Of a stretch of DNA of 64,000 bases, positions 1 to 64,000 are shown piece by piece. This DNA is from Bacteroidales bacterium. Lineage in GTDB: Bacteria > Bacteroidota > Bacteroidia > Bacteroidales > FEN-979. A program made the translations under genes and the position numbers. Where the stretch lies: contig JBMOIP010000001.1 in the NCBI GenBank assembly GCA_049317265.1, positions 140,685-204,684 on the forward strand, written 5' to 3'. Under the pieces are notes generated by a model. The model worked only from the letters and a program-made list of their open reading frames with translations, was not told where the DNA came from and ran no database searches. How positions within the stretch are numbered: position 1 is the stretch's first letter; the number at the start of each line of letters is the position of its first letter.

Positions 1-1
1 A

Positions 2-1714
2 CTGCTGCTCGGTATTGCCATTGTTATCCTGGTTAATATTATCGCAACGTTCCTTTTTACCAGGGTTGACCTCACTGCTGAAAAGCGCTACTCGCTGGCC
101 CCTGCAACCAAGAAACTGCTTAAAAAGCTCGATGATGTTGTTTTCTTCAAGGTTTATCTCACCGGCGACCTGCCTCCCGGATTTCAGCGGCTGTCGAATG
201 AAACCAGGGAGATGCTCGATGAATTCAGGGCTTACAGTGACAATATTCAGTATGAGTTTGTCAATCCTTCGGCCAATCCAAACGATAAAGACCGTAATGA
301 CGCATACCGGCTGCTTGTTGAACGCGGATTGCAGCCCACAGATTTAAGGGTTAACAAGAAGGGCGCTTCTTCCCAGCTCATTATTTTTCCCGGGGCCATG
401 GTCTCCTACCACGGAAAGGAGATCCCTGTTCAGCTGCTCATGGCACAATTGCAACAGGATCCGAACCAGGTGCTGAACAACAGCATCCAGACCCTGGAAT
501 ATAATCTTGCCAGCGCCATAAAAAACCTCACCACTGCTATCAAACCGAGAGTGGCCTTTATTGAGGGGCAGGGCGAACTTGACCAGTTGGAGACAATCGA
601 CCTGCAAAAAGGACTTTCAGAATTTTACAATGTCGACAGGGTAACGATCAACAACAAAATTACGAGCCTGGCCCTGCGGCTTAAAACCGATTCTTCGCAT
701 GATGTGCTGGTCAACAAATACCGGGCAATCATTATTGCTAAACCAACTAAGCCTTTCGACGAACGCGATAAATTCCTCATCGACCAGTTTATCATGAGGG
801 GCGGTAAGGTTCTATGGCTGATAGATCCGGTGTTTGCAAGCATGGACAGCCTTCAGAAGTACAACTCAACCATGGGCCTCCCGAATGATATCAACCTTGA
901 AGACATGCTCTTCAACTATGGAGTCCGCCTGAATGTGAACCTGGTGCAGGACCTCAACGCGTTGCCCATCCCGGTGAAAACGGGCATGATAGGGAACCAG
1001 CCGCAGTTCGATTACTTCAAATGGTATTTTTTCCCGGTTATTATGCCTACGGTGAAGCACCCGGTGGTGAACGGACTGAATGCCATTAAAACCGAATTCC
1101 TGAGTACCCTTGACACGGTGACTGCCCTGGGTGTGAAGAAAACCATCCTGCTTGAGACCTCGCCCTATGTGCGTACCGTCAATGTTCCGGCGCTCATCGA
1201 TCTGGAGATTCTGAAAAAACAGCCAAATGAACGGATGTTCAACCAGGGACCGCTGCCGGTTGCCGTGCTGCTGGAAGGGGAGTTCCCCTCCTCTTTCCTC
1301 TATCGCATTCCACCCAGCCTTGCCGATAATCCTGCCCTGGGTTTTAAAGCAAGGAGCAAGAAAACCAAGATGATCGTCATTGCCGACGGGGATATCGTAA
1401 AAAACCAGTTTCATTACAAACAGGGGTACCCGTTACCGCTTGGATTCGATCAATATACCAAGCAAACATTCGGTAATAAAGATCTTGCCCTTAATGTGGT
1501 CAATTTTCTGTGCGATGAAACCGGGCTGATCTCTGTGCGCTCCCGCGAACTGAAACTCAGGATGCTTGATACGGCCAGGGTTGCTAAACAGCGACTGTTC
1601 TGGCAGGTTTTAAACCTGTTGCTGCCCATCATCCTGATCGCACTTTTTGGTGTGGTCAAACAGCGGATGCGTAAACGTGCCTATGCCGGTCCGGTTAGAA
1701 AAAGTCAATTATGA
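2..1714 (+). CDS. gldG: GldG-like gliding-motility / ABC-transport auxiliary protein (5' end outside window)
   Basis: The reading frame is open from nt 2, so the ORF-track start at 212 is only the first internal Met. The N-terminal TM segment LLLGIAIVILVNIIATFLF is followed by TRVDLTAEKRYSL. The motif IIAKPTKPFDERDKFLIDQFIMRGGKVLWLIDP and a C-terminal TM helix (LLPIILIALFGVV) fit the GldG family layout as I recognise it. Confidence 0.7.
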   Translation: MLLGIAIVILVNIIATFLFTRVDLTAEKRYSLAPATKKLLKKLDDVVFFKVYLTGDLPPGFQRLSNETREMLDEFRAYSDNIQYEFVNPSANPNDKDRNDAYRLLVERGLQPTDLRVNKKGASSQLIIFPGAMVSYHGKEIPVQLLMAQLQQDPNQVLNNSIQTLEYNLASAIKNLTTAIKPRVAFIEGQGELDQLETIDLQKGLSEFYNVDRVTINNKITSLALRLKTDSSHDVLVNKYRAIIIAKPTKPFDERDKFLIDQFIMRGGKVLWLIDPVFASMDSLQKYNSTMGLPNDINLEDMLFNYGVRLNVNLVQDLNALPIPVKTGMIGNQPQFDYFKWYFFPVIMPTVKHPVVNGLNAIKTEFLSTLDTVTALGVKKTILLETSPYVRTVNVPALIDLEILKKQPNERMFNQGPLPVAVLLEGEFPSSFLYRIPPSLADNPALGFKARSKKTKMIVIADGDIVKNQFHYKQGYPLPLGFDQYTKQTFGNKDLALNVVNFLCDETGLISVRSRELKLRMLDTARVAKQRLFWQVLNLLLPIILIALFGVVKQRMRKRAYAGPVRKSQL

Positions 1715-2778
1715 AAAAGAACAGATCCATCTTTATTGTCTTCATCCTGCTGGCGCTTATCGCCCTGGGATTGTGGCTGACCCAGTCGTCAACCACCTTC
1801 CGCCGGTCCCTCAGCGATTTTAAACTTCTCGACTCTTCCAACGTCACGAGGATTTTCATCGCCGATAAAAACAACAACATGGTTACACTTGCCAGGGTGT
1901 CTCCCGGAAAGTGGACGGTGAACGAAGTATTTCCAGCCCAGAACCAGAGTATCAACCTTCTTCTGAAAACAATGGTGGAGCTTGAAGTTCAGCAGCCTGT
2001 GGCCAATGCCGCACACGACAACATTGTGAAAGAACTTGCAGTAAATGCGGTCAAGGTGGAGATATACCAGCAGGTATACCGCATCGATCTGTTTGGATTC
2101 ATCCGGTGGTTTTCTCATGAGAAACTTACAAAGGTCTATTATGTGGGTGGCGCCACCCAGAATAATCTCGGCAGTTTTATGCTGATGCAGGGTTCCTCGG
2201 AGCCTTTTATCGTTTTCCTTCCCGGATTCAGGGGATTTGTCTCTCCCAGGTACAGCCCCATCGAGAAGTACTGGCGTGATTACAATGTTTTCCGGAAAAC
2301 CATCCCGGAAATTGCAAAAGTGAGGGTAGAGATTCCTGCCAATCCCGGGTACTCATATGAAGTGAAAAACAACGGGAACAATAAGTTTGTCATGCTGTCG
2401 CTGAAGGACAATCTGGAGGTGCCAGATTATGACACCCTTAAGCTCCTTAACTTTTTGTCCGGATTCAGGAACCTGAACTATGAAGCGCTGTTGAATGACA
2501 TGGACAAGGTGCGGAAGGATTCGATCCTGAGATCGCAGCCATTTATCATCATCACCCTTACCGATACGGCCGGGGTGAGTAAGACCATCACCACCTATCA
2601 TAAAAAAGGGCCTGAGGGCCAGGTTGATCCGACTGGTATACCGCTCCCATATGACCTTGACCGGCTTTATGCCTCTGTAAACGACGGGAAGGATTTCACG
2701 ATCATCCAATATTTTACGTTTGACAAAGTGTTACGGCCCAAGCCATTTTTCATCAAGGATGGCGGATCTGCAAAATAG
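1711..2778 (+). CDS. DUF4340-like membrane-anchored protein, the usual partner of GldG-type proteins
   Basis: ATGA start/stop overlap with gldG suggests translational coupling. It has a single N-terminal TM helix (IFIVFILLALIALGLWL), and its size and position match the DUF4340 genes that commonly follow gldG-like genes. Confidence 0.45.
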   Translation: MKKNRSIFIVFILLALIALGLWLTQSSTTFRRSLSDFKLLDSSNVTRIFIADKNNNMVTLARVSPGKWTVNEVFPAQNQSINLLLKTMVELEVQQPVANAAHDNIVKELAVNAVKVEIYQQVYRIDLFGFIRWFSHEKLTKVYYVGGATQNNLGSFMLMQGSSEPFIVFLPGFRGFVSPRYSPIEKYWRDYNVFRKTIPEIAKVRVEIPANPGYSYEVKNNGNNKFVMLSLKDNLEVPDYDTLKLLNFLSGFRNLNYEALLNDMDKVRKDSILRSQPFIIITLTDTAGVSKTITTYHKKGPEGQVDPTGIPLPYDLDRLYASVNDGKDFTIIQYFTFDKVLRPKPFFIKDGGSAK

Positions 2779-2808
2779 TCTTCATACAGCGATTGGCACT
2801 TCGCAGTC

Positions 2809-4056
2809 ATGAATAAGGAGATCGTCAAATATCTTGCAGGCCGGTTTATTCCTGCCATCGTCAATGTGGCTGTGATCATTCTTGCCATACGCTTCCTTGG
2901 CCCGGTCGAATACGGGAAATATTCCCTGCTCATCTATTCAGTTGTATTGGTTATCACCCTTAGTTTTCATTGGGTGCAGGTAAGTATCCTCCGGTTTCTT
3001 TCTGGCATGCCAAAGGAGACCAACATTGTGATGAGCCGTTTTTTCGACCTCACCATTTTAAGCGCACTTTTTTCGACCCTGGTAGTTATTCTTATCGGAA
3101 TCTTCTATTTTCATCTTTCGCTGATGGAGCTTGTTCTGGTTTCATTGTTTGCATTTTTAAACCACTTCTATCTGTTTCACCAGGCCATCCTGCATGCCTA
3201 TCATAAGTCGGTCAGAACAGCCATCCTGGAGGGATCGGACCAGTTGCTGATGATGATAGTAGTTCTTGTTGGCCTGTTTCTTTTCCACTGGAAATCCTCC
3301 ATGTTGCTGTTCAGTTCGCTGGTGATCGGGTTGGTCGGGGTGTTGATTTTGCGTTCACTGACCAAAGTAAAGGGTTTGCTTACCGTTGATCTGAAACATC
3401 TTTACTGGGATTCCCGATTTTCTGCCAAGGTGGTTGAATTTGGCTATGGCATTGCACTATGGCTTTTCATGTCGCACCTGATGATGGCCATGGATCGTTT
3501 TATCCTCATGGAATACATGGGCTACCACGAAGCCGGTATGTATTCGGCGCTGAAGGATTTTCTCTATAAGGGCATCACCTTTGCAAGTTTCCCGATCTAC
3601 ATTTCTTACCATGCCAAGATTCTCGACAATTGGAACTCCCGGCACCGTAAGGATGCCTGGATATCGATCAAGGAGGCGCTTAGTTTTGAGTTGCTGATTT
3701 TCATCATTGTATTCATCGGCTTCATGGTGGTGAAGCAGATGTTGTTTGAGGAGGTGCTTAGAATTCCTGAAATGGATGTTTGGCTGGTCTATTTACCTTT
3801 GCTGCTGTCGGCATTTACCTGGCAGGTGGCCTTGTTGTTTCAGCGGTTTCTTGAGCTCTTTTTCCGGCCGGTCTACCTTCTTGCGGCGATCGGGGTCAGT
3901 GTTTTACTTAACCTGGTTCTTAACCTTATTTTTGTGCCGCGCTACGGGATGATGGCTTCTTCCCTTATCCTTCTGTTCACCTCGTTGATTTATGCTGGTT
4001 TTATTGTAATCCTCTCTTTTATTGCCGGGCAAAAACTTGCCAGGGAATTGCCATAA
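2809..4056 (+). CDS. Multi-pass membrane protein, oligosaccharide/polysaccharide flippase-like (MOP/Wzx superfamily)
   Basis: 415 aa and hydrophobic throughout, with about 12 predicted helices. The N-terminus (LAGRFIPAIVNVAVIILAIRFLGPVEYGKYSL) is typical of Polysacc_synt family proteins. Confidence 0.5.
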   Translation: MNKEIVKYLAGRFIPAIVNVAVIILAIRFLGPVEYGKYSLLIYSVVLVITLSFHWVQVSILRFLSGMPKETNIVMSRFFDLTILSALFSTLVVILIGIFYFHLSLMELVLVSLFAFLNHFYLFHQAILHAYHKSVRTAILEGSDQLLMMIVVLVGLFLFHWKSSMLLFSSLVIGLVGVLILRSLTKVKGLLTVDLKHLYWDSRFSAKVVEFGYGIALWLFMSHLMMAMDRFILMEYMGYHEAGMYSALKDFLYKGITFASFPIYISYHAKILDNWNSRHRKDAWISIKEALSFELLIFIIVFIGFMVVKQMLFEEVLRIPEMDVWLVYLPLLLSAFTWQVALLFQRFLELFFRPVYLLAAIGVSVLLNLVLNLIFVPRYGMMASSLILLFTSLIYAGFIVILSFIAGQKLARELP

Positions 4057-4062
4057 CAAAAA

Positions 4063-4088
4063 CGGGGACCCGGTTTCCCGGGCCCCCG
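4063..4088. terminator. GC-rich hairpin between convergent genes
   Basis: CGGGGACCCGG-tttc-CCGGGCCCCCG forms an 11-position stem with one mismatch. It lies between the stop at 4056 (+) and the stop at 4116 (-). Confidence 0.45.
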
Positions 4089-4115
4089 CCTGAATCAAAA
4101 TGAACTGGTCAGTTC

Positions 4116-5591
<1,476 letters not shown>

Positions 5592-5749
5592 TTATTTATC
5601 ATTCAATCATATAAGAAAATAACGTAAAGAAAATACGTATAACACGTATTTGAGATGCGGTATACACGTATCGCCCCCCTGGCAGTTGCATTTTTTAGAA
5701 AATATTGAAAATAGTAAGGTTATTTGTATGTCGTATTGAAAATTAATCT

Positions 5750-5757
5750 TATATTTG
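5750..5757 (+). promoter_or_regulatory. Candidate -7 box (TATATTTG) for the REC-only gene
   Basis: Matches TAnnTTTG. It overlaps the TTG start proposed by the ORF track (5755), which argues for the ATG at 5782 as the real start. Confidence 0.4.
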
Positions 5758-5781
5758 AGCACACCATTTACAACTTTTGCC

Positions 5782-6210
5782 ATGATTGGATTATTTTCAA
5801 TTGATGATCATTTTCTCATTATTGAAGGCCTTGGCCGGGCATTCAATGCTGAGACCGACGATGTTGGCCTTGTTGGTTCGGCTACCAGCGTCGCAGAAGC
5901 CATTAAACAAATACCAAAGTGCCGTCCGAACATCATTCTCCTCGACCTCTTCATCGATGATGCCGATCCTGTTGCAAATTTCAAGCAACTGCACAGCGCT
6001 TTCCCTGAAATTCCGATCGTCATCCTCTCCATGGAGGATTCAATGAGATGGCAGATCAAAATGTTTAAATTGGGCGTCATGGCCTTTTTAAACAAATCCG
6101 AGAAAAAAGAGACCCTTAGAAGCGTCTTCATACAGGTTGCACAGGGAAATATGGTCATGCCCGAGAAGGTATCCCAGTCCCTGATATCGAAAACCATCTA
6201 TCCTAAATAG
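5782..6210 (+). CDS. Stand-alone response-regulator receiver (REC) domain protein, NarL-like receiver with no output domain
   Basis: All receiver residues are present: the acidic pair in FSIDDH, the phospho-acceptor in IILLDLFIDD, Ser in VILSMEDS and Lys in FLNKSEKK. The protein ends after about 142 aa with no HTH. Confidence 0.7.
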   Translation: MIGLFSIDDHFLIIEGLGRAFNAETDDVGLVGSATSVAEAIKQIPKCRPNIILLDLFIDDADPVANFKQLHSAFPEIPIVILSMEDSMRWQIKMFKLGVMAFLNKSEKKETLRSVFIQVAQGNMVMPEKVSQSLISKTIYPK

Positions 6211-6246
6211 TTTAAATCCGGAGGTTCAGAAGAGGTAAAAAAGGAT

Positions 6247-6278
6247 TTTGAAAAGATGAAAAGATTGTGCTAATTTTG
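6247..6278 (+). promoter_or_regulatory. Candidate Bacteroidota promoter (TTTG-N20-TAATTTTG)
   Basis: TTTG at 6247-6250 and TAATTTTG at 6271-6278, 22 nt upstream of the ATG at 6301. Confidence 0.45.
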
Positions 6279-6300
6279 GCCCTTCATCCTATGATACCTC

Positions 6301-9300
6301 ATGTTGCTCTCCGACGAAAACATTAGCCCCGGGAATGTGAATCCCGAAACAATCGATTTGAAGCAACTGGTTTATGAAAACCAGGAGCGCCTCAAGGAGT
6401 TGGCTGCCATTAATGATACGTCGGTAATTATCAGGGCCGGAAAACCCATCCCCGAAACACTGAATGAGATTTGCCAGATATTGCCAAATGCGTGGCAATA
6501 CCCCGGACATACTGTCGCCCGGATCAGGTTTGAAGATATGGAGTTTACAACTCCCGGATTCGTGGAAACCCCATGGAAACAGGAACAACTCTTTGACACC
6601 ATTGATAACCTGCACGGAACCATCACGGTTTTTTACCTCAAAGAGTTCAGGGAGTGTGATGAAGGTCCCTTTCTGAAGGAAGAACGTAACCTGGTGATTA
6701 ACCTTGCCATCCTGATTGAGGGATACATCAACGGGGTAAAAGGCAGGGAAGGAAGGTACATCACCCGCGAACGGCTTAAGGAGCTGGCAGCGATCAACCA
6801 AACCACCGCGATACTTCGCACAGGTAAACCCATTGAAGAAGCGCTGCACCAGATTTGCCTCATCCTTCCCAAGGCATGGCAATACCCCGAATACACGGCA
6901 TGCCGGATCCGGTATGGCAACATCGAGGTAAAAACACCGGCATACCGGGAATCTGAGTGGTCACAGAAACAGGACTTTGAAACAATTGATAACCAGCATG
7001 GTTATATCCAGATTTGCTATCTGAAAGCATTTCAAACATCCTTTGAAGGTCCGTTCCTCGAAGAAGAACGCCACCTCATCATCAACCTTGCCAACATCAT
7101 CACCGGTTACCTCAACTCTGTTAAAGGACAGGCCATCCTACGCAGGACACAGCGTGAAACCAGCCAGCCCAAAGAGGACCCCTCCATCCCGGTGAAGTAC
7201 AGCCGGCAACTGCTGCAAACATTCCTTAACCGTACCAACTACAACCGCGACCTCTATCACGACCTGATGCCATTCAAAGTGAAGGAGATCCTGCTGGTTG
7301 CAAATTTGTATGATGCCTACAGCATCGAAAAAGAGGGGCGGTTTTCAGAACATGTCCTCGGTGAATTCTACTCCTTGAGTCTCAGTACGATGCCACGCAT
7401 CACCGGGGTTTCTACTACCACGGAGGTGATGGAACAGCTCAGCAACAAACACTACGACCTGATCATTGTAATGATCGGCTCTGACAAGCATTTCCCGCTC
7501 GATCTCAGCGAAAAGGTAAAGGAACTCTACCAGTATATCCCGGTTTTCCTGCTGCTCAACAGCAACTCCGATATTGCCGTGTATGAAGAGGAACCGGAAA
7601 AGCTGAGTTGCATCGACCGTATCTTTGTTTGGAATGGTGATTCGAAGATATTCTTTGCGATGATCAACTACCTGGAGGACAAGATCAATGTGGAGAACGA
7701 TACCAACATTGGCATGGTAAGGGTGATCTTGCTGGTAGAGGATTCTTCAAAATACTATTCGCTTTACCTGCCGATGCTCTACAACATCGTTCTGGAACAA
7801 ACCAAAAACATCATCGAGGATGTGACCACCGATGAGCTTTACCGCATCCTGCGGCTCAAAGCACGCCCTAAAATCCTGCTGGCATCAACCTACGAAGAGG
7901 CGATCTATATTTTCAACAAATACCGCGATAACATCCTGTGTCTCATTTCGGATGTCAAGTTTAAAAAGGATGGAAAACTGAATGATACCGCTGGATTCAG
8001 CCTGGTAAAGCAGACACGGAATGAACTGTACGACCTTCCCATTGTCCTGCAATCATCCGACGAATTCAATGCACAGAAGGCTTACGAGCTGAAAGCATCC
8101 TTTATCAATAAAAATTCGGAAACCCTCCTGGTCGACTTCAGGAGTTTTATCACGCATTACCTTGGTTTTGGGAATTTCATCTACCGTGACAAGGAGGGTG
8201 GACAAATTGCGGTGGCAAAGTCACTCAAGGAGTTTGAAGACCTGCTCAAGACCATCCCCGAGGAGTCGCTGCTATATCATGCCAGGAAGGACCATTTCTC
8301 CCTCTGGCTCATGGCCCGCGGGGAGATCCAGGTAGCCAAGATCCTCAATCCTGCTAAAGTCACCGACTTCAAAGATCCTGCGTCACTGCGTGAATACCTC
8401 TTCAATGTCATTCAGAATTTCAGGAATGAGCAGAACATCGGAAAGGTGATCCCGTTTGAAGAGTCGTGCATCATGGACGAGCACAACATCCTGGCGCTCA
8501 CTGAAGGAGCGCTTGGCGGAAAGGGAAGGGGTCTTGCATTCGTTAACACGCTGATATACAACTATGATTTTGCCAAGCATGTGCCGAATATCAACATCCG
8601 CACACCCAAAACATCCATCATCGGAACCGATGAATTTGAGTATTTCCTCGACCGGAACAAACTACGGGAGAAGGCTGTTTATGAATCCGATTACGATCAG
8701 ATCAAACGGTGGTTTATCGAAGGAAGGTTAACCGATACGTTGATCCGCAAGTTAAAACTAATCATCAAGCATCTTAATAAACCTCTGGCAATCAGGTCTT
8801 CCGGCCTTTTTGAGGATTCTCAGAACCAGCCATTTGCCGGAATTTTTGAGACCTACCTGATCCCCAACAACCATCCTGATCCTGCCATCCGGCTCGACCA
8901 GCTAATGGATGCCATAAAACTGGTTTATGCTTCCGTTTACTCCCCAACTGCCAAAGGTTATATCGAAGCGGTCAATTACCGCATCGAGCAGGAGAAGATG
9001 GCAGTCGTCATCCAGGAGGTAGTGGGTAACCGCTACCAGGATGTCTTTTATCCCCACATCAGCGGGGTGGCGCAATCATTTAACTACTATCCATTTGCCC
9101 ACATGAAGCCTGAGGAAGGCTTTGCTGTAGCCGCGCTGGGACTTGGCCGCTATGTGGTGGAAGGAGAGAAGGCTTTCCGCTTTGCGCCGATGTATCCGAA
9201 CCTGGAGATCAATTCAGCCAAAGACCAGTACAAAGGTTCGCAGGTCTATTTTTATGCCGTTGACCTTCAGAAACAGGATGTCAACCTGCTCGAAGGAGAG

Positions 9301-10179
9301 GATGCCGGGTTGCGGAAACTTGACATTTATGATGCCGAGATGCATGGCACCCTCAAACATCTTGCATCCGTATATTCCCAGGAGAATGACCGCATTTCGG
9401 CGGGGTTGCGCGACGCAGGGCCACGGGTGGTGAACTTTGCCGACATCCTGAAATACAACTACATCCCCATGGCGAAAACCATTGAGGTAGTGCTTGATGT
9501 AGTCAAAGAGGCCATGGGGTCGCCGGTGGAAATTGAATTTGCCATCGACCTCAACAGGGATGAAAATTATAAAGCCTCGTTTTACCTTCTCCAGATCAAA
9601 CCGCTGATCGGAAATGTAGCCGACTTTGTCATCGATATGGATAAGATCGATAAAGATGAAATTCTGCTCTATTCGGAAAAGGAGATGGGAAATGGGATGA
9701 TCGATACCATCGAGGAGGTGGTTTTTGTGGATCCTGACACGTTCGACAAGGGTAAAACCATAGAAATGGCCGAGGAGATCGAAAAGATCAACCGCGAGAT
9801 GGGGGCAGCCGGCAAAAAGTACATCCTCATCGGCCCCGGGCGATGGGGAACGCGCGACCGGTGGATCGGGATCCCTGTCGTATGGCCGCAGATCAGCAAC
9901 GCAAAGGTGATTGTTGAGACCAGCCTCGAAGGTTTCCCTCTGGACGCCTCCTCAGGCTCGCATTTTTTCCACAATGTCACCTCGATGAATGTGGGCTATT
10001 TTTGCGTTCAACCTGAACTTTCCGACAGTTTCATCCGTTACGATGTACTTAACCAGCAAAAAAATATCCGTAAAACCAACTATTTCACCATCGTAACATT
10101 CGACAAACCACTCACCGTGCGAATGGACGGAAAAAAACGCATCTCCGTCATCACCTGGCCCAACCCACTTAACACTTAA
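6301..10179 (+). CDS. Multidomain signalling protein: 2x WQYP-type sensor module, pseudo-receiver, receiver, then a PEP/pyruvate-binding (PPDK_N, ATP-grasp) domain
   Basis: PPDK_N hallmarks are present: LGGKGRGLAFVN, PLAIRSSGLFEDSQNQPFAGIFETYL and VEIEFAIDL...YLLQIKPL. The second REC has VILLVEDS, LISDVKF, VLQSSD and FINK. The first REC-like region (ILLVANLYD, DLIIVMIG) lacks the acidic pocket and the acceptor Asp. I saw no phosphohistidine swivel domain. Confidence 0.75.
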   Translation: MLLSDENISPGNVNPETIDLKQLVYENQERLKELAAINDTSVIIRAGKPIPETLNEICQILPNAWQYPGHTVARIRFEDMEFTTPGFVETPWKQEQLFDTIDNLHGTITVFYLKEFRECDEGPFLKEERNLVINLAILIEGYINGVKGREGRYITRERLKELAAINQTTAILRTGKPIEEALHQICLILPKAWQYPEYTACRIRYGNIEVKTPAYRESEWSQKQDFETIDNQHGYIQICYLKAFQTSFEGPFLEEERHLIINLANIITGYLNSVKGQAILRRTQRETSQPKEDPSIPVKYSRQLLQTFLNRTNYNRDLYHDLMPFKVKEILLVANLYDAYSIEKEGRFSEHVLGEFYSLSLSTMPRITGVSTTTEVMEQLSNKHYDLIIVMIGSDKHFPLDLSEKVKELYQYIPVFLLLNSNSDIAVYEEEPEKLSCIDRIFVWNGDSKIFFAMINYLEDKINVENDTNIGMVRVILLVEDSSKYYSLYLPMLYNIVLEQTKNIIEDVTTDELYRILRLKARPKILLASTYEEAIYIFNKYRDNILCLISDVKFKKDGKLNDTAGFSLVKQTRNELYDLPIVLQSSDEFNAQKAYELKASFINKNSETLLVDFRSFITHYLGFGNFIYRDKEGGQIAVAKSLKEFEDLLKTIPEESLLYHARKDHFSLWLMARGEIQVAKILNPAKVTDFKDPASLREYLFNVIQNFRNEQNIGKVIPFEESCIMDEHNILALTEGALGGKGRGLAFVNTLIYNYDFAKHVPNINIRTPKTSIIGTDEFEYFLDRNKLREKAVYESDYDQIKRWFIEGRLTDTLIRKLKLIIKHLNKPLAIRSSGLFEDSQNQPFAGIFETYLIPNNHPDPAIRLDQLMDAIKLVYASVYSPTAKGYIEAVNYRIEQEKMAVVIQEVVGNRYQDVFYPHISGVAQSFNYYPFAHMKPEEGFAVAALGLGRYVVEGEKAFRFAPMYPNLEINSAKDQYKGSQVYFYAVDLQKQDVNLLEGEDAGLRKLDIYDAEMHGTLKHLASVYSQENDRISAGLRDAGPRVVNFADILKYNYIPMAKTIEVVLDVVKEAMGSPVEIEFAIDLNRDENYKASFYLLQIKPLIGNVADFVIDMDKIDKDEILLYSEKEMGNGMIDTIEEVVFVDPDTFDKGKTIEMAEEIEKINREMGAAGKKYILIGPGRWGTRDRWIGIPVVWPQISNAKVIVETSLEGFPLDASSGSHFFHNVTSMNVGYFCVQPELSDSFIRYDVLNQQKNIRKTNYFTIVTFDKPLTVRMDGKKRISVITWPNPLNT
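6379..7128 (+). repeat. Intragenic tandem duplication of a ~125-aa sensor module (aa 27-154 and 155-276)
   Basis: NQERLKELAAINDTSVIIRAGKPIPETLNEICQILPNAWQYPGHTVARIRF...PFLKEERNLVINLAILIEGYINGVKG aligns with TRERLKELAAINQTTAILRTGKPIEEALHQICLILPKAWQYPEYTACRIRY...PFLEEERHLIINLANIITGYLNSVKG. By eye they are roughly 55-60% identical with no gaps. Confidence 0.85.
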
Positions 10180-10201
10180 TCACTTAACACTTAATCACTT
10201 A
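10166..10201. repeat. Tandem CACTTAA / CACTTAAT repeat (5 units; 15-bp super-unit x2.4)
   Basis: CACTTAA CACTTAAT CACTTAA CACTTAAT CACTTA is read directly. It contains the TAA stop of the upstream gene (10177-10179) and ends 6 nt before the ATG at 10207. Confidence 0.9.
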
Positions 10202-10206
10202 TTGTA

Positions 10207-10725
10207 ATGCGAATACCACGTATCAACACCAAACAAGAAGCCGTTAGCGGCGATGACCAGGACCTGAGCCTGCTGGATCCCATCATTGCAAAACATAAGG
10301 GAAAAAAGGGGAACCTCATCCCGTTGTTACAGGGAGCCCAGGAACTGTATGGCTTTATCTCGAAAGCCGCATTTGAAAAGCTGTCACGTGAAACCGGCAT
10401 TCCATTGAGCGACATGTTTGGGGTGGCAACCTTCTATGCCCAGTTCCGCCTCAACCCGGTTGGGAAAAATATCATTAAAGTGTGTCACGGTACGGCCTGC
10501 CATGTGCAAAATGCCGTCGAAATTACCGAATCGCTCGAAGAAATGCTGAAGGTGAAGGATGGAGAGACCACCGAAGACCGGTTCTTCACCCTTGAATCTG
10601 TCGCCTGCCTTGGCTGCTGCTCCCTCGCCCCGGTGATGATGATCGGCGACCAGACCTATGGCAAACTCACAGGCAATGAAGCTGTGAAAATCGTGAAGAA
10701 CATCAGGCTGGCCGAAAATAACTGA
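10207..10725 (+). CDS. NuoE/HndA/HydC-like [2Fe-2S] thioredoxin-fold subunit
   Basis: LIPLLQGAQELYGFIS, CHGTACHV and CLGCCSLAPVMMI give the four-Cys pattern of NuoE-type 2Fe-2S proteins. Confidence 0.85.
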   Translation: MRIPRINTKQEAVSGDDQDLSLLDPIIAKHKGKKGNLIPLLQGAQELYGFISKAAFEKLSRETGIPLSDMFGVATFYAQFRLNPVGKNIIKVCHGTACHVQNAVEITESLEEMLKVKDGETTEDRFFTLESVACLGCCSLAPVMMIGDQTYGKLTGNEAVKIVKNIRLAENN

Positions 10726-10777
10726 ACAGCGAAATAGCGTACATCGTAAAATTAAAATCACAAAATCGTAAATTGAT

Positions 10778-12553
10778 ATGGTTACTACCGTCACTGTAGG
10801 TTTGGGAAGCTGCGGGATCGCCGCTGGTGCAAGTAAAACCTACGAAAAGATCAAAGCGCTGAAGGAATCCGACAAACTCGATTTCGAACTCAAAAAAACC
10901 AGTTGCGTGGGCATGTGCTACCGCGAACCATTGGTGGAAATTACCGATGAAACAGGTACTTACCTCTATGGTGAGGTGGATGCCGACCGTGCGGTGGAGG
11001 TGATTGAGAAACACATCAACCAGCAGGACCCCATCCGTGATTACATTGTGTATACCGACCTGTTCGATGCCCCTGAAAACGATTTTATCGGGGCCCAGGT
11101 GAAGATCGTGCTGCGCAATTGTGGTTACATGGATCCGGAATCCATCGAAGAATATGAATCAAGGGATGGCTATAAAGCCATTAAAAAAATTGCCTCCGAA
11201 AATACCGGGAGGGAAGTGGTCATAGACACCATTCTGAAATCGGGACTTCGCGGCAGGGGCGGTGGCGGTTTCCCCACCGGCCTCAAGTGGAAATTTGCCA
11301 ATGCCAACAAATCTGCCGATAAATATGTGATCTGCAATGCCGATGAAGGCGACCCCGGTGCATTCATGGACCGTTCGGTACTGGAGGGCGACCCCCATTC
11401 AGTGCTCGAAGGGATGATCATCGCAGCATATGCCATCGAAGCAACCGGTGGCGTGATCTATTGTCGTGCCGAGTATCCGCTGGCCATCAAACGGCTGAAT
11501 ATCGCCATCAAACAGGCACACGACAGGGGATACCTTGGGAAAAACATCTTCGGAATTGAAGGATTCAACCTCGATATCTACATCAAGGAGGGCGCCGGTG
11601 CCTTCGTGTGCGGTGAAGAGACCGCCCTCATCGCATCCATCGAAGGTGAACGAGGAATGCCGCGTAAAAGACCACCTTTCCCGGCTGTTTCAGGATTGTG
11701 GAAGAAGCCGACCAACATCAACAACGTCGAAACCTTTGCCAACATTCCATGGATCATCATGAATGGCGCCGAAGCATATGCACAATACGGAACCGAGAAG
11801 AGCAAGGGAACCAAGGTGTTCGCCCTCGCAGGGAAAGTATGCCATTCCGGCCTTGTTGAAGTACCGATGGGAATGACCATCCGGGATGTGATTTTCAAAC
11901 TGGGCGGCGGGATCAAGAACAATAAAAAATTTAAAGCTGTTCAGATGGGGGGGCCTTCGGGAGGATGTATCCCCGAATATCTCTCTGATACCATCGTGGA
12001 TTATGATTCGGTGAACGCAACCGGCGCCATCATGGGTTCCGGCGGCATGGTGGTAATGGACGAAACTACCTGTATGGTGGATGTCGCCAAGTTCTTCCTC
12101 GATTTTACCTGCAAGGAGAGCTGTGGAAAATGTACTTTCTGCAGGATGGGCACAAAGAGAATGCTCGAAATCCTCGACCGGATCACCAATGGCCATGGAA
12201 AAGAGGGCGATCTCGAAAAGCTTGAAGAGCTGGCTTACCAGATCAAGGATAACTCTTTGTGCGGACTCGGACAAACTGCTCCAAACCCGGTGCTTACTAC
12301 CATCCGCTATTTCAGGGATGAGTATGAAGCCCACATCAACCATAAAAAATGCCCTGCCAAAGTTTGCCGCCCGCTGCTGACCTACAAAGTGGATGAAGAG
12401 AAGTGCACGGGGTGCATGGTTTGTCTGAAAAACTGCCCTGTGAAAGCCATCACCGGCGAGCGCAAGCAAAAGCACCTGATCAACCAGGATCTCTGCACAA
12501 AATGCGGTGTATGCTTCTCCAAGTGCAAATTTGAATCCATCCTGCTATCATAA
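10778..12553 (+). CDS. NuoF/HndC/HydB-like NADH- and FMN-binding subunit with extra N- and C-terminal Fe-S domains
   Basis: The N-terminal thioredoxin-like 2Fe-2S has GLGSCGIAAG...CVGMCYREP. The FMN/NADH site is GLRGRGGGGFPTGLKW, and the N3 cluster region is ESCGKCTFCR. The C-terminal 2x[4Fe-4S] ferredoxin has CTGCMVCLKNCP...CTKCGVCFSKC. Confidence 0.9.
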   Translation: MVTTVTVGLGSCGIAAGASKTYEKIKALKESDKLDFELKKTSCVGMCYREPLVEITDETGTYLYGEVDADRAVEVIEKHINQQDPIRDYIVYTDLFDAPENDFIGAQVKIVLRNCGYMDPESIEEYESRDGYKAIKKIASENTGREVVIDTILKSGLRGRGGGGFPTGLKWKFANANKSADKYVICNADEGDPGAFMDRSVLEGDPHSVLEGMIIAAYAIEATGGVIYCRAEYPLAIKRLNIAIKQAHDRGYLGKNIFGIEGFNLDIYIKEGAGAFVCGEETALIASIEGERGMPRKRPPFPAVSGLWKKPTNINNVETFANIPWIIMNGAEAYAQYGTEKSKGTKVFALAGKVCHSGLVEVPMGMTIRDVIFKLGGGIKNNKKFKAVQMGGPSGGCIPEYLSDTIVDYDSVNATGAIMGSGGMVVMDETTCMVDVAKFFLDFTCKESCGKCTFCRMGTKRMLEILDRITNGHGKEGDLEKLEELAYQIKDNSLCGLGQTAPNPVLTTIRYFRDEYEAHINHKKCPAKVCRPLLTYKVDEEKCTGCMVCLKNCPVKAITGERKQKHLINQDLCTKCGVCFSKCKFESILLS

Positions 12554-12602
12554 TTTTTCACATTTCGCATTTCACATTTCAAATTTCACATTTCACATTT
12601 TT
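12554..12602. repeat. Heptamer tandem repeat ATTTCAC (about 7 units) filling the intergenic spacer
   Basis: TTTTTCA CATTTCG CATTTCA CATTTCA AATTTCA CATTTCA CATTTTT lies between the TAA at 12551-12553 and the ATG at 12606. The ORF-track N-terminal extension (HFAFHISNFTFHIF) is simply a translation of this repeat. Confidence 0.9.
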
Positions 12603-12605
12603 TCT

Positions 12606-15600
12606 ATGTCAGACAATTCATTAAACATCATACTCAACGGTAATATCGTTAAAGGTTTCCAGGGTGAAACCATTCTGGAACTCGCTAACCGCCATGGAAT
12701 TGAGATCCCTACTTTGTGCAATGACGAGCGCCTCGAACCATTTACCTCCTGCTACGTTTGTGTTGTGGAGGTAGAGGGGATGCGCGGGCACCAACCCTCC
12801 TGCTCTACCAAACTCACAGAAGGGATGAAGATCATCACCGATAATGAAGGGATTCGGAAGTCGAGGAAAATGGCGCTGGAGCTGATGCTCAGCAACCATT
12901 ATGCCGACTGCATCGGCCCCTGCAAGCAGACCTGTCCTGCCGGTGTCGACGTACAGGGCTATATCTCCCTGATCGACAAGGGGCAGTACAGTGAAGCTGT
13001 TGCGCTGATCAAAGAGACTAATCCTTTGCCTGCCATTTGCGGTCGGGTATGCGTCCGCCCATGCGAAACCGAATGCCGCCGCAACCTTCTCGACGAAGGC
13101 GCCCCGGTTGGCATCGACTACCTGAAGCGGTTTGCATCAGACTACGACCTGGCGTCTCCGGATAAATATGTACCTAAGGTAAAACCATCGACTGGGAAAA
13201 AAGTAGCAGTGATCGGCGCCGGACCTGGCGGTTTATCTGTTGGCCATTTTATGCAGATTGAGGGTCACCAGGTGGATATCTACGAAGCCGCCCCCAAATC
13301 GGGTGGATGGCTGCGCTATGGAATTCCCGAATACCGCCTGCCAAACGACATTCTTGACCAGGAGGTAAAGAACATCACCGATCTCGGGGTCAATATCTTC
13401 TACAATAAAAAGCTGGGCGAAAATGTCAGCTATAAGGAGCTGAAATCCTCCTATGATGCGACAGTTCTGACCATCGGTTCACAAAAAGGGACCGGTGTGG
13501 GCTGTGAAGGCGACGATGCCGGCAATGTGTTTTCAGGAATCGACTTCCTGAAAAACATGGAAGTTACCGGTCAACGGTACGATTTCCGCGGGAAGACCAT
13601 TGCCGTGGTGGGTGGAGGAAATACAGCCATGGACTGCTGCCGTACTTCGATCCGTTGCAAAGCTGATAAAGTATATGTGATCTATCGCCGCACCGAAAAA
13701 GAGATGCCGGCCAACCCGATCGAAATTCATGAATCGAAGCTGGAAGGTGTTGAATACCTGTTTCTTACACTACCAAAGAAGATCAATAAAAACGCTGCCG
13801 GGGAGGTGGAGTCTGTAACCTGTATCAAGATGGAACTCGGTGAACCGGATGCCTCCGGACGTCGCCGACCGGTGCCGGTTGAAGGCTCCGATTTCGAACT
13901 TCCTGTAAACTATATTCTCGCAGCCATCGGACAGAAAACCGAGGTGAATTTCATCGACGACATCAATAACCATACTGAAACCGGGGAGTTGAAAATAAAT
14001 AAGTGGGGTGACATTGATGCCGACAAGGCAACCCTGCAGACAGGAATTCCTTCGATGTTCGCTGCCGGTGATGGTGTTACAGGTCCCGCCACCATCATCG
14101 AGGCCATTGCCCAGGCACGGATCGCCTCCACCAGCGCTCACCAGTACCTGATGGGATTGCCGATTCAACCGGTTAAAAAGCCCTTTACGAGTAAACGTGA
14201 TAATTTCAAAAAACAACAAAAGGATGCGTACCTCGGAAATTTTGAAACCCAGGTCCGTGAGGAGATGCCAACGCTGCCCGCCGATGCCCGTTTTAACTTC
14301 AACGAAGTGGAACTGGGGTATGACGGCGCCGAAGTAGCCCACCATGAAGCCCAACGTTGCCTGGAGTGCGGCTGTGTCGCTTTTCTCGATTGCGATCTGC
14401 AGAAATATTCAAGCGAATACAACGCTCAGCAGAAATCCTTTGAAGGAGAATTCAGGGAGTACCAGGTTGATTTCCGCCATCCATACATTGAGATCGACAA
14501 CAACAAATGTATCCTTTGTGCCCGCTGCGTGCGTATTTGCCGCGAAGTTGTCGGCGCCAATGCCCTTGGATTGATCAACCGTGGTTTTCATACCTATGTT
14601 GCACCAAGCATGGGAGAAGCGCTGCAGGACACCCAGTGCGAATCCTGCGGGATGTGCATCTCTACCTGTCCTACCGGTGCGATCACCGAGAATGTACTGT
14701 TCAAACCTGGTCCTGTCAAGTCCGATCCCGTTGCGACCATCTGCAACTACTGCTCAGTGGGATGTGCCATTGAATTACATCAGAAGAATGGTTTTATTCT
14801 GGGCGCTACAGGAAAAAAAGGACTGATCAACCAGGATGGCAACCTCTGCAGGTTACCGAAGTTTGGATATCAATACCTTAATGATCTCACCCGTATCACC
14901 AAACCGTTGCTGAAAGTCAACGGAAAGTTCGAAGAGATCACTTTTGAAAAGGCATTTCAGCTGATCAGGGAGAAGATCAAGGCGGTGAAACCCAATGAAA
15001 ACGCATTTTTCGGCGGGGCAAGGTTATCGAATGAAGAACTCTACCTTGTTCATAAACTAGCCCGTGGCGCTGCAAAGACCAATAACATAGGCAGTTTTCA
15101 TTACCTCGGAAGGGGTGAGGGTTACCGCAGCAATTGCGAACTCAATGCACCATTTGCTGAAATCGGCGGGGCCAGTGCACTTTATCTCCTGGGAACCGAG
15201 ATCAACAGGGATCATGCGGTGGTGGGGTTCATGGTTCAGAATGCGCACCATATGAAGAAGACCCCGGTCATCATGGTTACGGAAAAGGCCGACAATGTCA
15301 TGTCGCACAAGGTCACCAGGCAGATTGTCGTAAAATCCTACTACCATTTTGTCAAGGCGGTGAACCACTACCTCCTCTCCAAAGGATTGGAAAATGCACT
15401 GTTCCTCCGCGACCGCGTTGAAGGATTTGAAGGGTATAAAGCGATGCTGCTGAAAGAGGATTTCGATGCACTGGTTACCGCTTCCGGTATCACCTCTGCT
15501 GAAATAGCCACTTTTGCTGAAGCTTATAACAATGAAATCAACGCCATCCTGGTGTTTTCTGAAAAGGAGGCCTCTGGCAATACATCCAAGGAGTTGTTCA

Positions 15601-16316
15601 ACCTGGCCAGGATTACCGGCAAACTTGGCAAGTCGGCCAACGGCTTGATCGCGCTGAAGGAGAAGAATAATTCACAGGGTGTATTTGATATGGGGGTTAG
15701 TCCGCATCTTGGAATCGGCGGCCAGGATATCGCCGACACTGAATACACCAACAGGCTTAAAGAGAAGTGGGGCCTTACCGAAATCGCCGGTGAAGATACC
15801 GAGTGTCTCCACGGAATCCTTTCTGAGGGCAGTGTCCGCAACCTCTTTATTTTTGGTGAAGACCCTATCGGATGTGCCATCGACCGTTCATCCATTGAGA
15901 AGGTCTTTTCCCAGGCTACATTTAAAGTTGTGCAGGATTTTTTCCTCACAGATTCAGCCAAAGCGGCCGACCTGGTGTTGCCCGCGTCTCTTCCTGTTGA
16001 AATAGGCGGCACTTTTACAAACGCCCAAAAAGTCATCCAGGATTTTGAAAAAGTACTGAACTCGCGCATTTCAAAAACTTCATTGCAGCAATTTGCCGGA
16101 ATTCTAAGCGAATTTGGAATGAATACACCTGAAAATCCACGCGATATCTTTATGGAAGTGATTACATTGCTGCCCGGAAAGAAAGACCATGGCAAACTGC
16201 TGATGCGCCCTACCAGGGAAGATAATAACAAACGCCATTACAACCATGGCTGCGACATGATCACCATGCGTTTTGAAGAAGAGTTTCAATCATCCATCGT
16301 CAACCATCAATCGTAA
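12606..16316 (+). CDS. 1236-aa fusion: [2Fe-2S] ferredoxin domain, GltD-like NAD(P)H/FAD module, then a NuoG/FdhA-like Fe-S and molybdopterin-fold domain (catalytic Cys/Sec apparently absent)
   Basis: The N-terminal 2Fe-2S domain has IEIPTLCNDERLEPFTSCYVCVVEV. GltD signatures are CPAGVDVQGYISLI...NPLPAICGRVCVRPCETECRR and the Rossmann motifs VAVIGAGPGGLSVG and IAVVGGGNTAMDC. Next come CLECGC, NNKCILCARCVRIC and CESCGMCISTCP, then the molybdopterin-type 4Fe-4S CNYCSVGC. I take the start at the ATG at 12606, after the heptamer repeat. Confidence 0.8.
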   Translation: MSDNSLNIILNGNIVKGFQGETILELANRHGIEIPTLCNDERLEPFTSCYVCVVEVEGMRGHQPSCSTKLTEGMKIITDNEGIRKSRKMALELMLSNHYADCIGPCKQTCPAGVDVQGYISLIDKGQYSEAVALIKETNPLPAICGRVCVRPCETECRRNLLDEGAPVGIDYLKRFASDYDLASPDKYVPKVKPSTGKKVAVIGAGPGGLSVGHFMQIEGHQVDIYEAAPKSGGWLRYGIPEYRLPNDILDQEVKNITDLGVNIFYNKKLGENVSYKELKSSYDATVLTIGSQKGTGVGCEGDDAGNVFSGIDFLKNMEVTGQRYDFRGKTIAVVGGGNTAMDCCRTSIRCKADKVYVIYRRTEKEMPANPIEIHESKLEGVEYLFLTLPKKINKNAAGEVESVTCIKMELGEPDASGRRRPVPVEGSDFELPVNYILAAIGQKTEVNFIDDINNHTETGELKINKWGDIDADKATLQTGIPSMFAAGDGVTGPATIIEAIAQARIASTSAHQYLMGLPIQPVKKPFTSKRDNFKKQQKDAYLGNFETQVREEMPTLPADARFNFNEVELGYDGAEVAHHEAQRCLECGCVAFLDCDLQKYSSEYNAQQKSFEGEFREYQVDFRHPYIEIDNNKCILCARCVRICREVVGANALGLINRGFHTYVAPSMGEALQDTQCESCGMCISTCPTGAITENVLFKPGPVKSDPVATICNYCSVGCAIELHQKNGFILGATGKKGLINQDGNLCRLPKFGYQYLNDLTRITKPLLKVNGKFEEITFEKAFQLIREKIKAVKPNENAFFGGARLSNEELYLVHKLARGAAKTNNIGSFHYLGRGEGYRSNCELNAPFAEIGGASALYLLGTEINRDHAVVGFMVQNAHHMKKTPVIMVTEKADNVMSHKVTRQIVVKSYYHFVKAVNHYLLSKGLENALFLRDRVEGFEGYKAMLLKEDFDALVTASGITSAEIATFAEAYNNEINAILVFSEKEASGNTSKELFNLARITGKLGKSANGLIALKEKNNSQGVFDMGVSPHLGIGGQDIADTEYTNRLKEKWGLTEIAGEDTECLHGILSEGSVRNLFIFGEDPIGCAIDRSSIEKVFSQATFKVVQDFFLTDSAKAADLVLPASLPVEIGGTFTNAQKVIQDFEKVLNSRISKTSLQQFAGILSEFGMNTPENPRDIFMEVITLLPGKKDHGKLLMRPTREDNNKRHYNHGCDMITMRFEEEFQSSIVNHQS

Positions 16317-16320
16317 ATCA

Positions 16321-16776
16321 ATGAAGGAGTTCAACAACATAACCGAGATCCTCGACTTTGCCATCGGGGAGGAGCAGGCGGCCGTAGATTTTTATCTGCA
16401 CCTTGCCAGTCAGTCAAAAAACAAGCAGACTCAGAAAATATTTGAGGAGTATGCCGAAGAGGAGATGCGGCACAAAGCCAACCTCCTGTCCGTTAAGGAG
16501 AGTGGCAGTTTCATGCTTTCAGATGCAAAGGTCAAAGATCTCCGGATCGCTGAATACCTTGTGGATGTGAAACCTTCGGCCAATATGTCGTACCAGGATG
16601 CCCTTATCCTTGCCATGAAAAAGGAGAAGGCTGCATTCAGGATGTATTCCAAACTTGCTGAAAAGGCCGATGATCCTGATGTAAGGGAGCTATTCCTGAA
16701 GCTTGCCATGGAAGAGTCAAAACATAAACTTGCCTTTGAAGTGGAATATGATGATTTCATCCTGAAGGAAAACTAA
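16321..16776 (+). CDS. Rubrerythrin/ferritin-like di-iron four-helix-bundle protein (no rubredoxin domain)
   Basis: Paired E...ExxH motifs are present (EEQAAVDFY...EEEMRHK and KKEKAAFRMY...MEESKHK). I take the start at MKEFNNITEIL, 4 nt after the upstream stop codon. Confidence 0.6.
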   Translation: MKEFNNITEILDFAIGEEQAAVDFYLHLASQSKNKQTQKIFEEYAEEEMRHKANLLSVKESGSFMLSDAKVKDLRIAEYLVDVKPSANMSYQDALILAMKKEKAAFRMYSKLAEKADDPDVRELFLKLAMEESKHKLAFEVEYDDFILKEN

Positions 16777-16792
16777 CAAGTAATATCACCAC

Positions 16793-16846
16793 GAAGGCGC
16801 AAAGCCGCAAAACTATTTCCGATTTTTTTGCGTTCTTTGCGCCTTC
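16793..16846 (+). terminator. Long two-tier hairpin after the rubrerythrin-like gene
   Basis: GAAGGCGCAAAG (16793-16804) pairs perfectly with CTTTGCGCCTTC (16835-16846). An inner stem forms between CGCAAAA and TTTTGCG. The structure lies 17 nt after the stop codon. Confidence 0.55.
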
Positions 16847-16880
16847 ATGTCATTTAGTGGTATTTACAAACGAGGGTTTT

Positions 16881-18695
16881 ATGGCAAAGCAGCAGGCTAA
16901 AAAGATCAAACAGAAGAATCAACAGGGCGCCGGATTCTGGGACATAGTTACCAGGGTTCCCTTCATTTACCTGGTGTTTTTTCTCCTCGCCTTTATCATC
17001 TACGGACAGGTGCTCAAGTTCTATCTTGGAAAATTTGACGAGGACCTGCTGATCTTGGGAAATTTGAATATGCTGAAGGACCTGGCCAACCTGAAAATGG
17101 CCTTCCTGAGAGATGCTTTCCTGAGTCAGAAGGGTGTGTCGTTTTATAGGCCGCTTCAAACAGTTACCTATATGATAGATGCCCAGTTTTTCCATGCCAG
17201 GGGATCGGTTTTTTATGTAACCAATATACTTTTACATGCTGCTGCATGTTCAGCCCTGTTTTACCTGTTAACCTTGCTTGGAAACAACCGAAAAGCTGCC
17301 TTTATCTTTACATTGCTTTACCTGGCGAGTCCGCTCTTTGTGCACGCCATTGCATGGGCGCCGTCGCGCGGCGATCTGCTCATCGGGTTAACCGGCTTGC
17401 TTTCGATGGTCTTCTTTATTAAAATGGCTGCAACCGGTGAGTTTAAATATGGTATTTTTACGCTGCTCGCATTTTTAGCCGCCATGTTTTCCAAGGAAAC
17501 GGCCATTCTCATTCCGGTGATGATCTTGTTGTACTACATATTTCTTGAAAAAGAGAGAAAGCTGCCCTTGGTTTCCCTGCTGCTGCTCGCTGCGGGATTC
17601 CTGGTAATCATTGTCCTCTATTTTTACATGCGGTCACAGGTCGTGAAATTATCAGCGCCCCCTGCTGAGTTTGGCCTGGGGCCATTGGTTCATAACCTAA
17701 GGACCCTGCCAGAGTATATTGGCAAATTTTTCATCCCGTTCAATCTGTCTCCAATGGCCGGTTTTACGGTCCTGAGTACCTTACTGGGGCTTGTTTTACT
17801 GGCAGCTCTTGTTATTTTATCGTTCCGTTTTACGCATAAACCCTATACAAAGGTACTTTTTGGTTTTACCTGGTTTCTCATATTTTTCATTCCGGGGGCC
17901 ATGTACAGCCATAAACTTGGAGGAGCGGCCTACAATTATCTTGAGCATCGGGCTTATCTACCGATGGCGGGGATCATTATGATGTTGTTCTTTATTTTCG
18001 ATGGTATTCCTGAAGGAAGGGTGAAAAGCCGCATGGCAGATTACACCATGGTTTTAGCGCTTATCCTCGGGATATACGCTTTCATCTATACCGGGAATTA
18101 TGAGAATCCGATGGTTTTCTACAACCATGCCATCAGCTCAAATCCCGCCTCTGCCCTGGCCCTGAGTAACCGGGGACTCATAAAGGCCGATCTCAAGGAT
18201 TTCAAGGGCGCCGTTGCGGATTATGAAAAAGCTGTTGCCATTAAGCCCGATTATGCACAGGCCTATGTGAATAAGGGGATTTCGCTTGCCGCCCTGAACG
18301 ATTATGCCGGGGCGATCGAACAATACAATACGGCTGTTGGATTTGAACCTGGATTGTTCCAGGCACATTTCAACAAAGCCAATGCCCAGGTGGAACTTGG
18401 GTTGTTCCATGAGGCATTGAAGGAGTACGACCTATCTGTCGATCTCTTTCCAACCTTCGCACAGGCCTATACGGCAAGGGGCATGACATACTATCGTCTC
18501 CAGAACTTTCCCGAAGCAGAAAAAGATTATACCAGCGCCATCAGGCTCAACGATAAATTGGCCTCTGCCTACACGAACAGGGGGAAGATCAGGTTCAATA
18601 ACCATGACAGGGATGCAGCCTGTACCGATTGGAAGGCAGCTGCCACGCTGGGTGACAACGAAGCAAACGAGCTTCTTGGGAAATACTGTAAATAG
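16881..18695 (+). CDS. TMTC-like / DUF1736-type GT-C fold membrane protein with C-terminal TPR repeats
   Basis: About 400 aa of multi-pass membrane domain containing the FYRPLQTVTYMID motif, followed by at least 5 TPR units (e.g. AVADYEKAVAIKPDYAQAYVNKG, AEKDYTSAIRLNDKLASAYTNRG). I take the start at the ATG at 16881 (MAKQQAKK). Confidence 0.6.
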   Translation: MAKQQAKKIKQKNQQGAGFWDIVTRVPFIYLVFFLLAFIIYGQVLKFYLGKFDEDLLILGNLNMLKDLANLKMAFLRDAFLSQKGVSFYRPLQTVTYMIDAQFFHARGSVFYVTNILLHAAACSALFYLLTLLGNNRKAAFIFTLLYLASPLFVHAIAWAPSRGDLLIGLTGLLSMVFFIKMAATGEFKYGIFTLLAFLAAMFSKETAILIPVMILLYYIFLEKERKLPLVSLLLLAAGFLVIIVLYFYMRSQVVKLSAPPAEFGLGPLVHNLRTLPEYIGKFFIPFNLSPMAGFTVLSTLLGLVLLAALVILSFRFTHKPYTKVLFGFTWFLIFFIPGAMYSHKLGGAAYNYLEHRAYLPMAGIIMMLFFIFDGIPEGRVKSRMADYTMVLALILGIYAFIYTGNYENPMVFYNHAISSNPASALALSNRGLIKADLKDFKGAVADYEKAVAIKPDYAQAYVNKGISLAALNDYAGAIEQYNTAVGFEPGLFQAHFNKANAQVELGLFHEALKEYDLSVDLFPTFAQAYTARGMTYYRLQNFPEAEKDYTSAIRLNDKLASAYTNRGKIRFNNHDRDAACTDWKAAATLGDNEANELLGKYCK

Positions 18696-18732
18696 GTCTT
18701 TTAACCTTTTTTAAACTTGTGCATGAAGGCCA

Positions 18733-20688
18733 TCAGTTAACTCTATTCTGCAGGTCCCTGATATAATTTGCAGGAACATTTATTTTCAACTCCCTTGCTT
18801 TAAAGGCGTCGTCAAGCGCATTCTTGTAGCGCTGCATTTTGAAGAATACAAACGACCGGTTCATGTAAGTTTTCCCATCATTCGGATTGATCTCTATGGC
18901 CTTGCCATAATCGGAAATGGCCGCATCGTATATGTTCCTGCCATAATAGATATTTCCCCGGTTAACGTAGGCATCGCCGTAACCCGGGTCGATCCTGATG
19001 GCCGAGGTATAGTCGGCAATGGCGCTGTCGGGAAGGTTCAGCTTATTGTAAGCAATGCCCCGGCTGTAGTAGGATCGTACATGGGAAGGATTCAGTTTGG
19101 CGATGATCAGGGTGAAATCGGCCACCGCCGAGTCGTACTTTCCCAGGACAGTATACGAAAGCCCCCTGCCGAAAATCGCATCAACATAACCGGGCCGCTG
19201 GGTGAAGGCGGACGAGAAACATTTTACGGCTTCAGCGTCTCTGCCGACCCTTGCATAGGCGCTTCCAAGATTCTGCAATGCCTGGAAATTATCAGCATAG
19301 GCAGCCTCATTCTGAACAGCCTTCTCAAGCATGGCAATGGCTGTTTGATAATCTTCTTTATCCGTATAGTATTTCCCGAGATTTGTATAGGCTACCCCAT
19401 TATCCGGATCCTGCTTCAGCGCATTCTCCCAGAGCGTGACATTGTTGTGCCATGTTTGCGACTGCGAATAGGTCTTGATTGAAAATACCAATAGTACCCC
19501 AGCTGTGATGGCCATCAGGTATGGCGCATTTTTCCTGTTCCCGGTGATCATCCCGTCAAGGAGGATGGCGATGATGAAAAAGAGGCCCATATAGGGGATA
19601 TAGGTGTACCTGTCGGCTATAATCGCATTGCCCACCGGCAGGATCTGGGTCACGATGGAAATCGTAAATAAAAAGAAGAGCGATCCGAACACAACCGTCC
19701 TGTTCCTTCGGTAAAGCACTGCAACCGCTGCCATGACAATAACTGCAAAAACGGCGCCTGCATATACCAGGAACATGTCGCTGGCAGCCGGGTACTTATA
19801 AAAGCAGCTCAGGTTAAACGGGTAGACCAATTTATAGAGGTAAGCTGAGATATTATAGCCGGCAATGGCCACCCGTTCCAGGAAGGAGTGCGCCAGGAGA
19901 CGCCGTTCAGTGAGTGACGAGTGCTGGGCAATAATTGCGAGGATGCCCGATAAAAAAGAGATAACAAAGTAGGGAACTTTGTGCAGGATGCTCTTCACGG
20001 TAATTTTCCGGCTGTACCAGTAATCAACCAGGAACAGCGTGAGCGGCAGCACCACCGCCTGTCCCTTGCTCAGGATGGAAAGAATGAACAAACCAATGGA
20101 TATCAAATAATACTGGTATTGCCGGCGCTCTTTCAGCAAAAAATAGACATAAAAAATAAGCGACAACAGGAAGAAAAAGGTGTAGAGCACATCCTTCCGT
20201 TCTGCCGCCCAAACCACCGACTCCACCCGCATCGGGTGAACGGCAAACAGGGCTGTTGCGATAATTGTGGCATAGGTTTTCCTGGTTAAAAGCCACATAA
20301 GCCGTGAGAAGAGTACAATATTGAACAGGTGAATTAACAGGTTGTCAAAATGATAAAGAAAAGGGTTCAGGCCTGCCAGCTGGTACTCAATAACGTAACT
20401 CATCATGGTTAACGGGTGGTAATTGCCCACCACAATGGTCTTGTAATTGAAAATATGGAGGATGTTGTCAAGCGAGAAAATCCTGATCATCGGGTTTTCG
20501 GTGAGATAATTGTAATCATCCCAGCTCAGGAAATCACCGGTCAGGCTGGGAGAAAACGAGATGAAAGCGACCACCACGATCACGACGTTCCAGATGACCA
20601 GGTTCCCGGAAGGAGGGTGGTGTGCTTTATCAGCAATGCGTTGGTGCGGCTGGGCTTTCTTCTGGTCAGTTATTTTTGCAGGCTTCAT
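18733..20688 (-). CDS. Second TMTC-like GT-C membrane protein with C-terminal TPR repeats (paralog, convergent)
   Basis: It has the same architecture. The membrane domain carries NYHPLTMMSYVIEYQ, and the TPR units include AIADYTSAIRIDPGYGDAYVNRG and AISDYGKAIEINPNDGKTYMNRS. Confidence 0.6.
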   Translation of the reverse strand: MKPAKITDQKKAQPHQRIADKAHHPPSGNLVIWNVVIVVVAFISFSPSLTGDFLSWDDYNYLTENPMIRIFSLDNILHIFNYKTIVVGNYHPLTMMSYVIEYQLAGLNPFLYHFDNLLIHLFNIVLFSRLMWLLTRKTYATIIATALFAVHPMRVESVVWAAERKDVLYTFFFLLSLIFYVYFLLKERRQYQYYLISIGLFILSILSKGQAVVLPLTLFLVDYWYSRKITVKSILHKVPYFVISFLSGILAIIAQHSSLTERRLLAHSFLERVAIAGYNISAYLYKLVYPFNLSCFYKYPAASDMFLVYAGAVFAVIVMAAVAVLYRRNRTVVFGSLFFLFTISIVTQILPVGNAIIADRYTYIPYMGLFFIIAILLDGMITGNRKNAPYLMAITAGVLLVFSIKTYSQSQTWHNNVTLWENALKQDPDNGVAYTNLGKYYTDKEDYQTAIAMLEKAVQNEAAYADNFQALQNLGSAYARVGRDAEAVKCFSSAFTQRPGYVDAIFGRGLSYTVLGKYDSAVADFTLIIAKLNPSHVRSYYSRGIAYNKLNLPDSAIADYTSAIRIDPGYGDAYVNRGNIYYGRNIYDAAISDYGKAIEINPNDGKTYMNRSFVFFKMQRYKNALDDAFKARELKINVPANYIRDLQNRVN

Positions 20689-20743
20689 GGACGACTCAAT
20701 GGGTTACCGTAATTGTGCTAAATCGTTTGAATTCGTTGAAAAG

Positions 20744-20751
20744 CAAAAATA
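20744..20751 (-). promoter_or_regulatory. Candidate -7 box (TATTTTTG) for the 18733-20688 gene
   Basis: Plus strand CAAAAATA. It lies 56 nt upstream of the ATG at 20688. Confidence 0.35.
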
Positions 20752-20775
20752 GCTTAATTTTCACTATTTCTATAT

Positions 20776-20783
20776 TATCTTTG
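20776..20783 (+). promoter_or_regulatory. Candidate -7 box (TATCTTTG) for the beta-helix gene
   Basis: Matches TAnnTTTG 34 nt upstream of the ATG at 20817. This supports 20817 rather than 20622 as the start. Confidence 0.4.
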
Positions 20784-20816
20784 TCTCCTAACAGTGTCAT
20801 TACAAAATCTGACCCT

Positions 20817-23063
20817 ATGAAAAATTTACTGCTTTTTTGTTGGTTGACAGGATTGTCATTTGTGTTAACGGCGCAAACCTACCTTCCCATAACTGATAAT
20901 ATGGTGATCAACAGCAACTCGGATATCAAGTTTGCCGCCGGAAATTACCTGTTCCAGGATGCCGCGGCCGATGGCGTTATCAAAGTCAATGGCGTACAGA
21001 ATGTCATCCTCGATGGCGACAGTTGCCGGGTAAACGGCGTAAGCAAAGCAGGTTATATGATCAGGATTACCAATGCACACAATATCATCATTAAAAATTT
21101 TGACTCGGTATTCGGCTATAAATATGCGGTTTATATCATGAACTCCGATCATATCACCATCAACGGCAATGTGTTTTGCAGGAATAAAGTCGACTCATCA
21201 GGCTGGATCGATGTATGGGCAGATTATACCCAGGCCCTTGGCGGAGGGGTCATGATGTACCAGAGCCGCGCAGCCCACATTTTCGACAACATCATGACCA
21301 TGCAGAATGACGGTGTTGCCCTGTACCATTGCGACAGCATTAAAATCCACGACAACGATCTCTCCTGGAACACCTCCTTCGGGATCCGGATGTTCTGGAC
21401 CGATTCCTGCCAGATCTACCAGAACAACTGTGCCCACGTCAACCGGCCATTGACCGACCCCAGCGACTGTGCCGCACTGCTGCTGATCATCTCCAATGAG
21501 AACAATGTTCAGAATAACGATCTTTCCTATTCGGGCGACGGAATATTCCTGGGACAATACCAGCACTCCAATGTTCCCAACAACAACTATTTTGCCTATA
21601 ATGAATGTTCCTATTCACCCCATAACGCCATTGAAGCGACCTTTGCCGACGGAAATGTATATGTTCACAACAAGTGCAACTTCAGTCACTACGGACTTTG
21701 GCTGGGCTACTCGTTCAATACGGTGGTCGACAGCAATGAGATCATCGGTAATTATCAGTCGGGGCTGGCAGTCGACCGCGGCTTCAGCAATGTGATCTCT
21801 AATAACCTGGTCAGGAACAACCCAATCGGCATTGAACTATGGGAAGGTTCCCCGGTAACGGGCTACACCAGTTTCCATTCACAGGATTATCCAATACACC
21901 ATAACACCTTCGATGGCAACACCAAGGCGATATCATCCATCAATACGAAACATGCCCTTGTTGTCAGCAATGAATTCAATTACAGCCAGCTGGCCAGCCT
22001 TTACATGGATGGAATTTCAACAACGGATACCATCACCCAGAATACGTTCCGGATGCCTGTCGGGTATCATCTCTACAACAATTCTGCGTATTCGAAGTAT
22101 GCTGCCGGCAATACCTTCCTGCCTTCAGATACAGCCCTCATCAGTGCAAAAATATTTGATAAACACGACAATCCTGCTAAGGGCGAAGTTTCCTGGATGC
22201 CTGCTATACCTGCACCACCAACTCCCATCCAGGCAACGCCTCCATGCGATATGGCCGAACCGGGTGCCCTCTGGTATGGCTATCCTGAAGTGGGATACCC
22301 GGCCAAGGTGAAAATTCCCGATACGGTGCGGTATGACTATTCGGAGAAAAAGTCCGGCGCGGCCTCCGTCAAACTGGTCACCAGCAGGGGATATGACCTT
22401 GCTCTCAATTATCGTCCGGCAGGTGACTCTTTGTCACATTGGACCCTAACTGACACTGACACGCTCTATTTTTGGGTACGCACCATCAAACAACCTCAAT
22501 ATGGCTTTCAGTTTTTTTCGGTCAGGATCGGAGACGACCATGGCAGTTACTTTAAGTATACCGCTTCACCTACATTGCTGAACAATGCAAACCTGGCCTG
22601 GAAACAGTATAAATTCCCGTTATCGGGAAATACCCAGTTCAGTCGCAGTACAACCGGAACCATGTCGCTGAACCAGGTTAACTACGTTGAAATACACGCA
22701 GATACATGGGATTACGGATTTACCCTGTGGGCTGATGGAGTTCAATTCCACCCATGTTCCCCGCTCACCGGGGTTGAAACGCCCGATGAACCCGGGAAGA
22801 ACACGCTCATGAACTATCCCAATCCCTTCACCGGTAACACGACCATTGCCTGTCATATCGCCTCTGCCGGAGTTGCAACACTGGAAGTCTACGATTCCCG
22901 GGGCACAATGATCGAAACAGTTTTTGACCAGTTCCTGAACCCGGGTGATCATGAGGTGGTGTGGAATGCCTCCCTGGTAAACCCCAATGGGGCCGGTATC
23001 TACCTGCTAAAACTCACCACCGGGGCCGCAACTGTCATCCGGAAAATAGTGATTCTGCCCTGA
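20817..23063 (+). CDS. Secreted right-handed parallel beta-helix (pectin-lyase fold / NosD-like) protein with a T9SS C-terminal sorting domain
   Basis: The signal peptide is MKNLLLFCWLTGLSFVLTAQ. Repeated beta-helix rungs are visible (NIIIKNF, ITINGNVF, IKIHDNDLSWNTSFGIRM, NVQNNDLSYSGDGIFL, NVISNNLVRNNPIGIEL). The C-terminus NYPNPFTGNTTI...GIYLLKLTTGAATVIRKIVILP is a type-A T9SS CTD. Confidence 0.7.
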   Translation: MKNLLLFCWLTGLSFVLTAQTYLPITDNMVINSNSDIKFAAGNYLFQDAAADGVIKVNGVQNVILDGDSCRVNGVSKAGYMIRITNAHNIIIKNFDSVFGYKYAVYIMNSDHITINGNVFCRNKVDSSGWIDVWADYTQALGGGVMMYQSRAAHIFDNIMTMQNDGVALYHCDSIKIHDNDLSWNTSFGIRMFWTDSCQIYQNNCAHVNRPLTDPSDCAALLLIISNENNVQNNDLSYSGDGIFLGQYQHSNVPNNNYFAYNECSYSPHNAIEATFADGNVYVHNKCNFSHYGLWLGYSFNTVVDSNEIIGNYQSGLAVDRGFSNVISNNLVRNNPIGIELWEGSPVTGYTSFHSQDYPIHHNTFDGNTKAISSINTKHALVVSNEFNYSQLASLYMDGISTTDTITQNTFRMPVGYHLYNNSAYSKYAAGNTFLPSDTALISAKIFDKHDNPAKGEVSWMPAIPAPPTPIQATPPCDMAEPGALWYGYPEVGYPAKVKIPDTVRYDYSEKKSGAASVKLVTSRGYDLALNYRPAGDSLSHWTLTDTDTLYFWVRTIKQPQYGFQFFSVRIGDDHGSYFKYTASPTLLNNANLAWKQYKFPLSGNTQFSRSTTGTMSLNQVNYVEIHADTWDYGFTLWADGVQFHPCSPLTGVETPDEPGKNTLMNYPNPFTGNTTIACHIASAGVATLEVYDSRGTMIETVFDQFLNPGDHEVVWNASLVNPNGAGIYLLKLTTGAATVIRKIVILP

Positions 23064-23206
23064 CCCCCGGGAGCATCTCCCTTTCGCAACATTTTTTTGG
23101 ACAGCCTGTAACATTTTCATCGCGGGACCGTCTGGCATGAAACTTGTCATGATTTAGATTCATTTAAAATAATTACGATCAAATTTTCCAAAAATCATTT
23201 CAATTC

Positions 23207-25618
23207 ATGCAAAAGCTCTTTCTGTCAGTTCTTTTTATATGCCTTGGTATTTCCTCTTTCTCGCAAACAGGCATCATCAAAGGCCGTGTTTTCAACCATA
23301 AAAACAACGAACCGGTTCCATTCGTGAACATCATCATCGACGGCAAGCCCACCCAGGGAGCCACGAGCGATATCGACGGGAACTACACGATCAGCAAAGT
23401 TTCCCCGGGATATGCGCGGCTGGTGGCAACCTCCATCGGGTTTAAGAAATTCACCTCCAACGATTTTCTCGTGACCAATTCAAAAACCACCGACCTTGAC
23501 ATAGGTCTTGACGAGCAGGTTACAACCCTTGCCACCGTCGAAATCAAGCCTTCGGTGGTCGAACGGAATGAAGAGGTTCCGGTCTCCCTTCAAAAACTGT
23601 CTATCCAGGAGATCGAGCGCAGTCCGGGTTCAAACCGCGACATCTCAAAGGTCATCCAGAGTTTGCCCGGGGTGGCTTCCTCACCCTCATTCCGCAATGA
23701 TGTCATCGTTCGCGGGGGCGGCCCCGGCGAAAACCGCTTCTATCTTGATGGTGTGGAAATTCCATACCTGAACCACTTCTCCACCCAGGGATCATCAGGC
23801 GGCCCGGTCGGCATCATCAATGTGGACCTTATCCGCGAAGTTCAGCTCTATTCCAGCGCGTTCCCCACCACCCGGGGCAATGCGCTCAGTTCGGTGATGG
23901 ACCTCAGGCAGGTGGATGGCAACAAAGAAAAATTCGGAGGGCGTGTATCGGTGGGTTCCAGTGATTTTGCACTCACCCTCAATGGCCCCATCTCCAAAAA
24001 TTCATCCATGATCCTGTCGGTTCGCCGTTCATACCTTCAACTCCTCTTCAGCGCATTGAAACTGCCATTTCTCCCGACATACAGCGATTACCAGTTCAAA
24101 TATAAGATTGACCTCGATAAAAAGAACCAGATTTCGGTCATCTCCATCGGGGCACTTGATAAAAACAAGCTGAATACCGGCATTGCCAACCCGGATGCAT
24201 TCCAGAAATACATCCTTCAGTCGCTCCCGGTAAATGACCAGTGGAGTTACGTTTTCGGTCTTGTTTATCGCCATTTCCGCGCCAAAGGCTATGACACATG
24301 GGTATTGAGCCGGAACATGCTCAACAACGACCAGATCAAATATACCAACAACGTGGAACTCCCAGACAGCCTTCAGTTCAAATACAATTCGCAGGAGATA
24401 GAGAATAAACTGCGTTACGAAGGACTTACCGATCTCGTAAAGTGGAAAATTACCTATGGGGCCGGTCTTGAGCAGGCAAAATACACCAATAAGACCTATC
24501 AGAAAATCTATATTGCCGACTCAATATTTCCCGATTCGATTGGGATACTTGACTACAACTCCAAACTTGAGGTGTGGAAATGGAACGTTTTCGGCCAGGT
24601 AAATCGTGCATTTTTCAATGACCGGCTCAACCTGAACCTGGGAGTAAGGATGGATGCAAACAACTATTCCAATGAGATGAACAACCTGCTGAAGCAGTTC
24701 TCTCCGAGATTTTCTGCGTCGTATGCCTTTATTGCCGACAAGTTCTTTCTTAACTTCAACCTCGGACGCTACTATCAGCTTCCCGCCTATACTTCACTTG
24801 GATTCCGCAGCAACAGCGGCTTACTTGTGAATGAAAGCCTAGGCATCAAATACATCTCTGCCGACCATGTGGTGTTAGGACTTGAATACCAGCCAAAGGT
24901 CAATGCAAAGATTTCCCTCGAAGGATTTTACAAATACTATCGCAACTACCCGTTTTCCATCAAGGACAGCGTTGCCCTTGCCAGCAAGGGATCTGACTTC
25001 GGCTCGGTGGGGGATGAACCCTTGCTGCCCATCTCTAAAGGGCGTGCTTACGGATTTGAGGTGCTGGTTAGAAATGCCGACTTCTATAAATTCAATGTGA
25101 TCATGACCTACACCTTTGTCCGCAGCGAGTTTACCGACTACCAGGGCAAATATATTCCATCGGCCTGGGATAACCGGCACCTGGTCAATGTAACCGTAGG
25201 GCGGAAGTTCAAACACAACTGGGAAGTTGGCGCCAAATGGCGTTTTGCCGGGGGACAACCCTATACTCCCTGGGATATGGATAAGTCGAGCCTGGTGACC
25301 GCATGGGATGCACAGGGAAAGGGTTATCTTAACTATAGCGCATTCAACACCCTGCGGCTGACTTCATTCAACCAGCTTGACATCCGGATCGATAAGGGGT
25401 TTTACTTTAAAAAATGGTCGCTGATGTTCTATCTCGATATTCAGAATGTACTGAATTTTCAGTCACAGCAACCCGACCTCCTTGTGAATACACAGGAAGA
25501 CGGTTCCGTTGTGAAGTACTTCGATCAGCAGAGCCAGCAATGGCGTTATAAGCTGCGTACCATCGACAACAGTTCAGGAACCATCCTGCCGGCCATCGGC
25601 ATCATGGTCGATTTTTAA
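23207..25618 (+). CDS. TonB-dependent outer-membrane receptor with an N-terminal carboxypeptidase-regulatory-like domain
   Basis: A signal peptide is followed by GIIKGRVFNHKNNEPVPFVNIIIDG...TSDIDGNYTI (CarbopepD_reg). The plug region has SPGSNRDISKVIQSLPGV and VRGGGPGENRFYLDGVEI. The C-terminus ends in an aromatic residue (MVDF). Confidence 0.8.
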   Translation: MQKLFLSVLFICLGISSFSQTGIIKGRVFNHKNNEPVPFVNIIIDGKPTQGATSDIDGNYTISKVSPGYARLVATSIGFKKFTSNDFLVTNSKTTDLDIGLDEQVTTLATVEIKPSVVERNEEVPVSLQKLSIQEIERSPGSNRDISKVIQSLPGVASSPSFRNDVIVRGGGPGENRFYLDGVEIPYLNHFSTQGSSGGPVGIINVDLIREVQLYSSAFPTTRGNALSSVMDLRQVDGNKEKFGGRVSVGSSDFALTLNGPISKNSSMILSVRRSYLQLLFSALKLPFLPTYSDYQFKYKIDLDKKNQISVISIGALDKNKLNTGIANPDAFQKYILQSLPVNDQWSYVFGLVYRHFRAKGYDTWVLSRNMLNNDQIKYTNNVELPDSLQFKYNSQEIENKLRYEGLTDLVKWKITYGAGLEQAKYTNKTYQKIYIADSIFPDSIGILDYNSKLEVWKWNVFGQVNRAFFNDRLNLNLGVRMDANNYSNEMNNLLKQFSPRFSASYAFIADKFFLNFNLGRYYQLPAYTSLGFRSNSGLLVNESLGIKYISADHVVLGLEYQPKVNAKISLEGFYKYYRNYPFSIKDSVALASKGSDFGSVGDEPLLPISKGRAYGFEVLVRNADFYKFNVIMTYTFVRSEFTDYQGKYIPSAWDNRHLVNVTVGRKFKHNWEVGAKWRFAGGQPYTPWDMDKSSLVTAWDAQGKGYLNYSAFNTLRLTSFNQLDIRIDKGFYFKKWSLMFYLDIQNVLNFQSQQPDLLVNTQEDGSVVKYFDQQSQQWRYKLRTIDNSSGTILPAIGIMVDF

Positions 25619-25630
25619 CGAAAGCAATGA

Positions 25631-26040
25631 TTAATGCTGCATGTCGCGCCGGCGTGCCTTCATCTCCTCAACCTGTTTCAGGTAGGATTTGAACTGGTCG
25701 GCTGTGAGAATAGTCTTTAATTCGCCGTCCTTTTTTTATTCATGTTTTGAATTGATTTGCGCATGACTGCCGTATCAGTTAATTTCCGTACATCTTCCAT
25801 CTTTTTGGCATATTTCAGGTTGATAGCGGAGACTTTTGGCTCCTGGGCAGCAGTGAGCGACAAGTTCTCCTTCATCATCTCCGTCTGGCGCTTGGCGCGT
25901 TCTTCGGGGGTTGGTTTGCCATGTCCCTGACCCTTGCCAGGCATTTGGGCAAAGATGGCTGAAGTTGTAATTGTGACGAGGACCATCAACAAAACAAGCA
26001 GGCGTAAGCTTCTTGTCACTGGAGTGATTTTTGTGTTCAT
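25631..26040 (-). pseudogene. Small periplasmic Spy/LTXXQ-like (DUF4890-like) protein interrupted by an apparent 1-nt frameshift in an A7 run
   Basis: The ORF 25717-26040 ends ...NMNKKRTAN*. With one extra A in the A7 run (plus-strand T7 at 25731-25737) the reading continues NKKKDGELKTILTADQFKSYLKQVEEMKARRRDMQH* to 25631. This is a second LTxxQ-style repeat matching the first (LSLTAAQEPKVSAINLKYAKKMEDVRK). Confidence 0.55.
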
Positions 26041-26077
26041 TGGATTGGAGGGTTAGTGAAGTTGTGAATGATAGTGG

Positions 26078-27031
26078 TTATTTTTCAAGTTCTTCTTTGA
26101 TCTTTTTACTGATGATGGCTGCCCCGGCGGGATTTACATGATCGGCGTTGAAAAAATACCAGGGCTTGCCATGAAATTCGTTCCTGTAATCAAATATACG
26201 GAAATCACTGCAGGTTTTACGGGTAAGGGCAACAATATCCCGGTCAAGTTTGTCAATATCTACCAGCTTTCTGGCATATTTTAAATATTCATCGGTGAGG
26301 GGCATCCGCAACAAAACGAGATGGATGTCATACTGTTTACAAACGTCAAGTATCTTAAGATAGTACGTTGTTTCCCCCAGGGTCGATTTTTTACCGTAGC
26401 TGGCAAGGTAGGCGCTTGCCACTTCATAACCCAGCGCCTCCCGGTTGGGTTCCTTTGCGAAGTTCTTGTAATTTCTCGCAGGGAAGTACCCGTGCTTTAT
26501 CTTATGCATGTCGGCATTGAAGAAGAGGACCGACATGTAAATGAATTTGTAATTTCCCACATAGGAGAAAAAAGTGCCGGTGACCCAGTTTAAAAGGTAG
26601 CCAGGGTCATGGTGTTCCCTTGCAAGTTCAATGTAATCGAGGTATTTTCTCCAATATCCATCAAATGTCAGGTCATTTTCGGCGCGGGGACTGAAATTCA
26701 CCGGGTCGACGGAAAGCAGGATGTACTCCGGTTTTTTATGGGCTATTTCAAGGATATATTTTAGTTTGTAATAGGTTTGTTTGTATACCTCCTTGGGCGT
26801 GATATAACAGAAGCCATGACCGAGAATTTCCGGGTTGACCCTGTTGTGAGAATTGCCGAGCATCAGGTATTTGAGGGTGTCGGAACTCGCTTTAAATTGT
26901 TCATCCTGGTTCCTGGCCAGCCGGAAGTAGTACATCCAGCGGTCATAGGCCATGTTCAGCCCTGCATTCAGCACCAGAACCAGGATGGTGAAGACGATCA
27001 ATTTCTTAAAAAAGAGCCTGTTCCGGTTCAT
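26078..27031 (-). CDS. Membrane-anchored partner of the MBOAT (AlgX/AlgJ/DltD-like role, DUF1574-like)
   Basis: It has an N-terminal TM helix and sits 2 nt downstream of the MBOAT gene. The motif LMLGNSH near the N-terminus resembles an SGNH-like block I. The assignment rests mainly on context. Confidence 0.4.
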   Translation of the reverse strand: MNRNRLFFKKLIVFTILVLVLNAGLNMAYDRWMYYFRLARNQDEQFKASSDTLKYLMLGNSHNRVNPEILGHGFCYITPKEVYKQTYYKLKYILEIAHKKPEYILLSVDPVNFSPRAENDLTFDGYWRKYLDYIELAREHHDPGYLLNWVTGTFFSYVGNYKFIYMSVLFFNADMHKIKHGYFPARNYKNFAKEPNREALGYEVASAYLASYGKKSTLGETTYYLKILDVCKQYDIHLVLLRMPLTDEYLKYARKLVDIDKLDRDIVALTRKTCSDFRIFDYRNEFHGKPWYFFNADHVNPAGAAIISKKIKEELEK

Positions 27032-27033
27032 GG

Positions 27034-28485
27034 TTAAAATTGAAAATAGAAAAACTTCTGACTCGAATAAACGCCAAAAACAAGAATGAACATCACCATC
27101 AGCAGGTAGGCAGCATATCGTACATGGATGGGTTTGTTCATGAATTTTACGGTAAGGGATTTCATGGCAACCTGGTATTCAAACCAGAGCATAAAGATAA
27201 TCAGAAGAATACCCAGGATAAAATCGTTGTTCTTTACCAGTTCCATCATGGATGAACCGGTATGGCTGAAGTCGGTGAGATTCCTGATCATCAGGAAAGA
27301 GTCGCTGACCGGATGCTGGCCAAAGAAAAATCCCGTTGATGATACCAGTAAAAAGGTGGCTGCGATATTCAGTGTCTGTAGTAATTTCGGTGAATTGGCC
27401 AGTCCGGTTATCCTGTTGAAAGATGCCAGTGCCGGCTTATAAACATTCGCCAATACCATGTAGGTGCCATGGAGAAATCCGAAGATGATGAAATTCCAGT
27501 AGGGGCCATGCCAGAAACCCACCAGCACAAACGTGATGACGAGGTTGAGGTTAAGCCGCCATTGTACTGCTTTCCCGTGGTAATTGAAGGGAAGTGAAAA
27601 GTAGACATAGTCGCGCAGCCAGGTGGTCAGCGAGATGTGCCAGCGGCTCCAGAATGCAGCCACCGACTGGGCGCTGAATGGCCGGTTGAAATTAGGGCTG
27701 AGCCTGAAACCCATGAGCCGGGCAGAACCGATGGCTATGTCGGTATACCCTGAAAAATCGGCATAAACCTGCATCATCTTCATGACGATTCCAACTCCGA
27801 TTTCGATTCCATGGAAATATCCAGGCTCCGAATAGATGGCCTGGACAAATATCGACAACCGGTCGGCAATGACAATTTTTTTAAACAGGCCCCAAAGAAT
27901 CAGGCGCATGCCGCTTGCGAAGAGTTGCGGATCAAAGGTATGTTCAACATGGAACTGGGGAAGCAATTTCCGGCCACGCTCAATTGGTCCGGCCAGTACC
28001 AGCGGGAAAAACGAGACAAACAGCGCGTAGATTCCGGGGTTCTTTTCCGGTTTGATTACGCCACGGTACACATCGATGGTGTAACCAATGGTTTGAAAGG
28101 TATAGAACGAGATGCCAACAGGCAACAGGATACTGTAATAGGGAATCGAATAACTTCCCCCGGTGATGCCGATGAACAGGTTGGATATCTCAGTAAAAAA
28201 GCCAAGATATTTGAAGAAAAAGAGCATGCCCAGGTTAATGACCAGTGAAAAAGCCAGGTATTTGAACCGTTGTTTCTTTCCAGGAAGTTTCCCCATTTGC
28301 AGGGCGGAATAATAGGAAACCAGGGTGGCGCTCATCAGAACCAGGACAAATTCCACCTTCCAGAGAAGGTAAAAGAAGTAGCTTGCAGCGAGAAGAAGCA
28401 ACCAGCGCCAGCGGAACGGAAGGATGTAATAGAGCAGAACCGTGACAGGAAGAAAAAAGAGGTAGCCAACGGAGTTGAAAAGCAT
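27034..28485 (-). CDS. Membrane-bound O-acyltransferase (MBOAT; AlgI/DltB family)
   Basis: FWSRWHISLTTWLRDYVYF and GFWHG, with the conserved His, plus about 10 TM helices. Confidence 0.85.
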   Translation of the reverse strand: MLFNSVGYLFFLPVTVLLYYILPFRWRWLLLLAASYFFYLLWKVEFVLVLMSATLVSYYSALQMGKLPGKKQRFKYLAFSLVINLGMLFFFKYLGFFTEISNLFIGITGGSYSIPYYSILLPVGISFYTFQTIGYTIDVYRGVIKPEKNPGIYALFVSFFPLVLAGPIERGRKLLPQFHVEHTFDPQLFASGMRLILWGLFKKIVIADRLSIFVQAIYSEPGYFHGIEIGVGIVMKMMQVYADFSGYTDIAIGSARLMGFRLSPNFNRPFSAQSVAAFWSRWHISLTTWLRDYVYFSLPFNYHGKAVQWRLNLNLVITFVLVGFWHGPYWNFIIFGFLHGTYMVLANVYKPALASFNRITGLANSPKLLQTLNIAATFLLVSSTGFFFGQHPVSDSFLMIRNLTDFSHTGSSMMELVKNNDFILGILLIIFMLWFEYQVAMKSLTVKFMNKPIHVRYAAYLLMVMFILVFGVYSSQKFFYFQF

Positions 28486-28499
28486 AACTTGCCTGTATA

Positions 28500-29198
28500 T
28501 TATTTCGTGATGGGATCAGCGCCTGCAGCAATATACCATGTTCCTTCATGGGTTTCGGTCCGTTCAACAGGATGGGGGTATGTTTTCAATAGTTCCTCAA
28601 AACGCTGTGCCAGTCCCAGTTTATAATCGGCAGGTTCAAACAAAACCTTGGTGGTTTGATCATTTCCTGCAAGCGCACGCACCGCTTTTCTGATCTTTCC
28701 GGCTTTTTGTTCAAAGCGTTCACGGGTTATTTCATACTGCTGGTGATCTAAATGCTCCTGTCCTTCAGAGAGATGATATCCGAGTTGCAGGTTAAAGTTA
28801 ATGGCATTCGTGTTCGACCGCATGATATGGGCATATTGCTTGTTCCATCCGAGGAAATAGAATGTGGTTTCAATACCGGCAACCGACACCAGGTAAGGCA
28901 CGAAAGTGCTGTAAAATTCGGTACGGCCTAAAAAAATGCCCGATTCAGAGGATTTCGACTCCCAATCGATGTTTTTATCGTTCAGAAGCCCGATTTTTTC
29001 TCCCTGGTAGTAGATCATGAGGAAATTGGATTGCAGGTTGTTGACGCTGTCAAACCATTGCCGTTGCTGTTCTGATGAGATGATCTCCCGGTAGTTCATG
29101 TTCAGCCGCACCGGATCGGAGTTGCGCCACTGCCTCACCAGTTCAATGTCCTCCTCCTTCAGCCGCTCGAGGATGATTCCGTATTTAAAGAACTTCAT
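28500..29198 (-). CDS. GNAT-type N-acetyl/acyltransferase (PseH-like N-terminal region)
   Basis: ILERLKEEDIELVRQWRNSDPV...QQRQWFDSV...IYYQGEKIGLLN resembles GNAT sugar N-acyltransferases. It overlaps the upstream gene by 14 nt. Confidence 0.45.
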   Translation of the reverse strand: MKFFKYGIILERLKEEDIELVRQWRNSDPVRLNMNYREIISSEQQRQWFDSVNNLQSNFLMIYYQGEKIGLLNDKNIDWESKSSESGIFLGRTEFYSTFVPYLVSVAGIETTFYFLGWNKQYAHIMRSNTNAINFNLQLGYHLSEGQEHLDHQQYEITRERFEQKAGKIRKAVRALAGNDQTTKVLFEPADYKLGLAQRFEELLKTYPHPVERTETHEGTWYIAAGADPITK

Positions 29199-30129
29199 CG
29201 TTCAGTACGGTTTTGATGGAAAAGGGCGGCTTCCGGTTCTGCACCATGTAAATCCTGCTCAGGTACTCGCCAATAACTCCCAGCGACAGTAAAATAATGC
29301 TGGTTGAAAACAGGATGGTCACGATCAGTGCCGTAAATCCCATGATCGGAATGCCATGAACGAGTTTCCGGTAGATAAACAGGATGCCGGTGATGAAACT
29401 CAGCAATGCAGAGACGAATCCCCCGTAAACCATCATCTTCAGCGGCATGGCGGTGTAATAGATGATCAGGTTGGAGAGCATTGAAAAAAGGGAGCGTGAC
29501 GTATATGTTGACTGCTGGTAGGGCCGTTTTTGATGATCCACCAGCACAAAAACCATATGATTGGTGTACCAGTTGAAAAGTTCGTCGATGTAGATGAAGT
29601 TGAGCTGGTGGTTGAGCAGGTTTTTTCCAAGGGATGATTTCATCAGCCTGAAGGAAGAACCATTGCCTTTGGTTTTGAAAATCCGGCGCGACCAGCCTTT
29701 CAGCGCCCCGCTACCCAGGTTCCTGGCCATGGAGTGGTGTTTCTTGCCGTAGATGCCGTAAACCAGGTCGGCATCTGAATCTTGCATGGTGTCGATCAGT
29801 TTGATGATCTCTTCCGGTGGATTCTGCAGGTCGTCGTCAATGGTAATGATGAACTCCCCGGAAGCCTGGGCAATCCCGCAAATGGTGGCATTGTGCTGTC
29901 CGAAGTTCCTGGCAAGCCGGATGGCAATCACCTTCTCCGGGTTTGCCCGTTGAATGGATTCAAGGATTTTCCAGCTGGTATCAGCGCTGTCGTCATCCAC
30001 AAAGATCACCTCGAAACTTTTATCAATCTTGTTCATCGTCTGCCCGATCCGCAGGAAAAGTTCCTCCAGCGATTCACAACTGTTATAAACCGGGACAACG
30101 ATCGAATAATCAGGTTTTTTCATATGCAT
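29185..30129 (-). CDS. Family-2 glycosyltransferase, ArnC/GtrB-like polyprenyl-phosphate sugar synthase
   Basis: YSIVVPVYNSCESL, VIFVDDDSADTSW and ITIDDDLQNPPEE form the GT-A DxD region. Two C-terminal TM helices (MMVYGGFVSALLSFITGILFIY, ALIVTILFSTSIILLSLGVIG) are typical of the ArnC/GtrB/DPM1 subgroup. Confidence 0.75.
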   Translation of the reverse strand: MHMKKPDYSIVVPVYNSCESLEELFLRIGQTMNKIDKSFEVIFVDDDSADTSWKILESIQRANPEKVIAIRLARNFGQHNATICGIAQASGEFIITIDDDLQNPPEEIIKLIDTMQDSDADLVYGIYGKKHHSMARNLGSGALKGWSRRIFKTKGNGSSFRLMKSSLGKNLLNHQLNFIYIDELFNWYTNHMVFVLVDHQKRPYQQSTYTSRSLFSMLSNLIIYYTAMPLKMMVYGGFVSALLSFITGILFIYRKLVHGIPIMGFTALIVTILFSTSIILLSLGVIGEYLSRIYMVQNRKPPFSIKTVLNDEVL

Positions 30130-30132
30130 AGG

Positions 30133-30867
30133 TCAGCCTCCTCCCAGGATCAGGTTCGTGGCGCTCACCCATTTGGATGCATCTGCCAGGTAAAAGATGA
30201 TGGTGTTGGCAACATCCACCGGATCGCCGAGGCCCAATAGCTGGCGTTCTTCAATTTTATCAACTGCCTCCCTGGAAAAATTCTCCGCGGTCTCATCCAG
30301 CATGGGGGTGCGTACAAAGGCAGGGGAGATGCAGTTCACCCGCGTACCCCGTGAGGCCAGCTCAAGGGCAAGTACGCGCGCATAGGCCTCCAAAGCCGCT
30401 TTGGCGCTGATGTACATGGCGCCTCCGACAAACGGATAACGGGTGGAAATGGAGGAGATAAACACGATGGAGCTGCTCTCCTTTGCAAGCTTTTTCTTTC
30501 TTAAAATCCCCGCAGTAAGGAGAACGGAGGCATTGAAACTGATGCGGAAGGTATTGGAAATGGTCTCTTCGGTAATAAACCGGGCAGGGGAAAGTTCTGA
30601 AATTCCGGTACTGTGAACCAATCCTTCAATAACAGGCAATCCTGCCACCAGCCGGTCTATGTCTGCCTGGATGGTCAGGTCGGCAATAACCTGGAGGTGC
30701 CCGTCCCCGTGAAGTGATTGAAATGTCTCGTCAAGCCTGACGGCATTGCGTCCAGTGATAATTACCCTCGCGCCATATTCACTGGCGGTGATGGCAGTTT
30801 GCCTGCCCAGTCCTGAAGAGGCACCGGTGACCAGGACTGTTTTACCTTTCAGATCGAATGCGTTCAT
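30133..30867 (-). CDS. Short-chain dehydrogenase/reductase (FabG-like ketoreductase)
   Basis: The cofactor motif is VTGASSGLGR and the catalytic motif is YISAKAALE (YxxxK). ATGA overlap with the upstream KASIII gene. Confidence 0.85.
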   Translation of the reverse strand: MNAFDLKGKTVLVTGASSGLGRQTAITASEYGARVIITGRNAVRLDETFQSLHGDGHLQVIADLTIQADIDRLVAGLPVIEGLVHSTGISELSPARFITEETISNTFRISFNASVLLTAGILRKKKLAKESSSIVFISSISTRYPFVGGAMYISAKAALEAYARVLALELASRGTRVNCISPAFVRTPMLDETAENFSREAVDKIEERQLLGLGDPVDVANTIIFYLADASKWVSATNLILGGG

Positions 30868-31949
30868 TCCCGGGGAGATTGAAGTGGGACGAATTCCTGT
30901 TCAGTGAGTTCCGGAACCACCATGCCATCGGTTTCAATCAGTACCGTCCCCCATGAAAGCCCGATTCCGAAGGCTGATAGCAGCAGTTTCTGAGGTTTTT
31001 CAGCCAGGAGGTCGCCGATCTGGGTGACCATGGTCAAGGGGATGGAGGAACAACTGGTATTGCCAAAGTCGTGCAGCGAATAGGGCACCCTGGCTGCATC
31101 AACCTTTAACATCTTACGCAGGGTTTCGTTGATGAGGCGGTTGGCCTGGTGAAACAGCAGGAAATCGAACTCGTCGAGCTGGCGGTTGAAATGTTTGAGT
31201 GTTGTCTTTATATTTGGGACTACTTCACGCAGGGAAAAGTTAAACACTTCGATGCCGTTGAGTGCTATGTGCAGCCGGTTGCGGTAAATCCCGTCTCCAT
31301 ATTTTTTCACGGTGAACGATTTTTTGCTTGCCAGGTTGCGCACTCCTCCATCAGGGATAATGATGGCGTCATAGCCGCTGCCGTCGGTTTGCAGGTTGAA
31401 CTGCATGGGGGCATGTCCCGGCTTTAATTCCAGCGCCGTAGCCGTACCGGCATCTCCAAATAACGGGAAGGTGCTTTTATCACGGTAGCTGGAAGTCACA
31501 TTGGAGAGGTCTCCAACCAGCAGCAATCCTTTGCTGATCCCGGTGGTTTTTATCAGGCTGCTGATAACCGATAGGCCATACACATAGCCCGAACACCCTA
31601 AGTTGATATCGATGGCCATGCACGATTTCGGAAGTTTCAGCCTGTCCTGGAGGATCGTGGAAGTGGAAGGGATGATGTAATCTCTTGATTGAGAAACGAA
31701 AATCAGGATTTTTATTTCACCCCGATCCCAACCGAGTTTGTCTAAAAGTTGTTCTGCAGCCTGGAAGCAGAGGTCGGAGGTGGTTTGCCCGGGCTCCGCC
31801 ACGTGACGCGTTTCCACTCCGATCATCTGGATCACCTGGTCCCGCTCTTTCTGCGTGATCCAGTTGTAATCATGATTGGATAGTGTTTTTTTTGGAACGC
31901 ATGCCGATATTCCGGCAATCCTCACATCAGGTATCTCAAAAAGCGCCAT
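30864..31949 (-). CDS. 3-oxoacyl-ACP synthase III (FabH-like KASIII) with an intact Cys-His-Asn triad
   Basis: INLGCSGYVYGL (Cys), FLLFHQANRLI (His) and FGNTSCSSIPL (Asn). Confidence 0.85.
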   Translation of the reverse strand: MALFEIPDVRIAGISACVPKKTLSNHDYNWITQKERDQVIQMIGVETRHVAEPGQTTSDLCFQAAEQLLDKLGWDRGEIKILIFVSQSRDYIIPSTSTILQDRLKLPKSCMAIDINLGCSGYVYGLSVISSLIKTTGISKGLLLVGDLSNVTSSYRDKSTFPLFGDAGTATALELKPGHAPMQFNLQTDGSGYDAIIIPDGGVRNLASKKSFTVKKYGDGIYRNRLHIALNGIEVFNFSLREVVPNIKTTLKHFNRQLDEFDFLLFHQANRLINETLRKMLKVDAARVPYSLHDFGNTSCSSIPLTMVTQIGDLLAEKPQKLLLSAFGIGLSWGTVLIETDGMVVPELTEQEFVPLQSPRE

Positions 31950-31989
31950 GGATATCCCCGGTTGATCTGTTATTTAAACTGAAACTACA

Positions 31990-31997
31990 CAAAAGTA
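31990..31997 (-). promoter_or_regulatory. Candidate -7 box (TACTTTTG) for the six-gene KASIII operon
   Basis: Plus strand CAAAAGTA, 41 nt upstream of the ATG at 31949. Confidence 0.4.
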
Positions 31998-32027
31998 CTT
32001 TTTTTTTCGTTATCGACCCCATTTTTC

Positions 32028-32035
32028 TAATTTTG
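32028..32035 (+). promoter_or_regulatory. Candidate -7 box (TAATTTTG) for the FAAL-carrier gene
   Basis: Matches TAnnTTTG 47 nt upstream of the ATG at 32082. A hairpin at 32044-32065 would lie in the leader. Confidence 0.4.
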
Positions 32036-32081
32036 CCAGAGATGGAGGAGGAGGCCTCTTCCTCCTTAACCTGTTGAAAAG

Positions 32082-34127
32082 ATGAACTTAACGAACCCCG
32101 TTCCCATTCCCGGAGACCTGCCGCTGAAACCCGGCCAGGCTACCATTGTTTCTGTTCTGAGGGAGCGGGCTCTCATACATCCTGGGAAGAGGGCATTTAC
32201 CTTCCTCGCCGATGGTGAGGCGGAAGCGGGTTCCATAACCTATGGCGATCTGGATATCGCCGCACGCAATGTGGCGCATAAATTGGAAGTATTGGAACTG
32301 AAGGGAAAGACCGTGCTGATGTTCTACCCTCCCGGGATCGACTTTATCACCGCATTTTTCGGATGCCTCTATTCCGGGACGATTCCCGCTGCAGCCTATC
32401 CGCCCCGTAAAAACCGCTCGGTTCACCGTATCCATACCATCGCAGCCGATTGCGGGGCATCTGCAATCCTGACCACGGAGGTCATTGCCCGGTCGCTTGA
32501 ACGAAACTTTGCGGAAGACCCTTTGCTCGCAGCACTTCCCTGGCATGCAACAGATACGTGGCCGGTTTCTGATCCATCGGTTGTGTATGATACAGAACCG
32601 GGATTCGAAGAGCTGGCATTTCTTCAATATACCTCAGGGTCCACCGGCGACCCGAAAGGGGTGATGGTCAGCCACAGGAACATCATGTACAACCTTCGTT
32701 CGCTGCAGATGATCTTTCAGATAACACCCGGGGATGTTGCATTGCACTGGGTGCCCCAGTTTCACGACCTTGGTTTGATCTTCGGGATCCTGGAGACGGT
32801 CTTCTCAGGCTCATTAACCGTGCTCATCCCTCCCTTCATCTTCATTTCAAACCCGTTTTTCCTGTTGCAGGCAATTACCCGCTATAAGGCCACGGTTAGC
32901 GGACAGCCCGATTTTGCCTTTAATTATTGTGTCGAAAAAATCGATGAAGAACACCGGAACAGGCTTGATCTCTCCTCCCTCCGGGTAATGTACAGCGGCG
33001 CTGAGCCTGTCAGAAAAACGACCCTCGACCGCTTCTATGAAACTTTTTCCGCCGTCGGACTGAAAGCGGAGTCTTTAATCCCTGCCTATGGAATGGCTGA
33101 ATCAACCCTGATCCTTGTAGGCGGATCGATTACTGAACCACCGTTTTATCTCCCGGTGAGCACATCAGCGTTGGAGAGAAACCTGGTGGTTCCGGCCAGT
33201 GACCATGGGCAAGGCGCAGATATACAGTGGATTGCCAGCAATGGCAAGACAAAGATGGATACAGCCATTCTTATTGCTGATCCAGATACATGTGAAGTTT
33301 TGCAACCCGGGAAAATCGGGGAGATCTGGGCGAAAGGAAGTACGGTCACCATGGGGTATTTCGGCAAACCCGGCCTGACGGAAGCCATCTTCAAAGCTAC
33401 ACCTGCAGGTCAGAACGATCCGGTCTGGTTGCGTACAGGTGATCTGGGATTTCAATACAACGGGGAACTATTCATCACCGGACGGCAGAAAGACCTGATC
33501 ATCATCCACGGCCGGAATTTCTATCCCCAGGATATTGAGGAAGTTGCTGAAAATTGTCACTCTTCCATCAGGAACACATGTACTGCGGCCTTTTCGATCG
33601 AGCATAACGGAAAGGAGAGGCTTGCCATCGTGGCAGAATTAAAACGTTCGATTTTGCCCCATGATACAGCGTCCATCCTGGATGCCGTTGTTTCAGCAGT
33701 TTCCCGCGAATTTGAGATACAGCCCCTGCGGATTGCCCTGGTCAGAACAGGCGCTATCAGGAAGACATCCAGCGGTAAAATCATGCGTAGGGCCAACCGG
33801 GAATCGCTGCTGCAAGGCAAGTTTGAGGTGATTGCCGACCGCATGTTCGACGATCGGGAAAACCCTGCCGCTGATCCCGACGGGATGGAGTCGCTCAGCC
33901 TGGAGCAATTCCTGCTGGTATGGGTTTCACGGCACCTGAACGAAGGTTCACCGGCTGATCCGCTCAAAAGTCTGCCCGCATATGGGCTTGATTCACTGAA
34001 AGCAGTTGAACTGAGTGAGGAGACTAAAAGCCTGTTTGGATTTGAATGGCCTCCCTACCTGTTTTTCGAGGAGATATCCATACAACAGGTGGCCAAAGAA
34101 GGAATGTCATTAATGGAACAGCGATAG
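32082..34127 (+). CDS. Fatty acyl-AMP ligase (FAAL) fused to a C-terminal phosphopantetheine carrier domain
   Basis: AFLQYTSGSTGDPKGVMVSHRN is an FAAL-type A3 motif. WLRTGDLGF and SSGKIMRR are also present. The C-terminal carrier has LPAYGLDSLKAVEL. Confidence 0.85.
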   Translation: MNLTNPVPIPGDLPLKPGQATIVSVLRERALIHPGKRAFTFLADGEAEAGSITYGDLDIAARNVAHKLEVLELKGKTVLMFYPPGIDFITAFFGCLYSGTIPAAAYPPRKNRSVHRIHTIAADCGASAILTTEVIARSLERNFAEDPLLAALPWHATDTWPVSDPSVVYDTEPGFEELAFLQYTSGSTGDPKGVMVSHRNIMYNLRSLQMIFQITPGDVALHWVPQFHDLGLIFGILETVFSGSLTVLIPPFIFISNPFFLLQAITRYKATVSGQPDFAFNYCVEKIDEEHRNRLDLSSLRVMYSGAEPVRKTTLDRFYETFSAVGLKAESLIPAYGMAESTLILVGGSITEPPFYLPVSTSALERNLVVPASDHGQGADIQWIASNGKTKMDTAILIADPDTCEVLQPGKIGEIWAKGSTVTMGYFGKPGLTEAIFKATPAGQNDPVWLRTGDLGFQYNGELFITGRQKDLIIIHGRNFYPQDIEEVAENCHSSIRNTCTAAFSIEHNGKERLAIVAELKRSILPHDTASILDAVVSAVSREFEIQPLRIALVRTGAIRKTSSGKIMRRANRESLLQGKFEVIADRMFDDRENPAADPDGMESLSLEQFLLVWVSRHLNEGSPADPLKSLPAYGLDSLKAVELSEETKSLFGFEWPPYLFFEEISIQQVAKEGMSLMEQR

Positions 34128-34137
34128 CTGAACGGGT

Positions 34138-34371
34138 TTATTGCACCCGCGATTCGATGATGTGAAACAGGTCTGCAACGGTATTGGAGGTGGCAATATC
34201 CTCGGCATTAATCGTAACATCGTATTCAACCTTGACCATCGCAATGAGGATAAGTGCATTGATGGAGTTCCATTCAAAAACTTCCCTGAAGACACTTTCG
34301 GGTGTAAGTGTACCAGGTTTCAGGTCCTCATACTCCTCTTCAAGTTTGGCGATGAAATCTTCAATCTTCAT
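34138..34371 (-). CDS. Stand-alone acyl carrier protein
   Basis: 77 aa, acidic and helical, with EWNSINALILIAMVKVEYDV at the position of the Ppant-Ser helix II. Confidence 0.65.
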   Translation of the reverse strand: MKIEDFIAKLEEEYEDLKPGTLTPESVFREVFEWNSINALILIAMVKVEYDVTINAEDIATSNTVADLFHIIESRVQ

Positions 34372-34390
34372 AAGACTTTGTATTAAAGGG

Positions 34391-34398
34391 CAAAGGTA
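34391..34398 (-). promoter_or_regulatory. Candidate -7 box (TACCTTTG) for the ACP gene
   Basis: Plus strand CAAAGGTA, 20 nt upstream of the ATG at 34371. Confidence 0.4.
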
Positions 34399-34474
34399 AG
34401 AATTTTTCAGACATATGGCAGGTAGCTGACTTATTCGTTACTTTGCAGTCTGATTATACAATTAAAGATTGTCT

Positions 34475-36175
34475 ATGCCCCAAACGAGTGAATATTACCA
34501 CCCACACCTTACCCTTCCGGATTTACTATACCGGGCGGCAAAAAGCCCCAATCCGTTGTTTGTCGCCTATATGAACGAAAGCGGCAATTTAAAAACCCAA
34601 ACATATAGGGAATTGCTGCATGAGGCGGAGAAAATTGCTTCGGGTTTGTCGAACCTGGGTTTGCACCAGGGCGATCATATCATCATCGCAACAAGATATA
34701 ACCAGGAGACGGTGGAACTCCTGTGGGGATGTTTCCTGTTGGGAATTGTTCCAACCATTATGCAGCCGCCAATGACCTTTTCCGGGTATAACCCCTCAGT
34801 GGTGAAGATGATGAATGTCTACGACCAGTTGAAAGAGCCCTTTGTTTTTGTCAGCCCGGAAGTGATCGATTCAGGGAACCTGCCATCTGAAAAAGTACGG
34901 CACAGAGCGGATCTTGATTGTACAGGTTCCTTTCCGAAACCGGTTCTGAATACCAATGACCTTGCCTTTATCCAGTTCTCTTCGGGCAGTACAGGCGATC
35001 CGAAAGGGATTATGCTCACCCATGGAAACCTGATGGTCAATATGGATGGCATCCGCACAGGGCTTAACGTGCACTATCCTGACAGGACAGGCAACTGGAT
35101 GCCGCTGTATCATGACATGGGGTTGATCGGTTATCACTTTACACCGATGTACAGCTTGTCGGACCAATACCAGGTTGAGACCATTGATTTTATTATGAAG
35201 CCGGGATTGTGGCTTGACCTGATGGGAAGGAATCAAATTGCCATTTCCGGTGGAACAAACTTTGCGCTGGCATTGGTTTTAAGGCATTTAAAACGGAGCA
35301 AGCCGTTGCTGGACCGGGATTTCTCCTCCATGAAAGCCCTGTTGAACGGTGCAGAACCGATTTCCGTGAAGATCATGCAGGAGTTTGTCGATTCGCTGGT
35401 ACCCTTCGGATTCAGGCCGGAAGCCATGATGCCGGTTTATGGCATGGCCGAAGCCACCCTGGCCATTTCATTTACTCCCCTGATGCAGCCATCTGTGATA
35501 ACCGCATTTGATGCTGTTCTCCTTGACCGTGAAAACCTGGCCACTCCTGTTGATCCTTCCGACCCGCAGGCACGTGTGCTCTCAGCCGTGGGCGTGGCGT
35601 TGAATGATGTTGAAGTTACTATCCTGGATGCTGAAGACCATCCGGTAGACACTGGGACGTCAGGCCAGATCCATTTGAAGGGAAGTTCCATCACGGCAGG
35701 CTATTACAATAAGCCCGGTTCAACCGCATCTGCCTTTTACGGAGAGTGGTTGCGGACAGGCGATATCGGGTTCTTTTTTAAAGGAAACCTTTATATCAGC
35801 GGCCGGCAAAAAGACATCATTTTTAAAAACGGGCGTAACTATTTTGCCAATGACCTGGAGGACATGGCTTGCACAATTGATGACATTACGTATGGAAAAG
35901 TTTGCGTTGGCGGGACCACCGACAGGGTAACTGGTCATGACAAGGTCATTGCATTCCTGGCCGGCGTGCCTGAACAAAAAGCTCCGGACGTATTTCGACG
36001 GTTAAGGGCGCTGCTGCGCAGCAACCTTGGGATCACCGTTGATGAAGTGGTCCTGATCAAATCAAACGAAATTCCAAAAACTTCCAGCGGAAAACTGCAG
36101 CGGTTCAAACTGATGCAACGATATAACAACGGGGAGTTTGACGACAGGATTATCAAGTCGTTGCAACTGGAATAG
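34475..36175 (+). CDS. Second fatty acyl-AMP ligase / adenylate-forming enzyme (no fused carrier)
   Basis: AFIQFSSGSTGDPKGIMLTHGNL, WLRTGDIGF and TSSGKLQR. I take the start at the ATG at 34475 (the ORF track uses the TTG at 34469). Confidence 0.8.
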   Translation: MPQTSEYYHPHLTLPDLLYRAAKSPNPLFVAYMNESGNLKTQTYRELLHEAEKIASGLSNLGLHQGDHIIIATRYNQETVELLWGCFLLGIVPTIMQPPMTFSGYNPSVVKMMNVYDQLKEPFVFVSPEVIDSGNLPSEKVRHRADLDCTGSFPKPVLNTNDLAFIQFSSGSTGDPKGIMLTHGNLMVNMDGIRTGLNVHYPDRTGNWMPLYHDMGLIGYHFTPMYSLSDQYQVETIDFIMKPGLWLDLMGRNQIAISGGTNFALALVLRHLKRSKPLLDRDFSSMKALLNGAEPISVKIMQEFVDSLVPFGFRPEAMMPVYGMAEATLAISFTPLMQPSVITAFDAVLLDRENLATPVDPSDPQARVLSAVGVALNDVEVTILDAEDHPVDTGTSGQIHLKGSSITAGYYNKPGSTASAFYGEWLRTGDIGFFFKGNLYISGRQKDIIFKNGRNYFANDLEDMACTIDDITYGKVCVGGTTDRVTGHDKVIAFLAGVPEQKAPDVFRRLRALLRSNLGITVDEVVLIKSNEIPKTSSGKLQRFKLMQRYNNGEFDDRIIKSLQLE

Positions 36176-36181
36176 TCCATG

Positions 36182-37273
36182 TCATTGTTTTGGCGCCGTT
36201 TTCTTTCCAACCAGGCGCATATAGATCTTCAGAAGGATCAGTGATTTGAAAAACCACCACTGGCTTACTTTGTAGGGCAGGTAGGTGCCAAATACCATCA
36301 CCGACAACAGGATATAGTTATAGGCCAGCATCGGACTTGATTTCAGAAACAGCAGGAGGTTGAATCCATTGTTCTCCCGCCTGTAACCCAGCCGGTCGGC
36401 ATATTTGCCTGCAATCTGGTCGGCTGTCCTGACTTCTTCCGGTGAGAGAACACTCTGCCAGGTGTTCATCCGCCCGGTATTGATCGGTTTCATCAGGTTC
36501 TCATGGAACTTTTCATAGATGAAATTGCCGTACGTATCCACGGTCTCCTCTTTCTTCTTGTGAAAATCGAATACCGAAGGATCATAGGCAATGGCGAGAA
36601 ATTCGCATAACGACCTGAAGGTAGCCTCCTGGTCTGTCACAAGATCTTCGTAGCGGAGAATGTAATACTTTTCAGGGTACCGGCGCTTCAGGTTAAGAAA
36701 CAGGCGGGTAAAATAGCGCCACCTGCCTACCTGCAGACTGATTTGAGGAGCCTCGACCGCCACCTCTTTTTCTGCAAGTTTTTTGATGGAGATGAAATTA
36801 TCGCGGTAATCCCTGATGATGCAGATGAACTTTGCTTCGGGAAAGATCTTCCTGAACCGGTTGGCCGACATGGAGTAGACCGGGTTCTTGTCGCCGATCC
36901 AGAGGGTCTCTTCTTTGGTGTATAATGAAAATGCGTAATAGTTGATGCATTTTAAAAAGAGCTGGATAGATCCTTTATCCTGGTATCTCAATAGTTCGCT
37001 GACGATATGTTCTTTGTCAAACTTCAGGTTTTCAACCCGCCGTACATTGAATTTTGAAAAGTAGAATACATGATCCACAAAGGACCGGATGGTGGTTTCA
37101 TCCCATTTTTTAACTTTCCTGAACCGCTGGTACAAAAACAGCATGACCGGGAACTCCGGGGCGATCCTGATGTTCGGATGCGCATTGAAGAGGGTTGTGA
37201 GCAGGGTTGTGCCCGAACGCGGTCTTCCAAGGATAAAAAAAATCGGAATCTTACTTAGGTCTTCTGTTTTCAT
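36182..37273 (-). CDS. PAPS-dependent sulfotransferase with a hydrophobic C-terminal tail
   Basis: The 5'-PSB loop is ILGRPRSGTTLL and the 3'-PB region is IIRDYRDNFIS. The C-terminus LLLFLKSSPMLAYNYILLSVMVFGTYLPY looks like a TM segment. I take the start at the ATG at 37273 (MKTEDLSK), overlapping the flippase gene by 23 nt. Confidence 0.7.
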   Translation of the reverse strand: MKTEDLSKIPIFFILGRPRSGTTLLTTLFNAHPNIRIAPEFPVMLFLYQRFRKVKKWDETTIRSFVDHVFYFSKFNVRRVENLKFDKEHIVSELLRYQDKGSIQLFLKCINYYAFSLYTKEETLWIGDKNPVYSMSANRFRKIFPEAKFICIIRDYRDNFISIKKLAEKEVAVEAPQISLQVGRWRYFTRLFLNLKRRYPEKYYILRYEDLVTDQEATFRSLCEFLAIAYDPSVFDFHKKKEETVDTYGNFIYEKFHENLMKPINTGRMNTWQSVLSPEEVRTADQIAGKYADRLGYRRENNGFNLLLFLKSSPMLAYNYILLSVMVFGTYLPYKVSQWWFFKSLILLKIYMRLVGKKTAPKQ

Positions 37274-38570
37274 TGAAAATCTTTTTGAAATCGCGCATAA
37301 AGTAGAAATCACTTTTCCTGATTCTCAGGATTTCAGTCAATGGCATTTTGATCAGCCTGGAATAAACGATGATAAATGCGATGGAACCAATTCCATAGCT
37401 GATGTTTGTAGCCCATGCGGCGCCTATTCCGCCATACCGGGGGATGAGGAAGAGGTTGGCAATGAAATTAATGACCAGTGCTGGTAAAAAGGTATAGATG
37501 GCAATCTGCGGTTTCCCCATCCCGGTCAGGCGGCTGTTGAGAATCCGGAATCCTATCAGCAGAAGGATCCCCGGTAGCACCACCTGGATGAGCCGAGCGC
37601 TGTGTGAAAACTCCTTGCCGAAGATCAGCGGAATCAGGGGAGGGGCAACCACGAAGATTACTACCCCGGCAATAAAGCCGATGATCAGGGAAACCCTGAA
37701 GATGGAGGCTACCGTGCGGTGAACCTGCTTGTCATCATTGGAATTGGCGCTGCGGCTGAGAATGATGGTTTCGATGGCCAGTGGGACATGCCACAACTGT
37801 TCGGCAATCTGCATGGCGAGGCTGTAAAAGCCTACCTCTTCCAGGGTGGAGAGCTTTTTCAGCATCAATATATCCAGCCGGTAATTCAACTGCATGATAA
37901 ACACGGCAATGGCATTCACCAGGCCCAGTTTGATCATGCTTTTCATGATCCCTTCATGATATTTCCAGGTAATGTTGTACCGGAACTGTACGATGATGAT
38001 GCGGTAGGTCATGAAAAACATGATGAAATTGGCAAGGGCAATGGCCAGGAAGGCGCCAAGGACCGACATCTTCAGGCCCCAAACGAACAGGATTGTGAGT
38101 AGCAGGGTCATGATGGTTGGGCCTGCATTGAGGATGCTGGCTCGTTTAATGTCCTCTTTTCCAAGGAAAATTCCGCCGGCAAAAACATTGGTCAGCAGGA
38201 GCGGGATTGTGAGCAGAACAAGTACGATAATCAAAGGGTCAAAAGGCTGGCTTGACGAAAAGAAGTAGACAAACCCGCAGATCAGGATGCTCAGCATGCT
38301 GGTCCACAACAACAGCAGGAACAATGCCGAGACGATATGGTCCTCAGGAAGGAGTTTGTTGCCGATATGGTAGATGGTGCTCCTGCGGATCCCCAGCTGG
38401 GTAAAGCCGATCACCATGATCGGAACCACGATGATGGCCGAATAGAGACCAAACCCTGCCGCCCCAAGCCACCGTGTCAGGATCACGCCAATGGCTAGGT
38501 TGCAGAAGGTCACCGTAAGGTTACTTCCGAGCAGGCTGAGGATATCGCGCAGGTAGGTTCTTTTCGCCAA
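37251..38570 (-). CDS. Wzx-type polysaccharide/oligosaccharide flippase (MOP superfamily)
   Basis: 439 aa with about 12 TM helices. The N-terminus LLGSNLTVTFCNLAIGVILTRWLGAAGFGLYS is of the Polysacc_synt type. The only in-frame start after an upstream stop is TTG. Confidence 0.7.
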   Translation of the reverse strand: MAKRTYLRDILSLLGSNLTVTFCNLAIGVILTRWLGAAGFGLYSAIIVVPIMVIGFTQLGIRRSTIYHIGNKLLPEDHIVSALFLLLLWTSMLSILICGFVYFFSSSQPFDPLIIVLVLLTIPLLLTNVFAGGIFLGKEDIKRASILNAGPTIMTLLLTILFVWGLKMSVLGAFLAIALANFIMFFMTYRIIIVQFRYNITWKYHEGIMKSMIKLGLVNAIAVFIMQLNYRLDILMLKKLSTLEEVGFYSLAMQIAEQLWHVPLAIETIILSRSANSNDDKQVHRTVASIFRVSLIIGFIAGVVIFVVAPPLIPLIFGKEFSHSARLIQVVLPGILLLIGFRILNSRLTGMGKPQIAIYTFLPALVINFIANLFLIPRYGGIGAAWATNISYGIGSIAFIIVYSRLIKMPLTEILRIRKSDFYFMRDFKKIFNENRRPK

Positions 38571-38604
38571 ATGTCAGGAAATAGAAAAATGCATTAATTT
38601 CGCA

Positions 38605-38612
38605 CAAAATTA
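38605..38612 (-). promoter_or_regulatory. Candidate -7 box (TAATTTTG) for the flippase-sulfotransferase unit
   Basis: Plus strand CAAAATTA, 35 nt upstream of the start at 38570. Confidence 0.4.
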
Positions 38613-38641
38613 GGAGATTATCCGCACTAAGCAATTTTTTG

Positions 38642-38680
38642 GTGAACTAGTGAACTAGTGAACTGGTAAACTGGTAAACA
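38642..38680. repeat. Octamer tandem repeat (GTGAACTA x2, GTGAACTG, GTAAACTG, GTAAACA)
   Basis: Read directly. There are five units with a stepwise change of unit variant, in the divergent intergenic region between the flippase and wecE-like genes. Confidence 0.9.
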
Positions 38681-38690
38681 ATTTCAATTG

Positions 38691-38710
38691 CCTCGGCCTT
38701 CAGGCCGAGG
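38691..38710. promoter_or_regulatory. Perfect 8-bp GC hairpin abutting the first ATG of the wecE-like ORF
   Basis: CCTCGGCC-ttca-GGCCGAGG lies immediately before the ATG at 38711. Confidence 0.4.
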
Positions 38711-38740
38711 ATGGAGAAAAATGTTGATATAATTAATATC

Positions 38741-39877
38741 ATGCAGATCCTGTTCAACAAACCATATATCCCCTGGATTTCCCTCTGGCACCTGATCAGG
38801 GGGACATTTTCCGGTACGATTGCCGGGAATGGCACCTATACCAAAAAGTGCCACCGGTTTTTCGAAGATCGGTTCGGGTTTAACAAGGTGCTGATGACCA
38901 CTTCCTGCAGCGATGCCCTGGAGATGTCGGCCCTGCTGTGCAGGATCGGGCCGGGAGATGAAGTGATCATGCCTTCGTTTACCTTCATGTCAACCGCTAA
39001 TGCATTCATTATCCGCGGTGCAAAGGTGGTTTTTGCAGATACCCTGCCGGATGTTCCGAACATCGATCCCCGGGCTATTGAACCCCTGATCACTCCAAGA
39101 ACAAAAGCCATTGTGGTTGTCCATTACAGCGGACTGGCCTGCGATATGGACACCATCATGGAAATTGCCGCCCGCCATAACCTGTTTGTGGTGGAAGACG
39201 CCGCCCATGCCATCGATTCCTTTTACCGTGGAAAACCACTGGGATCCATCGGACACTTCGGTACCTTCTCCTTTCATGAAACAAAAAATATCATCTCAGG
39301 CGAGGGCGGCCTGCTCATCATCAATCAACCTGAATTTGCAAAAAGGGCTGAAATTATCTGGGATAAAGGGACTAACCGCGCAGCCTTCTACCGGGGTGAG
39401 ATCGATAAATATGGTTGGGTGGATATCGGCTCTTCGTACCTCCCTTCCGATTCTGTTGCCGCGTTTTTGTTTACCCAGATATCCCGGTTCGACCGAATCC
39501 AGTCAAAACGAAAAAAGGTGTGGTGGAATTACTACGAAGCACTTCATTCGCTGGAGGAGAGCGGTCGCCTTAAACGTCCTGTTGTTCCTGATTATGCAAC
39601 GGTGAACGGGAATATATTCTATATAACCCTACAAACCCCGGAAACCAGGGATAAACTCATGGCATTCCTCAAAGCCAGGGGTATCAATGCCCTTTTTCAC
39701 TACCTGCCACTGCATTCCAGCCCCTATTTTATCGATAAACATGATGGCCGTGAACTTCCCAATACCGACATGTTTTCTTCATGCATCCTTCGTTTGCCGT
39801 TTTATAATTCTTTGAAAAAGAGTCAGATAAACTATATCGTAAAGAGTATTGGCAAATTCTGCGAGGAACATAAATAA
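38741..39877 (+). CDS. wecE: dTDP-4-amino-4,6-dideoxyhexose (WecE/RffA-type) PLP aminotransferase
   Basis: Long collinear similarity to E. coli WecE as I remember it: GDEVIMPSFTFMSTANAF, VVVHYSGLACDMDTIMEIA..HNLFVVEDAAH, FSFHETKNIISGEGGLLIIN and KGTNRAAFYRGEIDKYGWVDIGSSYLPSD. The start is ambiguous (38711 or 38741). I prefer 38741 (MQILFNKPYI) because the hairpin abuts 38711. Confidence 0.8.
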   Translation: MQILFNKPYIPWISLWHLIRGTFSGTIAGNGTYTKKCHRFFEDRFGFNKVLMTTSCSDALEMSALLCRIGPGDEVIMPSFTFMSTANAFIIRGAKVVFADTLPDVPNIDPRAIEPLITPRTKAIVVVHYSGLACDMDTIMEIAARHNLFVVEDAAHAIDSFYRGKPLGSIGHFGTFSFHETKNIISGEGGLLIINQPEFAKRAEIIWDKGTNRAAFYRGEIDKYGWVDIGSSYLPSDSVAAFLFTQISRFDRIQSKRKKVWWNYYEALHSLEESGRLKRPVVPDYATVNGNIFYITLQTPETRDKLMAFLKARGINALFHYLPLHSSPYFIDKHDGRELPNTDMFSSCILRLPFYNSLKKSQINYIVKSIGKFCEEHK

Positions 39878-39903
39878 AAAAGCCGGACAATGCCCGGCTT
39901 TAA
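39878..39903. terminator. Hairpin terminator after the wecE-like gene
   Basis: AAGCCGG-acaatgc-CCGGCTT is flanked by an A-run upstream and T/A downstream. It begins 3 nt after the stop codon. Confidence 0.5.
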
Positions 39904-40157
39904 AATGAAAAAAGGGAGTTTTCAATTCGGTTTAGGATCAGAACGATTCCCGGCTGTCGGTATCAGAGTAGAAAGTGATAGTGTGACAAGTTTGACAAGT
40001 GTAGTAATCGGCTGAATAAGTTAAGCAGACGGAAAACCTGAAAACCCCCTATGCATTTAAAATATCTGCGCAAATGTAATTGTTAAATCAATCACAGGTT
40101 GATTTTTTAGACGACCAAGCCAAATTTGCCGACCAACAGGGGGATTTGCACGACCCA

Positions 40158-43100
40158 TCATCTCTTCCAATCCGGTAACCGTCCCGGGGTAACAGGTGCA
40201 CCAATATTTTCGAGCGCTTTTTCCAGTTGGGGAATATCAGTTTCACCAATCTGTTTTACCTTGTTGTACACCGGAGGAAACTCGGCTTCAAGGATGGCAT
40301 AGGCATCTTTCTGGTTCTGTGAAGGATCGCCGGTCGTCATCCAGCTGATCCACGTTAGTTTTCCAAGACGGCTGTTCAGTGGCACCGGTGCCGGAGGATT
40401 CTCCTCTTCGCTGGGCCTGCCTATGTTCCTGTTGAATTTCACGTTGAGGACTTCATCCAGCTGCAGCTGGATTTCACGGGCTTTCTTTGCCAGGTCAGGA
40501 TTAGCCGAAGGCGCACTGTTCAATGCCTGGAGGATGCTGGAAACACGTCTGTTCAACGATTCCGCATAGCTCTCTGTCCCCTGCATCACCCGGGTGATTT
40601 CGGCAACTTTTTTGTGGAATTCCACCATGGCGCTGCGGTCGGAAACTGGAAGGGTCGTATTGTTGAGGACTATTGCATTGAATTCAACGGGCCCTGCAAG
40701 CAGTTTGGCCTCTCCATTGGCTGTGAGGGTCATGCTGATCTTGTATTTGCCTGGCATGGCGAGGATTCCGCTGCCATTGTCGCCCAGCGGGTCAAACTTG
40801 TCGGTTTCGACAATACGGGTTGACTGGTATCTCAGGTCCCAGTTGAGGCGGTTAATCCCTTTCGAGGGACTTTTACGGATGATCCGCACAGGTGAACCAT
40901 TGGCATCTGTAATGGTGAAGGTGATATACGGGTCAATCTCCAGTTTTTCCAGGCGCAAGTCGGCTTCAGAAGGCTGTGGAATTTTCTCTCCTTTTTTGAA
41001 TAATTCACCCTCCTTTTCCTTTCTGATGTCCTTCTTTGTTTTTGGAACCTCTTTGATAAAATAGGTAAATACGGCTCCGAAATCGGGGTTTTTCGCTACA
41101 AATACGGTCGATCCCTGTGAACCTTTCGTATCTGTAGGTAGATACATTAAGGCATCTTTCACCGGGAAGAGGTACCCGCTCCGATCGAGATTCTCCTTCT
41201 TCAGGTTACGCAACGGTGTGAAGTCATCCAGGATGTAAAATCCGCGGCCGAATGTGGCAATCACAAGGTCGTTCTCGCGTTTCTGGATGGTCATATCCTT
41301 CACACATACCGAAGGAAGGCCCGCTTTGAGCTGGATCCAGTTCTTACCGCCATCGATGGTGAAGAAACAACCGAATTCAGTTCCGGCAAAGAGCAGGTCG
41401 GGATTGACGAAATCCTGCAGGATGCTGTGGACTGTTCCGTTTTCCGGTAAATTCCCTGCAATGGAGACCCATGATTTCCCCTTGTCTGCGCTTTTCAGCA
41501 GGTATGGTTTGAAATCATCACGTAATATATTGTCAAAAGAGGCAAATACAACATTTTCATCAAACCTGGAGGCGAAAACATCACTCACATAGGTATTTTC
41601 AGGAACTCCGGGAAATTTGTCAATTTTGGTCCAGGTTTTTGCGTCTTCTGATACCTGGATCAACCCGTCGTCGGTTCCGGCGTAAAGCAGGTTCTCTTTA
41701 ACGGAAGACTCATCAAACGCGATGATGGTTCCGTAGAGCGAGGTTGAAATATCTTTCTGTACTGCATCAATGGACCAGTATTTACCCATAACCGGCCAGG
41801 TGTTGCGGTCGAGTTTGGCAGTAAGGTCTTCGCTGATCACCTGCCAGCTGCTTCCGCGGTCATCACTTCGGAAAACTTTATTGGCCATCGTGTAGAGGCG
41901 GGAGGGTGAGTGAGGACTGATGATGAGCGGTGTGTTCCAGTTCCATTTGTAGCTGTCTTCACCCTTGCGCGGTTCCGGCCTGATGTCAACAGCTTCCTGG
42001 CTTTTCCGGTCGTAGCGAACCATGCCGCCATATTGGGATTCTGCATAAACGATATTGGGATTAACCGGGTCGATCTGCGACCAGAAGCCGTCGCCGCCAT
42101 TGGTCACAAACCAGTCGTCGGTCAGCACTCCTGCTCCGGCAGTGGTCCGCGACGGGCCTCCCATGCTGTTGTTGTCCTGGGTTCCCCCGTATACATAATA
42201 AAATGGAGTGGAATTGTCAACCTGTACACGGTAGAACTGAACCACAGGAAGGTTCGATTTGAAAATAAACTCTTTCCCTCCGTCAAAGGACTCATAAGCC
42301 CCGCCGTCACTGCCGATAAAAATGTGTTTCGTGTCGTCGGGATCGATCCACATGGCATGGTCATCCACATGGCGTTTGTTGTTGCCAACCGGCCTCCAGG
42401 TTTTTCCTCCATCCTCCGAAACCTGCGAAACGGTTTCTGTTGAATAGACTTTGTTAACATCCTTTGGATCACAATAAATCTCGTTATAATACTGGCCCTG
42501 GGCAGAATGGTCGCTCATTTTCTGCCAGGATGCACCACGATCGCTGCTGCGGTAAAACCCTTTTGCATCGGGAGTCGATTCAATGATGGCATAAACTACA
42601 TCCGGATTCACTGGTGAAATGGCAAGGCCTATCCCGCCCATGTCGGCACCGGGAAGTCCGGAAGTGAGCTTATCCCACGATTCTCCGGCGTTGGTTGATT
42701 TGTAGATCGCAGTCTCCGGTCCTCCGCCGATCTTGGTAAATACATGACGACGACGCTGTTCTGAGGATGCATAAAGAATATCCGGATTCCTTGGATCAAG
42801 AAGCACATTGTTCACCCCGGTATGTTCACTGATTTCAAGGATTTTCTTCCAGGTTTTACCCCCGTCGGTGGTCTTGTAAAGTCCGCGGTCTCCGCCGGGT
42901 CCCCAGACAGATCCCTCTGCCGCCACATAAACAACATCCGAATTCCGGGGGTCGATCAGGATCTTGCCGATCTGGCGCGAATCTTTCAATCCCATGTTTT
43001 TCCAGCTCTTCCCGTTGTCGGAACTTTTGTAAACGCCATTGCCATATCCCAGCGACCGCTGATGGTTATTCTCGCCGGTTCCCACCCAAACCACATTGCT

Positions 43101-43535
43101 GTTGTTTGGATCGATAACAACACAGCCGATCGAATAAACTCCGTTGTTGTCGAAGACAGGTTCGAACGTGGTGCCGTTATTGACAGTTTTCCACACATGT
43201 CCAGAAGCTACAGCCACGAACCATTCACTGTGGTTCTTCGGGTTTACCGCAAAATCAGCGATTCGCCCTGAACAGAAGGCCGGCCCGATGCTGCGGAATT
43301 TCATCCCGCTCACAAGACCCGAATTATATACGGAATCCTCCTTGGGTTTCTCTTTCTCTTTTTTATCCTTCGATTTTTCCTGTGGTTTCGCCTTATCAGC
43401 ATCCTTTTTCTTCTCAACCGTTGTTTTTTTTGGTGAAGAGGGCTTTTCCTTCAAATTTTCGGTGGAGGCAAGTACCCCCAGGCTGAGAAAAAATGCCCCT
43501 GCAAGGAGCCCTGAGAAAATTCTGGTCAGTTTCAT
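40158..43535 (-). CDS. Large secreted BNR/Asp-box beta-propeller protein (sortilin/Vps10-like, often annotated as glycosyl hydrolase)
   Basis: A signal peptide and a K/E-rich linker are followed by repeated SxDxGxTW Asp-boxes (SSDNGKSWKN, TTDGGKTWKK, STNAGESWDK, SSDRGASWQK, SEDGGKTWRP, SDDRGSSWQV, SADKGKSWVS). Confidence 0.75.
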   Translation of the reverse strand: MKLTRIFSGLLAGAFFLSLGVLASTENLKEKPSSPKKTTVEKKKDADKAKPQEKSKDKKEKEKPKEDSVYNSGLVSGMKFRSIGPAFCSGRIADFAVNPKNHSEWFVAVASGHVWKTVNNGTTFEPVFDNNGVYSIGCVVIDPNNSNVVWVGTGENNHQRSLGYGNGVYKSSDNGKSWKNMGLKDSRQIGKILIDPRNSDVVYVAAEGSVWGPGGDRGLYKTTDGGKTWKKILEISEHTGVNNVLLDPRNPDILYASSEQRRRHVFTKIGGGPETAIYKSTNAGESWDKLTSGLPGADMGGIGLAISPVNPDVVYAIIESTPDAKGFYRSSDRGASWQKMSDHSAQGQYYNEIYCDPKDVNKVYSTETVSQVSEDGGKTWRPVGNNKRHVDDHAMWIDPDDTKHIFIGSDGGAYESFDGGKEFIFKSNLPVVQFYRVQVDNSTPFYYVYGGTQDNNSMGGPSRTTAGAGVLTDDWFVTNGGDGFWSQIDPVNPNIVYAESQYGGMVRYDRKSQEAVDIRPEPRKGEDSYKWNWNTPLIISPHSPSRLYTMANKVFRSDDRGSSWQVISEDLTAKLDRNTWPVMGKYWSIDAVQKDISTSLYGTIIAFDESSVKENLLYAGTDDGLIQVSEDAKTWTKIDKFPGVPENTYVSDVFASRFDENVVFASFDNILRDDFKPYLLKSADKGKSWVSIAGNLPENGTVHSILQDFVNPDLLFAGTEFGCFFTIDGGKNWIQLKAGLPSVCVKDMTIQKRENDLVIATFGRGFYILDDFTPLRNLKKENLDRSGYLFPVKDALMYLPTDTKGSQGSTVFVAKNPDFGAVFTYFIKEVPKTKKDIRKEKEGELFKKGEKIPQPSEADLRLEKLEIDPYITFTITDANGSPVRIIRKSPSKGINRLNWDLRYQSTRIVETDKFDPLGDNGSGILAMPGKYKISMTLTANGEAKLLAGPVEFNAIVLNNTTLPVSDRSAMVEFHKKVAEITRVMQGTESYAESLNRRVSSILQALNSAPSANPDLAKKAREIQLQLDEVLNVKFNRNIGRPSEEENPPAPVPLNSRLGKLTWISWMTTGDPSQNQKDAYAILEAEFPPVYNKVKQIGETDIPQLEKALENIGAPVTPGRLPDWKR

Positions 43536-43542
43536 ATGCGTC

Positions 43543-43591
43543 TATTTATATTTCAAATTTCAAATTTCAGATTTCACATTTCACATTTACC
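43543..43591. repeat. Heptamer tandem repeat ATTTCAA/ATTTCAG/ATTTCAC (about 7 units)
   Basis: ATTTATA ATTTCAA ATTTCAA ATTTCAG ATTTCAC ATTTCAC ATTTACC is read directly. It lies between the mtnA stop (43612) and the ATG at 43535 of the downstream minus-strand gene. The unit is the same as in the array at 12554-12602. Confidence 0.9.
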
Positions 43592-43611
43592 ATCTCCCCC
43601 GTAGCCACTTC

Positions 43612-44655
43612 TCAGCCCATCAACTTCCTAATCGCCTCATTCCCTGGTTGGATAATTCCTTTTTCTGTAATAATTCCCGTGATAAGTTTTGCCGGGGTAA
43701 CATCAAAGGCAGGATTTATGGCGTGGGAACCGGGTGAACAAACCAGGATCCGTTCATGTCGTCCATCCGAGGTGATGCCGTCCATGTAGAGGAGTTCATC
43801 TTCGCTGCGCTCTTCGATCGGAATGTGTGCACCGTCAGGACAATGTATGTCAAAGGTGGAAGTTGGGGCTGCAACATAAAATGGCACACCATATTCTTTG
43901 GCTGCTAGTGCTTTTTCAAGTGTGCCTATTTTGTTCGCCACATCTCCATTTGCTGCAATGCGGTCGGCGCCGACAATCATCATGTCAATTTTGCCCAGCG
44001 ACATCAGCCAGGCACCGGCATTATCAGGGATGATGGCATGGGGAACCCCGGCCTGTTCAAGTTCCCAGGCAGTCAGACGGGCTCCCTGGCTCCTGGGCCG
44101 GGTTTCATCGGTATAGACAAAGATTTTCTTTCCCTGCTGATGGGCGAGGTATATTGGCGACAAGGCAGTGCCATAATCTACAAAGGCCAGCCAACCGGCA
44201 TTGCAATGGGTTTCAATGTTCATGCCATTGTTAATCAGCTTGTTGCCATATTCTCCGATGGATCTTGAGTCACTGGCATCCCGGTCGGCAACCTGCTGAG
44301 CGGCAATTACTGCATCCTTCCCCGAAAGGCAGGCGGCAGTGTAAACTATCTCTACTGCATGAAATAGGTTTCTGGCTGTAGGCCGGGTCGACTCTATTTC
44401 AGTCCTGGCCTTTTTAAGAAAGTGCAGGCGGTTGGACCCGGGAGCCTCCAGTGCGGCCTGGGCCATTGCAAATCCTGCGATCGCTCCGATGGCTCCTGCC
44501 CCGCGTACCATCATCGTCCGGATGGCCTGGCAGCTCTCCATATAGGATTTCGCCTCATGAATGCTGAATTGAAAGGGGAGAAGGTTCTGTTCAATAAAAA
44601 AAACCGAAGTTCCTTTCATCCATACGGTCCGGTAATCAATGTTATTGACTTTCAA
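43612..44655 (-). CDS. mtnA: S-methyl-5-thioribose-1-phosphate isomerase
   Basis: LPFQFSIHEAKSY, AIRTMMVRGAGAIGA, THCNAGWLA, ETRPRSQGARLTAWEL, VGADRIAANGDVANKIGT and NPAFDVTPAKLITGIITEKG. Confidence 0.85.
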   Translation of the reverse strand: MKVNNIDYRTVWMKGTSVFFIEQNLLPFQFSIHEAKSYMESCQAIRTMMVRGAGAIGAIAGFAMAQAALEAPGSNRLHFLKKARTEIESTRPTARNLFHAVEIVYTAACLSGKDAVIAAQQVADRDASDSRSIGEYGNKLINNGMNIETHCNAGWLAFVDYGTALSPIYLAHQQGKKIFVYTDETRPRSQGARLTAWELEQAGVPHAIIPDNAGAWLMSLGKIDMMIVGADRIAANGDVANKIGTLEKALAAKEYGVPFYVAAPTSTFDIHCPDGAHIPIEERSEDELLYMDGITSDGRHERILVCSPGSHAINPAFDVTPAKLITGIITEKGIIQPGNEAIRKLMG

Positions 44656-44676
44656 AGTAATCGGGGGATTTGGCCC

Positions 44677-45312
44677 TTACATGATCTTGAATCCAAGGCT
44701 TACCACGAACAGGTTCGACTTGGAATTCACAGGATAGGGTGTGGTGTAGCCGTTGGCCGGAGTTGTAACATCATTGATCAGGCTGTTTAACCCGGTCTGG
44801 TAACGGAGGTCAAGGGTCATGAATAACAGATCGATTCCGGTGCCCGCCTGGATAAACCAGTTGGTGGTTCGAAGGTCGGCTTTTTCCAACGGACCGGTGA
44901 GGTTAAGATTTTCAACTTTGGAGTTTACCACGAAAGAGGCTTCAGGACCTACCATGATCCTCCATTTTACGGTCTTTGAATCAATGATGGTAAAACCAAT
45001 CAAGAGCGGAATGTCAAGTGTGCCGATGGTAACCTTTTGTTTCCAGTCGGTCAGTGTATTTGTTCCGATCTGAAAGGTTCCGCCCGAGAGGGTATAATAG
45101 AACTCAGGTTGCAGATGAACTTTTTTCCCGATCCGGGCAAACGCGCCTGCATGGAAACCAGAGCTCATGTTTGATTTGATGGTGTCGATGTTCGTGCTCA
45201 GGCTGGAAGCATTGTAACCGGCTTTAAGTCCGAAAGCAAATTGGGCATTGGATTCTTTGGGATCAAGGAGCGCCGCAATGACAAATGCCAGGAGAATAAT
45301 CGTCTTTCTCAT
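44677..45312 (-). CDS. Small outer-membrane beta-barrel protein (porin-family / OmpA-like barrel)
   Basis: The signal peptide ends in NAQ. Alternating amphipathic strands are visible (FAFGLKAGYNASSL...FHAGAFARIG...), and the C-terminus is VVSLGFKIM. Confidence 0.6.
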   Translation of the reverse strand: MRKTIILLAFVIAALLDPKESNAQFAFGLKAGYNASSLSTNIDTIKSNMSSGFHAGAFARIGKKVHLQPEFYYTLSGGTFQIGTNTLTDWKQKVTIGTLDIPLLIGFTIIDSKTVKWRIMVGPEASFVVNSKVENLNLTGPLEKADLRTTNWFIQAGTGIDLLFMTLDLRYQTGLNSLINDVTTPANGYTTPYPVNSKSNLFVVSLGFKIM

Positions 45313-45323
45313 CGGTTGCCTGT

Positions 45324-46595
45324 TTACCCGATCAAATCAAAACCGGTGTATGGAACAAGTACCTCCGGGATCCTGATTCCTTCCGGGGTCTGGTTGTTTT
45401 CAAGCAAAGCGGCCATGATCCGTGGAAGTGCCAGGGCGCTGCCATTCAGGGTATGGGCGGTTTGCATTTTCCCTGAATCATCTTTGAATCTGAGTTTGAG
45501 CCGGTTGGATTGAAATGTTTCAAAATTGGAGACAGAACTCACTTCAAGCCATCTCGCCTGGGCCGATGACCACACCTCCATGTCGTAGGTGAGGGCAGAG
45601 GTAAAGCTCATATCGCCTCCACAAAGTTTTAATACCCTGAAGGGGAGTTCAAGTTTACGTAGCAAGCCAGTTACATAATTACGCATCTCCTCGAGGATTT
45701 CGTAGGAGCGGTCGGGATGGGCTATCTGCACAATTTCGACCTTGTCGAACTGGTGCAGGCGATTCAGCCCGCGTACATCCTTGCCATAGGAACCGGCTTC
45801 ACGGCGGAAGCAGGCTGAATAGGCCACATTTTTCACCGGGAGATCCTGGCTTTTCAGGATGGTGTCGCGGTAGATGTTGGTAACCGGAACCTCTGCCGTT
45901 GGAATAAGGTACAGGTCGTCAAGTCCTACATGATACATCTGCGCATCCTTGTCGGGCAGCTGTCCAGTGGCATAGGCAGATGCAGCATTTACCATATAGG
46001 GTGGCTGGATCTCCATATATCCTGCTTTAAGTGCCTCTTCGAGGAAGAAATTGATGAGCGCACGCTGTAACCTGGCTCCTTTACCCTTATATACAGGGAA
46101 CCCGGCCCCGGTAATTTTGTTCCCGGTGATGAAGTCGATAATGTCGTACTGTGTCGTTAGGTCCCAGTGGGGAACTGCCGTTGCAGCGGCTTCCATTACT
46201 TCGCCCTCCTGGGATACGATCAGGTTGTCTTCGGGGGTTTTTCCCGGGGGTACCGACGAATGGGGGAGGTTTGGCACACGAACCAGGATGTCGTCCAGCT
46301 CCTTTTTTATAGTTTCAAGGGAGAGGTCCAGCTCTTTCGCCTGGATTTTCAACTCCCCGGTCTTCTCCTTTAAAATGGCTGCTTCGGCAGATTTCCCCGA
46401 TTGAAAGAGAACGCCAATCTCCCTGGCAAGGTTGTTGTTTTGTGACTGCAATTCATCCAGCCTTGTCTGTGTTTCACGGCGCATGTTATCCAACTCGGAA
46501 ATTTTTGCAATCGCCTCACTGCCGTTAAAATTCTTGATCGCCAGTCGGTCGATTACCTCCTGCGGATGTTCGCGGATAAAATTAAGAGAGAGCAT
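45324..46595 (-). CDS. serS: Seryl-tRNA synthetase
   Basis: An N-terminal coiled-coil arm is followed by the class II motifs FRREAGSYGKDVRGLNRLHQFDKVE and TLNGSALALPRIMAALLENNQ. Confidence 0.95.
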   Translation of the reverse strand: MLSLNFIREHPQEVIDRLAIKNFNGSEAIAKISELDNMRRETQTRLDELQSQNNNLAREIGVLFQSGKSAEAAILKEKTGELKIQAKELDLSLETIKKELDDILVRVPNLPHSSVPPGKTPEDNLIVSQEGEVMEAAATAVPHWDLTTQYDIIDFITGNKITGAGFPVYKGKGARLQRALINFFLEEALKAGYMEIQPPYMVNAASAYATGQLPDKDAQMYHVGLDDLYLIPTAEVPVTNIYRDTILKSQDLPVKNVAYSACFRREAGSYGKDVRGLNRLHQFDKVEIVQIAHPDRSYEILEEMRNYVTGLLRKLELPFRVLKLCGGDMSFTSALTYDMEVWSSAQARWLEVSSVSNFETFQSNRLKLRFKDDSGKMQTAHTLNGSALALPRIMAALLENNQTPEGIRIPEVLVPYTGFDLIG

Positions 46596-46615
46596 AATAA
46601 TTGTGGTTTACAGGG

Positions 46616-46623
46616 CAAAAATA
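46616..46623 (-). promoter_or_regulatory. Candidate -7 box (TATTTTTG) for serS
   Basis: Plus strand CAAAAATA, 21 nt upstream of the ATG at 46595. Confidence 0.4.
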
Positions 46624-46643
46624 GTGAAAATCGGGCAACCCGG

Positions 46644-46683
46644 AAATAAAAAAACCTTCCGGGTTTTAAAACCCGGAAGGTTT
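46644..46683 (-). terminator. Rho-independent terminator after rpmA
   Basis: A 12-bp perfect stem forms between AAACCTTCCGGG and CCCGGAAGGTTT. On the minus strand it is followed by a T-rich run (TTTTTTTATTT). Confidence 0.75.
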
Positions 46684-46711
46684 ATATCTCTTGAAAGGCT
46701 GCGAAAAAAAA

Positions 46712-46981
46712 TTAATTGGCAGCTTCTTCCATTGGAACTATCGAAACAAATGAACGGTCGCTCCGTTTTTTCTTGAATTCCACGATGCCTTCAACAAGTG
46801 CAAATAAGGTGTGATCTTTGCCGATGCCGACATTCAGTCCCGGATTGTGCACGGTACCGCGCTGGCGGAGAATAATGGAGCCCGGTTTGGCATACTGACC
46901 ACCATAAATTTTTACACCCAAACGTTTGCTATGTGATTCGCGGCCGTTGCTTGAACTACCCGCCCCTTTTTTGTGTGCCAT
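46712..46981 (-). CDS. rpmA: 50S ribosomal protein L27
   Basis: [29 protein letters not shown]...[10 protein letters not shown] is canonical L27. Confidence 0.95.
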
Positions 46982-47044
46982 ATCTTTATTAATTAATAAT
47001 TTAAACGTAATAACTAAAAATCCGTGATCGCAATTTTTAATTAA

Positions 47045-47407
47045 CTATTCTTCGACTGTTGTTGCTTCTTCTTTTGATTTTTTTGCCCTGGCGCCTTTGA
47101 CACTGATGGATTCAATGAGCACTTTGCTAAAATCCTGACGGTGACCGGATTCCTTCTCATATCCTTTACGGCGTTTCTTTTTAAAGATAACCACTTTGTC
47201 GCCCCTTACATGATCCACGATCTGGCCGGAGATGCTGGTACCTTCTACAAGAGGTTTGCCAACACTGATCTTGCCGTCGTTATCAAGGAGTAAAACCTGG
47301 TCAAATTCAATTTTGGTTCCTGGATCACCTTCGAGCCGGTGAACAAAGATTTCGTCATTCTGTTCTACCTTGAACTGCTGACCGGCTATTTCAACGATTG
47401 CGTACAT
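47045..47407 (-). CDS. rplU: 50S ribosomal protein L21
   Basis: MYAIVEIAGQQFKVEQND...VLLLDNDGK...KVVIFKKKRRKGYEKESGHRQ is canonical L21, with a short acidic C-terminal tail. Confidence 0.9.
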   Translation of the reverse strand: MYAIVEIAGQQFKVEQNDEIFVHRLEGDPGTKIEFDQVLLLDNDGKISVGKPLVEGTSISGQIVDHVRGDKVVIFKKKRRKGYEKESGHRQDFSKVLIESISVKGARAKKSKEEATTVEE

Positions 47408-47442
47408 GTTATAATGTGTTGATGTTCGTAAATTTGGGAGTG

Positions 47443-47450
47443 CAAAGGTA
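47443..47450 (-). promoter_or_regulatory. Candidate -7 box (TACCTTTG) for rplU-rpmA
   Basis: Plus strand CAAAGGTA, 36 nt upstream of the ATG at 47407. Confidence 0.4.
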
Positions 47451-47645
47451 TAATTTAATTTCTGATTAACAAGCCAATTCCTTAAAAAAACAAATAAATC
47501 TTGGCGATCTGCAAGGATATTGATGGAGATCGCGGCTGAAGTGCAGGATTGGAAATAAATGCCCGTGCAAATTTACAATAAATTCCATGCCCTCCCCCGG
47601 AATAATAAATCAGCGACAGATTAGAAAAATGACCCGGATTTTGCG

Positions 47646-47653
47646 TAAGTTTG
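47646..47653 (+). promoter_or_regulatory. Candidate -7 box (TAAGTTTG) for giant paralog 1
   Basis: It lies 36 nt upstream of the ATG at 47689 and inside the ORF-track extension. This argues for 47689 as the start. Confidence 0.4.
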
Positions 47654-47688
47654 TAACATTATCAGCAATTTATAGTTTAAATAACAGG

Positions 47689-50600
47689 ATGAATTTTTAC
47701 AAGGACAGGTTAAGTGGAATATTCTGGAGAACACTGGCATTTTGTCTTCTGCTGCCGGGATTCTTTCTCCTGCCCTTGCATTTCTATGCCTTGACAATGC
47801 CTTTTTCCCCCGCTGTATTGCAGGGTATTGTTACAAACGGGGCAAATGGATTGCCGGTGGTGGGTGCAAAAATCTCCGTCAACGGAACTTTCACCTGGTC
47901 CACCTCGGGAGGAATATACACCATTGCCATCAATCCGGCCGGGACCTTCCAAGTTTCCTGTGTAAAGCCGGGGTTCGAAAACTATCTATCCGCACCGGTT
48001 GTTTTTCAGCCTGGTGGTACTTCGCTGTTAAATATCCAGTTATGGGAGAGCCTTAATCCTCCCGGCAATGTCAATGTTTCTCATGATACCGTTTCCCAGT
48101 CGGTTGCAGTCGCATGGAGTTCCCCGTCAGGCGCATATGAATTGCTGTATGACGATGGTTTGCCTGATAATTTCGCCCTCTGGACTACCCAGGGGAATAT
48201 GAATGCACTCAAATTTACTCCGGTTGGATTTCCGGTAAAACTTACGGGAGGAGCCATTCATATTGGTTCAGTCTCCAATTATCCCCCGGGAAGCAACCCC
48301 CTGACCCCTTTCCAGGTGAGGATTTACGATGCCGCCGGCGCCGGTGGTTCACCTGGAAACAGTATTGCAGGTCCGTTTAATGTGGTGCCGGCAGGCTTTG
48401 GGTGGGTTGAATTCACATTGCCTGCGCCGGTGTCCATCAGCAATGGCTCTTTCTATATCGTGATGGTCCAGGGGGGGAATGCGCCAAATGCATCAGGTAT
48501 AGCCGTCGACGAAACAAATCCGCAATACAGGAGCTATTCCAGGTTTGTCAGTGGGGGAGGTCCCTGGTATCCGGCCGGGGGTAATTTTATGATCAGGGCA
48601 AAATGTGAGGGTTCCGGAGGACCTGTCTTTCTCGCAGAGGATCCGGTCAATGCCGGTGTCAGCAACGTATACCGGCTGCGCCAGGGTGAGGAGCAGAATC
48701 CTTCAGCATGGACGCCTGTTGGAACGACCAATTCAACAATGATCACCGATACCAGCTGGTTTTCACTTCCCTGCGGACCTTACCGGTGGGGTGTGAAAGT
48801 GCAATATTCCGGCAATCGCTGGTCGCCTGTTGCCTTTTCAAACATCCTTGGTAAATGCTGGACCGCCCCTGTGAATATCCACCTCGATCTAAGTTGTGAC
48901 AGCGCTAAAAGAGAAGGAACCTCCCTTCGGCTTGTGAATGCTGCCTATCCCGACACTGCCTATGCAGCGGTTTTCGATACGGCGGGAAACATCACATTGC
49001 CGCATGTATGGAAAGGCACCTACCAGCTGACCATTGTAAAGTTCGGATTTGACTCAATTATTCAATCTGTCCCCGTGGTGGCGCCGGTTTCCCTGAACCT
49101 GGTTCTCCTGCAGGTGAAAATTGCGCCGGCAAACCTGGTGGTGAACGACAGCAGCCTGATGGCGAGGTGGGATGTTCCTCACTTTGAAAGTAACCTTTTC
49201 ACTGAAGATTGGGCCACAGGTTCCCTAACAGCCAATTCATGGACGATAGAAGGTGGTTCCAACTGGGCAATATCGACAGCGGTTGGCAATCCTTTTCCTT
49301 CTGTCATGTTCGGAACAACCCCGGCGCAATCAAATTATTCACAGTTTTTAACCAGTAAAACGATTTCGGGGCAGCACTCCACCCTGCTGAAACTCAGGTA
49401 CGATATTTTCCTCGACAATTATGGCACCACCACCCTGAACCAGATGGCGGTGGAGATCTGGGACGGATCTGTGTGGCATACCCTTGAAAATCACACAAGT
49501 TCCGGCGGAGATATTCCATGGACCAGTGCAGATATCGACATTTCCGGGTATACCGCGATGGATTTTAAAATCCGGTTCCATGCTTTTGGAGGCGATACAA
49601 GGGATATCAACAACTGGAACATCGACAACATTGAAGTGGTCGCTTCTGAACCTGCTCAGGAACAGGCTGATTGCATCCTCGGATACTATTTCTATCTTGG
49701 GAATGTGATCAGCGGGTACACCACCAAGAATGCTTACCCGATTCCAGGGAACCAGGTCCAGTTCGGACAGACCTATACCGCCTGCGTCAGGGCCCTGTAT
49801 GGCAGCGGGTATTCCGATTCTGTCTGCACAACTTTCACCTCCGGGTTCCTCTACCCGGTAAGGAACCTCCATGGATATCCCATTGAAAATGCCGCTTTTA
49901 TAGCCTGGGAGAAACCCCAGGAAGCTACAGATTCCACCCTGGGAGTCCCTCCCGGGCTTACCGGGTATACCATCACACGTGGCGACAGTGTAATAGCCAC
50001 CGTCAGCAACCCCGACTCATTGACTTTCTACGATTTCGGACTTGAGCCCGGTTATTACACGTATGGTGTAGCTGCAAACTATGACCTGACCAGTTATGGT
50101 TTTCCGGGGCAGTCAGGTCAAAGCATACCAGCCGGCCCGTTGCACCTTACCATCAACTGGGGAAGACAGCTTCCCTTTTATGAATCCTGGGATGCCGGGG
50201 TGTTTTCATTCAACGAATGGAGGTTTACACCTTCACAGGGAAACTGGATTATCGATCCCAACGAAGGACTTCCGTCGCCGGCTGCAAATTTCCGGTGGCA
50301 ACCCCCTGTGGTTGATTATGACTATGCCCTCGAAAGTCCTCCTTTCAACGGGTTGCCTTTTAATTGTGCTGCCATCTGGCTGGATTTCGACCTGAAACTC
50401 AACGACCGTAACTATACCGGAACAGAAAAAATGTTCGTCGAAGCTTATTACAACAATGCCTGGCATAAAAAGGCTGAAATCAAAAATACCGGCAGCATTC
50501 CCTGGACAAACTACCATATCGACATCAGTTCCGCGCGAGGGAAGGGATTCAGGGTGCGATTCAGGGCCTCTGGACAGAATTCATCTGAAATCCTCAACTG

Positions 50601-51669
50601 GTTTATCGATAATGTCAGCATCTATCCGGTATGCTATCCTGCAGCTGACCTTGAGGGAGCGCCGGTTGGCAGCGAAATCCACCTGACCTGGAGTCCTCCC
50701 GCATGTTATGGGGGAAATATTTTAAACGAGGGATTTGAAGGGATCTTTTTCCCCCCGGCACAATGGACAAAACAAACGGCCAATCCATCAGCCACATGGT
50801 CGCATTCCACAGTCAATTCTCTTACGGGGGTTCATCACGGAGACTATTCGGCCGGGGTGAACTGGGACTATAATCACCAGGATGAGTGGCTTATCGCCAA
50901 TAATATCTATGTAAATGGCGATCTTACCTTCTGGAGTTATACCTACCAGGGATCACTCCACCTGGATCACTATTATTTAAAAGTATCGGCCGACCAGGGA
51001 AACACATGGGATATAATGATGGATATGTCTGCACTTCCTCCATATCCCGGGCCATCGGGAATAAACGCATGGATCACGCCGTATCACGTCGATCTCTCCA
51101 TGTACGATGGCGAAACAATTGATATCGCATGGCATGCAGTTGATGGAGACGGAAACGGGCTGTGGTATCCATGGGCGATTGACGATTGTTCGATTGGTGC
51201 CGATGATCACCGTCAAACAATCCTGGGATATGATGTATACAGGAAAAACCCCGGAGCTAATTTCTACGGAAAAATAAATACAACACCGGTTACAGACACC
51301 GCCTGGACAGACAGTGGACTTCCGCTGGGACAATACAGGTATTTCGTTCAGGCACAGTTTGCAGAGTGTGTCAACTCTTCAAATTCTGATACAGTATTGG
51401 TTGACCTCGTTACAGGAACCGGAAGCTTCATGGAGCATAAAATGATGGTTTACCCCAATCCGGTTACCGACCATTTTACCATAGAAAGCGCAGCAGATAT
51501 ACTGGAAGTCAGCCTGTTCACCGCCGACGGAAAAATTGCCGGAAACTGGTCACCCGCAGGCACCCGCAAAATAACCATTGAAGCAACCTCATTGCATTCC
51601 GGTTTATATTTGCTCATGATCCGTAACCGGGCAGAGACAAGATTCCTGAAAATCAATGTAATTAAATAA
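47689..51669 (+). CDS. Giant T9SS cargo protein, paralog 1 (1326 aa): CarboxypepD_reg-like, beta-sandwich, FN3-like and MAM/choice-of-anchor-J-like modules, with a T9SS CTD
   Basis: A hydrophobic N-terminus is followed by GIVTNGANGLPVVGAKISVNG. Modules shared with paralogs 2 and 3 include YDDGLPDNFALW and FYESWDAGVFSFNEWRF...WLDFDLKLNDRNYTGTEKMFVEAYYNNAWH...FRVRFRASG. The C-terminus MVYPNPVTDHFTIES...GLYLLMIRNRAETRFLKINVIK is a T9SS type-A CTD. Confidence 0.75.
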   Translation: MNFYKDRLSGIFWRTLAFCLLLPGFFLLPLHFYALTMPFSPAVLQGIVTNGANGLPVVGAKISVNGTFTWSTSGGIYTIAINPAGTFQVSCVKPGFENYLSAPVVFQPGGTSLLNIQLWESLNPPGNVNVSHDTVSQSVAVAWSSPSGAYELLYDDGLPDNFALWTTQGNMNALKFTPVGFPVKLTGGAIHIGSVSNYPPGSNPLTPFQVRIYDAAGAGGSPGNSIAGPFNVVPAGFGWVEFTLPAPVSISNGSFYIVMVQGGNAPNASGIAVDETNPQYRSYSRFVSGGGPWYPAGGNFMIRAKCEGSGGPVFLAEDPVNAGVSNVYRLRQGEEQNPSAWTPVGTTNSTMITDTSWFSLPCGPYRWGVKVQYSGNRWSPVAFSNILGKCWTAPVNIHLDLSCDSAKREGTSLRLVNAAYPDTAYAAVFDTAGNITLPHVWKGTYQLTIVKFGFDSIIQSVPVVAPVSLNLVLLQVKIAPANLVVNDSSLMARWDVPHFESNLFTEDWATGSLTANSWTIEGGSNWAISTAVGNPFPSVMFGTTPAQSNYSQFLTSKTISGQHSTLLKLRYDIFLDNYGTTTLNQMAVEIWDGSVWHTLENHTSSGGDIPWTSADIDISGYTAMDFKIRFHAFGGDTRDINNWNIDNIEVVASEPAQEQADCILGYYFYLGNVISGYTTKNAYPIPGNQVQFGQTYTACVRALYGSGYSDSVCTTFTSGFLYPVRNLHGYPIENAAFIAWEKPQEATDSTLGVPPGLTGYTITRGDSVIATVSNPDSLTFYDFGLEPGYYTYGVAANYDLTSYGFPGQSGQSIPAGPLHLTINWGRQLPFYESWDAGVFSFNEWRFTPSQGNWIIDPNEGLPSPAANFRWQPPVVDYDYALESPPFNGLPFNCAAIWLDFDLKLNDRNYTGTEKMFVEAYYNNAWHKKAEIKNTGSIPWTNYHIDISSARGKGFRVRFRASGQNSSEILNWFIDNVSIYPVCYPAADLEGAPVGSEIHLTWSPPACYGGNILNEGFEGIFFPPAQWTKQTANPSATWSHSTVNSLTGVHHGDYSAGVNWDYNHQDEWLIANNIYVNGDLTFWSYTYQGSLHLDHYYLKVSADQGNTWDIMMDMSALPPYPGPSGINAWITPYHVDLSMYDGETIDIAWHAVDGDGNGLWYPWAIDDCSIGADDHRQTILGYDVYRKNPGANFYGKINTTPVTDTAWTDSGLPLGQYRYFVQAQFAECVNSSNSDTVLVDLVTGTGSFMEHKMMVYPNPVTDHFTIESAADILEVSLFTADGKIAGNWSPAGTRKITIEATSLHSGLYLLMIRNRAETRFLKINVIK

Positions 51670-51837
51670 ATATTCAGCGCAGTGTATTCATTTACCAAAA
51701 TAATTGTACCTTGCGAACTTATTCAAATAATTTTAAAGTGCTGATTTGCAATTTTTTTCCCTCTATATATATCAATAGAAATATTGGTACCCTTATATTT
51801 TCATTATTCAATAATTATTAACCTAAAATTTTAAACT

Positions 51838-54800
51838 ATGAAAAATGTTACCAAAACGCTGAAAATGTTGGCACTGCTTACAGTGTCGATGTTTGTCTTC
51901 GTTTCTTTTGGGTTTGCACAGCAGACGATGCTGTTGACCGAAAGCTTCGAGACAGGTAGCGGAACAACTCCTCCGGCCGGATGGGCGCTGGAACAGGTTA
52001 CAGGAACCACACTTGGTGTGAATTTCGTGACCACCAGTACCAATCCTACGATTTCGGCTGCTTATGATGGTGTGAGATTCGTCCAGTACGCCTCATATAA
52101 CATCAGCAGTGGCTCAACCCGTATGAAGAGGACTGCTGCAGTCTCCACCACAAACAAATCCTTTATCATGGTTGACTTTGTCTGGTATGAAGATCCAGGC
52201 TACACAGCCAATGCTGATAAAGTTGATGTACAGTGGTCTACCAACGGTACCACCTGGAACACAGCTGCTACTTTCAACCGCTACAATGCTGTAGCCGGAT
52301 GGAAAGCCAAAAATGTTGTTCTTCCTACCGGTGCCAACAACCAGGCTACTCTTTATGTTGCCTTCCTGTACACTTCAGCTTATGGCAATAACTGCGCAAT
52401 GGATCTGGTACATGTTACCGCCGGTCCTGCCGCACCTCCTGCCTTTGCTACCATTGGTACCGGAACCGTTTCTTCAAATTACCCGTATACCACTTACTGG
52501 ATGGGCGGAAGAACCCAGATGCTTTACACAGCCGCTGAATTAACAGCTGCAGGTGCATCAGCAGGGAACCTCTCTTCTGTAGGATTCAATGTAATCGGCA
52601 ACTCTACCCAGGTTATGAATGGTTTCAATGTGAAATTAGGCGCTACCGCCCTTACCACATTGTCTGCCGGCTATGTTGCTGGTCTCACATCCTATTATAC
52701 CACTCCTTATTCCGTTCCCGGAACCGGTTGGCAGAATATCACCCTGACCACCCCGTTTATCTGGAATGGCACCTCAAATGTAATTGTTGAAATTTGCTAT
52801 GCAAATACCAGTTATACCAACTATTCAACCGTAAATTCAACTACTCTTGCAGGAATGACCGCTGGTCACTATGCTGACCTCCAAACAGAATGCACTGTTG
52901 CAACAAACAATGCTCCGACTTCACGTCCGAACATTCGTTTTGGCATTCCCCCGATCAACCCTGGTGTTTTGATGGGTTATGTAAGGGATGTTAACACACT
53001 TGCCCCGATCGCCGGAGCAATTGTACGTATTGGCTCTTTACAGGATACTTCCCGTGCCAATGGAATGTACATCATCTATAACCTCAATGCAGGTTCTGTT
53101 ACTGCCAACGCTACTGCTACCGGCTATATCGCAGGTTCCGGCACAGCCACCATCGTTACCGGTGTAGTCACCAATCTTGATCTTCTTTTGGCTCCGGGCC
53201 CGAAGGTTGGTGGTATTGTTACCGATGCTTCAACAGGTTTACCAATTGTTGGTGCAACGATTACCGTTGGAACAGGCGCCAGTGCTGTAACCACGCTCTC
53301 AATTACAGGTGGTACCTATCTTACCCCGCTGCTCTCCCTCTCAGGTAGTCAGCCAATTATTATAGGAAAAACAGGTTATGATGACTGTTTGAACACCGTA
53401 ACCCTGGTTCCGAATACAACCGCTACCGTGAGTTGCGCTTTGTTACCCACCGCGGTTCAGCCAGGTCCTTTTACAGCTGTCCTGAATAATCCTACAACCC
53501 CTACTGCTGTTAACCTTAACTGGGGAGTTCCCCAGGGTGGATACCAGGTTATTTATGATGATGGTACTCAGGAAAATTTTGCTATCTGGGCCACCGCCAA
53601 TAACCTCAACGCACAGAAATTCACTCCGCTGAACTGGCCTGTGAAATTAGTAGGTGGTAAAGTGAACCTCGGAACTGCTGCAAATTATCCTGCAAATGCA
53701 CTTCCGCTTGCCAAGTTCAAAATGATGGCTTACAAAGCCGATGGCGCTGGTGGATTACCAGGTACCATTATCGACAGCGTTGAAGTTACTCCTACCGGAT
53801 TCGGCTGGGCTGATTTTACATTTGCTGCTCCTATCAATATCACTGCCGGTGACTTCTACCTGGTGATGAAACAAGGCGGAATTCCTCCTCACGCAGCCGG
53901 AATTGGTGTTGACTTAACCAATACCCAGCTCCGCAGCTATTCTAAATTTGTAACCGGTGGAGCTCCCTGGATTCCTGCCGCAGGTAACTTTATGATGCGT
54001 GCCATCATGCTGGGTACCGGTGGTCCGATGTTGTCTGACAATCCTTCAGCTAACAAGGAACTCATCACTGCTGGTGCAGTAAACGGCCTCATTTATGAAT
54101 CTCCTGTTGCTACTGTTACAGGTCATGAAGGTGTTGCTGATTACTCCCCATTATCCATGTCATACCAGGTATGGCGCCTCCTGCAGGGTCAGGAAGGAAA
54201 CCAGGCTCTCTGGACTTCCATCTGGACCGGCAGCGTTAACACAACTGTTGACAATGGCTGGCCTACATTACCGAACGGTGCATATCGTTGGGCTGTAAAA
54301 GCAATCTATTCTCCTCCGGGACAACGTCCTTCCGCACCGACATTCTCGAATGTTATCGGTAAAGGCTGGATTGCCAATGTAAATGTTTGTGTTGGTCTTA
54401 CCTGTACTGCAAATCCAAAAGCCGGTACCATTGTAAAACTGACCAATTCGGTTTACACGGATACCAACTATACAAAGACAACTGATACTGCTGGCTGTGT
54501 TCATTTTACCGGTGTTTGGAAAGGTACTTATGTGATGACCATTACCCGTTTCACATATCCTGTTTACACCCAGAACATCACCATCATGGGCGATGCCAGC
54601 TACAATGTAACTTTGTTACAGGATGCAGCTCCTCCCACAAACCTGGTTGTAAACGATCAGAGCCTCCATGCATCATGGAGTCCTCCAAGAGCAATGGTTT
54701 ATCAGCTTGATGAATCATTCGCAACTGGTTTTGCTACCAACGGATGGGTTGTTTCCGGCGGAACCAACTGGCAAATGTCTGCCGGTACAGGTAATCCTGC

Positions 54801-57800
54801 CCCTTCAGCTTTCTTTAACTGGACCCCACAGGTACAGGCTTACGATCAGTATCTGACCAGTAAATCTCTTGCCGGTGTTCATGCACCCCAGATGAAATTC
54901 AAATATGACATCTTCCTTGATAACTATGGTACAACCAACCTGAACACCATGGCGGTTGAACTTTGGAACGGAACCACATGGTCCGTCTTGAAGACCTATG
55001 ATAACTCAAGCGGTGCCAACATTCCCTGGACTTCTGAAACCATTGATATCTCTGCTCAAACCCACAACCCCGCTTTCAAGGTTCGTTTCCATGCAGCCGG
55101 TGTGAATTCTGTGGATATTGACGGATGGTATATTGACAATGTGAAAATCGTTAGTTCAGATGGATCAACCGGTCCGAATCCTTGCGTGATTGGTTACAAC
55201 TTCTACCTCAACGGAACTCAGAGTGCTTTCACACCTGATACCACTTATAACATTCCGCCGAACCAGGTGGTTTATGGCCAGACATACCAGGCTTGCGTAA
55301 AAGCAGTTTATGGTAGCGGTTACAGCCCACAGATCTGCGTGACCTTCACTGCTCATTACCTCTATCCTGCACGTGACCTCACAGCAACCGGTGTTGAATG
55401 TAATACTTACTTAACCTGGAAAAAACCTGTTACCGTAGGCGATGCTCCGGTTATTCCTATGTTTGACGGAGTTGTTGAACATTCACAATCAGTATCAGGT
55501 CTTGCTCCTAAAAACGCTGCAGCCGTTGTCAGTTCACTGCCAACAGATGCGCCTTTAGGTTCAAACGCTTTTGGTATCGATGCATCAACCCATTTCACCA
55601 TCAATTTTGATGTGAACAACGTTGGTGGCAAGGTGAATATTGCTGCTACTCCCAACGCAACTGATTTCTGGCACGATCTTGAAATGCCGGCCAATCAGGT
55701 TGACTTTGCTTATGCCATCAGAGATGGAAGCGACCACCTCTTCAAGGTGATCAGGGCAACTGGCGCCTTTACCGATCTTGGCAGCATGGGCAACGGAACA
55801 ACCGACCAGATGCTTGACCTCGCAATCGATGGCAGCAATGGCGACATCTATGGTGTCTCTTCTGCTTCTTTGACGACTGATAAACTCTGGAAGATCAATC
55901 CTGCAGTTCCAAGCGCCACACTTGTTGGTCCTTGCGTTAACTCAGCTGGTATGATCAGTATGGCCGGTGATGCTCTTGGTAACCTCTATGGATATGACCT
56001 CGTAAACGACAGGTTCTATTCAATCAACAAAACCACAGGTCTTGCTACTGTTGTTGGTCCTCTCGGATTCGACGCTAACTACGGTCAGTGCATGTTCTAT
56101 GATCAGGCCGTTAATACCGTTACGATGGGCGCTTACAACAATACTGCTGGTCAGGGTCAAATCCGGGCCGTTGATGTCACCACAGGTGCTTCAACTGTAT
56201 TAAGCAGTACAGCCGATCAGATTTCAGGCGCAACTCTTCCTGTTACCACCTCTGGTGGCGGCGGCGGTGCAACACCTGATGGACTCATTGGTTACAACAT
56301 CTATCGTGATGGAACCTTTATCCACAGGAATCCACACCAGGATTCAATTACTTATTATGACTACGGACGCGATCCGGGTACATACAAATATGATGTTAAG
56401 GCCAGGTATGACCTTACCACCTACGGTTTCCCAGGACAGTTTGGTGAATCACTTACCAACACTGCCGGCGAACAGACTGTAACCCTGAATTGCGGCGCTC
56501 CGCTGCCATTCTACGAACCTTGGGATCTTGGAACATTCTTATTCCAGAGCTGGGCACCAACAGGACATTGGACCATGAATACCGGTATCGGTAATCCTGC
56601 TCCTTGTGCCGACTTTGTATGGTCACCTGCTATTGCCAACTATTCACAAGCCCTTACAAGCGAAGTTATCGACGCTTCTCCATGGACCTGTGCTTCTATC
56701 TGGCTTGATTTCGATCTGAAACTTATCGACCGTAACAACACCGGTAAGGAAAAACTGACGATCGACTTATACTATAACAACTCATGGCACCAGAAGCTGG
56801 AAGTTACCAACAACGGTTCCACCAACTGGGTTTCCAAACATATTGACATCAGCTCGGTGAAGGGAAAATCATTCCGTATCCGTTTTGTTGCCAATGGTAT
56901 TAACTCAGCCGACCTTCTCCACTGGTATGTTGACAATATTCATGCTTATGGAATTTGTAAAGCACCTGCAGCTCTTCACGCTGTACAGTCACACTTTACA
57001 ACTACCCTTACCTGGACTGCCCCGAATTGCGGAAGCGGTACATCAGGTCAGATCATGAACTTCCTGTTTGATGATGGTACAGCCGAATCCGGAGTTACCG
57101 ACAATGGCGAAGTTGCCTGGTTGGGTACCGAATTCCCGATATCTGCAGCTTATGACGGAGTTTTGAAGCAATTCAAAATGTACTGGATGGCAAATGCCAC
57201 CGGCGCTCCTTTCACCATGCAGGTTGATGTTTACAGTGCTGCTCATGTCCTCCTTGGATCCAGTGCATCATTCCAGCCATCAAGTGATGATTGGGTAACT
57301 GTAACTGCTCCTGATATTCCTTTCGCAGGTCCATTCTTTGCCATGGTTAAGTTTAACAACAATCCTACGGCAACCAACTATTTTGGTTGGGATAATGACG
57401 GACCCAATGCAGGCCTTGACCTTGGCTGGTACAGGGATAATGCTGGCGTATGGGCAAAACTGAGCACCTTCGGACTCGGTATCGGAACTGGTTGTTTCGT
57501 TATCCAGGCACAGGCACTTGTTGGTGCTGACCTGAAGGAAGTAACCCTCGTTCCTGGTGCAGTTTCTGCTCCTGGTGCAACGGTTCCTGCCAACCATCTG
57601 TCGAAAACAAACCGTACAGCCGATACCCATTTCTATGGTGTTATGGGCATCGAAACGGATGCTGCTGACAGCAGTACCCTTTCAGGTTACAATGTTTATC
57701 GTACAGCTTCAACCGGTGTTGCTCCTTACGCGCTGCTGAATGCCAGCCCTGTAACTGCTGCAACTTATGTTGATACCTATCCTTCTACACTGCAGAGTGG

Positions 57801-58158
57801 AATCTTTAAGTACTATGTAACTTCATTGTACAAGAATTCTGCAAACAATGCACTGCTTTGTGAAGCTTCTTCTGATACAATCACTGTTACTTTCCCTGCT
57901 TTAGGTGTAAATGACCTGACCAATGGCCAGATCATGGTTTACCCAAATCCTGCGACTGAAATCGTGAATGTAAAGAGCGATTACACCATCACCAATGTTG
58001 ATGTGCTGAACTTTGTAGGTCAAACGGTTTATACCAGCAGAAATGTTGATGCCAAAACCGCGAAACTCAATGTTTCAACATTAACCGCAGGCGTATACTT
58101 CGTAAAGGTTTCTACCACCGAAGGCATCCGTACGGTTAAGATCACGGTGACACACTAA
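51838..58158 (+). CDS. Giant T9SS cargo protein, paralog 2 (2106 aa)
   Basis: The signal peptide is MKNVTKTLKMLALLTVSMFVFVSFGFAQ. An N-terminal LLTESFETGSGTTPPAGW module (cleaved-adhesin / choice-of-anchor-J style) is followed by two CarboxypepD_reg-like modules, several GYN[FIV]Y FN3-like modules and a beta-propeller-like cassette. The C-terminus is a T9SS CTD (MVYPNPATEIVNVKS...GVYFVKVSTTEGIRTVKITVTH). Confidence 0.8.
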   Translation: MKNVTKTLKMLALLTVSMFVFVSFGFAQQTMLLTESFETGSGTTPPAGWALEQVTGTTLGVNFVTTSTNPTISAAYDGVRFVQYASYNISSGSTRMKRTAAVSTTNKSFIMVDFVWYEDPGYTANADKVDVQWSTNGTTWNTAATFNRYNAVAGWKAKNVVLPTGANNQATLYVAFLYTSAYGNNCAMDLVHVTAGPAAPPAFATIGTGTVSSNYPYTTYWMGGRTQMLYTAAELTAAGASAGNLSSVGFNVIGNSTQVMNGFNVKLGATALTTLSAGYVAGLTSYYTTPYSVPGTGWQNITLTTPFIWNGTSNVIVEICYANTSYTNYSTVNSTTLAGMTAGHYADLQTECTVATNNAPTSRPNIRFGIPPINPGVLMGYVRDVNTLAPIAGAIVRIGSLQDTSRANGMYIIYNLNAGSVTANATATGYIAGSGTATIVTGVVTNLDLLLAPGPKVGGIVTDASTGLPIVGATITVGTGASAVTTLSITGGTYLTPLLSLSGSQPIIIGKTGYDDCLNTVTLVPNTTATVSCALLPTAVQPGPFTAVLNNPTTPTAVNLNWGVPQGGYQVIYDDGTQENFAIWATANNLNAQKFTPLNWPVKLVGGKVNLGTAANYPANALPLAKFKMMAYKADGAGGLPGTIIDSVEVTPTGFGWADFTFAAPINITAGDFYLVMKQGGIPPHAAGIGVDLTNTQLRSYSKFVTGGAPWIPAAGNFMMRAIMLGTGGPMLSDNPSANKELITAGAVNGLIYESPVATVTGHEGVADYSPLSMSYQVWRLLQGQEGNQALWTSIWTGSVNTTVDNGWPTLPNGAYRWAVKAIYSPPGQRPSAPTFSNVIGKGWIANVNVCVGLTCTANPKAGTIVKLTNSVYTDTNYTKTTDTAGCVHFTGVWKGTYVMTITRFTYPVYTQNITIMGDASYNVTLLQDAAPPTNLVVNDQSLHASWSPPRAMVYQLDESFATGFATNGWVVSGGTNWQMSAGTGNPAPSAFFNWTPQVQAYDQYLTSKSLAGVHAPQMKFKYDIFLDNYGTTNLNTMAVELWNGTTWSVLKTYDNSSGANIPWTSETIDISAQTHNPAFKVRFHAAGVNSVDIDGWYIDNVKIVSSDGSTGPNPCVIGYNFYLNGTQSAFTPDTTYNIPPNQVVYGQTYQACVKAVYGSGYSPQICVTFTAHYLYPARDLTATGVECNTYLTWKKPVTVGDAPVIPMFDGVVEHSQSVSGLAPKNAAAVVSSLPTDAPLGSNAFGIDASTHFTINFDVNNVGGKVNIAATPNATDFWHDLEMPANQVDFAYAIRDGSDHLFKVIRATGAFTDLGSMGNGTTDQMLDLAIDGSNGDIYGVSSASLTTDKLWKINPAVPSATLVGPCVNSAGMISMAGDALGNLYGYDLVNDRFYSINKTTGLATVVGPLGFDANYGQCMFYDQAVNTVTMGAYNNTAGQGQIRAVDVTTGASTVLSSTADQISGATLPVTTSGGGGGATPDGLIGYNIYRDGTFIHRNPHQDSITYYDYGRDPGTYKYDVKARYDLTTYGFPGQFGESLTNTAGEQTVTLNCGAPLPFYEPWDLGTFLFQSWAPTGHWTMNTGIGNPAPCADFVWSPAIANYSQALTSEVIDASPWTCASIWLDFDLKLIDRNNTGKEKLTIDLYYNNSWHQKLEVTNNGSTNWVSKHIDISSVKGKSFRIRFVANGINSADLLHWYVDNIHAYGICKAPAALHAVQSHFTTTLTWTAPNCGSGTSGQIMNFLFDDGTAESGVTDNGEVAWLGTEFPISAAYDGVLKQFKMYWMANATGAPFTMQVDVYSAAHVLLGSSASFQPSSDDWVTVTAPDIPFAGPFFAMVKFNNNPTATNYFGWDNDGPNAGLDLGWYRDNAGVWAKLSTFGLGIGTGCFVIQAQALVGADLKEVTLVPGAVSAPGATVPANHLSKTNRTADTHFYGVMGIETDAADSSTLSGYNVYRTASTGVAPYALLNASPVTAATYVDTYPSTLQSGIFKYYVTSLYKNSANNALLCEASSDTITVTFPALGVNDLTNGQIMVYPNPATEIVNVKSDYTITNVDVLNFVGQTVYTSRNVDAKTAKLNVSTLTAGVYFVKVSTTEGIRTVKITVTH

Positions 58159-58165
58159 TAACGTA

Positions 58166-58186
58166 GGGCGGCCGCAATGGCCGCCC
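58166..58186 (+). terminator. GC hairpin directly after paralog 2
   Basis: GGGCGGCC-gcaat-GGCCGCCC, 8 nt after the stop codon. Confidence 0.45.
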
Positions 58187-58198
58187 ATACAAACCCTA

Positions 58199-58231
58199 AA
58201 AGGGCCGGCCATTCGCCGGCCCTTTTTTTTT
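58199..58231 (+). terminator. Classic rho-independent terminator after paralog 2
   Basis: AGGGCCGGC-cattc-GCCGGCCCT forms a 9-bp stem followed by a T9 run. Confidence 0.8.
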
Positions 58232-58328
58232 CCCGTCCGCCCGTCCACCCGTCCACCCGTCCGCCCGTCCGCCCGTCCGCTTGTCCACTTGTCCACTTGT
58301 CCACTTGTCCACTTGTCCACTTGCCCAC
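58232..58328. repeat. Compound octamer tandem repeat: CCCGTCC[G/A] x6, then CTTGTCCA x5, then CTTGCCCA
   Basis: Twelve contiguous 8-bp units are read directly, starting immediately after the terminator T-run. The ORF-track entries on both strands here (58081-58359, 58177-58392, 58289-58495) are translations of the repeat. Confidence 0.95.
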
Positions 58329-58341
58329 AATACAGCCCGAT

Positions 58342-58350
58342 CCCCCCCCC
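58342..58350. repeat. Poly(C)9 homopolymer tract
   Basis: gaTCCCCCCCCCgaattc is read directly, 245 nt upstream of the paralog 3 ATG. Confidence 0.9.
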
Positions 58351-58402
58351 GAATTCCACAGTGAAATTTTACAATATTATTACGAAAATTAAATTTTGTG
58401 AT

Positions 58403-58410
58403 TATCTTTG
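58403..58410 (+). promoter_or_regulatory. Candidate -7 box (TATCTTTG) upstream of paralog 3
   Basis: A perfect TAnnTTTG match 185 nt upstream of the ATG at 58595. It may or may not be the promoter in use. Confidence 0.3.
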
Positions 58411-58594
58411 CATGGAGATAAAATCGTTTATTATTGTCTTATTTGTTGATAATCAGCATAATAATTATTATTGCTGGTTATCTGTTTATACTTGAAAACA
58501 TATGTATGTTGAAAGTTTATTCCCCATATATATCAATAAGTTTATTGATACCCTTATATTAATAGTCAATTATTATTAACCTAAATTCATCTCT

Positions 58595-61500
58595 ATGAAA
58601 AACGTTACAAAAATGGTCATGATGCTGCTGGTTTTCGCCATGGCATTTATGATTGCACCTCAGGCCAGGTCGCAGACAGTTCTGCTGACTGAAAGCTGGG
58701 AAAATGGAGGAGCTATTCCTGCTAACTGGGCCACCGCCCAGGTGACTGGTACTACGCTTGGATTATCTTATATTCTGGGTGGTGCCCCTGGTTACCCGGT
58801 GGTTTCTGCAGCCTATAACGGCTCTTACTTTGTTAAATACAACTCGTTTTCAATTAGTGGTGCAGGCACCAATTCAACACGCCTCTACAGAACCACGGGC
58901 ACATCTACCGTAGGTTATGCAGGATCGTCTGTAGATTTTGCTTTTTACCATGACCTTGGCTATACGGGAAGTACTGACAATGTTAAAGTACAATATTCCA
59001 TTGATGGTGGAGCAACCTGGACAACAGCCGGAACACAGGTAAATCGTTATGACGGTTCTACCGGCTGGAAGATTCACACCATTACCCTTCCTGCCAATGC
59101 TGGCAACCAGGCAAACCTCAGAATTGGTTTCCTGTTCACTTCATTCTATGGCAACGACTGCTATCTTGACTTTGCACACCTGAATGGTATTGCTTTGGGC
59201 ACTTTATCAGGCACTGTTACAAGCGCTGCCGGTGGAGCTCCTATTGCAAACGCATCAGTTGTTGTAAATGCTCTTCCTCCCGTTCTTACCAACGCAGCCG
59301 GTTTCTATTCTGTTTCAAACCTCAATGCCGGAACTGTTAATGTTACTGTTACTGCCACTGGTTTTGTTCCTTATTCAGGTACAGCTTCCATTAGCGGCGG
59401 CGTTACCACCACCTTGAACATTTCAATGCTTCTGCCTCCAAGGGCAAGTGGTGTTGTGACCGATGCTTCAACTGGTAATTTTATCGTTGGCGCTACCGTG
59501 AAAATCGGTACAGGCGCTAACCAGACGACCACCTATACTACCGCTGGTGGTGTCTACCTCACAGCTCTTCTTCCGGTTGTTGGCGTTCAGCCTATCGTTA
59601 TCGGCAAAACCGGTTATGATGATTTCAGTGGCAACATTACACTGGCAGCTGGTACAACCGCTTCCCAGGATGCCGCTTTATTACCTACTGCTGTTCCTCC
59701 GGGACCTTTCACCGCAGTTTTGAACAATCCTACCACTCCGACTGCCGTCAACCTCAACTGGGGAGTTCCACAGGGATTCTACCAGATGATCTATGATGAT
59801 GGTACTCAGGATAATTTTGCTATCTGGGCAACTGCCAATAACCTCAATGCCTTAAAGTTCACCCCGCTGGGATGGCCAGTAAAACTCATTGGTGGTAAAG
59901 TAAACCTTGGAACTGTTTCAAATTACCCGACAGCCACAACCCTTCCGCTTGCCAAGTTTATGATGATGGCCTATAAAGCTGATGGTGCCGGTGGTCTTCC
60001 GGGAACAAAAATTGACAGTGTAGAAGTTACTGCCAACGCTTTTGGCTGGGTTGATTTCTCATTTGCAGCTCCTATAACTATCAACTCAGGTGATTTCTAC
60101 CTGGTGATGAAACAAGGTGGCATTCCTCCCCAGGCTGCCGGTCTTGGCGTTGACTTAACCAACACCCAACTCCGCAGCTATTCGAAATTTGTTACCGGTG
60201 GCGCTCCCTGGATTCCTGCCGCTGGCAATTTCATGATGCGTGCCATCATGCAGGGTGTAGGTGGTCCTATGCTGGGTGATAACGCTTCATCCAATAAGGA
60301 ACTCATCACTGCTGGTGCCGTTAATGGCCTTATCTATGAAACTCCTGTTACCACGGTTTCTGGTTATGAAGGCGTTGCCCGTACCGAGCCTTTCGATTGG
60401 TCAACCATGATGAATACCAATGTTGCCCAGCAATTTACGTTACCAGTTGCCGTCAACCAGACTGAGACTGACAATGGTGTTGGATCAACAATCGTTGGTA
60501 CTCCTGTAGTTCTTACCGATGCACCTTCTTCCGTACTGTTTGATAACGGATCAATGGTTACCGGTGTAGGTACTGGTTTTGGTGGCGCCGATGAGAGCAT
60601 GCTCCAGGCCCCGCTTACCGGCTATGGAAGCAACGTAAACCGCGCAGCATATTACCGCATCGCTGATGATTTCACCGTAAGTGGAACCGCATGGAATGTT
60701 ACCTCCCTCGAATTCTTTGGGTATCAGACCGGATCTACTACAACGTCATCATTTACCGCTGTTTACTGCCGGATTCTCAATGGTACACCGGGACAGCCTG
60801 GTACAACTGTTGTTTGGGGTGATACTACTACCAACAGAATGTCAAGCACTTCTTTCACGAATATTTACCGTGTTAGTGTTACTGGTAATACCCAGCGTCC
60901 GATCATGAAAATGGTTGTGAATACTTCCGGACTCACCCTGCCTGCAGGAAATTACTGGATTGAATTCAGCGCTGCCGGAACTATCGCTTCCGGCCCATGG
61001 TGTCCGTATGTAACCATCAACAATACTCCGACAACTGGTAATGGTTTGTTATTTACTGGTCTTGCCGGCGGTTATGTGCCCATCAATACAACTTATGGCC
61101 AGGGTGTTCCTTTCAAAATCAACGGAACCCAGCCAACCACCAGCACCATGAGCTACCAGGTATGGCGACTGAAACAAGGACAGGAAGGCAACCAGGCTCT
61201 CTGGACTTCCATCTGGACAGGCAACGTGAACACAACCGTTGACAATGGCTGGCCAACCCTTGCCTGCGCTCCTTACCGTTGGGCTGTTAAAGCGATCTAT
61301 TCCCCTCCGGGACAGCGTCCTTCAGCTCCGACATTCTCCAATGTAATTGGAAAATGCTGGATTGCCAATGTGAACGTTTGTGCTACCTTAACCTGCGCTG
61401 CCAATCCTAAAGCCGGTACCGTGGTTAAACTGGTAAACCAGGATTATCCTGACACAAACTACACCAAAACAACCGATACATCAGGTTGTGTGCATTTTAC

Positions 61501-64000
61501 CAACGTTTGGAAAGGTAACTACCAGTTGCAGGTGATTCGTTTCACTTACCCGGTATATACCCAGAACATCGTTATCAATGGTGATGCTTCCTATAACGTA
61601 ATGTTACTCCAGGATGCAGCTCCTGCTACCAACCTGGTTGTTAACGATCAGAGCCTCCATGCATCATGGAGTCCTCCAAGAGCAATGGTTTACCAGCTTG
61701 ACGAAACCTTTACCGCCGGTGGTTTCACAACCAACCAGTGGGTGGTTTCCGGCGGAACCAACTGGCAGATGTCTGCCGGTACAGGTAACCCAGCTCCATC
61801 AGCTTTCTTTAACTGGACCCCGACCGTAACAAACTACGATCAGTACCTCACCAGTAAGTCACTGGCAGGTGTTCATGCTCCCCAGATGAAACTGAAGTAT
61901 GACATCTTCCTCGACAACTATGGTACAACCAACCTGAATACAATGGCTGTTGAGCTTTGGAACGGAACAACTTGGTCCGTGCTGAAGACTTATGACAACT
62001 CATCAGGTGCTAATATTCCATGGACTTCAGAAACCCTTGATATCACTTCACAGACCCATAACCCCGCTTTCAAGGTTCGTTTCCATGCAGCTGGTGTTAG
62101 CTCTGTTGATATCGACGGATGGTATGTTGACAACATCAAGGTGGTAAGCACCGATGGAACAACAGGCCCGAATCCTTGCGTTATTGGTTACAACTTCTAT
62201 CTGAACAATGTATTGAGCGCTTTCACGCCTGATACCACTTACAACATTCCGCCGAACCAGGTGGTTTATGGCCAGACTTACCAGGCTTGCGTAAAAGCAG
62301 TTTATGGTAGCGGTTACAGCCCACAGATCTGTGTGAACTTCACTGCTCATTTCCTCTATCCTGCACGTGACCTCACAGCTACCGGTGTTGAATGTAACAC
62401 TTACTTAACCTGGAAGAAACCGGTTACCATGGGTGATGCTCCTGAAATTCTCGGAATGACCCAGCGTACCGATTTCCCGAATGCCAATGCCGAATTCTCT
62501 CCATTTATCTATACGATGAAGGAAAAAGAAAACAGCGATAACAGCGACGTTCTTTGGGATGTTCTTTATGGTTGGGCTGGTTCAGGTACAGGTCAGGCTG
62601 GTGTTGAAATCGTTGGTGACTTTATTTACTCCACTTCATGGAGTGTTGGACCACCCTGGTTCTTCAAATATCAGGCTACAACAGGTGCCCTTATTGAATC
62701 ATTCAGCATTCCTGGCGTAACTGCAGTCCGCGACCTTACCTATGATGGAACTCAATTCATGTATGGTGGTTCAAATGCTTCTTCTATCTATAAAATGGAC
62801 TTCAACACAAAAACACTGGTAGCTACTATTCCTACCTCTGTTCCAGGTGTGCGTCACATTGCTTATGATGTTACCAACAATGGTCTCTGGTGTGGTGGAT
62901 GGACGGATCTCTATCTCGTGAACATTACTACCGGCGCTACCATTGCTACTGGTCCTGCCGTAGTTAGCATTTATGGTTCAGCATGGGAAAACCAGACATC
63001 TGGTGGTCCATACCTCTGGCTCCACGGTCAGGGTGCAGCCGGAACCGGCGACGAATACCAGAAATGGAAAATTACCGGAACTACTGTAACAAACACTGGT
63101 GTTGTTCATAACAACGCAAGCACAAACATCAATGGTCCTGCCGGCGGTTTAGGTTGTGGCCAGGTTGGTACCAAATTGGCGCTTATCGGTTTGAACCAGG
63201 CAACTGCTGCAAGCTGGATCTGGGCAACTGAAATTGGTGATTGGTCAGGTGGCACAGGCGGTGGTTCAACCCCGGTTGGTCTCGTTGGATACAACATCTA
63301 TCGTGATGGCGCTTTCATTCACAGGAACCCACACCAGGATTCAATTACCTACTACGATTATGGTCTGAACCCGGGCACTTACAAATATGATGTAAAAGCC
63401 AGGTATGATCTGACTACTTATGGTTTCCCGGGACAGTTTGGTGAATCACTTACCAACACAGCCGGCGAAAAGACCGTAACCCTGAATTGCGGCGCTCCGC
63501 TGCCATTCTACGAACCATGGGATCTTGGAACATTTGCTTTCCAGAGCTGGGCTCCGACCGGACATTGGACAATGAACACCGGTATCGGTAATCCTGCACC
63601 ATGTGCCGACTTTACATGGCAACCTGCTATCGCCAACTATACCCAGGCCCTCACCAGCGAAGTAATTGATGCTTCTCCATGGACCTGTGCCAAGATTTGG
63701 CTTGATTTCGATTACAAACTGATCGACCGCAACAACACTGGTAAAGAAAAACTTACCATTGATATCTTCTACGGTGGCTCATGGCATCAGAAGTTGGAAG
63801 TTACCAACAACGGTTCAACCAACTGGATTCCAAAGCATATTGACATCAGCGCTGTGAAAGGTAAATCTTTCCGCATCCGCTTCGTTGCCAATGGTGTGAA
63901 CTCTGGCGATATGCTGCACTGGTATGTTGACAATATCCATGCTTATGGAATTTGTACTCCTGCTACTGCACTGCATGCTACACAGTCACATTTCACCACC
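58595..64000 (+). CDS. Giant T9SS-cargo-type protein, paralog 3 (at least 1802 aa; 3' end outside window)
   Basis: It is absent from the ORF track because no stop is reached. The frame from the ATG at 58595 stays open to nt 64000, exactly 1802 codons, and no same-frame ORF break is listed. The signal peptide is MKNVTKMVMMLLVFAMAFMIAPQARSQ. The translation is collinear with paralog 2, with long DNA blocks about 85-94% identical. Confidence 0.8.
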   Translation, partial: MKNVTKMVMMLLVFAMAFMIAPQARSQTVLLTESWENGGAIPANWATAQVTGTTLGLSYILGGAPGYPVVSAAYNGSYFVKYNSFSISGAGTNSTRLYRTTGTSTVGYAGSSVDFAFYHDLGYTGSTDNVKVQYSIDGGATWTTAGTQVNRYDGSTGWKIHTITLPANAGNQANLRIGFLFTSFYGNDCYLDFAHLNGIALGTLSGTVTSAAGGAPIANASVVVNALPPVLTNAAGFYSVSNLNAGTVNVTVTATGFVPYSGTASISGGVTTTLNISMLLPPRASGVVTDASTGNFIVGATVKIGTGANQTTTYTTAGGVYLTALLPVVGVQPIVIGKTGYDDFSGNITLAAGTTASQDAALLPTAVPPGPFTAVLNNPTTPTAVNLNWGVPQGFYQMIYDDGTQDNFAIWATANNLNALKFTPLGWPVKLIGGKVNLGTVSNYPTATTLPLAKFMMMAYKADGAGGLPGTKIDSVEVTANAFGWVDFSFAAPITINSGDFYLVMKQGGIPPQAAGLGVDLTNTQLRSYSKFVTGGAPWIPAAGNFMMRAIMQGVGGPMLGDNASSNKELITAGAVNGLIYETPVTTVSGYEGVARTEPFDWSTMMNTNVAQQFTLPVAVNQTETDNGVGSTIVGTPVVLTDAPSSVLFDNGSMVTGVGTGFGGADESMLQAPLTGYGSNVNRAAYYRIADDFTVSGTAWNVTSLEFFGYQTGSTTTSSFTAVYCRILNGTPGQPGTTVVWGDTTTNRMSSTSFTNIYRVSVTGNTQRPIMKMVVNTSGLTLPAGNYWIEFSAAGTIASGPWCPYVTINNTPTTGNGLLFTGLAGGYVPINTTYGQGVPFKINGTQPTTSTMSYQVWRLKQGQEGNQALWTSIWTGNVNTTVDNGWPTLACAPYRWAVKAIYSPPGQRPSAPTFSNVIGKCWIANVNVCATLTCAANPKAGTVVKLVNQDYPDTNYTKTTDTSGCVHFTNVWKGNYQLQVIRFTYPVYTQNIVINGDASYNVMLLQDAAPATNLVVNDQSLHASWSPPRAMVYQLDETFTAGGFTTNQWVVSGGTNWQMSAGTGNPAPSAFFNWTPTVTNYDQYLTSKSLAGVHAPQMKLKYDIFLDNYGTTNLNTMAVELWNGTTWSVLKTYDNSSGANIPWTSETLDITSQTHNPAFKVRFHAAGVSSVDIDGWYVDNIKVVSTDGTTGPNPCVIGYNFYLNNVLSAFTPDTTYNIPPNQVVYGQTYQACVKAVYGSGYSPQICVNFTAHFLYPARDLTATGVECNTYLTWKKPVTMGDAPEILGMTQRTDFPNANAEFSPFIYTMKEKENSDNSDVLWDVLYGWAGSGTGQAGVEIVGDFIYSTSWSVGPPWFFKYQATTGALIESFSIPGVTAVRDLTYDGTQFMYGGSNASSIYKMDFNTKTLVATIPTSVPGVRHIAYDVTNNGLWCGGWTDLYLVNITTGATIATGPAVVSIYGSAWENQTSGGPYLWLHGQGAAGTGDEYQKWKITGTTVTNTGVVHNNASTNINGPAGGLGCGQVGTKLALIGLNQATAASWIWATEIGDWSGGTGGGSTPVGLVGYNIYRDGAFIHRNPHQDSITYYDYGLNPGTYKYDVKARYDLTTYGFPGQFGESLTNTAGEKTVTLNCGAPLPFYEPWDLGTFAFQSWAPTGHWTMNTGIGNPAPCADFTWQPAIANYTQALTSEVIDASPWTCAKIWLDFDYKLIDRNNTGKEKLTIDIFYGGSWHQKLEVTNNGSTNWIPKHIDISAVKGKSFRIRFVANGVNSGDMLHWYVDNIHAYGICTPATALHATQSHFTT

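Follow-up and report, generated by a model that had tools for sequence, protein, structure and literature searches.

A probable Stn/NfnABC-type bifurcating transhydrogenase operon and its linked diiron gene in a Bacteroidales MAG

Three consecutive genes in a 64 kb stretch of DNA (the window) from a Bacteroidales MAG are, with a probability of roughly 85%, those of an electron-bifurcating transhydrogenase of the Stn/NfnABC type (Nfn-Bfu, Type 1 Bfu), an NADH-dependent reduced-ferredoxin:NADP+ oxidoreductase. The homologous complexes are bifurcating transhydrogenases that have been purified and assayed (PMC7483475, PMC10482914, PMC11829005, PMC12018979), and all three subunits found their best PDB matches among the three Stn/NfnABC complexes that have been solved and assayed. 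As far as sequence comparison can tell, the Stn/Nfn-type function proposed in an earlier note on this DNA is thus strongly supported. The assignment is based on homology, architecture, ligand conservation, and synteny, from which we infer the catalytic activity, direction, and oligomeric state of the complex. Since the fused large subunit is the normal Stn/NfnABC architecture, the complex is an ordinary member of this characterised family, and the finding is correct and not new. At the phylum level, Nfn-Bfu was noted in Bacteroidetes already in 2022.

ORF calls and Pfam placed the three subunit genes and a rubrerythrin-like diiron gene in the same orientation within positions 10207-16776 (Table 1). 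The order of a NuoE-like gene, a NuoF-like gene, and a gene for a 1236-aa fusion, as first described, was confirmed by the ORFs and by the NCBI gene calls for the same MAG (MFZ4520155.1, MFZ4520156.1, and MFZ4520157.1), which are identical in length to the three subunits; the diiron protein is also identical to its NCBI gene call. A GTG at position 12507 was considered as the start codon of nfnA, but it overlaps the preceding gene and had no support from homologues, so the ATG at 12606 was preferred. The spacers between nfnC and nfnB and between nfnB and nfnA are both 52 nt long, and the diiron gene starts 4 nt past the TAA stop codon of nfnA. Because a scan of the locus for sigma-70 promoters and terminators was uninformative, it is the short spacers that suggest co-transcription of the operon. 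The gene order C-B-A was kept in all 80 related loci that had flanking sequence.

Table 1. Features of the locus, with positions in the window.
Feature	Position	Strand	Description
NADP-specific glutamate dehydrogenase, divergent	4116..5579	-	NCBIfam NF006929 769 bits (cutoff 536)
PAS/GAF-REC-PPDK_N protein	6301..10179	+	1292 aa, function unassigned; PPDK_N E 7.6e-40
nfnC / stnA (BfuC)	10207..10725	+	172 aa, NuoE/HydC-like subunit
nfnB / stnB (BfuB)	10778..12553	+	591 aa, HydB/NuoF-like, FMN- and NAD(H)-binding
nfnA / stnC (BfuA)	12606..16316	+	1236 aa from ATG, multi-module fusion
nfnA residues 1-100	12606..12905	+	N-terminal [2Fe-2S] domain; PF13510; aligns with StnC and NfnA N-termini
nfnA residues 101-565	12906..14300	+	GltD/NfnL-like module: FAD, NADPH site, two [4Fe-4S]; PF14691, PF07992
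nfnA residues 566-700	14301..14705	+	NuoG-type Fe-S relay; PF22117, Cys motifs
nfnA residues 701-1236	14706..16316	+	pterin-less Fdh/NuoG-like domain, one [4Fe-4S]; PF04879, PF00384
Rubrerythrin-like diiron gene	16321..16776	+	151 aa

In the nfnA product, the Pfam domains follow each other in the order PF13510-PF14691-PF07992-PF22117-PF04879-PF00384, and PF10588 was matched by a 16-residue fragment only (E 1.5e-4, under its cutoff). Seven of the eight domains named in the earlier note were found by the Pfam search; PF22117 and the PF10588 fragment are outside its list. The complete GltD-like module that had been described between the 2Fe-2S and the NuoG-like domains is present, with PF14691, PF07992, and the Rossmann motifs GAGPGG (residues 204-209) and GGGNTA (336-341). 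Conservation was assessed in 75 sequences, comprising the window protein and 74 Bacteroidales orthologues. The cysteines of the [2Fe-2S] domain (C38, C49, C52, and C66) were 100% conserved, as were C102, C106, C110, C145, C149, C153, C157, and K174 of the GltD-like module and the motifs of the Fe-S relay, C585-x2-C-x-C-x5-C596 and two CxxCxxCxxxC (635-645 and 678-688). With C713, C716, C720, and C748, the [4Fe-4S] ligands of the Fdh-like domain, the protein has ligand sets for one [2Fe-2S] and six [4Fe-4S] clusters (4 Cys, 7 Cys + Lys, and 4 + 8 + 4 Cys) that are at least 99% conserved, the cluster names being matched to single Cys motifs by analogy only. K174 aligns with the essential Lys ligand of the characterised enzymes (K170 in S. 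ovata and C. saccharolyticus, K165 in T. sibiricus), and C110, C149, and C153 align with their C108, C147, and C151; the Cys3-Lys [4Fe-4S] site next to FAD is therefore present in the nfnA product. The YRR motif of the NADPH fold (YRRT at 360-363) and R244, the equivalent of R239 in S. ovata, were invariant as well.

The best match for the large and C subunits was C. saccharolyticus NfnABC (PDB 9BOV/9BP5; Commun Biol 2025). Its NfnA of 1178 aa has the identical architecture with a pterin-less Fdh-like domain, and the alignment with 9BOV_A (E 6.4e-229) covers query residues 16-1032 plus 1070-1194. All three subunits of the S. ovata StnABC complex (PDB 8OH5/8OH9; Kremp 2020, Kumar 2023) have counterparts of identical domain composition in the window; the 1172-aa StnC has the 2Fe2S, GltD-like, NuoG-type relay, and inactive FdhF-like parts of the window protein and matched it over nearly its whole length (8OH5_C, E 2.5e-213). 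The window protein shares its Lys ligand, FAD-site Arg, and complete set of cluster motifs with the S. ovata protein. Over the first 640 residues, the identity is approximately 45% with C. saccharolyticus NfnA and 43% with StnC, while the divergence between the window and S. ovata is far greater in the Fdh-like domain. There are further differences in detail. The alternative cluster ligand C114 of S. ovata and C. saccharolyticus is Val116 in the window protein, where it is replaced by Cys145, a Ser in these two enzymes and a Cys in T. maritima NfnB. The window large subunit is 64 aa longer than StnC, which includes an FDH-like segment at about 1033-1069 without counterpart in S. ovata and C. 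saccharolyticus, and it carries a clade-specific C-terminal Y-x-x-G-C-D motif that StnC does not have. Its Fdh-like domain scored nearly as high with true FDHs (194-203 bits) as with StnC and NfnA (231-233 bits). The hosts differ too, being a Bacteroidales fermenter here, an acetogen in the case of S. ovata, and a member of the Firmicutes, with a thermophilic enzyme, in the case of C. saccharolyticus. T. sibiricus Nfn-BfuABC (PDB 9N5U/9N5V; JBC 2025) has a highly similar BC core (B 865.9 bits, C E 2.5e-49) and shares the NfnL-like module, the Lys ligand, and the Val at the C114-equivalent position. However, its NfnA of 963 aa is about 270 aa shorter and monomeric, with a truncated Fdh-like domain and one cluster fewer, whereas the window protein is of the long bacterial form. 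This architecture is common, as nearly all of the best 150 50%-identity cluster representatives were 950-1400 aa in size and aligned from the N-terminus through the Fe-S relay.

The locus had been proposed as a candidate variant of Stn on the grounds that its scaffold is of the molybdopterin fold and not HydA-like. This claim fails because its premise, a HydA-like Stn scaffold, is contradicted by the published structures: StnC and NfnA have the same pterin-less Fdh/NuoG-like fusion. NfnA is composed of an NTD, an NfnL-like part, and an Fdh/NuoG-like part with an incomplete pterin site (PMC11829005), and its Fdh-like domain has neither the Mo/W ligand nor the C-terminal beta-barrel domain (PMC11829005, PMC12018979). 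In the window protein, GSFHYLGRG (829-837) occupies the place of the C-x-R-x-C-H Cys/Sec-His site of FDHs, LKEKNNSQG (1017-1025) aligns to the FDH Arg motif LRGQNNVQG, and the chain stops where FDH domain IV would start, at about FDH residue 763-806; in line with this, the Pfam search of the nfnA product gave no match to PF01568. Judged by these motifs, the Fdh-like domain is a catalytically dead, pterin-less relic and a predicted structural and tetramerisation scaffold.

Matches to PF00384 and PF04879, partial NCBIfam matches to Fdh-alpha and GltD families, all under the cutoffs, and the NCBI product name "molybdopterin-dependent oxidoreductase" could point to an NAD(P)-linked formate dehydrogenase or another molybdopterin oxidoreductase, or to a glutamate-synthase small-subunit system; FDH alpha subunits indeed match residues 619-1191 with E-values of about 1e-75. 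Such a reading has practically no likelihood and is refuted at the sequence level by the altered Cys/Sec-His and catalytic-Arg motifs and by the missing domain IV, the pterin-binding beta-barrel. Moreover, formate activity was absent from StnC of S. ovata. The proteins did not group with NAD-dependent FDHs or glutamate synthases, which matched in single modules only and with much lower scores. The 64 kb window held no H-cluster domain, FDH accessory (including Moco) genes, or membrane Nuo genes, as the earlier note had observed, and neither other nuo genes nor GltB. FdsABG of R. capsulatus (6TG9) follows the same NuoE/NuoF/NuoG-like three-module logic, and the Fe-S relay and molybdopterin-fold domains I-III of FdsA are homologous to the window protein (E 2.7e-74); however, the latter is without the Mo-ligand Cys-His, domain IV, and pterin, while FdsA has no GltD module and FdsB no C-terminal 2x[4Fe-4S] domain.

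Three other known systems were considered and rejected. A bifurcating [FeFe]-hydrogenase HydABC would require an H-cluster domain, for which there was no Pfam match, and HydA chains matched only the relay at about 586-734. The N-module of complex I (NuoEFG) is not compatible with the lack of other nuo genes in the 64 kb or with the two extra terminal domains of the B subunit. GltBD was dismissed as the GltD-like part is internal to the 1236-aa fusion, the NCBIfam GltD hits were under their cutoffs, and the window has no GltB. The NfnSL/NfnAB enzymes (T. maritima 4YLF, P. furiosus 5JCA) catalyze the same overall reaction as Stn/NfnABC, and 4YLF_B is homologous to the window GltD-like FAD/NADPH module (E 4.9e-96, residues 105-517). 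Nevertheless, they form a different family: bifurcation occurs at the FAD itself, Glu and not Lys is a ligand of the proximal cluster, a small NfnA/S subunit serves as partner, and a HydBC-like core is lacking.

For the nfnC product, PF01257 was matched with an E-value of 4.8e-48, and the best PDB matches were 9BOV_C, 9N5U_C, and 8OH5_A. Its C93, C98, C134, and C138, the ligands of the gating [2Fe-2S] cluster C1, were 100% conserved in the window protein and 72 orthologues, 73 sequences in all. The nfnB product contains PF01512 (E 1.6e-47), PF10589 (E 1.5e-35), and two Fer4 motifs. It scored 875.7 bits with 8OH5_B (over 585 residues), 9N5U_B following closely, and 852.4 bits with 9BOV_B, compared to 596-761 bits for HydB chains of NiFe/FeFe hydrogenases and at most 395 bits for FDH or Nuo chains; by this score ranking, which is not a tree, it groups with the Nfn-type B subunits (clade 53). 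The glycine-rich FMN/NAD(H) loop GLRGRGGGGFPTG (residues 156-168), the B1 [4Fe-4S] ligands C449, C452, C455, and C495, and the CxxCxxCxxxC motifs of the C-terminal 2x[4Fe-4S] domain (B3/B4, 543-553 and 573-583) were all 100% conserved. H519, C525, and C530, of a candidate B2 Zn site (three Cys and one His in the family), were invariant and align with the S. ovata, C. saccharolyticus, and T. sibiricus proteins. With Nfn/HydB chains outscoring Nuo chains and both extra domains in place, the subunit is a Bfu-type HydB and not a respiratory NuoF, as had been suggested. The C-terminal extra domain stood as originally described, but the 2Fe-2S label of the N-terminal one is insecure. Its thioredoxin-like match is subthreshold (22.5 bits vs. 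the Pfam cutoff of 24.8), and the B5 site consists of only three Cys and a Glu (C12, C43, C47, and E50; 100% conserved), a pattern that in the structures from C. saccharolyticus and T. sibiricus binds Zn instead of [2Fe-2S]. B5 may, by its ligand pattern, bind either Zn or [2Fe-2S].

The possibility of Zn at B5, along with the uncoupled NADPH:NAD+ and NADPH:viologen side activities of Stn, could suggest a Stn look-alike without energetic coupling, i.e., a non-bifurcating NADPH:ferredoxin or NADPH:NAD+ oxidoreductase. We regard this as highly improbable. The C. saccharolyticus and T. sibiricus enzymes bifurcate despite Zn at B5, which reduces the minimal site to [B1-FMN-C1], and the ligands of this site and of the ferredoxin-reducing B3/B4 clusters are all conserved in the window.

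By analogy with the characterised Stn/NfnABC enzymes, the 1236-aa subunit would bind NADPH at its GltD/NfnL-like module, where a non-bifurcating FAD would be reduced. Single electrons would then pass from this FAD via the Lys-ligated [4Fe-4S] cluster and the large-subunit Fe-S chain to the HydB-like subunit with its B1 cluster and FMN, the FMN/Fe-S centre at which bifurcation would take place. On one branch, NADH would be formed at the FMN, and on the other, the mobile NuoE-like [2Fe-2S] domain would deliver electrons to the C-terminal 2x[4Fe-4S] domain and on to ferredoxin. The reaction should be reversible, and the likely physiological direction in fermentative Bacteroidales is Fd(red) + NADH + 2 NADP+ -> 2 NADPH.

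The rubrerythrin-like gene reported 4 nt downstream of the operon was recovered, with PF02915 matched at an E-value of 5e-16. Its product is a rubrerythrin-like ("erythrin") four-helix bundle without a rubredoxin domain, and the diiron ligands E18, E48, H51, E102, E132, and H135 were invariant among orthologues. Among the 74 informative related loci, 54 have the gene directly 3' of nfnA, and in seven of these the stop and start codons overlap. It is not part of the S. ovata operon and has not been reported beside the C. saccharolyticus genes. As this linked gene is absent from the characterised operons, a further subunit of the complex is conceivable, with the diiron protein as the candidate. 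On the other hand, the gene is missing from about 18 of the related loci whose downstream sequence is long enough to tell, and is therefore dispensable; the more distant clade of 62-65% is mixed, with about 11 loci having the gene and 16 lacking it.

The tight linkage and the invariant ligands raise the idea of a four-component complex, in which the diiron protein would dock, e.g., at the Fdh-like "dead-end" Fe-S side branch and drain electrons to H2O2/O2, giving an Nfn-Bfu/Rub-Bfu hybrid or an activity like that of the old "Nso" NADPH:sulfur/oxygen oxidoreductase. In C. saccharolyticus and S. ovata, no function has been assigned to this side branch, and an "overflow" role has been proposed. 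The original description of the homologous T. litoralis Nso was that of an NADPH-dependent sulfur/oxygen oxidoreductase. BfuBC-rubrerythrin complexes were also predicted independently (Schut et al. 2022). Such a complex nevertheless seems improbable to us, given the loci without the gene and the purification of characterised Stn/NfnABC complexes with three subunits; besides, rubrerythrin-like genes are common stress genes often found beside O2-sensitive Fe-S enzymes. The locus itself is not a Rub-Bfu. In this predicted Type 4 Bfu, a rubrerythrin-family gene is likewise located downstream of the Bfu genes, but it consists of BfuBC without BfuA, with the rubrerythrin directly after bfuB (Schut et al. 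2022), whereas here a complete Nfn-type BfuA sits between bfuB and the diiron gene, whose product has no rubredoxin domain.

Related Bacteroidales genomes keep the diiron gene, the PAS/GAF-REC-PPDK_N gene, and the divergent NADP-specific glutamate dehydrogenase gene around the operon. The latter occupies a corresponding position in at least 29 related loci and fits a role of the operon in NADP(H) metabolism: the dehydrogenase is a plausible consumer of the NADPH made by a Stn/NfnABC-type complex, and run in reverse it could supply NADPH during amino-acid catabolism. The PAS/GAF-REC-PPDK_N gene immediately precedes nfnC in 42 related loci. Its product, which was also examined with an AF2 model and a Foldseek search, has tandem PAS/GAF-like domains with an internal repeat of 59% identity, a REC-like region with a weak match, and a PPDK_N ATP-grasp domain.

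The four open reading frames of the cluster, namely nfnC (stnA), nfnB (stnB), nfnA (stnC), and a rubrerythrin-like diiron gene, lie exactly where the earlier note had placed them. They are separated by spacers of 52, 52, and 4 nt, and NCBI lists the same four proteins, identical in sequence, for a Bacteroidales MAG, under product names that include "NuoE", "molybdopterin-dependent oxidoreductase", and, for the diiron gene, "ferritin family protein". Pfam analysis recovered seven of the eight domains listed for them in the earlier note, in the stated order; PF10588, which was outside that list, matched just a 16-residue fragment, under its cutoff. The two Rossmann GxGxxG motifs reported for the large subunit were located at residues 204-209 and 336-341, and, as had been stated, the rest of the 64-kb window holds no hydrogenase, FDH-accessory, or membrane nuo genes. 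T9SS sorting domains elsewhere in the window are consistent with the genome being from Bacteroidota. The genes are real and their domains had been correctly read.

Features of the nfn cluster and its surroundings in the window
Feature	Position	Strand	Description
NADP-specific glutamate dehydrogenase (GDH)	4116-5579	-	NF006929, 769 bits; divergent from the nfn cluster
Stand-alone receiver protein	5755-6210	+	151 aa; PF00072, E 6.7e-15; between the GDH and PPDK_N genes
PPDK_N protein	6301-10179	+	1292 aa; annotated "PEP/pyruvate-binding domain-containing protein" or "pyruvate, phosphate dikinase"
PPDK_N-nfnC spacer	10166-10195		A/T-rich short tandem repeat, CACTTAACACTTAAT x2
NuoE-like ORF (nfnC)	10207-10725	+	172 aa
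HydB/NuoF-like ORF (nfnB)	10778-12553	+	591 aa
nfnB-nfnA spacer	12554-12605		A/T-rich, repeated CATTTCA-like heptamers
Large-subunit ORF (nfnA)	12606-16316	+	1236 aa counted from ATG
C-terminal motif of NfnA	16236-16256		H-Y-N-H-G-C-D (Y-x-x-G-C-D), residues 1211-1217
Rubrerythrin-like ORF	16321-16776	+	151 aa
Inverted repeat	16793-16846		Perfect, 12 bp, GAAGGCGCAAAG ... CTTTGCGCCTTC; 30-nt T-rich loop; just 3' of the diiron gene
Surface polysaccharide or lipid modification cluster	26-39 kb		MBOAT, GT2, sulfotransferase, AMP-ligase, and DegT genes
Giant secreted protein	47587-51669	+	1360 aa; CarboxypepD_reg-like domain and T9SS C-terminal sorting domain
Giant secreted protein	51838-58158	+	2106 aa; CarboxypepD_reg-like domain and T9SS C-terminal sorting domain

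In a sequence search of the PDB, alignments to chain A of 9BOV/9BP5 (1178 aa, E 6.4e-229) and to chain C of 8OH5/8OH9 (1172 aa, E 2.5e-213) spanned almost all of the 1236-aa protein, while chain A of 9N5U (963 aa, E 4.1e-181) covered only its first ~790 residues. The 591-aa protein scored 875.7 bits with 8OH5_B, 865.9 with 9N5U_B, and 852.4 with 9BOV_B; hydrogenase B subunits, from bifurcating NiFe and FeFe enzymes, scored lower (596-761 bits), and FDH or complex I subunits reached at most 395 bits. For the 172-aa protein, the top three matches were the C or A chains of the same complexes. All three have been solved and assayed as bifurcating NADH-dependent ferredoxin:NADP+ oxidoreductases: Sporomusa ovata StnABC (8OH5/8OH9; PMC7483475, PMC10482914), Caldicellulosiruptor saccharolyticus NfnABC (9BOV/9BP5; PMC11829005), and Thermococcus sibiricus Nfn-BfuABC (9N5U; PMC12018979). 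Stn has been produced in E. coli delta-iscR. The best matches of all three subunits are thus Stn/NfnABC complexes, as the earlier note had proposed. At the level of sequence, this settles the identity of the genes, and the operon is a Bacteroidales member, itself uncharacterised, of a well-described family.

Other identities were excluded. A formate dehydrogenase or other molybdoenzyme was ruled out at the sequence level, as the protein has neither the Cys/Sec-His of the active site nor the Arg motif nor domain IV; S. ovata StnC was itself once annotated as a formate dehydrogenase, and formate oxidation was tested with a negative result. Glutamate synthase was rejected since the GltD-like part is an internal domain, its matches fall below the cutoff, and the window has no GltB, and hydrogenase was rejected for the missing H-cluster domain. 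Membership of Rub-Bfu, the predicted BfuBC-rubrerythrin type, is precluded by the presence of BfuA.

The large subunit had been regarded as a variant in which a molybdopterin-fold scaffold replaces a HydA-like one. However, the known StnC and NfnA proteins are likewise Fdh/NuoG-like rather than HydA-like; therefore, the architecture is canonical, and the supposed novelty does not exist. In the Fdh-like domain, the FDH active-site stretch C-x-R-x-[C/U]-H is replaced by GSFHYLGRG and the catalytic-Arg motif by LKEKNNSQG, and the chain stops where FDH domain IV would begin. The C-terminal beta-barrel is likewise missing from published NfnA (PMC12018979). The domain scored nearly as high against true FDHs (194-203 bits) as against StnC and NfnA (231-233 bits). 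It is the least conserved part of the subunit, with a mean column conservation of 0.60 compared with ~0.81 elsewhere, but it is less eroded than in the S. ovata and C. saccharolyticus proteins in that the FDH-like segment at ~1033-1069 is kept.

The cofactor ligands were audited in alignments to the solved chains and to Bacteroidales orthologues, 72-75 in number, taken from related genomes. In NfnA, the [2Fe-2S] ligands (C38, C49, C52, and C66), the ligands of the GltD module (C102, C106, C110, C145, C149, C153, and C157 with K174), the Fe-S relay motif C585-x2-C-x-C-x5-C596, two ferredoxin-type motifs (635-645 and 678-688), and the Molybdop_Fe4S4 motif (C713, C716, C720, and C748) were all 99-100% conserved among the Bacteroidales orthologues. 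K174 aligns with K170 of the S. ovata and C. saccharolyticus proteins, the Lys that unusually coordinates the cluster next to FAD, and R244 with S. ovata R239; residues 360-362 are the YRR of the NADPH-binding fold. In the B subunit, the FMN/NADH loop, the ligands of the B1 cluster, both C-terminal [4Fe-4S] motifs, and H519, C525, and C530 of the Zn (B2) region are invariant. Its N-terminal domain has a 3Cys+Glu pattern (C12, C43, and C47 with E50), which holds Zn in the C. saccharolyticus and T. sibiricus enzymes but a modelled [2Fe-2S] cluster in that of S. ovata. The C subunit retains all four Cys. Because the whole minimal bifurcation site is conserved, residue for residue, a non-bifurcating enzyme is unlikely.

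By homology, NADPH would deliver its electrons to a non-bifurcating FAD in the large subunit, from which they would move on one at a time, first to the Lys-ligated cluster, then along the Fe-S relay, and finally to B1 and FMN in the B subunit. Bifurcation would take place at the FMN/B1/C1 centre, NAD+ being reduced at FMN, and the low-potential electron would reach ferredoxin by way of the C subunit's mobile [2Fe-2S] domain and then the C-terminal 2x[4Fe-4S] domain. A fermenter that generates NADH and reduced ferredoxin would obtain NADPH from the reverse (confurcating) direction; the syntenic NADP-GDH would be a plausible consumer of it or, when amino acids are catabolised, its source. The activity, direction, oligomeric state, and co-transcription of the NfnABC operon we likewise infer. 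The operon shows by what means the pools of NADH, ferredoxin, and NADPH are probably kept in balance in these anaerobic Bacteroidales.

The window proteins differ from the characterised enzymes in minor ways. Over the first 640 residues, the window NfnA is ~45% identical to C. saccharolyticus NfnA and ~43% to S. ovata StnC. The second-sphere Cys114 of these two is Val116 in the window protein, and T. sibiricus also has Val. Cys145 is Ser in both but Cys in Thermotoga maritima NfnB, and it is invariant across the Bacteroidales clade. The C-terminal H-Y-N-H-G-C-D motif is clade-specific: C1216 is 99% conserved in the clade and also present in a 62%-identity representative (P0258), and the motif is missing from two more distant family members, P0280 (1178 aa) and P0283 (1172 aa), which are not the C. 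saccharolyticus and S. ovata proteins despite their equal lengths. Since the C-terminal residue of C. saccharolyticus NfnA is close to the Fe-S cluster that ends the side branch, the C1216 tail may, by analogy, contact that cluster.

When species were scanned, each represented by one genome, 312 genomes encoded relatives. The 80 best loci (62-91% identity) came almost entirely from MAGs labelled Bacteroidales, Bacteroidota, Prolixibacteraceae, or Draconibacterium, with anoxic waters and sediments as their source. Two of these loci, L026 and L048, carry a Bacteroidales-type cluster (76% and 64% identity) in MAGs labelled Alphaproteobacteria bacterium and Thiohalospira sp., for which mis-binning or mislabelling is more likely than horizontal transfer. 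NfnA residues 1-1200 were also searched against the representatives of 1.84 billion clusters; of the top 150 proteins, almost all were 950-1400 aa long and aligned from residue ~5 to the Fe-S relay or beyond, so the fused architecture is, by sequence, common. Schut et al. 2022, whose BfuB set has 1562 sequences, noted the Nfn-type BfuB (clade 53) "also in Synergistetes and Bacteroidetes"; our literature search for Stn/NfnABC in Bacteroidales returned nothing specific. According to Kremp 2020, Stn and NfnSL exclude each other almost completely.

The C-B-A gene order is invariant in the 80 best loci, and the rubrerythrin-like gene lies directly 3' of nfnA in 54 of the 74 informative ones, at a gap of -14 to 161 nt, with overlapping stop and start codons in seven. 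The diiron protein retains E18, E48, H51, E102, E132, and H135 and, having no rubredoxin domain, is an "erythrin"-type four-helix bundle; in the PDB it is matched best by TM1526 (1VJX, E 4e-5), an uncharacterised protein, and the best 120 homologues were all close relatives (at least 73% identity). The tight linkage to nfnA, together with the Rub-Bfu class predicted by Schut et al. 2022, would fit a four-component complex in which NfnABC gained a lineage-specific partner. The diiron protein, translationally coupled, would take electrons from the "dead-end" Fe-S side branch of the Fdh-like domain and divert them to peroxide or O2, making the transhydrogenase double as an NAD(P)H/ferredoxin-driven reductase, with a PAS/GAF-REC-PPDK_N sensor controlling the module and NADP-dependent GDH coupled to it. 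If true, this would be the first concrete example joining Nfn-Bfu and predicted Rub-Bfu functionalities. However, the diiron gene is facultative, being missing from ~18 related loci, and we consider such a complex improbable compared with an ordinary Stn/NfnABC enzyme.

In 42 related loci the PPDK_N gene immediately precedes nfnC, often by a mere 11-33 nt, and some more distant loci have instead a downstream copy with 33-41% identity. Pfam assigned a PPDK_N ATP-grasp domain to aa 737-1102 of its product and found the swivel and PEP-binding domains absent. The N-terminal part is a tandem duplication (59% identity between copies) that appears in the structure model (pLDDT 77.5) as two PAS/GAF-like sensor domains, with DosP, GAF-PHY, and PDE5 GAF as the top Foldseek matches (E ~5e-4). 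The receiver-domain signal was weak, and the sequence search found no PDB homologue. The protein may regulate the redox module or act on it as a modifying kinase. At least 29 related loci have the NADP-GDH gene as the divergently transcribed neighbour, and this conserved position suggests a functional link of NADPH supply with glutamate metabolism; the stand-alone receiver gene is kept only in the six closest loci. The conserved neighbourhood, made up of NADP-GDH, the sensor-like PPDK_N protein, and the diiron protein, is mildly interesting and worth noting rather than a discovery, and offers a cheap, testable lead on the regulation or accessory functions of Bfu enzymes.

As a discovery, the nfn operon matters little. 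Papers from 2020 to 2025 had already described the family with its architecture, mechanism, and three cryo-EM structures, and its occurrence in Bacteroidetes was noted in 2022. Public pipelines label the three genes "NuoE", "NADH-ubiquinone oxidoreductase-F domain protein", and "molybdopterin-dependent oxidoreductase", and these labels should become nfnCBA / stnABC.

The sigma-70 promoter and terminator scan, whose model does not cover Bacteroidota promoters, gave no excess over shuffled sequence (26 vs 19.7; 21 vs 15.1) and did not call the inverted repeat. The sequences of the spacer repeats are not conserved, related loci having other A/T-rich repeats at the same places. The operon may have its 3' end at the inverted repeat behind the diiron gene.

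Follow-up and report, generated by a model that had tools for sequence, protein, structure and literature searches.

Does a cluster of acyl-activating, amino-sugar, membrane acyltransferase and sulfotransferase genes from a Bacteroidales bacterium encode a single pathway, and what would be its product? The window analysed, a stretch of 64,000 nucleotides, contains 12 domain-supported ORFs between positions 26078 and 39877, according to ORF counts and domain searches (13 genes were announced in the original prediction, whose own list also names 12). This 12-gene locus appears to serve the attachment of an acylated, sulfated amino sugar to a glycan of the cell envelope. No description of such a locus was found in the literature searched, in agreement with the initial impression that the gene combination does not correspond to a described pathway.

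Organization of the locus

Both ends of the locus are exact, 26078 being the stop end of the gene for the MBOAT partner protein and 39877 the end of the WecE gene. In a series of six genes (KASIII-SDR-GT2-GNAT-MBOAT-partner, G6 to G1), neighbouring ORFs overlap or stand apart by no more than 14 nt, with overlaps of 14 nt between G3 and G4 and of 4 nt between G5 and G6. The orientation of the genes alternates in the right half, where the 3′ end of the flippase gene overlaps the start of the sulfotransferase gene, a spot occupied in relatives by a radical-SAM gene. The ORF coordinates delimit a divergent intergenic region of 132 nt (31950–32081) between the KASIII operon and the FAAL-ACP gene; a sigma-70 scan, of a type that does not cover Bacteroidota promoters, was at chance level and led to no promoter call there. 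A palindromic GC-rich hairpin (39879–39901; 10-bp stem with six GC pairs) with a T-run lies directly 3′ of the WecE stop and, from its position, probably marks the right boundary of the locus; in the scan as a whole, such sites were no commoner than in shuffled sequence. The flanks consist of unrelated housekeeping or T9SS/TonB genes. As originally noted, rmlA/rmlB, a phosphoglycosyltransferase, Wzy, Wzz and further GT domains are missing from the listed window ORFs of at least 150 aa (the final ~5.8 kb contain no complete listed ORF).

Amino-sugar genes

The domain assignments first proposed were borne out by our searches; the scores against the NCBIfam FAAL, ArnC, DltB and PseH models, all below the cut-offs, weigh against the functional reading favoured below. 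The sequence of G12 (38711–39877, + strand) solidly supports its prediction as a WecE-type dTDP-4-keto-6-deoxyhexose 4-aminotransferase: it obtains 517 bits against NF008687 (equivalog cut-off 375) and 466 bits against TIGR02379 (cut-off 435), carries the PLP lysine in a HETK motif and reaches only 202 bits against the ArnB model (cut-off 631). G4 (29185–30129, − strand; PF00535, 98.6 bits) is a GT2 polyprenyl-phosphate glycosyltransferase of the ArnC/GtrB/PgfS type, aligned over residues 8–311 with the ArnC model (166.8 bits, cut-off 529), with a DDDLQNPPEE motif and the two expected C-terminal hydrophobic helices (segments 232–257 and 255–296). Compared with the Arn system, the GT2 aligns with ArnC from end to end and has the TM pair; the aminotransferase fits WecE and not ArnB.

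G3 (28500–29198, − strand; Acetyltransf_3/4 matches) is a GNAT N-acyltransferase related to the nucleotide-sugar 4-amino N-acetyltransferase PseH (TIGR03585, 61.5 bits, cut-off 93), with a C-terminal extension of ~80 aa. In Foldseek searches its AF2 model (pLDDT 91.7) matched PseH (4ri1) and FdhC (5kta), the latter deposited under the name 'nucleotide-linked sugar GNAT', with TMq values of 0.60 and 0.61, respectively. The polyamine acetyltransferase SpeG scores similarly, and this resemblance to polyamine as well as sugar GNATs counts against the reading that we favour below. G11 (37251–38570, − strand) encodes a Wzx-like flippase of the MOP family (Polysacc_synt_3, Polysacc_synt, MatE and MurJ matches) with about 10–12 hydrophobic segments. 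The usual cargo of Wzx-type flippases is a polyprenyl-PP-oligosaccharide and not a polyprenyl-P-monosaccharide, another point against that reading.

Acyl-building genes and sulfotransferase

G6 (30864–31949, − strand; ACP_syn_III and ACP_syn_III_C) encodes a FabH-like KASIII condensing enzyme (219 bits against PRK09352, cut-off 249; best PDB match 4efi, E = 8e-68) in which the catalytic triad is intact, as stated in the original prediction: Cys119 (CSG), His267 (HQAN) and Asn297 (GNT). The SDR G5 (30133–30867, − strand; adh_short 130 bits, KR domain, FabG subfamily models) is a FabG-like 3-ketoacyl reductase with TGASSGLG (TGxxxGxG) and YISAK (YxxxK) motifs; at 75–90% identity in relatives, it ranks with the best-conserved genes of the set. 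G7 (32082–34127, + strand) is a fusion of a fatty acyl-AMP ligase (FAAL; 216 bits for AMP-binding, with a DIP2-like C-terminal domain) and a carrier domain (PP-binding at 626–672, with Ser638 in a DSL motif starting at 637), and its best full-length NCBIfam families are FAALs, each below its cut-off. The second FAAL, G9 (34469–36175, + strand; AMP-binding 171 bits; 349 bits against the fatty acyl-AMP ligase model PRK09192, cut-off 600), has no carrier domain and shares only ~27% identity with G7. Between them lies the gene for a free acyl carrier protein of 77 aa (G8; 34138–34371, − strand; PP-binding 25.2 bits, cut-off 20.8), with Ser36 in NSI (35–37) rather than DSL; relatives are 74–89% identical and occupy the same position.

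The PAPS-type sulfotransferase G10 (36182–37312, − strand; Sulfotransfer_3, 111 bits) probably starts at Met14 (37273). It contains PRSGTT and RDYRD motifs and a hydrophobic C-terminal tail below the TM threshold used. Among solved structures, tyrosylprotein sulfotransferases are nearest to it (1e-16), followed by the sulfotransferase domains of OLS and CurM (9e-13 and 4e-11).

The MBOAT and its partner

G2 (27034–28485, − strand; PF03062, 77 bits) is an MBOAT acyltransferase whose best NCBIfam match is DltB (154 bits, cut-off 375) and which ends with a fused acyl-shuttle motif, FFYFQF, of the FxYxxF type. This motif carries the acyl-Tyr intermediate in PatA, and MBOATs in which it is fused are acyl-CoA users working without a carrier protein (PMC12148441); the latter point counts against a hand-off from FAAL to MBOAT. 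The catalytic His and the rest of both WH motifs do not vary among eight FAAL-linked MBOATs. G1 (26078–27031, − strand; 317 aa) has no match in Pfam, NCBIfam or PDB sequence searches; fold and motifs identify it as a membrane-anchored SGNH-type, DltD-like partner of the MBOAT. It possesses a hydrophobic N-terminal helix (residues 5–30), and its GNSH motif (Ser61) and Asp297-His298 are invariant across 28 homologues; relatives show a faint DUF1574 match. For its AF2 model (pLDDT 87.8), the top 10 Foldseek hits in the PDB are DltD (E = 7e-6, TM 0.43–0.49), followed by SGNH esterases and PatB.

A nested and modular locus

The gene set recurs in at least 15 related Bacteroidales loci from independent assemblies, with 49–90% protein identity; all loci compared are from MAGs, and the carriers of the conserved 12-gene locus are uncultured freshwater and sediment Bacteroidales. 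Content and order are as here in 12 of them (L001–L009, L011, L164 and L165), and the set is complete and rearranged in L010, L012 and L013. This co-occurrence is far beyond chance. Given the co-conservation and tight packing of the genes, a chance juxtaposition or a MAG assembly artefact is a negligible explanation, already contradicted by these independent assemblies, even if all sequences come from metagenome bins and the right half has genes in alternating orientation.

Rather than one indivisible pathway, the locus is a set of nested modules. Its oldest core is formed by the sulfotransferase, FAAL(-ACP), MBOAT and membrane-anchored partner, which occur in L065 and L077 without any sugar gene, the MBOAT gene directly following that for FAAL-ACP. 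A Bacteroidales layer adds WecE with Wzx or a GT-C/TPR protein, and WecE is linked to the core in three different locus types. The core with WecE, without GT2, GNAT, KASIII and SDR, is found in L081 and in the minimal loci L014, L015 and L017 (WecE-DUF2147-ST-partner-MBOAT-ST-FAAL-ACP-Wzx), where the MBOAT is the sole acyltransferase; these four loci also have housekeeping or T9SS/TonB flanks, as do L164 and L165. The minimal loci contain WecE and yet no GT at all; the connection of the amino sugar with the MBOAT module is left unexplained by this, which weighs against the favoured reading. The innermost layer comprises KASIII, SDR, GT2, GNAT, the free ACP, the second FAAL and a B12 radical-SAM gene that is carried by relatives and absent here. 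A G7-like FAAL neighbours the MBOAT in L014 and a G9-like FAAL does so in L081 (with no ACP within 13.6 kb), so that G7 and G9 are not assignable to separate routes.

No FAAL was present in 80 control loci with MBOATs of equal similarity (622 kb flank). The FAAL-linked MBOATs of Bacteroidota form one NJ clade with moderate bootstrap support (72/100 for all, 89/100 for Bacteroidales members). MBOATs from an Anaerolineae locus (L061; partner-partner-MBOAT-ACP-FAAL, with overlapping stops and starts) and a Planctomycetota locus (L080; AcpS-partner-MBOAT adjoining FAAL-ACP) fall outside this clade, so that the FAAL-MBOAT linkage arose there independently. Compared with Gram-positive D-alanylation (Dlt), the locus has a DltB-like MBOAT and a DltD-like partner, with FAAL(-ACP) for a fatty acid; the oldest core resembles a Dlt machine working with fatty acids, a version so far undescribed.

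A GT-C protein with PMT_2 and TPR domains (PMT_2 34.8 bits, cut-off 26.1) is embedded in L010, L012, L013 and L081 and flanks L164, L165, L001, L003, L004 and L008; it is probably the periplasmic transferase absent from the original gene list. Relatives add to that inventory this cognate GT-C and the radical-SAM gene, both missing from the window. The GT-C ortholog of this MAG (P0403) lies on the same contig, outside the window and about 30 genes from the locus; its distance and the absence of the radical-SAM gene were counted against the favoured reading.

A putative envelope-modification system

The best reading combines Arn-like delivery of an N-acylated 4-amino-6-deoxyhexose via polyprenyl phosphate, carrier-protein-fed MBOAT-SGNH acylation and cytoplasmic sulfation. 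We give about an even chance to a functional unit of three nested modules modifying an extracytoplasmic envelope glycoconjugate. Going beyond domain identities, motifs, the folds of G1 and G3, packing and conservation, we infer every substrate, the order of the steps, the acceptor and, from gene context only, the hand-off from FAAL to MBOAT. In the oldest module, a FAAL would charge the fused ACP of G7 or G8 with a fatty acid; the acyl group would pass, on the periplasmic side, to the Tyr of FFYFQF in the MBOAT and be relayed by the membrane-anchored G1 through Ser61 to the acceptor. In the second, WecE would convert dTDP-4-keto-6-deoxyglucose, supplied by RmlAB encoded elsewhere, to dTDP-4-amino-4,6-dideoxyhexose, and the lipid-linked sugar would be handled by the Wzx flippase and/or the GT-C. 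In the third, KASIII and SDR would elongate an ACP-bound acyl chain and reduce it to 3-hydroxyacyl-ACP, the PseH/FdhC-like GNAT would acylate the 4-amino group and the ArnC-like GT2 would load the sugar on polyprenyl phosphate; after flipping, the GT-C would move it to the acceptor. N-acylation of perosamine by a dedicated five-gene block in V. cholerae O1 (PMC3441752) provides a precedent. The sulfotransferase must act in the cytoplasm, because PAPS is cytoplasmic; its substrate may be the sugar on its lipid carrier or 3-hydroxyacyl-ACP, the latter on the CurM/OLS pattern.

The original prediction, confirmed as an observation of the locus, is partly supported in its interpretation. Its single N-acylated 4-amino-sugar pathway agrees with the identities of WecE, GNAT and GT2 and with a conserved GT-C neighbour able to transfer in the periplasm, but the older core does not fit one indivisible pathway. 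In that model, making the N-acyl group of a single 4-amino-4,6-dideoxyhexose is the only task of the two FAALs, the ACPs, KASIII and SDR; MBOAT and partner perform acetyl-CoA-dependent O-acetylation (PatA/PatB or AlgI/AlgJ type), and sulfation is further tailoring. The fused FxYxxF motif is indeed typical of acetyl-CoA-using MBOATs, reported without carrier proteins, KASIII, SDR, GT2 and GNAT are translationally packed, and the GNAT resembles PseH and FdhC. We nevertheless consider this model rather doubtful and mere O-acetyl tailoring unlikely, since the core occurs apart from the sugar, GT2, GNAT, KASIII and SDR genes, the MBOAT of minimal loci is the sole acyltransferase for the FAAL-ACP product, and the partner fold is closest to DltD. 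The model leaves unexplained the cores persisting in L014, L015, L017, L065, L077 and L081 and the FAAL-ACP-MBOAT-partner sets of L061 and L080, all without another acyl-ACP user, as well as the lack of FAAL in generic MBOAT loci.

It is less probable still that the locus only contributes tailoring steps and a donor sugar to a conventional pathway for O-antigen or capsule, of the Wzx/Wzy or ABC-transporter kind, with the polymerase, further GTs and the initiating transferase encoded elsewhere and the GT2 attaching a side-branch sugar as Gtr enzymes do. Partner genes must lie somewhere, as the window has no PGT, Wzy, Wzz or rml; Wzx normally flips polyprenyl-PP-oligosaccharides; and the ST-ST-FAAL-ACP-MBOAT-partner block of L077 adjoins genes for a Wzm/Wzt-like ABC transporter and for a Wzx-like protein. 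The unrelated flanks and the mobility of the locus as a compact block argue against this possibility, which overlaps our three-module reading without excluding it, the acceptor possibly being such a polymer.

Finally, a free sulfated lipid or hydrocarbon could be the product of the acyl genes, acting as a dissociated OLS/CurM cassette (FAAL-ACP, KS, KR, ST; OLS architecture described in PMC11837247) or by mycobacterial sulfolipid-1 logic, with the sugar genes as mere neighbours. In its favour, the locus encodes FAAL-ACP, an ACP, condensing enzyme and ketoreductase as well as a Sulfotransfer_3-type sulfotransferase, the solved structures closest to G10 include OLS and CurM domains, and the sulfotransferase is always alongside FAAL and MBOAT in Bacteroidota loci. 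This appears very improbable, given that the locus has no thioesterase, KASIII and SDR share a packed operon with GT2 and GNAT, WecE is linked to the core in several locus types and tyrosylprotein sulfotransferases are closer to G10 than CurM/OLS.

Two paralogous multi-TM and TPR proteins of GT-C type are encoded 5.4–9.2 kb upstream of the locus (16857–20688; 612 aa on the + strand, 651 aa on the − strand), with a possible but unproven link to it. Their identity to the cognate GT-C group is only 21–24%, and the 612-aa protein obtains a PMT_2 score of 22.5 bits, below the cut-off; their membrane domain is homologous to that of the PMT_2 and TPR protein embedded in L010 (E = 3e-31 and 2e-12).

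Organization of the locus

The locus extends from window position 26078 to 39877, exactly the limits given in the original prediction, and contains 12 ORFs with domain support; thirteen genes had been announced, but the list that accompanied this count also comprised 12. Six of these genes, encoding a KASIII, an SDR, a GT2, a GNAT, an MBOAT and the MBOAT partner, form a minus-strand run from 31949 down to 26078. Reading from KASIII to the partner, KASIII and SDR overlap by 4 nt and GT2 and GNAT by 14 nt, while the other junctions leave 3 nt (SDR–GT2), 14 nt (GNAT–MBOAT) and 2 nt (MBOAT–partner) between the genes, so that these six genes almost certainly form one operon. The right half alternates strands, with FAAL-ACP (+), a 77-aa ACP (−), a second FAAL (+), a sulfotransferase (ST, −), Wzx (−) and WecE (+), and a GC-rich hairpin is located directly 3′ of the WecE gene. 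A scan for promoters and terminators detected no more sites than in shuffled sequence. On one side the locus is bordered by genes for a DUF4890 protein and a TonB-dependent receptor, on the other by a gene for a BNR/sortilin protein.

WecE is the sole protein of the locus scoring above a curated equivalog cut-off. The ArnC, DltB, PseH, FabH and FAAL models are the best matches for their respective genes, all of them below cut-off. The catalytic motifs expected from the original prediction (KASIII triad, SDR, GT2, carrier domain, ST and WecE) are all present, and the genes that it reported as missing are indeed missing: no rml gene, (initiating) phosphoglycosyltransferase, Wzy, Wzz or further GT domain was found among the listed ORFs of at least 150 aa in the 64-kb window. 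The view that the locus is unlike a complete O-antigen or capsule locus was borne out as well, as no phosphoglycosyltransferase, polymerase, chain-length regulator or set of several GTs was found in this window; such genes may lie elsewhere in the genome, in a conventional polysaccharide pathway that could provide the acceptor.

Conservation and nested arrangements

Relatives were scanned using FAAL-ACP as anchor and one genome per species, and all loci compared come from MAGs. Thirteen Bacteroidales MAG loci, from carriers named uncultured Bacteroidales, Prolixibacteraceae, Draconibacterium and Lentimicrobium, carry the locus, complete or up to the contig end. Ten of the 13 display the gene order of the window, with 62–90% protein identity, and the remaining three (L010, L012 and L013) are rearranged with unchanged content (49–83% identity). 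Two more contigs (L164 and L165) also have the order of the window. KASIII and SDR are the most conserved proteins, FAAL-ACP and the partner the least. Chance juxtaposition and assembly artefact are excluded: the genes originally grouped together are co-conserved, the 13 MAG loci and L164 and L165 sharing the same content. The single pathway proposed thus stands as a co-conserved unit but not as an indivisible one, since three smaller arrangements exist.

In the first of these (L014, L015 and L017), the genes encode WecE, a DUF2147 protein, an ST, the partner, the MBOAT, another ST, FAAL-ACP and Wzx, without GT2, GNAT, KASIII, SDR or free ACP; L017 carries an additional, second FAAL-ACP. As read from sequence, these loci lie between housekeeping genes, PPK2-like on the upstream side and SufBCDS-like on the downstream side. 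The second arrangement (L081 and L082) comprises an ST, a FAAL of the second type, a GT-C/TPR protein, MBOAT, partner, DUF2147, WecE and bPH_4, and adjoins the gene for glycyl-tRNA synthetase. In the third (L065 and L077, from Phaeodactylibacter and another Bacteroidota), the MBOAT and a TM-anchored ORF come directly after two ST-like genes and FAAL-ACP, and WecE is lacking; in L077, a Wzx-like gene and genes of a Wzm/Wzt-like ABC transporter adjoin this block. Outside Bacteroidota, an Anaerolineae contig (L061, positions 419–6194) carries a five-gene operon with overlapping stops and starts, partner-partner-MBOAT-ACP-FAAL, whose MBOAT ends in FIYQGF, and in a Planctomycetota contig (L080) an AcpS-like gene, a partner and an MBOAT adjoin a FAAL and an ACP.

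These smaller arrangements, together with L061 and L080, lead to a scheme of three layers. The widest, found across Bacteroidota, consists of ST, FAAL(-ACP), MBOAT and partner. The Bacteroidales layer adds WecE, DUF2147, and Wzx or GT-C. The group to which the window belongs adds KASIII-SDR-GT2-GNAT, the free ACP, the second FAAL and a B12-binding radical-SAM gene.

The latter gene encodes a 492-aa protein and lies between ST and Wzx in L001 (15378–16856), L004, L009 and L011, and after the ACP in L010, L012 and L013; identities are 70–100% among the first four and 58–59% in the last three. It is cleanly absent from the window, in which the end of the Wzx gene runs into the start of the ST gene (37251–37312). 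This genome may therefore have lost a step such as C-methylation. In three locus types (L014, 3706–4398; L017, 3001–3615; L081, 11060–11797), WecE has as neighbour a secreted DUF2147 protein that contains a Thr/Pro/Ala-rich linker; this protein is also absent from the window, where a DUF4890 protein (25717–26040) adjoins the partner gene instead. The window copy is a reduced variant of the full locus, given that both genes are absent and that the cognate GT-C gene has moved away.

The MBOAT and its partner

The MBOAT of the locus combines a C-terminal FxYxxF motif with the catalytic His, as in PatA and AlgI. All eight FAAL-linked MBOATs end in this motif (FFYFQF, residues 478–483, in the window), and in their alignment the WH pairs at 282 and 325, which include the catalytic His, are invariant. 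Its best NCBIfam match is DltB (TIGR04091), at 154 bits for a cut-off of 375. In PatA, FxYxxF carries an acyl-tyrosine that is passed to the SGNH partner, and in Dlt systems the motif belongs to a microprotein of its own, DltX, and a carrier protein serves as donor; systems in which the motif is fused to the MBOAT use an acyl-CoA donor, without carrier proteins (PMC12148441).

The partner has an N-terminal TM helix and matched nothing in Pfam (the DltD family included), NCBIfam or PDB sequence searches, so that only its predicted fold was informative for family placement. Its predicted model (pLDDT 87.8) retrieved DltD structures as the ten best Foldseek matches in the PDB, with modest TM-scores (0.43–0.49), followed by SGNH esterases and PatB. 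Invariant residues comprise GNSH (Ser61) and an Asp297-His298 pair near the C-terminus. The model and the Ser/Asp/His residues point to a DltD-like, membrane-anchored transferase of SGNH fold. In its shuttle the pair thus resembles PatA, and in its partner and genomic company Dlt, as indicated by the fused FxYxxF, the DltD-like fold and the FAAL/ACP neighbours. This linkage to FAAL and ACP genes argues against an acetyl-CoA donor acting without carrier protein. The partner-like ORF of L077 gave a non-significant profile comparison with the partner (hhalign probability 4%), and we do not claim homology for the Saprospiraceae partner.

An association between FAAL and MBOAT genes

By family similarity, the two adenylating enzymes are probably fatty acyl-AMP ligases: the best full-length NCBIfam matches of FAAL-ACP and of the second FAAL are FAAL families (373 and 349 bits, all below cut-offs), a DIP2-like C-terminal domain is present, and no DltA model appears among the 25 best matches listed for the two proteins. 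The carrier domain of FAAL-ACP has the motif DSL. In the free ACP (34138–34371), the corresponding motif is NSI, Asn replacing the usual Asp before the phosphopantetheine serine; its gene lies antisense between the two FAAL genes, an arrangement kept in all relatives.

As a control from the MBOAT side, we analysed 80 metagenomic loci whose MBOATs are 31–43% identical to that of the window, and are matched in similarity to those of L061, L065, L077 and L080. No FAAL was found in the flanks of any of the 80, which amount to 622 kb in total and reach at least 2.5 kb on one side in 52 loci. Generic MBOATs are thus as similar to the window protein as FAAL-linked ones, and the level of identity alone was discarded as a marker of FAAL linkage. 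In a neighbour-joining tree of 88 MBOATs, all FAAL-linked MBOATs of Bacteroidota form a single clade. The bootstrap value is 72/100 for this clade, 89/100 for its Bacteroidales members and 100/100 for L081 together with the full loci, support in this distance-based tree being moderate. The MBOATs of L061 and L080 branch outside this clade, so that FAAL linkage arose independently there; a shared ancestry of FAAL-linked MBOATs across phyla was rejected on the same grounds. The FAAL–MBOAT association is rare among MBOATs, recurrent and old. From this gene context we infer a fatty acylation by the MBOAT that would be fed by a carrier protein, the main argument being that, in the minimal loci, only the MBOAT could use acyl-ACP.

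The proposed amino-sugar route

The WecE-type aminotransferase proposed originally passes two equivalog models (NF008687, 517 bits for a cut-off of 375; TIGR02379, 466 for 435), contains the HETK motif and fails the ArnB model NF008658 (202 bits for a cut-off of 631). The identity of WecE fixes the entry point of the sugar route, where dTDP-4-keto-6-deoxyglucose would be converted into dTDP-4-amino-4,6-dideoxyhexose.

The predicted model of the GNAT (pLDDT 91.7) superposes on PseH (TMq 0.60) and FdhC (TMq 0.61), and equally well on SpeG; the FdhC structure is deposited as a nucleotide-linked sugar GNAT, and PseH is the only NCBIfam match, below cut-off. Enzymes of the FdhC type are annotated as 3-hydroxybutanoyl transferases for dTDP-amino-dideoxyhexoses (PMC4869667). 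A homologue search with the GNAT revealed no new gene context among the matches listed, all at least 67% identical. KASIII contains Cys119 (CSG), His267 (HQAN) and Asn297 (GNT), and the SDR contains TGxxxGxG and YxxxK. Since both are packed into the operon of the GNAT, a 3-hydroxyacyl donor for this enzyme is plausible.

The GT2 exhibits a DDDLQNPPEE motif and two C-terminal hydrophobic helices. It aligns with the ArnC equivalog over residues 8–311 of 314, so that its original description as an ArnC/GtrB-type enzyme holds for length and TM pair, but it scores far below the ArnC cut-off (166.8 bits for 529). This ArnC-like architecture predicts a transfer onto polyprenyl phosphate.

The step that had seemed to be missing, periplasmic transfer, now has a candidate in a GT-C of about 680 aa with PMT_2 and TPR domains (PMT_2, 34.8 bits for a cut-off of 26.1). 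Its gene is located inside the locus in L010, L012, L013 and L081. In L165 it directly adjoins the partner gene, in L164 it follows DUF4890, and in L001, L003, L004 and L008 it precedes the TonB gene on the upstream side. The proteins constitute one orthologous group (40–75% identity). The window contains two back-to-back genes for multi-TM, GT-C/PMT_2-like proteins with TPR (16857–18695, +, and 18733–20688, −), paralogs with only 21–24% identity to the cognate group. The true ortholog in this MAG is MFZ4520134.1, encoded on the same 315-kb contig as the locus; it precedes the partner (MFZ4520164.1) by 30 accession numbers, which places it about 30 genes upstream, outside the window, as judged from protein accession order.

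The Lentimicrobium-type locus L010 additionally encodes, convergent with the GNAT gene, a 799-aa protein (3713–6112) with weak glucosamine-6-phosphate isomerase-like and PIG-L deacetylase-like matches, which could be an ArnD-like deacylase or unrelated.

The sulfotransferase

The ST is a Sulfotransfer_3 enzyme with both PAPS motifs (PRSGTT and RDYRD). Among solved structures, tyrosylprotein sulfotransferases are the closest to it (1e-16); the ST domains of OLS and CurM, which sulfate 3-hydroxyacyl-ACP, come next (9e-13 and 4e-11). PAPS is cytoplasmic, so sulfation would precede export, and candidate substrates are the lipid-linked sugar or hydroxyacyl-ACP. In all Bacteroidota variants, even those devoid of sugar genes, an ST is present beside FAAL and MBOAT, which mildly favours the acyl chain or the common acceptor as target. 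In L010, L012 and L013, the ST is only 38–39% identical to that of the window, compared with 49–83% for neighbouring genes, which may reflect an evolutionary replacement of the ST gene. A putative TM anchor of the ST was dropped, the C-terminal tail being under the hydrophobicity threshold.

Comparison with known systems

OleABCD head-to-head olefin synthesis can be dismissed, as the KASIII scores as FabH and an OleB-like hydrolase is absent. The OLS/CurM cassette (FAAL-ACP-KS-AT-KR-ACP-ST-TE) has in common with the locus the loading by FAAL-ACP, a single condensation followed by ketoreduction, and an ST from one and the same Pfam family, whereas the enzymes of the locus are dissociated (type II) and their genes accompany those for sugar synthesis and membrane transfer. 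The locus was found to contain neither a thioesterase nor an alpha/beta-hydrolase domain, so that decarboxylative elimination is not expected.

The Fuc4NAc branch of ECA has in common with the locus a WecE equivalog; WecD and the ECA assembly genes (WecA, WecF, WzyE and WzzE) were not found in the window. Private acyl-activating genes also adjoin amino-sugar genes in the N-acyl blocks of O-antigen clusters, such as the tetronate genes VC0248-0252 of Vibrio cholerae O1, a block dedicated to N-acylation of an amino-deoxyhexose (PMC3441752), and those with FdhC/QdhC 3-hydroxybutanoyl transferases, which are GNATs acting on dTDP-amino-dideoxyhexoses (PMC4869667). Unlike the locus, these blocks sit in complete O-antigen clusters with GTs and export genes, and none combines two FAALs, KASIII, an MBOAT-SGNH pair, an ST and an ArnC-like GT2.

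In three-component glycosylation (GtrB/CsbB, GtrA/GtcA and a GT-C), a GT2 with a TM pair makes a polyprenyl-phosphate sugar that a GT-C uses outside the membrane (PMC8035078), a scheme similar to that proposed for the locus. The flippase of the locus is a 439-aa MOP protein in contrast to the small GtrA, and its donor sugar would be a modified 4-amino-6-deoxyhexose instead of glucose or GlcNAc.

The Arn pathway (ArnB, ArnA, ArnC, ArnD, ArnE/F and ArnT) adds L-Ara4N to lipid A. The predicted logic of the locus is similar: after a 4-aminotransferase of the DegT family, the 4-amino group would be N-acylated, and a GT2 with a C-terminal TM pair, aligned full-length with ArnC, would load the N-acyl sugar onto undecaprenyl phosphate. 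A flippase and the candidate periplasmic GT-C would complete the route. It differs in that the aminotransferase is WecE (dTDP-hexose) and not ArnB, the acyl group is probably ACP-derived instead of formyl, the flippase is of MOP type, and the GT-C carries TPR repeats and is non-adjacent in this genome. No ArnA formyltransferase/decarboxylase or ArnD deformylase domain was found in the listed ORFs of at least 150 aa in the window.

The Dlt pathway (DltA, DltB, DltC, DltD and DltX) performs the D-alanylation of teichoic acids. In both cases, genes for an adenylating enzyme and a small carrier protein occur together with those for an MBOAT and an SGNH protein anchored in the membrane, the best matches of the partner (structural) and of the MBOAT (NCBIfam) are DltD and DltB, and the L061 operon has a dlt-like order. 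However, the adenylating enzymes of the locus are probably of FAAL type and not DltA, the host is Gram-negative, the MBOAT remains far under the DltB cut-off, and there is no separate DltX, FxYxxF being fused to the MBOAT C-terminus as in PatA/AlgI. PatA/PatB and AlgI/AlgJ/AlgX also share the MBOAT size (about 480 aa), extra C-terminal helices and a periplasmic SGNH partner, but use acetyl-CoA without carrier protein (PMC12148441), whereas the MBOAT subfamily of the locus is linked to FAAL/ACP genes. Of all these hallmarks, only the WecE equivalog, the fused-shuttle MBOAT and the DltD-like fold were recovered; those of ArnB, ArnC, DltB, DltA, DltX, WecD and TE fail, and the locus is a member of none of the systems compared.

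A possible new class of MBOAT-SGNH systems

By analogy, the locus could work like an Arn-type or three-component lipid-carrier glycosylation route fused with MBOAT-SGNH acylation and a private type II acyl-building set, a pathway whose substrates, acceptor and order of steps we infer. Current work recognises two sorts of MBOAT-SGNH systems: Dlt, with a carrier-protein donor and a separate DltX, and all others, in which acyl-CoA is the donor and the Tyr shuttle is fused to the MBOAT. A tentative reading, which we regard as possible rather than probable, is that the ST, FAAL(-ACP), MBOAT(FxYxxF) and DltD-like core represents an unrecognised class. From a carrier protein it would take a hydroxy-acyl group of long chain length, possibly sulfated (not acetyl from CoA), move this group across the inner membrane and lipidate a periplasmic or outer-membrane glycan bearing 4-amino-6-deoxyhexose. 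This would be a ‘lipid Dlt’ of Gram-negative Bacteroidota, to which the systems of Anaerolineae and Planctomycetota would be independent analogues. If so, a fused-shuttle MBOAT fed by a FAAL-loaded carrier protein would bridge the Dlt and acyl-CoA types, and would show that long acyl chains can be exported by the MBOAT-SGNH route. Glycoconjugates carrying sulfate are rare in bacteria. If an Arn-like route delivers a 4-amino-6-deoxyhexose that is both sulfated and N-acylated, the envelope of these abundant, uncultured and anaerobic Bacteroidales would bear a new type of decoration. The literature searched yielded no description of the locus or of any FAAL-linked MBOAT, in line with the initial remark that the gene combination matched no described pathway. 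The nested modules define minimal gene sets of eight (L014) and five (L061) genes that are directly testable.

Other genes in the window

Three large T9SS cargo proteins with Por_Secre_tail domains are encoded in the window: a NosD/beta-helix protein of 813 aa (20622–23063), between the TPR genes and the TonB receptor, where relatives have nothing, and proteins of 1360 and 2106 aa (47587–51669 and 51838–58158). Positions 10207–16316 encode NuoE-like (2Fe-2S thioredoxin-like) and NuoF-like proteins, followed by a 1269-aa fusion of Fer2, Fer4, pyridine-nucleotide-disulphide oxidoreductase and molybdopterin oxidoreductase domains, a putative, unusual module of the electron-bifurcating type or formate dehydrogenase-like.

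Follow-up and report, generated by a model that had tools for sequence, protein, structure and literature searches.

Domain-bounded mosaic divergence in a tandem array of large T9SS cargo genes from uncultured Bacteroidales

The array, its locus and its upstream regions

The window analysed here (a contiguous stretch of 64,000 nucleotides) contains, within positions 47689-64000, three collinear paralogous genes on the same strand, which we designated G1, G2 and G3. The short paralog G1 (47689..51669, + strand) encodes 1326 aa and is followed by two long paralogs, G2 (51838..58158, +; 2106 aa) and G3 (58595..64000, +; at least 1802 aa). G3 is cut by the window end, its reading frame being open from the ATG at 58595 through to that point. 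The open reading frame of G1 spans 47587..51669, and the start at 47689 gives a protein of 1326 aa, equal to the gene calls in three related genomes. Close orthologs of the array genes were obtained by homology search; searching public assemblies for the exact G2 sequence gave no match.

The related loci come from Bacteroidales/Prolixibacteraceae MAGs. The locus order (L21/SerRS, array, ABC-F) is constant and was seen in at least 30 related MAGs, where each locus contains one short gene and one or two long genes. Since the array slot is syntenic and fixed in these MAGs, the short-plus-long arrangement is old. An earlier note on this DNA had spoken of an expanding family. This is only partly right: the slot itself is fixed, and the second long gene is the only lineage-variable part of the array. 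Family members are present at several loci in the related MAGs, with other T9SS cargo and radical-SAM genes as neighbours at the non-syntenic sites; some of these family members adjoin SprB-repeat cargo genes.

The consensus TAnnTTTG is the known -7 promoter element of Bacteroidetes. A match to it, TAAGTTTG (47646..47653, +), is located 36 nt before the G1 ATG within GTAAGTTTGTAAC, a conserved block that precedes G1 in three genomes. We infer that TAAGTTTG is a G1 promoter element, and its position favours the G1 start at 47689 over that at 47587. Upstream of the long genes there is a palindrome, TATCAATA-N4-TATTGGTA at 51770..51789 (+), 49 nt before the G2 ATG, and a perfect version, TATCAATA-AGTT-TATTGATA, at 58531..58550 (+), 45 nt before the G3 ATG. 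The palindrome precedes long genes at 15 loci; it may be an operator or an element of the 5' UTR, through which G2 and G3 might be co-regulated. G2 is followed by an intrinsic terminator (58198..58226, +; a 12-bp stem with 8 GC pairs, then a T-run), which implies that G3 is transcribed separately. Directly 3' of the terminator are 8-bp tandem repeats, (CCCGTCCR)n and then (CTTGTCCA)n, at 58232..58328 (+); other genomes have different short repeats at this site. A further -7 match, TATCTTTG (58403..58410, +), lies in a conserved block that precedes G3 in four genomes and is the probable G3 promoter, which would give a 5' UTR of ~180 nt. No convincing inverted repeats of the invertible-promoter or shufflon type were found around the three 5' regions. 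A sigma-70 promoter scan returned no more sites than in shuffles, and the sigma-70 model is inapplicable to Bacteroidetes.

Export signals, module architecture and possible function

The T9SS CTDs that the earlier note had assigned to the ends of the first two paralogs score above the curated cut-offs of both models (TIGR04183, cut-off 23: G1 31.2, G2 38.3; PF18962, cut-off 27: G1 36.1, G2 48.8) and are of type A. G3 runs past the window end before its C-terminus is reached; its orthologs (2189-2195 aa) possess a CTD, matched by PF18962 in those of 2189 and 2195 aa (89% and 84% identity, respectively). All three genes encode a hydrophobic N-terminal leader, as judged by eye. Cleavage sites predicted in the same way, between SFGFA and QQT in G2 and between QARS and QTV in G3, would expose Gln, which fits the Bacteroidetes rule of Gln after signal peptide cleavage (PMC5837995). 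G1-G3 are probably surface-anchored proteins exported via Sec and T9SS.

Each protein is a chain of ~12-16 beta-sandwich, FN3-like and CarboxypepD_reg-like modules. Our own profile HMMs identified one collinear scaffold common to G1, G2 and G3, confirming for all three the proposal that they are paralogous T9SS cargo genes sharing a module order; the sequence motifs on which the proposal had been built (e.g., IYDDGTQENFAIW, LPFYEPWDLGTF..W, GYNFY/GYNIY/GYNVY) are present too. In G1, the signal peptide is followed by CarboxypepD_reg (aa 41-119), a YDDG beta-sandwich (134-314), an FN3-like module (326-397), a CarboxypepD_reg-like module (398-482), the MAM-like module X1 (503-653), the FN3-like modules fnB (661-745) and fnC (754-821), the MAM-like module X2 (825-984), choice-of-anchor J (1012-1169), another FN3-like module (1177-1241) and the type A CTD (1252-1325).

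Beyond this scaffold, G2 and G3 have a distal N-terminal jelly-roll domain (N-domain), a predicted mid-chain beta-propeller of the six-blade type and one further cassette each. G2 consists, after its signal peptide, of the N-domain (aa 30-195), the cassette ins200 (200-371), two CarboxypepD_reg modules (376-537), YDDG (545-735), a disordered linker (732-771), an FN3-like module (775-850), a CarboxypepD_reg-like module (850-935), X1 (955-1108), fnB (1112-1199), the propeller/DUF6923 (1211-1475), fnC (1480-1550), X2 (1552-1710), a choice-of-anchor-J-like FDDG module (1730-1935), fnD (1945-2030) and the CTD (2032-2106). G3 comprises the N-domain (28-197), two CarboxypepD_reg modules (202-364), YDDG (372-563), its own insert (~598-852), an FN3-like module (853-928), a CarboxypepD_reg-like module (928-1013), X1 (1033-1187), fnB (1191-1278), the propeller (1318-1553), fnC (1560-1630) and X2 (1632-1789).

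CarboxypepD_reg (PF13620, cut-off 32.3), one of the models named in the earlier note, matches all three proteins above the cut-off (G1 46.6, G2 51.4, G3 84.2 bits). The same note had called the FYE.WD module MAM/choice-of-anchor-J-like. This label is only partly right: the formal match to choice-of-anchor J (NF038128, cut-off 30) is to another module, G1 residues 1012-1169 (67.9 bits), and the MAM model (PF00629, gathering score 26.4) stays below threshold in G1 (23.4 bits) and in a G2 segment (17.3 bits). Structurally, X1 and X2 resemble MAM and reelin subrepeat B (AlphaFold2/Foldseek). NF038128 has no direct match in G2 or G3; G2 1730-1935 matches G1 1031-1161 by our own profile (E 6e-10), and in G3 orthologs the corresponding place is taken by a homologous module. 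Cleaved_Adhesin (PF07675), likewise put forward before, has no match in G1-G3, nor does DUF2436 (full proteins, E <= 0.01; segments, E <= 1), and no C25 catalytic domain was matched in the array proteins. Among the relatives, PF07675 is present only in one distant protein, P0077. Comparison of the module profiles with each other (hhalign) links only X1 with X2, the FN3-like modules inter se and the CarboxypepD_reg-like modules inter se; the G3 insert, ins200, N-domain and YDDG modules have no mutual similarity.

The propeller cassettes of G2 (55468..56262, +) and G3 (62546..63253, +) are homologous but of distinct types. Their fold is assigned from AlphaFold2 and Foldseek with moderate confidence. 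DUF6923 (PF21959, cut-off 27) matches G2 1205-1490 with 30.4 bits (E 4e-7) only when the segment is scanned alone, and is not listed in the full-length G2 scan. The G3 propeller matches a profile made from the G2 region and its relatives, including G3 of locus L002 (E 1.7e-33). We found no literature on DUF6923. The ins200 cassette (52435..52950, +; ~170 aa), present in G2 and absent from G3, has no Pfam model; it is promiscuous and very widespread, and its profile gave a single chance-level match in the PDB (E 0.57). The G3-specific insert (60386..61150, +; ~250 aa) also occurs in long genes of other genomes and has no profile similarity to other modules. Pfam scans of this insert, of the G3 propeller segment and of G2 1725-2040 returned nothing.

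The AlphaFold2 model of G2 1-1200 (pLDDT 82.6) is all-beta and shows a beads-on-a-string layout with the 40-residue disordered linker; the model of the C-terminal half of G2 is poor (pLDDT 59.6). The best Foldseek matches were reelin repeats, RPTPmu MAM-Ig-FN, Eph ectodomains, ROS1/Sevenless, CBM22, SdrD, pilins, Bap and LRP6/NHL propellers, with no catalytic core among them. From the sequences and these models, G1-G3 may have a non-enzymatic role and bind polymers, particles or other cells as fibres or adhesins; we give this role close to an even chance. The absence of an enzymatic domain, noted earlier, was upheld with Pfam, NCBIfam, PDB profiles and AlphaFold2/Foldseek.

The DUF6923 propeller could nevertheless be catalytic. 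If it or another unannotated module were (e.g., as a glycoside hydrolase or lyase), the remaining modules would be carbohydrate-binding and G1-G3 would be enzymes. The Foldseek matches include entries for sialidase, GH43-type arabinofuranosidase and arabinanase, a few matches correspond to propeller or CBM parts of glycosidases, there is weak Pfam similarity to the polysaccharide-lyase accessory domains fn3_3, RGI_lyase and DUF4082, and ins200 also occurs in cargo of the C25 peptidase type. However, the sialidase, GH43 and arabinanase matches have low TM-scores, whereas the propeller matches with low rmsd are the non-catalytic LRP6 and NHL propellers. Moreover, Pfam and NCBIfam yielded no enzyme family and a PDB sequence search with G1, G2 and G3 no match, the propeller is missing from G1 and from 12 of 73 relatives, and the neighbourhoods examined, including those of the non-syntenic family loci, contain neither glycosidases nor SusC/D genes. 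We regard an enzymatic role as improbable.

Even less probable is an S-layer-like coat in place of discrete adhesins. The very large size of these surface proteins and their conserved housekeeping locus would suit a coat, and G3 does match the model of the S-layer glycoprotein Kustd1514 (NF052345; E 1e-12). This match, however, scores 46.4 bits where the cut-off is 1400, and it is confined to an 80-residue CarboxypepD_reg stretch; the predicted chain of beads with its disordered linker is not lattice-like, and the occurrence of family members at several loci in related MAGs speaks against a coat as well.

Homogenised and distinct blocks in G2 and G3

The DNA identity between G2 and G3 varies from about 35% to 96% in blocks with sharp bounds. 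The values estimated before were largely reproduced: 54.8% over the first 200 codons (claimed, 55-60%), 77.8% at 53460-53700 (~80%) and 94.0% at 55251-55448 (~94%). At 54160-54360 the identity is indeed high, but with 81.6% the former figure of ~88% was slightly overstated. The unevenness as such is stronger than had been claimed, as G2 aa 1210-1475 drops to 30-50% at the nucleotide level (~20-35% protein identity to G3).

Tracts of 70-197 nt with 91-97% identity stand out. The strongest one (G2 55225..55421, G3 62219-62415, +) is 95.9% identical over 197 nt; third-position identity is 82-92% in the 50-codon windows overlapping it and ~62-66% just upstream. The others, all on the + strand, are G2 53908..54010/G3 60149-60251 (91.3%), G2 56425..56616/G3 63422-63613 (91.7%) and two short ones, G2 54640-54710/G3 61631-61701 (97.2%) and G2 54751-54827/G3 61745-61821 (93.5%).

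We compared the window (W) with the syntenic arrays of four related uncultured Bacteroidales genomes (A-D), all of them MAGs or metagenome contigs. Among the informative quartet sites of the window and L001, those in the propeller support orthology 265 to 12, and those in X1-fnB support grouping by genome (e.g., 0:7 and 0:8 per 40 codons). In neighbour-joining trees, X1-fnB of the two long genes cluster by genome, with bootstraps of 90% (G2 and G3 of the window), 95% (A), 100% (C) and 100% (D), whereas propeller and N-domain cluster by gene type (99-100%). For X1-fnB, paralog dS is 0.68 (W) and 0.44 (A), and ortholog dS 0.92-1.16. A Sawyer-type run test was significant for within-genome pairs (W, p=0.003; A, p=0.0005; B, p=0.011); of the cross-genome pairs, one gave a nominal p=0.037 and the other 17 p >= 0.06. 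Homogenisation extends to the N-domain in genomes B and D (90-92% identity, compared with 55% in the window). The scaffold of G2 and G3 (part of YDDG, X1-fnB, fnC-X2) is repeatedly homogenised in each genome by tracts of 70-200 nt, whereas the N-domain and the propeller remain distinct and orthologous between genomes. The choice-of-anchor-J-like module, which in G3 falls outside the window and was therefore assessed on G3 orthologs, appears to be distinct, too.

The comparison of the syntenic arrays indicates that gene conversion is real, and the mosaic very probably arises by it; the ongoing conversion suspected previously is backed by quartet sites, segment trees, synonymous divergence and the run-length test alike. 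Conversion would be restricted to those segments in which enough similarity is left for homologous recombination. G1 was considered as a further participant and ruled out: nearly every block of quartet sites supports its orthology, and its identity to G2 and G3 is 30-64% at the nucleotide level with no high-identity peaks.

Could unequal purifying selection after a single old duplication have produced the same pattern with no conversion at all? The scaffold modules are strongly constrained (dN/dS 0.04-0.08), as this explanation demands. Indeed, all modules are under purifying selection, ortholog dN/dS being 0.04-0.12 in every one of them. However, constraint acts at the amino-acid level, yet synonymous divergence is reduced too, as the third positions show, and the paralog dS of X1-fnB is lower than the ortholog dS. 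Furthermore, scaffold and cassettes of the same genes cluster differently, and the variable modules are equally constrained between orthologs (omega 0.05-0.11). This explanation is already contradicted by the data, and we consider it very unlikely. An assembly artefact, in which reads of G2 and G3 would have been joined into chimeras during metagenome assembly, is the least probable explanation of the tracts. All the sequences compared are of metagenomic origin, which leaves room for such errors; against them stands the longest exact G2/G3 run of only 53 nt, with which typical k-mers separate the two genes. Besides, the ORFs are all intact, and the same kind of pattern, with differently placed tracts, recurs in five independent assemblies.

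Possible cassette exchange and comparison with known systems

The slot between fnB and fnC is empty in 12 of 73 family proteins and holds a cassette in the remaining 61, which fall into at least seven clusters. The long genes of L002 and L008 carry a third propeller type, which the single long gene of L019 has as well (bootstrap 100%); the presence of this type in G3 of L002 requires a source in other alleles or genomes, not G2-G3 conversion. The conserved scaffold modules might double as homology arms for the swapping of divergent cassettes, and this would explain at least seven propeller types as well as the empty state at one slot. G2 and G3 would present different binding specificities on one common stalk.

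The mosaic might even stem mainly from strains or species exchanging entire cassettes or alleles, through homologous recombination after DNA uptake, rather than from conversion between the tandem copies. The propeller data favour such exchange, ins200 and the G3 insert are present or absent at fixed junctions across the family, and the T9SS adhesins of Porphyromonas gingivalis recombine likewise (PMC5266723). Exchange alone, however, cannot explain the kinship of the G2 and G3 scaffolds within each of the five genomes, and only within-genome pairs pass the run test. We therefore judge it unlikely as the main cause, though worth serious consideration, and cassette exchange is best seen as complementary to conversion. 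The best explanation of the whole, which we hold to be rather probable, combines exported modular adhesins or fibres with conversion of the scaffold and exchangeable cassettes.

A more specific and decidedly speculative proposal makes the short-plus-long locus a dedicated cassette-display system under a common palindrome-binding regulator, with G1 as an obligatory partner. Here, conversion would keep the scaffold stalk uniform and recombination would reload three fixed slots: one at the tip for the N-domain (ins200 being present or absent), one mid-chain for the propeller and one at the base for the choice-of-anchor-J-like module. The putative regulator would bind TATCAATA-N4-TATTGATA and control the long genes jointly, and the G1 protein might serve as anchor or co-fibre subunit.

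The array represents a well-controlled natural case of domain-bounded concerted evolution in T9SS cargo beyond oral pathogens. Five independent genomes permit the comparison of orthologs with paralogs, and the same genes hold blocks homogenised within the genome and blocks that have been distinct since before the divergence of the species. We found no literature on T9SS together with gene conversion and paralogs. In addition, a conserved locus and a family of modular proteins have been delineated in abundant, uncultured Bacteroidales of anoxic lakes, with fixed cassette slots as candidate determinants of particle, polymer or cell binding. By-products are a widespread domain of ~170 aa that Pfam does not cover, and a conserved palindrome as a possible lead to a surface-protein regulator. 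Current understanding is not overturned by these data; their value is descriptive, and they are a starting point for experiments.

Among known systems, RgpA, Kgp and HagA of P. gingivalis are similar in being T9SS type A cargo with strings of ~160-aa beta-sandwich adhesin modules and in sharing identical or near-identical repeat sequences between paralogous genes. Their modules occur in varied orders, and their diversity has been attributed to recombination and gene conversion (PMC5266723). In contrast to them, the array genes possess neither the C25 protease domain nor Cleaved_Adhesin or DUF2436; they are arranged in tandem at a single conserved locus and built of CarboxypepD_reg, MAM-like, choice-of-anchor J, DUF6923 propeller and unannotated modules. 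Their paralogs reach at most ~96% identity over ~200 nt instead of sharing long identical repeats, and their hosts are uncultured freshwater anaerobes rather than an oral pathogen. The array proteins resemble the adhesin regions of RgpA/Kgp/HagA but are not members of that family.

With the choice-of-anchor J/MAM surface proteins (NF038128; PF00629) the array shares a bona fide choice-of-anchor J in G1 and the resemblance of X1 and X2 to MAM, though below the gathering score. These names are domain labels rather than functional families, and no member is known to have a tested function. SprB of Flavobacterium and the grappling-hook protein GhpA of Aureispira are likewise very large, beta-rich, repetitive T9SS surface cargo, and a GhpA fragment ranks 19th among the Foldseek matches; however, neither has a sequence relationship to the array proteins. 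SprB has a type B CTD and dedicated partners, and no SprB repeats are present in the window genes.

Programmed or high-frequency antigenic variation has left no sign at the array (silent cassettes, invertible promoters), and G2 and G3 both appear to be full-length genes of the expressed type. A more general parallel is the concerted evolution of tandem surface paralogs, with which the array shares homogenised blocks bordered by divergent ones, grouping of sequences by genome, and tracts that are short. The array is a clean new example of this known route of bacterial surface diversification.

Architecture of the array

The region from 47.6 to 64 kb of the window is taken up by three ORFs, all on one strand, which encode paralogous giant T9SS cargo proteins. 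G1 (ORF 47587..51669, start at 47689, + strand) encodes 1326 aa, the same length as called in three related genomes, G2 (51838..58158, +) encodes 2106 aa, and G3 (58595 to >64000, +) is open at position 64000 and encodes at least 1802 aa; these lengths agree with those first read from the sequence. A conserved box, TAAGTTTG (47646-47653, +), which matches the Bacteroidetes -7 consensus, lies within the longer G1 ORF. The neighbours of the array are housekeeping genes, and genes for L21, SerRS, an OMP β-barrel, an MtnA-like protein and a BNR/sortilin protein are located upstream on the opposite strand. The last of these, a 1125-aa sortilin/Vps10-BNR repeat protein (40158-43535, - strand) in which no T9SS sorting domain (CTD) was detected, is conserved (75-95% at the amino acid level) in most syntenic loci, each time equally far from the array. 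Other genes of the window include one for a fused oxidoreductase of 1269 aa with 2Fe-2S, GltD-like FAD/NAD and molybdopterin domains (12507-16316) and a small cluster for a sulfotransferase, a polysaccharide flippase and a DegT aminotransferase (36182-39877).

As proposed in the earlier note, a type A T9SS sorting domain closes G1 and G2, CarboxypepD_reg is present in all three proteins (Pfam and NCBIfam), and the three are collinear in their modules, as mapped with profile HMMs cut from homolog alignments. Choice-of-anchor J was found in G1 (residues 1012-1169), in a module other than the FYE.WD one to which the note gave the label MAM/choice-of-anchor-J-like, and MAM remained under threshold. 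Similarity to reelin subrepeat B was seen in the N-domain and in the MAM-like X modules. G1 is the bare scaffold, consisting of CarboxypepD_reg, the YDDG β-sandwich, an FN3-like module, a CarboxypepD_reg-like module, X1, the FN3-like fnB and fnC, X2, choice-of-anchor J, the FN3-like fnD and the CTD. Compared to it, G2 and G3 are extended by a jelly-roll domain at the N-terminus, one more CarboxypepD_reg and a ~265-aa propeller between fnB and fnC; furthermore, a 170-aa cassette (ins200) is present in G2 alone, and an insert of ~250 aa after YDDG in G3 alone. The two propellers share ~20-35% protein identity and are homologous, since a profile built from G2 and its relatives matches G3 with an E value of 1.7e-33. 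Scanned alone, the G2 propeller segment (55450-56307, aa 1205-1490) matches DUF6923 with 30.4 bits, over the gathering cut-off; the scan of the full 2106 aa at E≤0.01 is without DUF6923.

Gene conversion between G2 and G3

In the codon alignment of G2 and G3 (G2 coordinates), nucleotide identity is 55% over the first 200 codons, 78% at 53460-53700, 82% at 54160-54360, 94% at 55251-55448, 30-50% in the propeller block and 75-91% from the propeller end to the end of the window. The unevenness reported before is thus real and the divergence far from uniform; the former estimates of 55-60, ~80 and ~94% were close, but the ~88% given for 54160-54360 was somewhat too high. Third-position identity reaches 92% in the peak around 55261-55410. 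The best tracts are 70-197 nt long and 91-97% identical, with a longest exact run of 53 nt. An assembly artefact as the source of these tracts is unlikely, because exact runs do not exceed 53 nt and the pattern comes from five independent assemblies.

A homology search revealed orthologs at 78-90% identity on contigs with the same three-gene array, flanked by L21/L27/SerRS and an ABC-F gene, and therefore orthologs and paralogs could be compared in five genomes (W, the window; A, locus L001; B, L002; C, L003/L010; D, L008). Quartet informative sites in the N-domain, the CarboxypepD_reg pair and the propeller almost exclusively favour G2|G3 orthology (265 vs 12 in the propeller for W/A); those in X1-fnB and fnC-X2 mostly group the genes by genome. 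Neighbour-joining bootstrap values for X1-fnB are 90% for {W_G2,W_G3}, 95% for {A_G2,A_G3} and 100% each for C and D, and for the propeller 100% for all G2-type and 99% for the G3-type sequences of W, A and C. In X1-fnB, dS between paralogs (0.68 in W, 0.44 in A) is lower than between orthologs (0.92-1.16). In a permutation test of runs of identical polymorphic sites in 21 pairs, p ≤ 0.011 was obtained for the three within-genome pairs only (p = 0.0005-0.011); one cross-genome pair had a nominal p of 0.037, and the remaining 17 had p ≥ 0.06. Unequal constraint alone, which would also make identity uneven, cannot yield these quartet, tree, dS and run-test results, all of which speak for the gene conversion suspected in the earlier note. 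The N-terminal domains of both long genes are homogenised in B and D (90-92% nucleotide identity vs 55% in W). No sign of exchange of G1 with G2 or G3 was seen.

Family distribution, cassettes and upstream elements

When each species was represented by a single genome, a scan gave 72 family loci, nearly all from uncultured Bacteroidales, Prolixibacteraceae or Draconibacterium MAGs, with isolate labels that mostly indicate lake water columns (e.g., Lac Pavin, ELA). At least 30 of them have the synteny of the window. In these, one ~1330-aa gene is followed either by one long gene (e.g., L019, L023, L047, L050, L052, L071, L072) or by two (W, L001, L002, L008, L010, L059 and L061/62). The short-plus-long pair is therefore old, and the second long gene is restricted to some lineages. 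Additional members are found at other loci in related MAGs. The notion of an expanding family thus holds only in part. Non-syntenic members adjoin other T9SS cargo genes, not glycan-utilisation genes, and their loci look like surface-protein islands. Such adjoining cargo (L018 16629-18755, L073 4832-6958, L053 7257-9422, L027 7056-9143, L031 8406-10769) carries SprB repeats, Ig-like domains, a sortilin/BNR domain or a β-lactamase fold, each with a CTD; radical-SAM genes adjoin several members (L012, L039, L049). Two syntenic Bacteroidales-type loci come under the MAG names "Alphaproteobacteria bacterium" (L023, SACF01000010.1) and "Syntrophothermus sp." (L069, JBLNAN010000339.1); SerRS and L21 of these contigs, which are probably mis-binned, are 70-77% identical to those of the window. 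Between the window and L001, amino acid identity is 72% for G1 (47689-51669 vs L001 5850-9830), 90% for G2 and 89% for G3, so G1 evolves faster though exactly 1326 aa are kept.

Among 73 family proteins, the fnB-fnC slot is empty in 12 and holds a 200-300-aa cassette of at least seven clusters in 61. The G3 propeller of L002 differs in type from that of the window, with similar flanks, and ins200 and the G3 insert show presence/absence at fixed junctions. In the simplest model, homologous recombination would start only at still-similar sequence and so homogenise the scaffold modules, which may also provide the homology arms through which divergent cassettes are exchanged within and between genomes. 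Purifying selection is strong in all modules, including the variable ones (ortholog omega 0.04-0.12), and both long genes are therefore functional and specialised.

The all-β ins200 (52435-52950, +; G2 aa 200-371), with the motifs IGTGT..RTQ.LYTAAEL..VPGTGW..TPF.W[DN]GTSN..C..RPN.RF, had a consistent Pfam match in none of 18 diverse members, and its profile gave nothing convincing in the PDB (one match, E 0.57). The same profile matches 11,591 representative proteins (8,153 at E≤1e-10), among them giant proteins and T9SS cargo containing C25-peptidase, GEVED or PKD domains; a single protein can have as many as 14 copies. The module looks like a very widespread, so far undescribed domain family.

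A palindrome, TATCAATA-N4-TATTGATA, with conserved half-sites and a variable spacer, lies at -45 to -68 before G2 (51770-51789) and G3 (58531-58550). Its distance to the start codon is 45-49 nt for these two genes and ~50 nt where other loci have called starts. It precedes long genes in 15 loci (the window, L001, L002, L003, L006, L010, L019-L021, L023, L026, L028, L047, L060, L063), with none expected by chance in the window, and was never found upstream of short G1-type genes. This suggests common regulation of the long genes, with the palindrome as a candidate operator. G2 ends with a strong terminator (58198-58226, +), and a TAnnTTTG match (58403-58410, +) is located in the conserved upstream block of G3 itself. 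Directly 3' of the terminator are 8-mer tandem repeats, CCCGTCCR and then CTTGTCCA (58232-58328, +); the same site has units of ~7-8 nt in L001 (about 16480-16530) and unrelated short units in L003 (about 8190-8310). In these genomes the spot is hypervariable and microsatellite-like, fixed in position but with unrelated repeats.

Putative function and relation to known systems

AlphaFold2 models G2 1-1200 as all-β (pLDDT 82.6), interrupted by a single disordered linker of ~40 residues; the model of the C-terminal half is poorer (pLDDT 59.6). Foldseek matches in the PDB are extracellular binding proteins built from several domains (reelin, RPTPmu MAM-Ig-FN, Eph, ROS1/Sevenless, contactins, CBM22 tandems, SdrD, pilins, Bap) and also LRP6/NHL-type propellers, with no catalytic core among them; PDB sequence searches with G1, G2 and G3 gave no match. 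Architecture, export signals and structural neighbours point, with a chance close to even, to surface-anchored binding fibres, G2 and G3 showing different cassettes on a common stalk. A catalytic propeller is unlikely, as nothing enzymatic was detected by Pfam, NCBIfam, PDB sequence or Foldseek searches, in line with the first reading of the sequence, and an S-layer-like coat is very improbable.

In Porphyromonas gingivalis, the T9SS cargo proteins RgpA, Kgp and HagA share repeat sequences, and their combinatorial module arrangements have been attributed to recombination (PMC5266723). Their adhesin region is the closest analogue of G1-G3, which, however, are without C25 domain, DUF2436 and Cleaved_Adhesin (the latter searched for at the suggestion of the earlier note) and are not members of that family. 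SprB and GhpA are alike in general architecture but otherwise unrelated. G1-G3 are thus uncharacterised modular T9SS surface proteins evolving via segmental gene conversion and cassette exchange, a new case of an already known kind.
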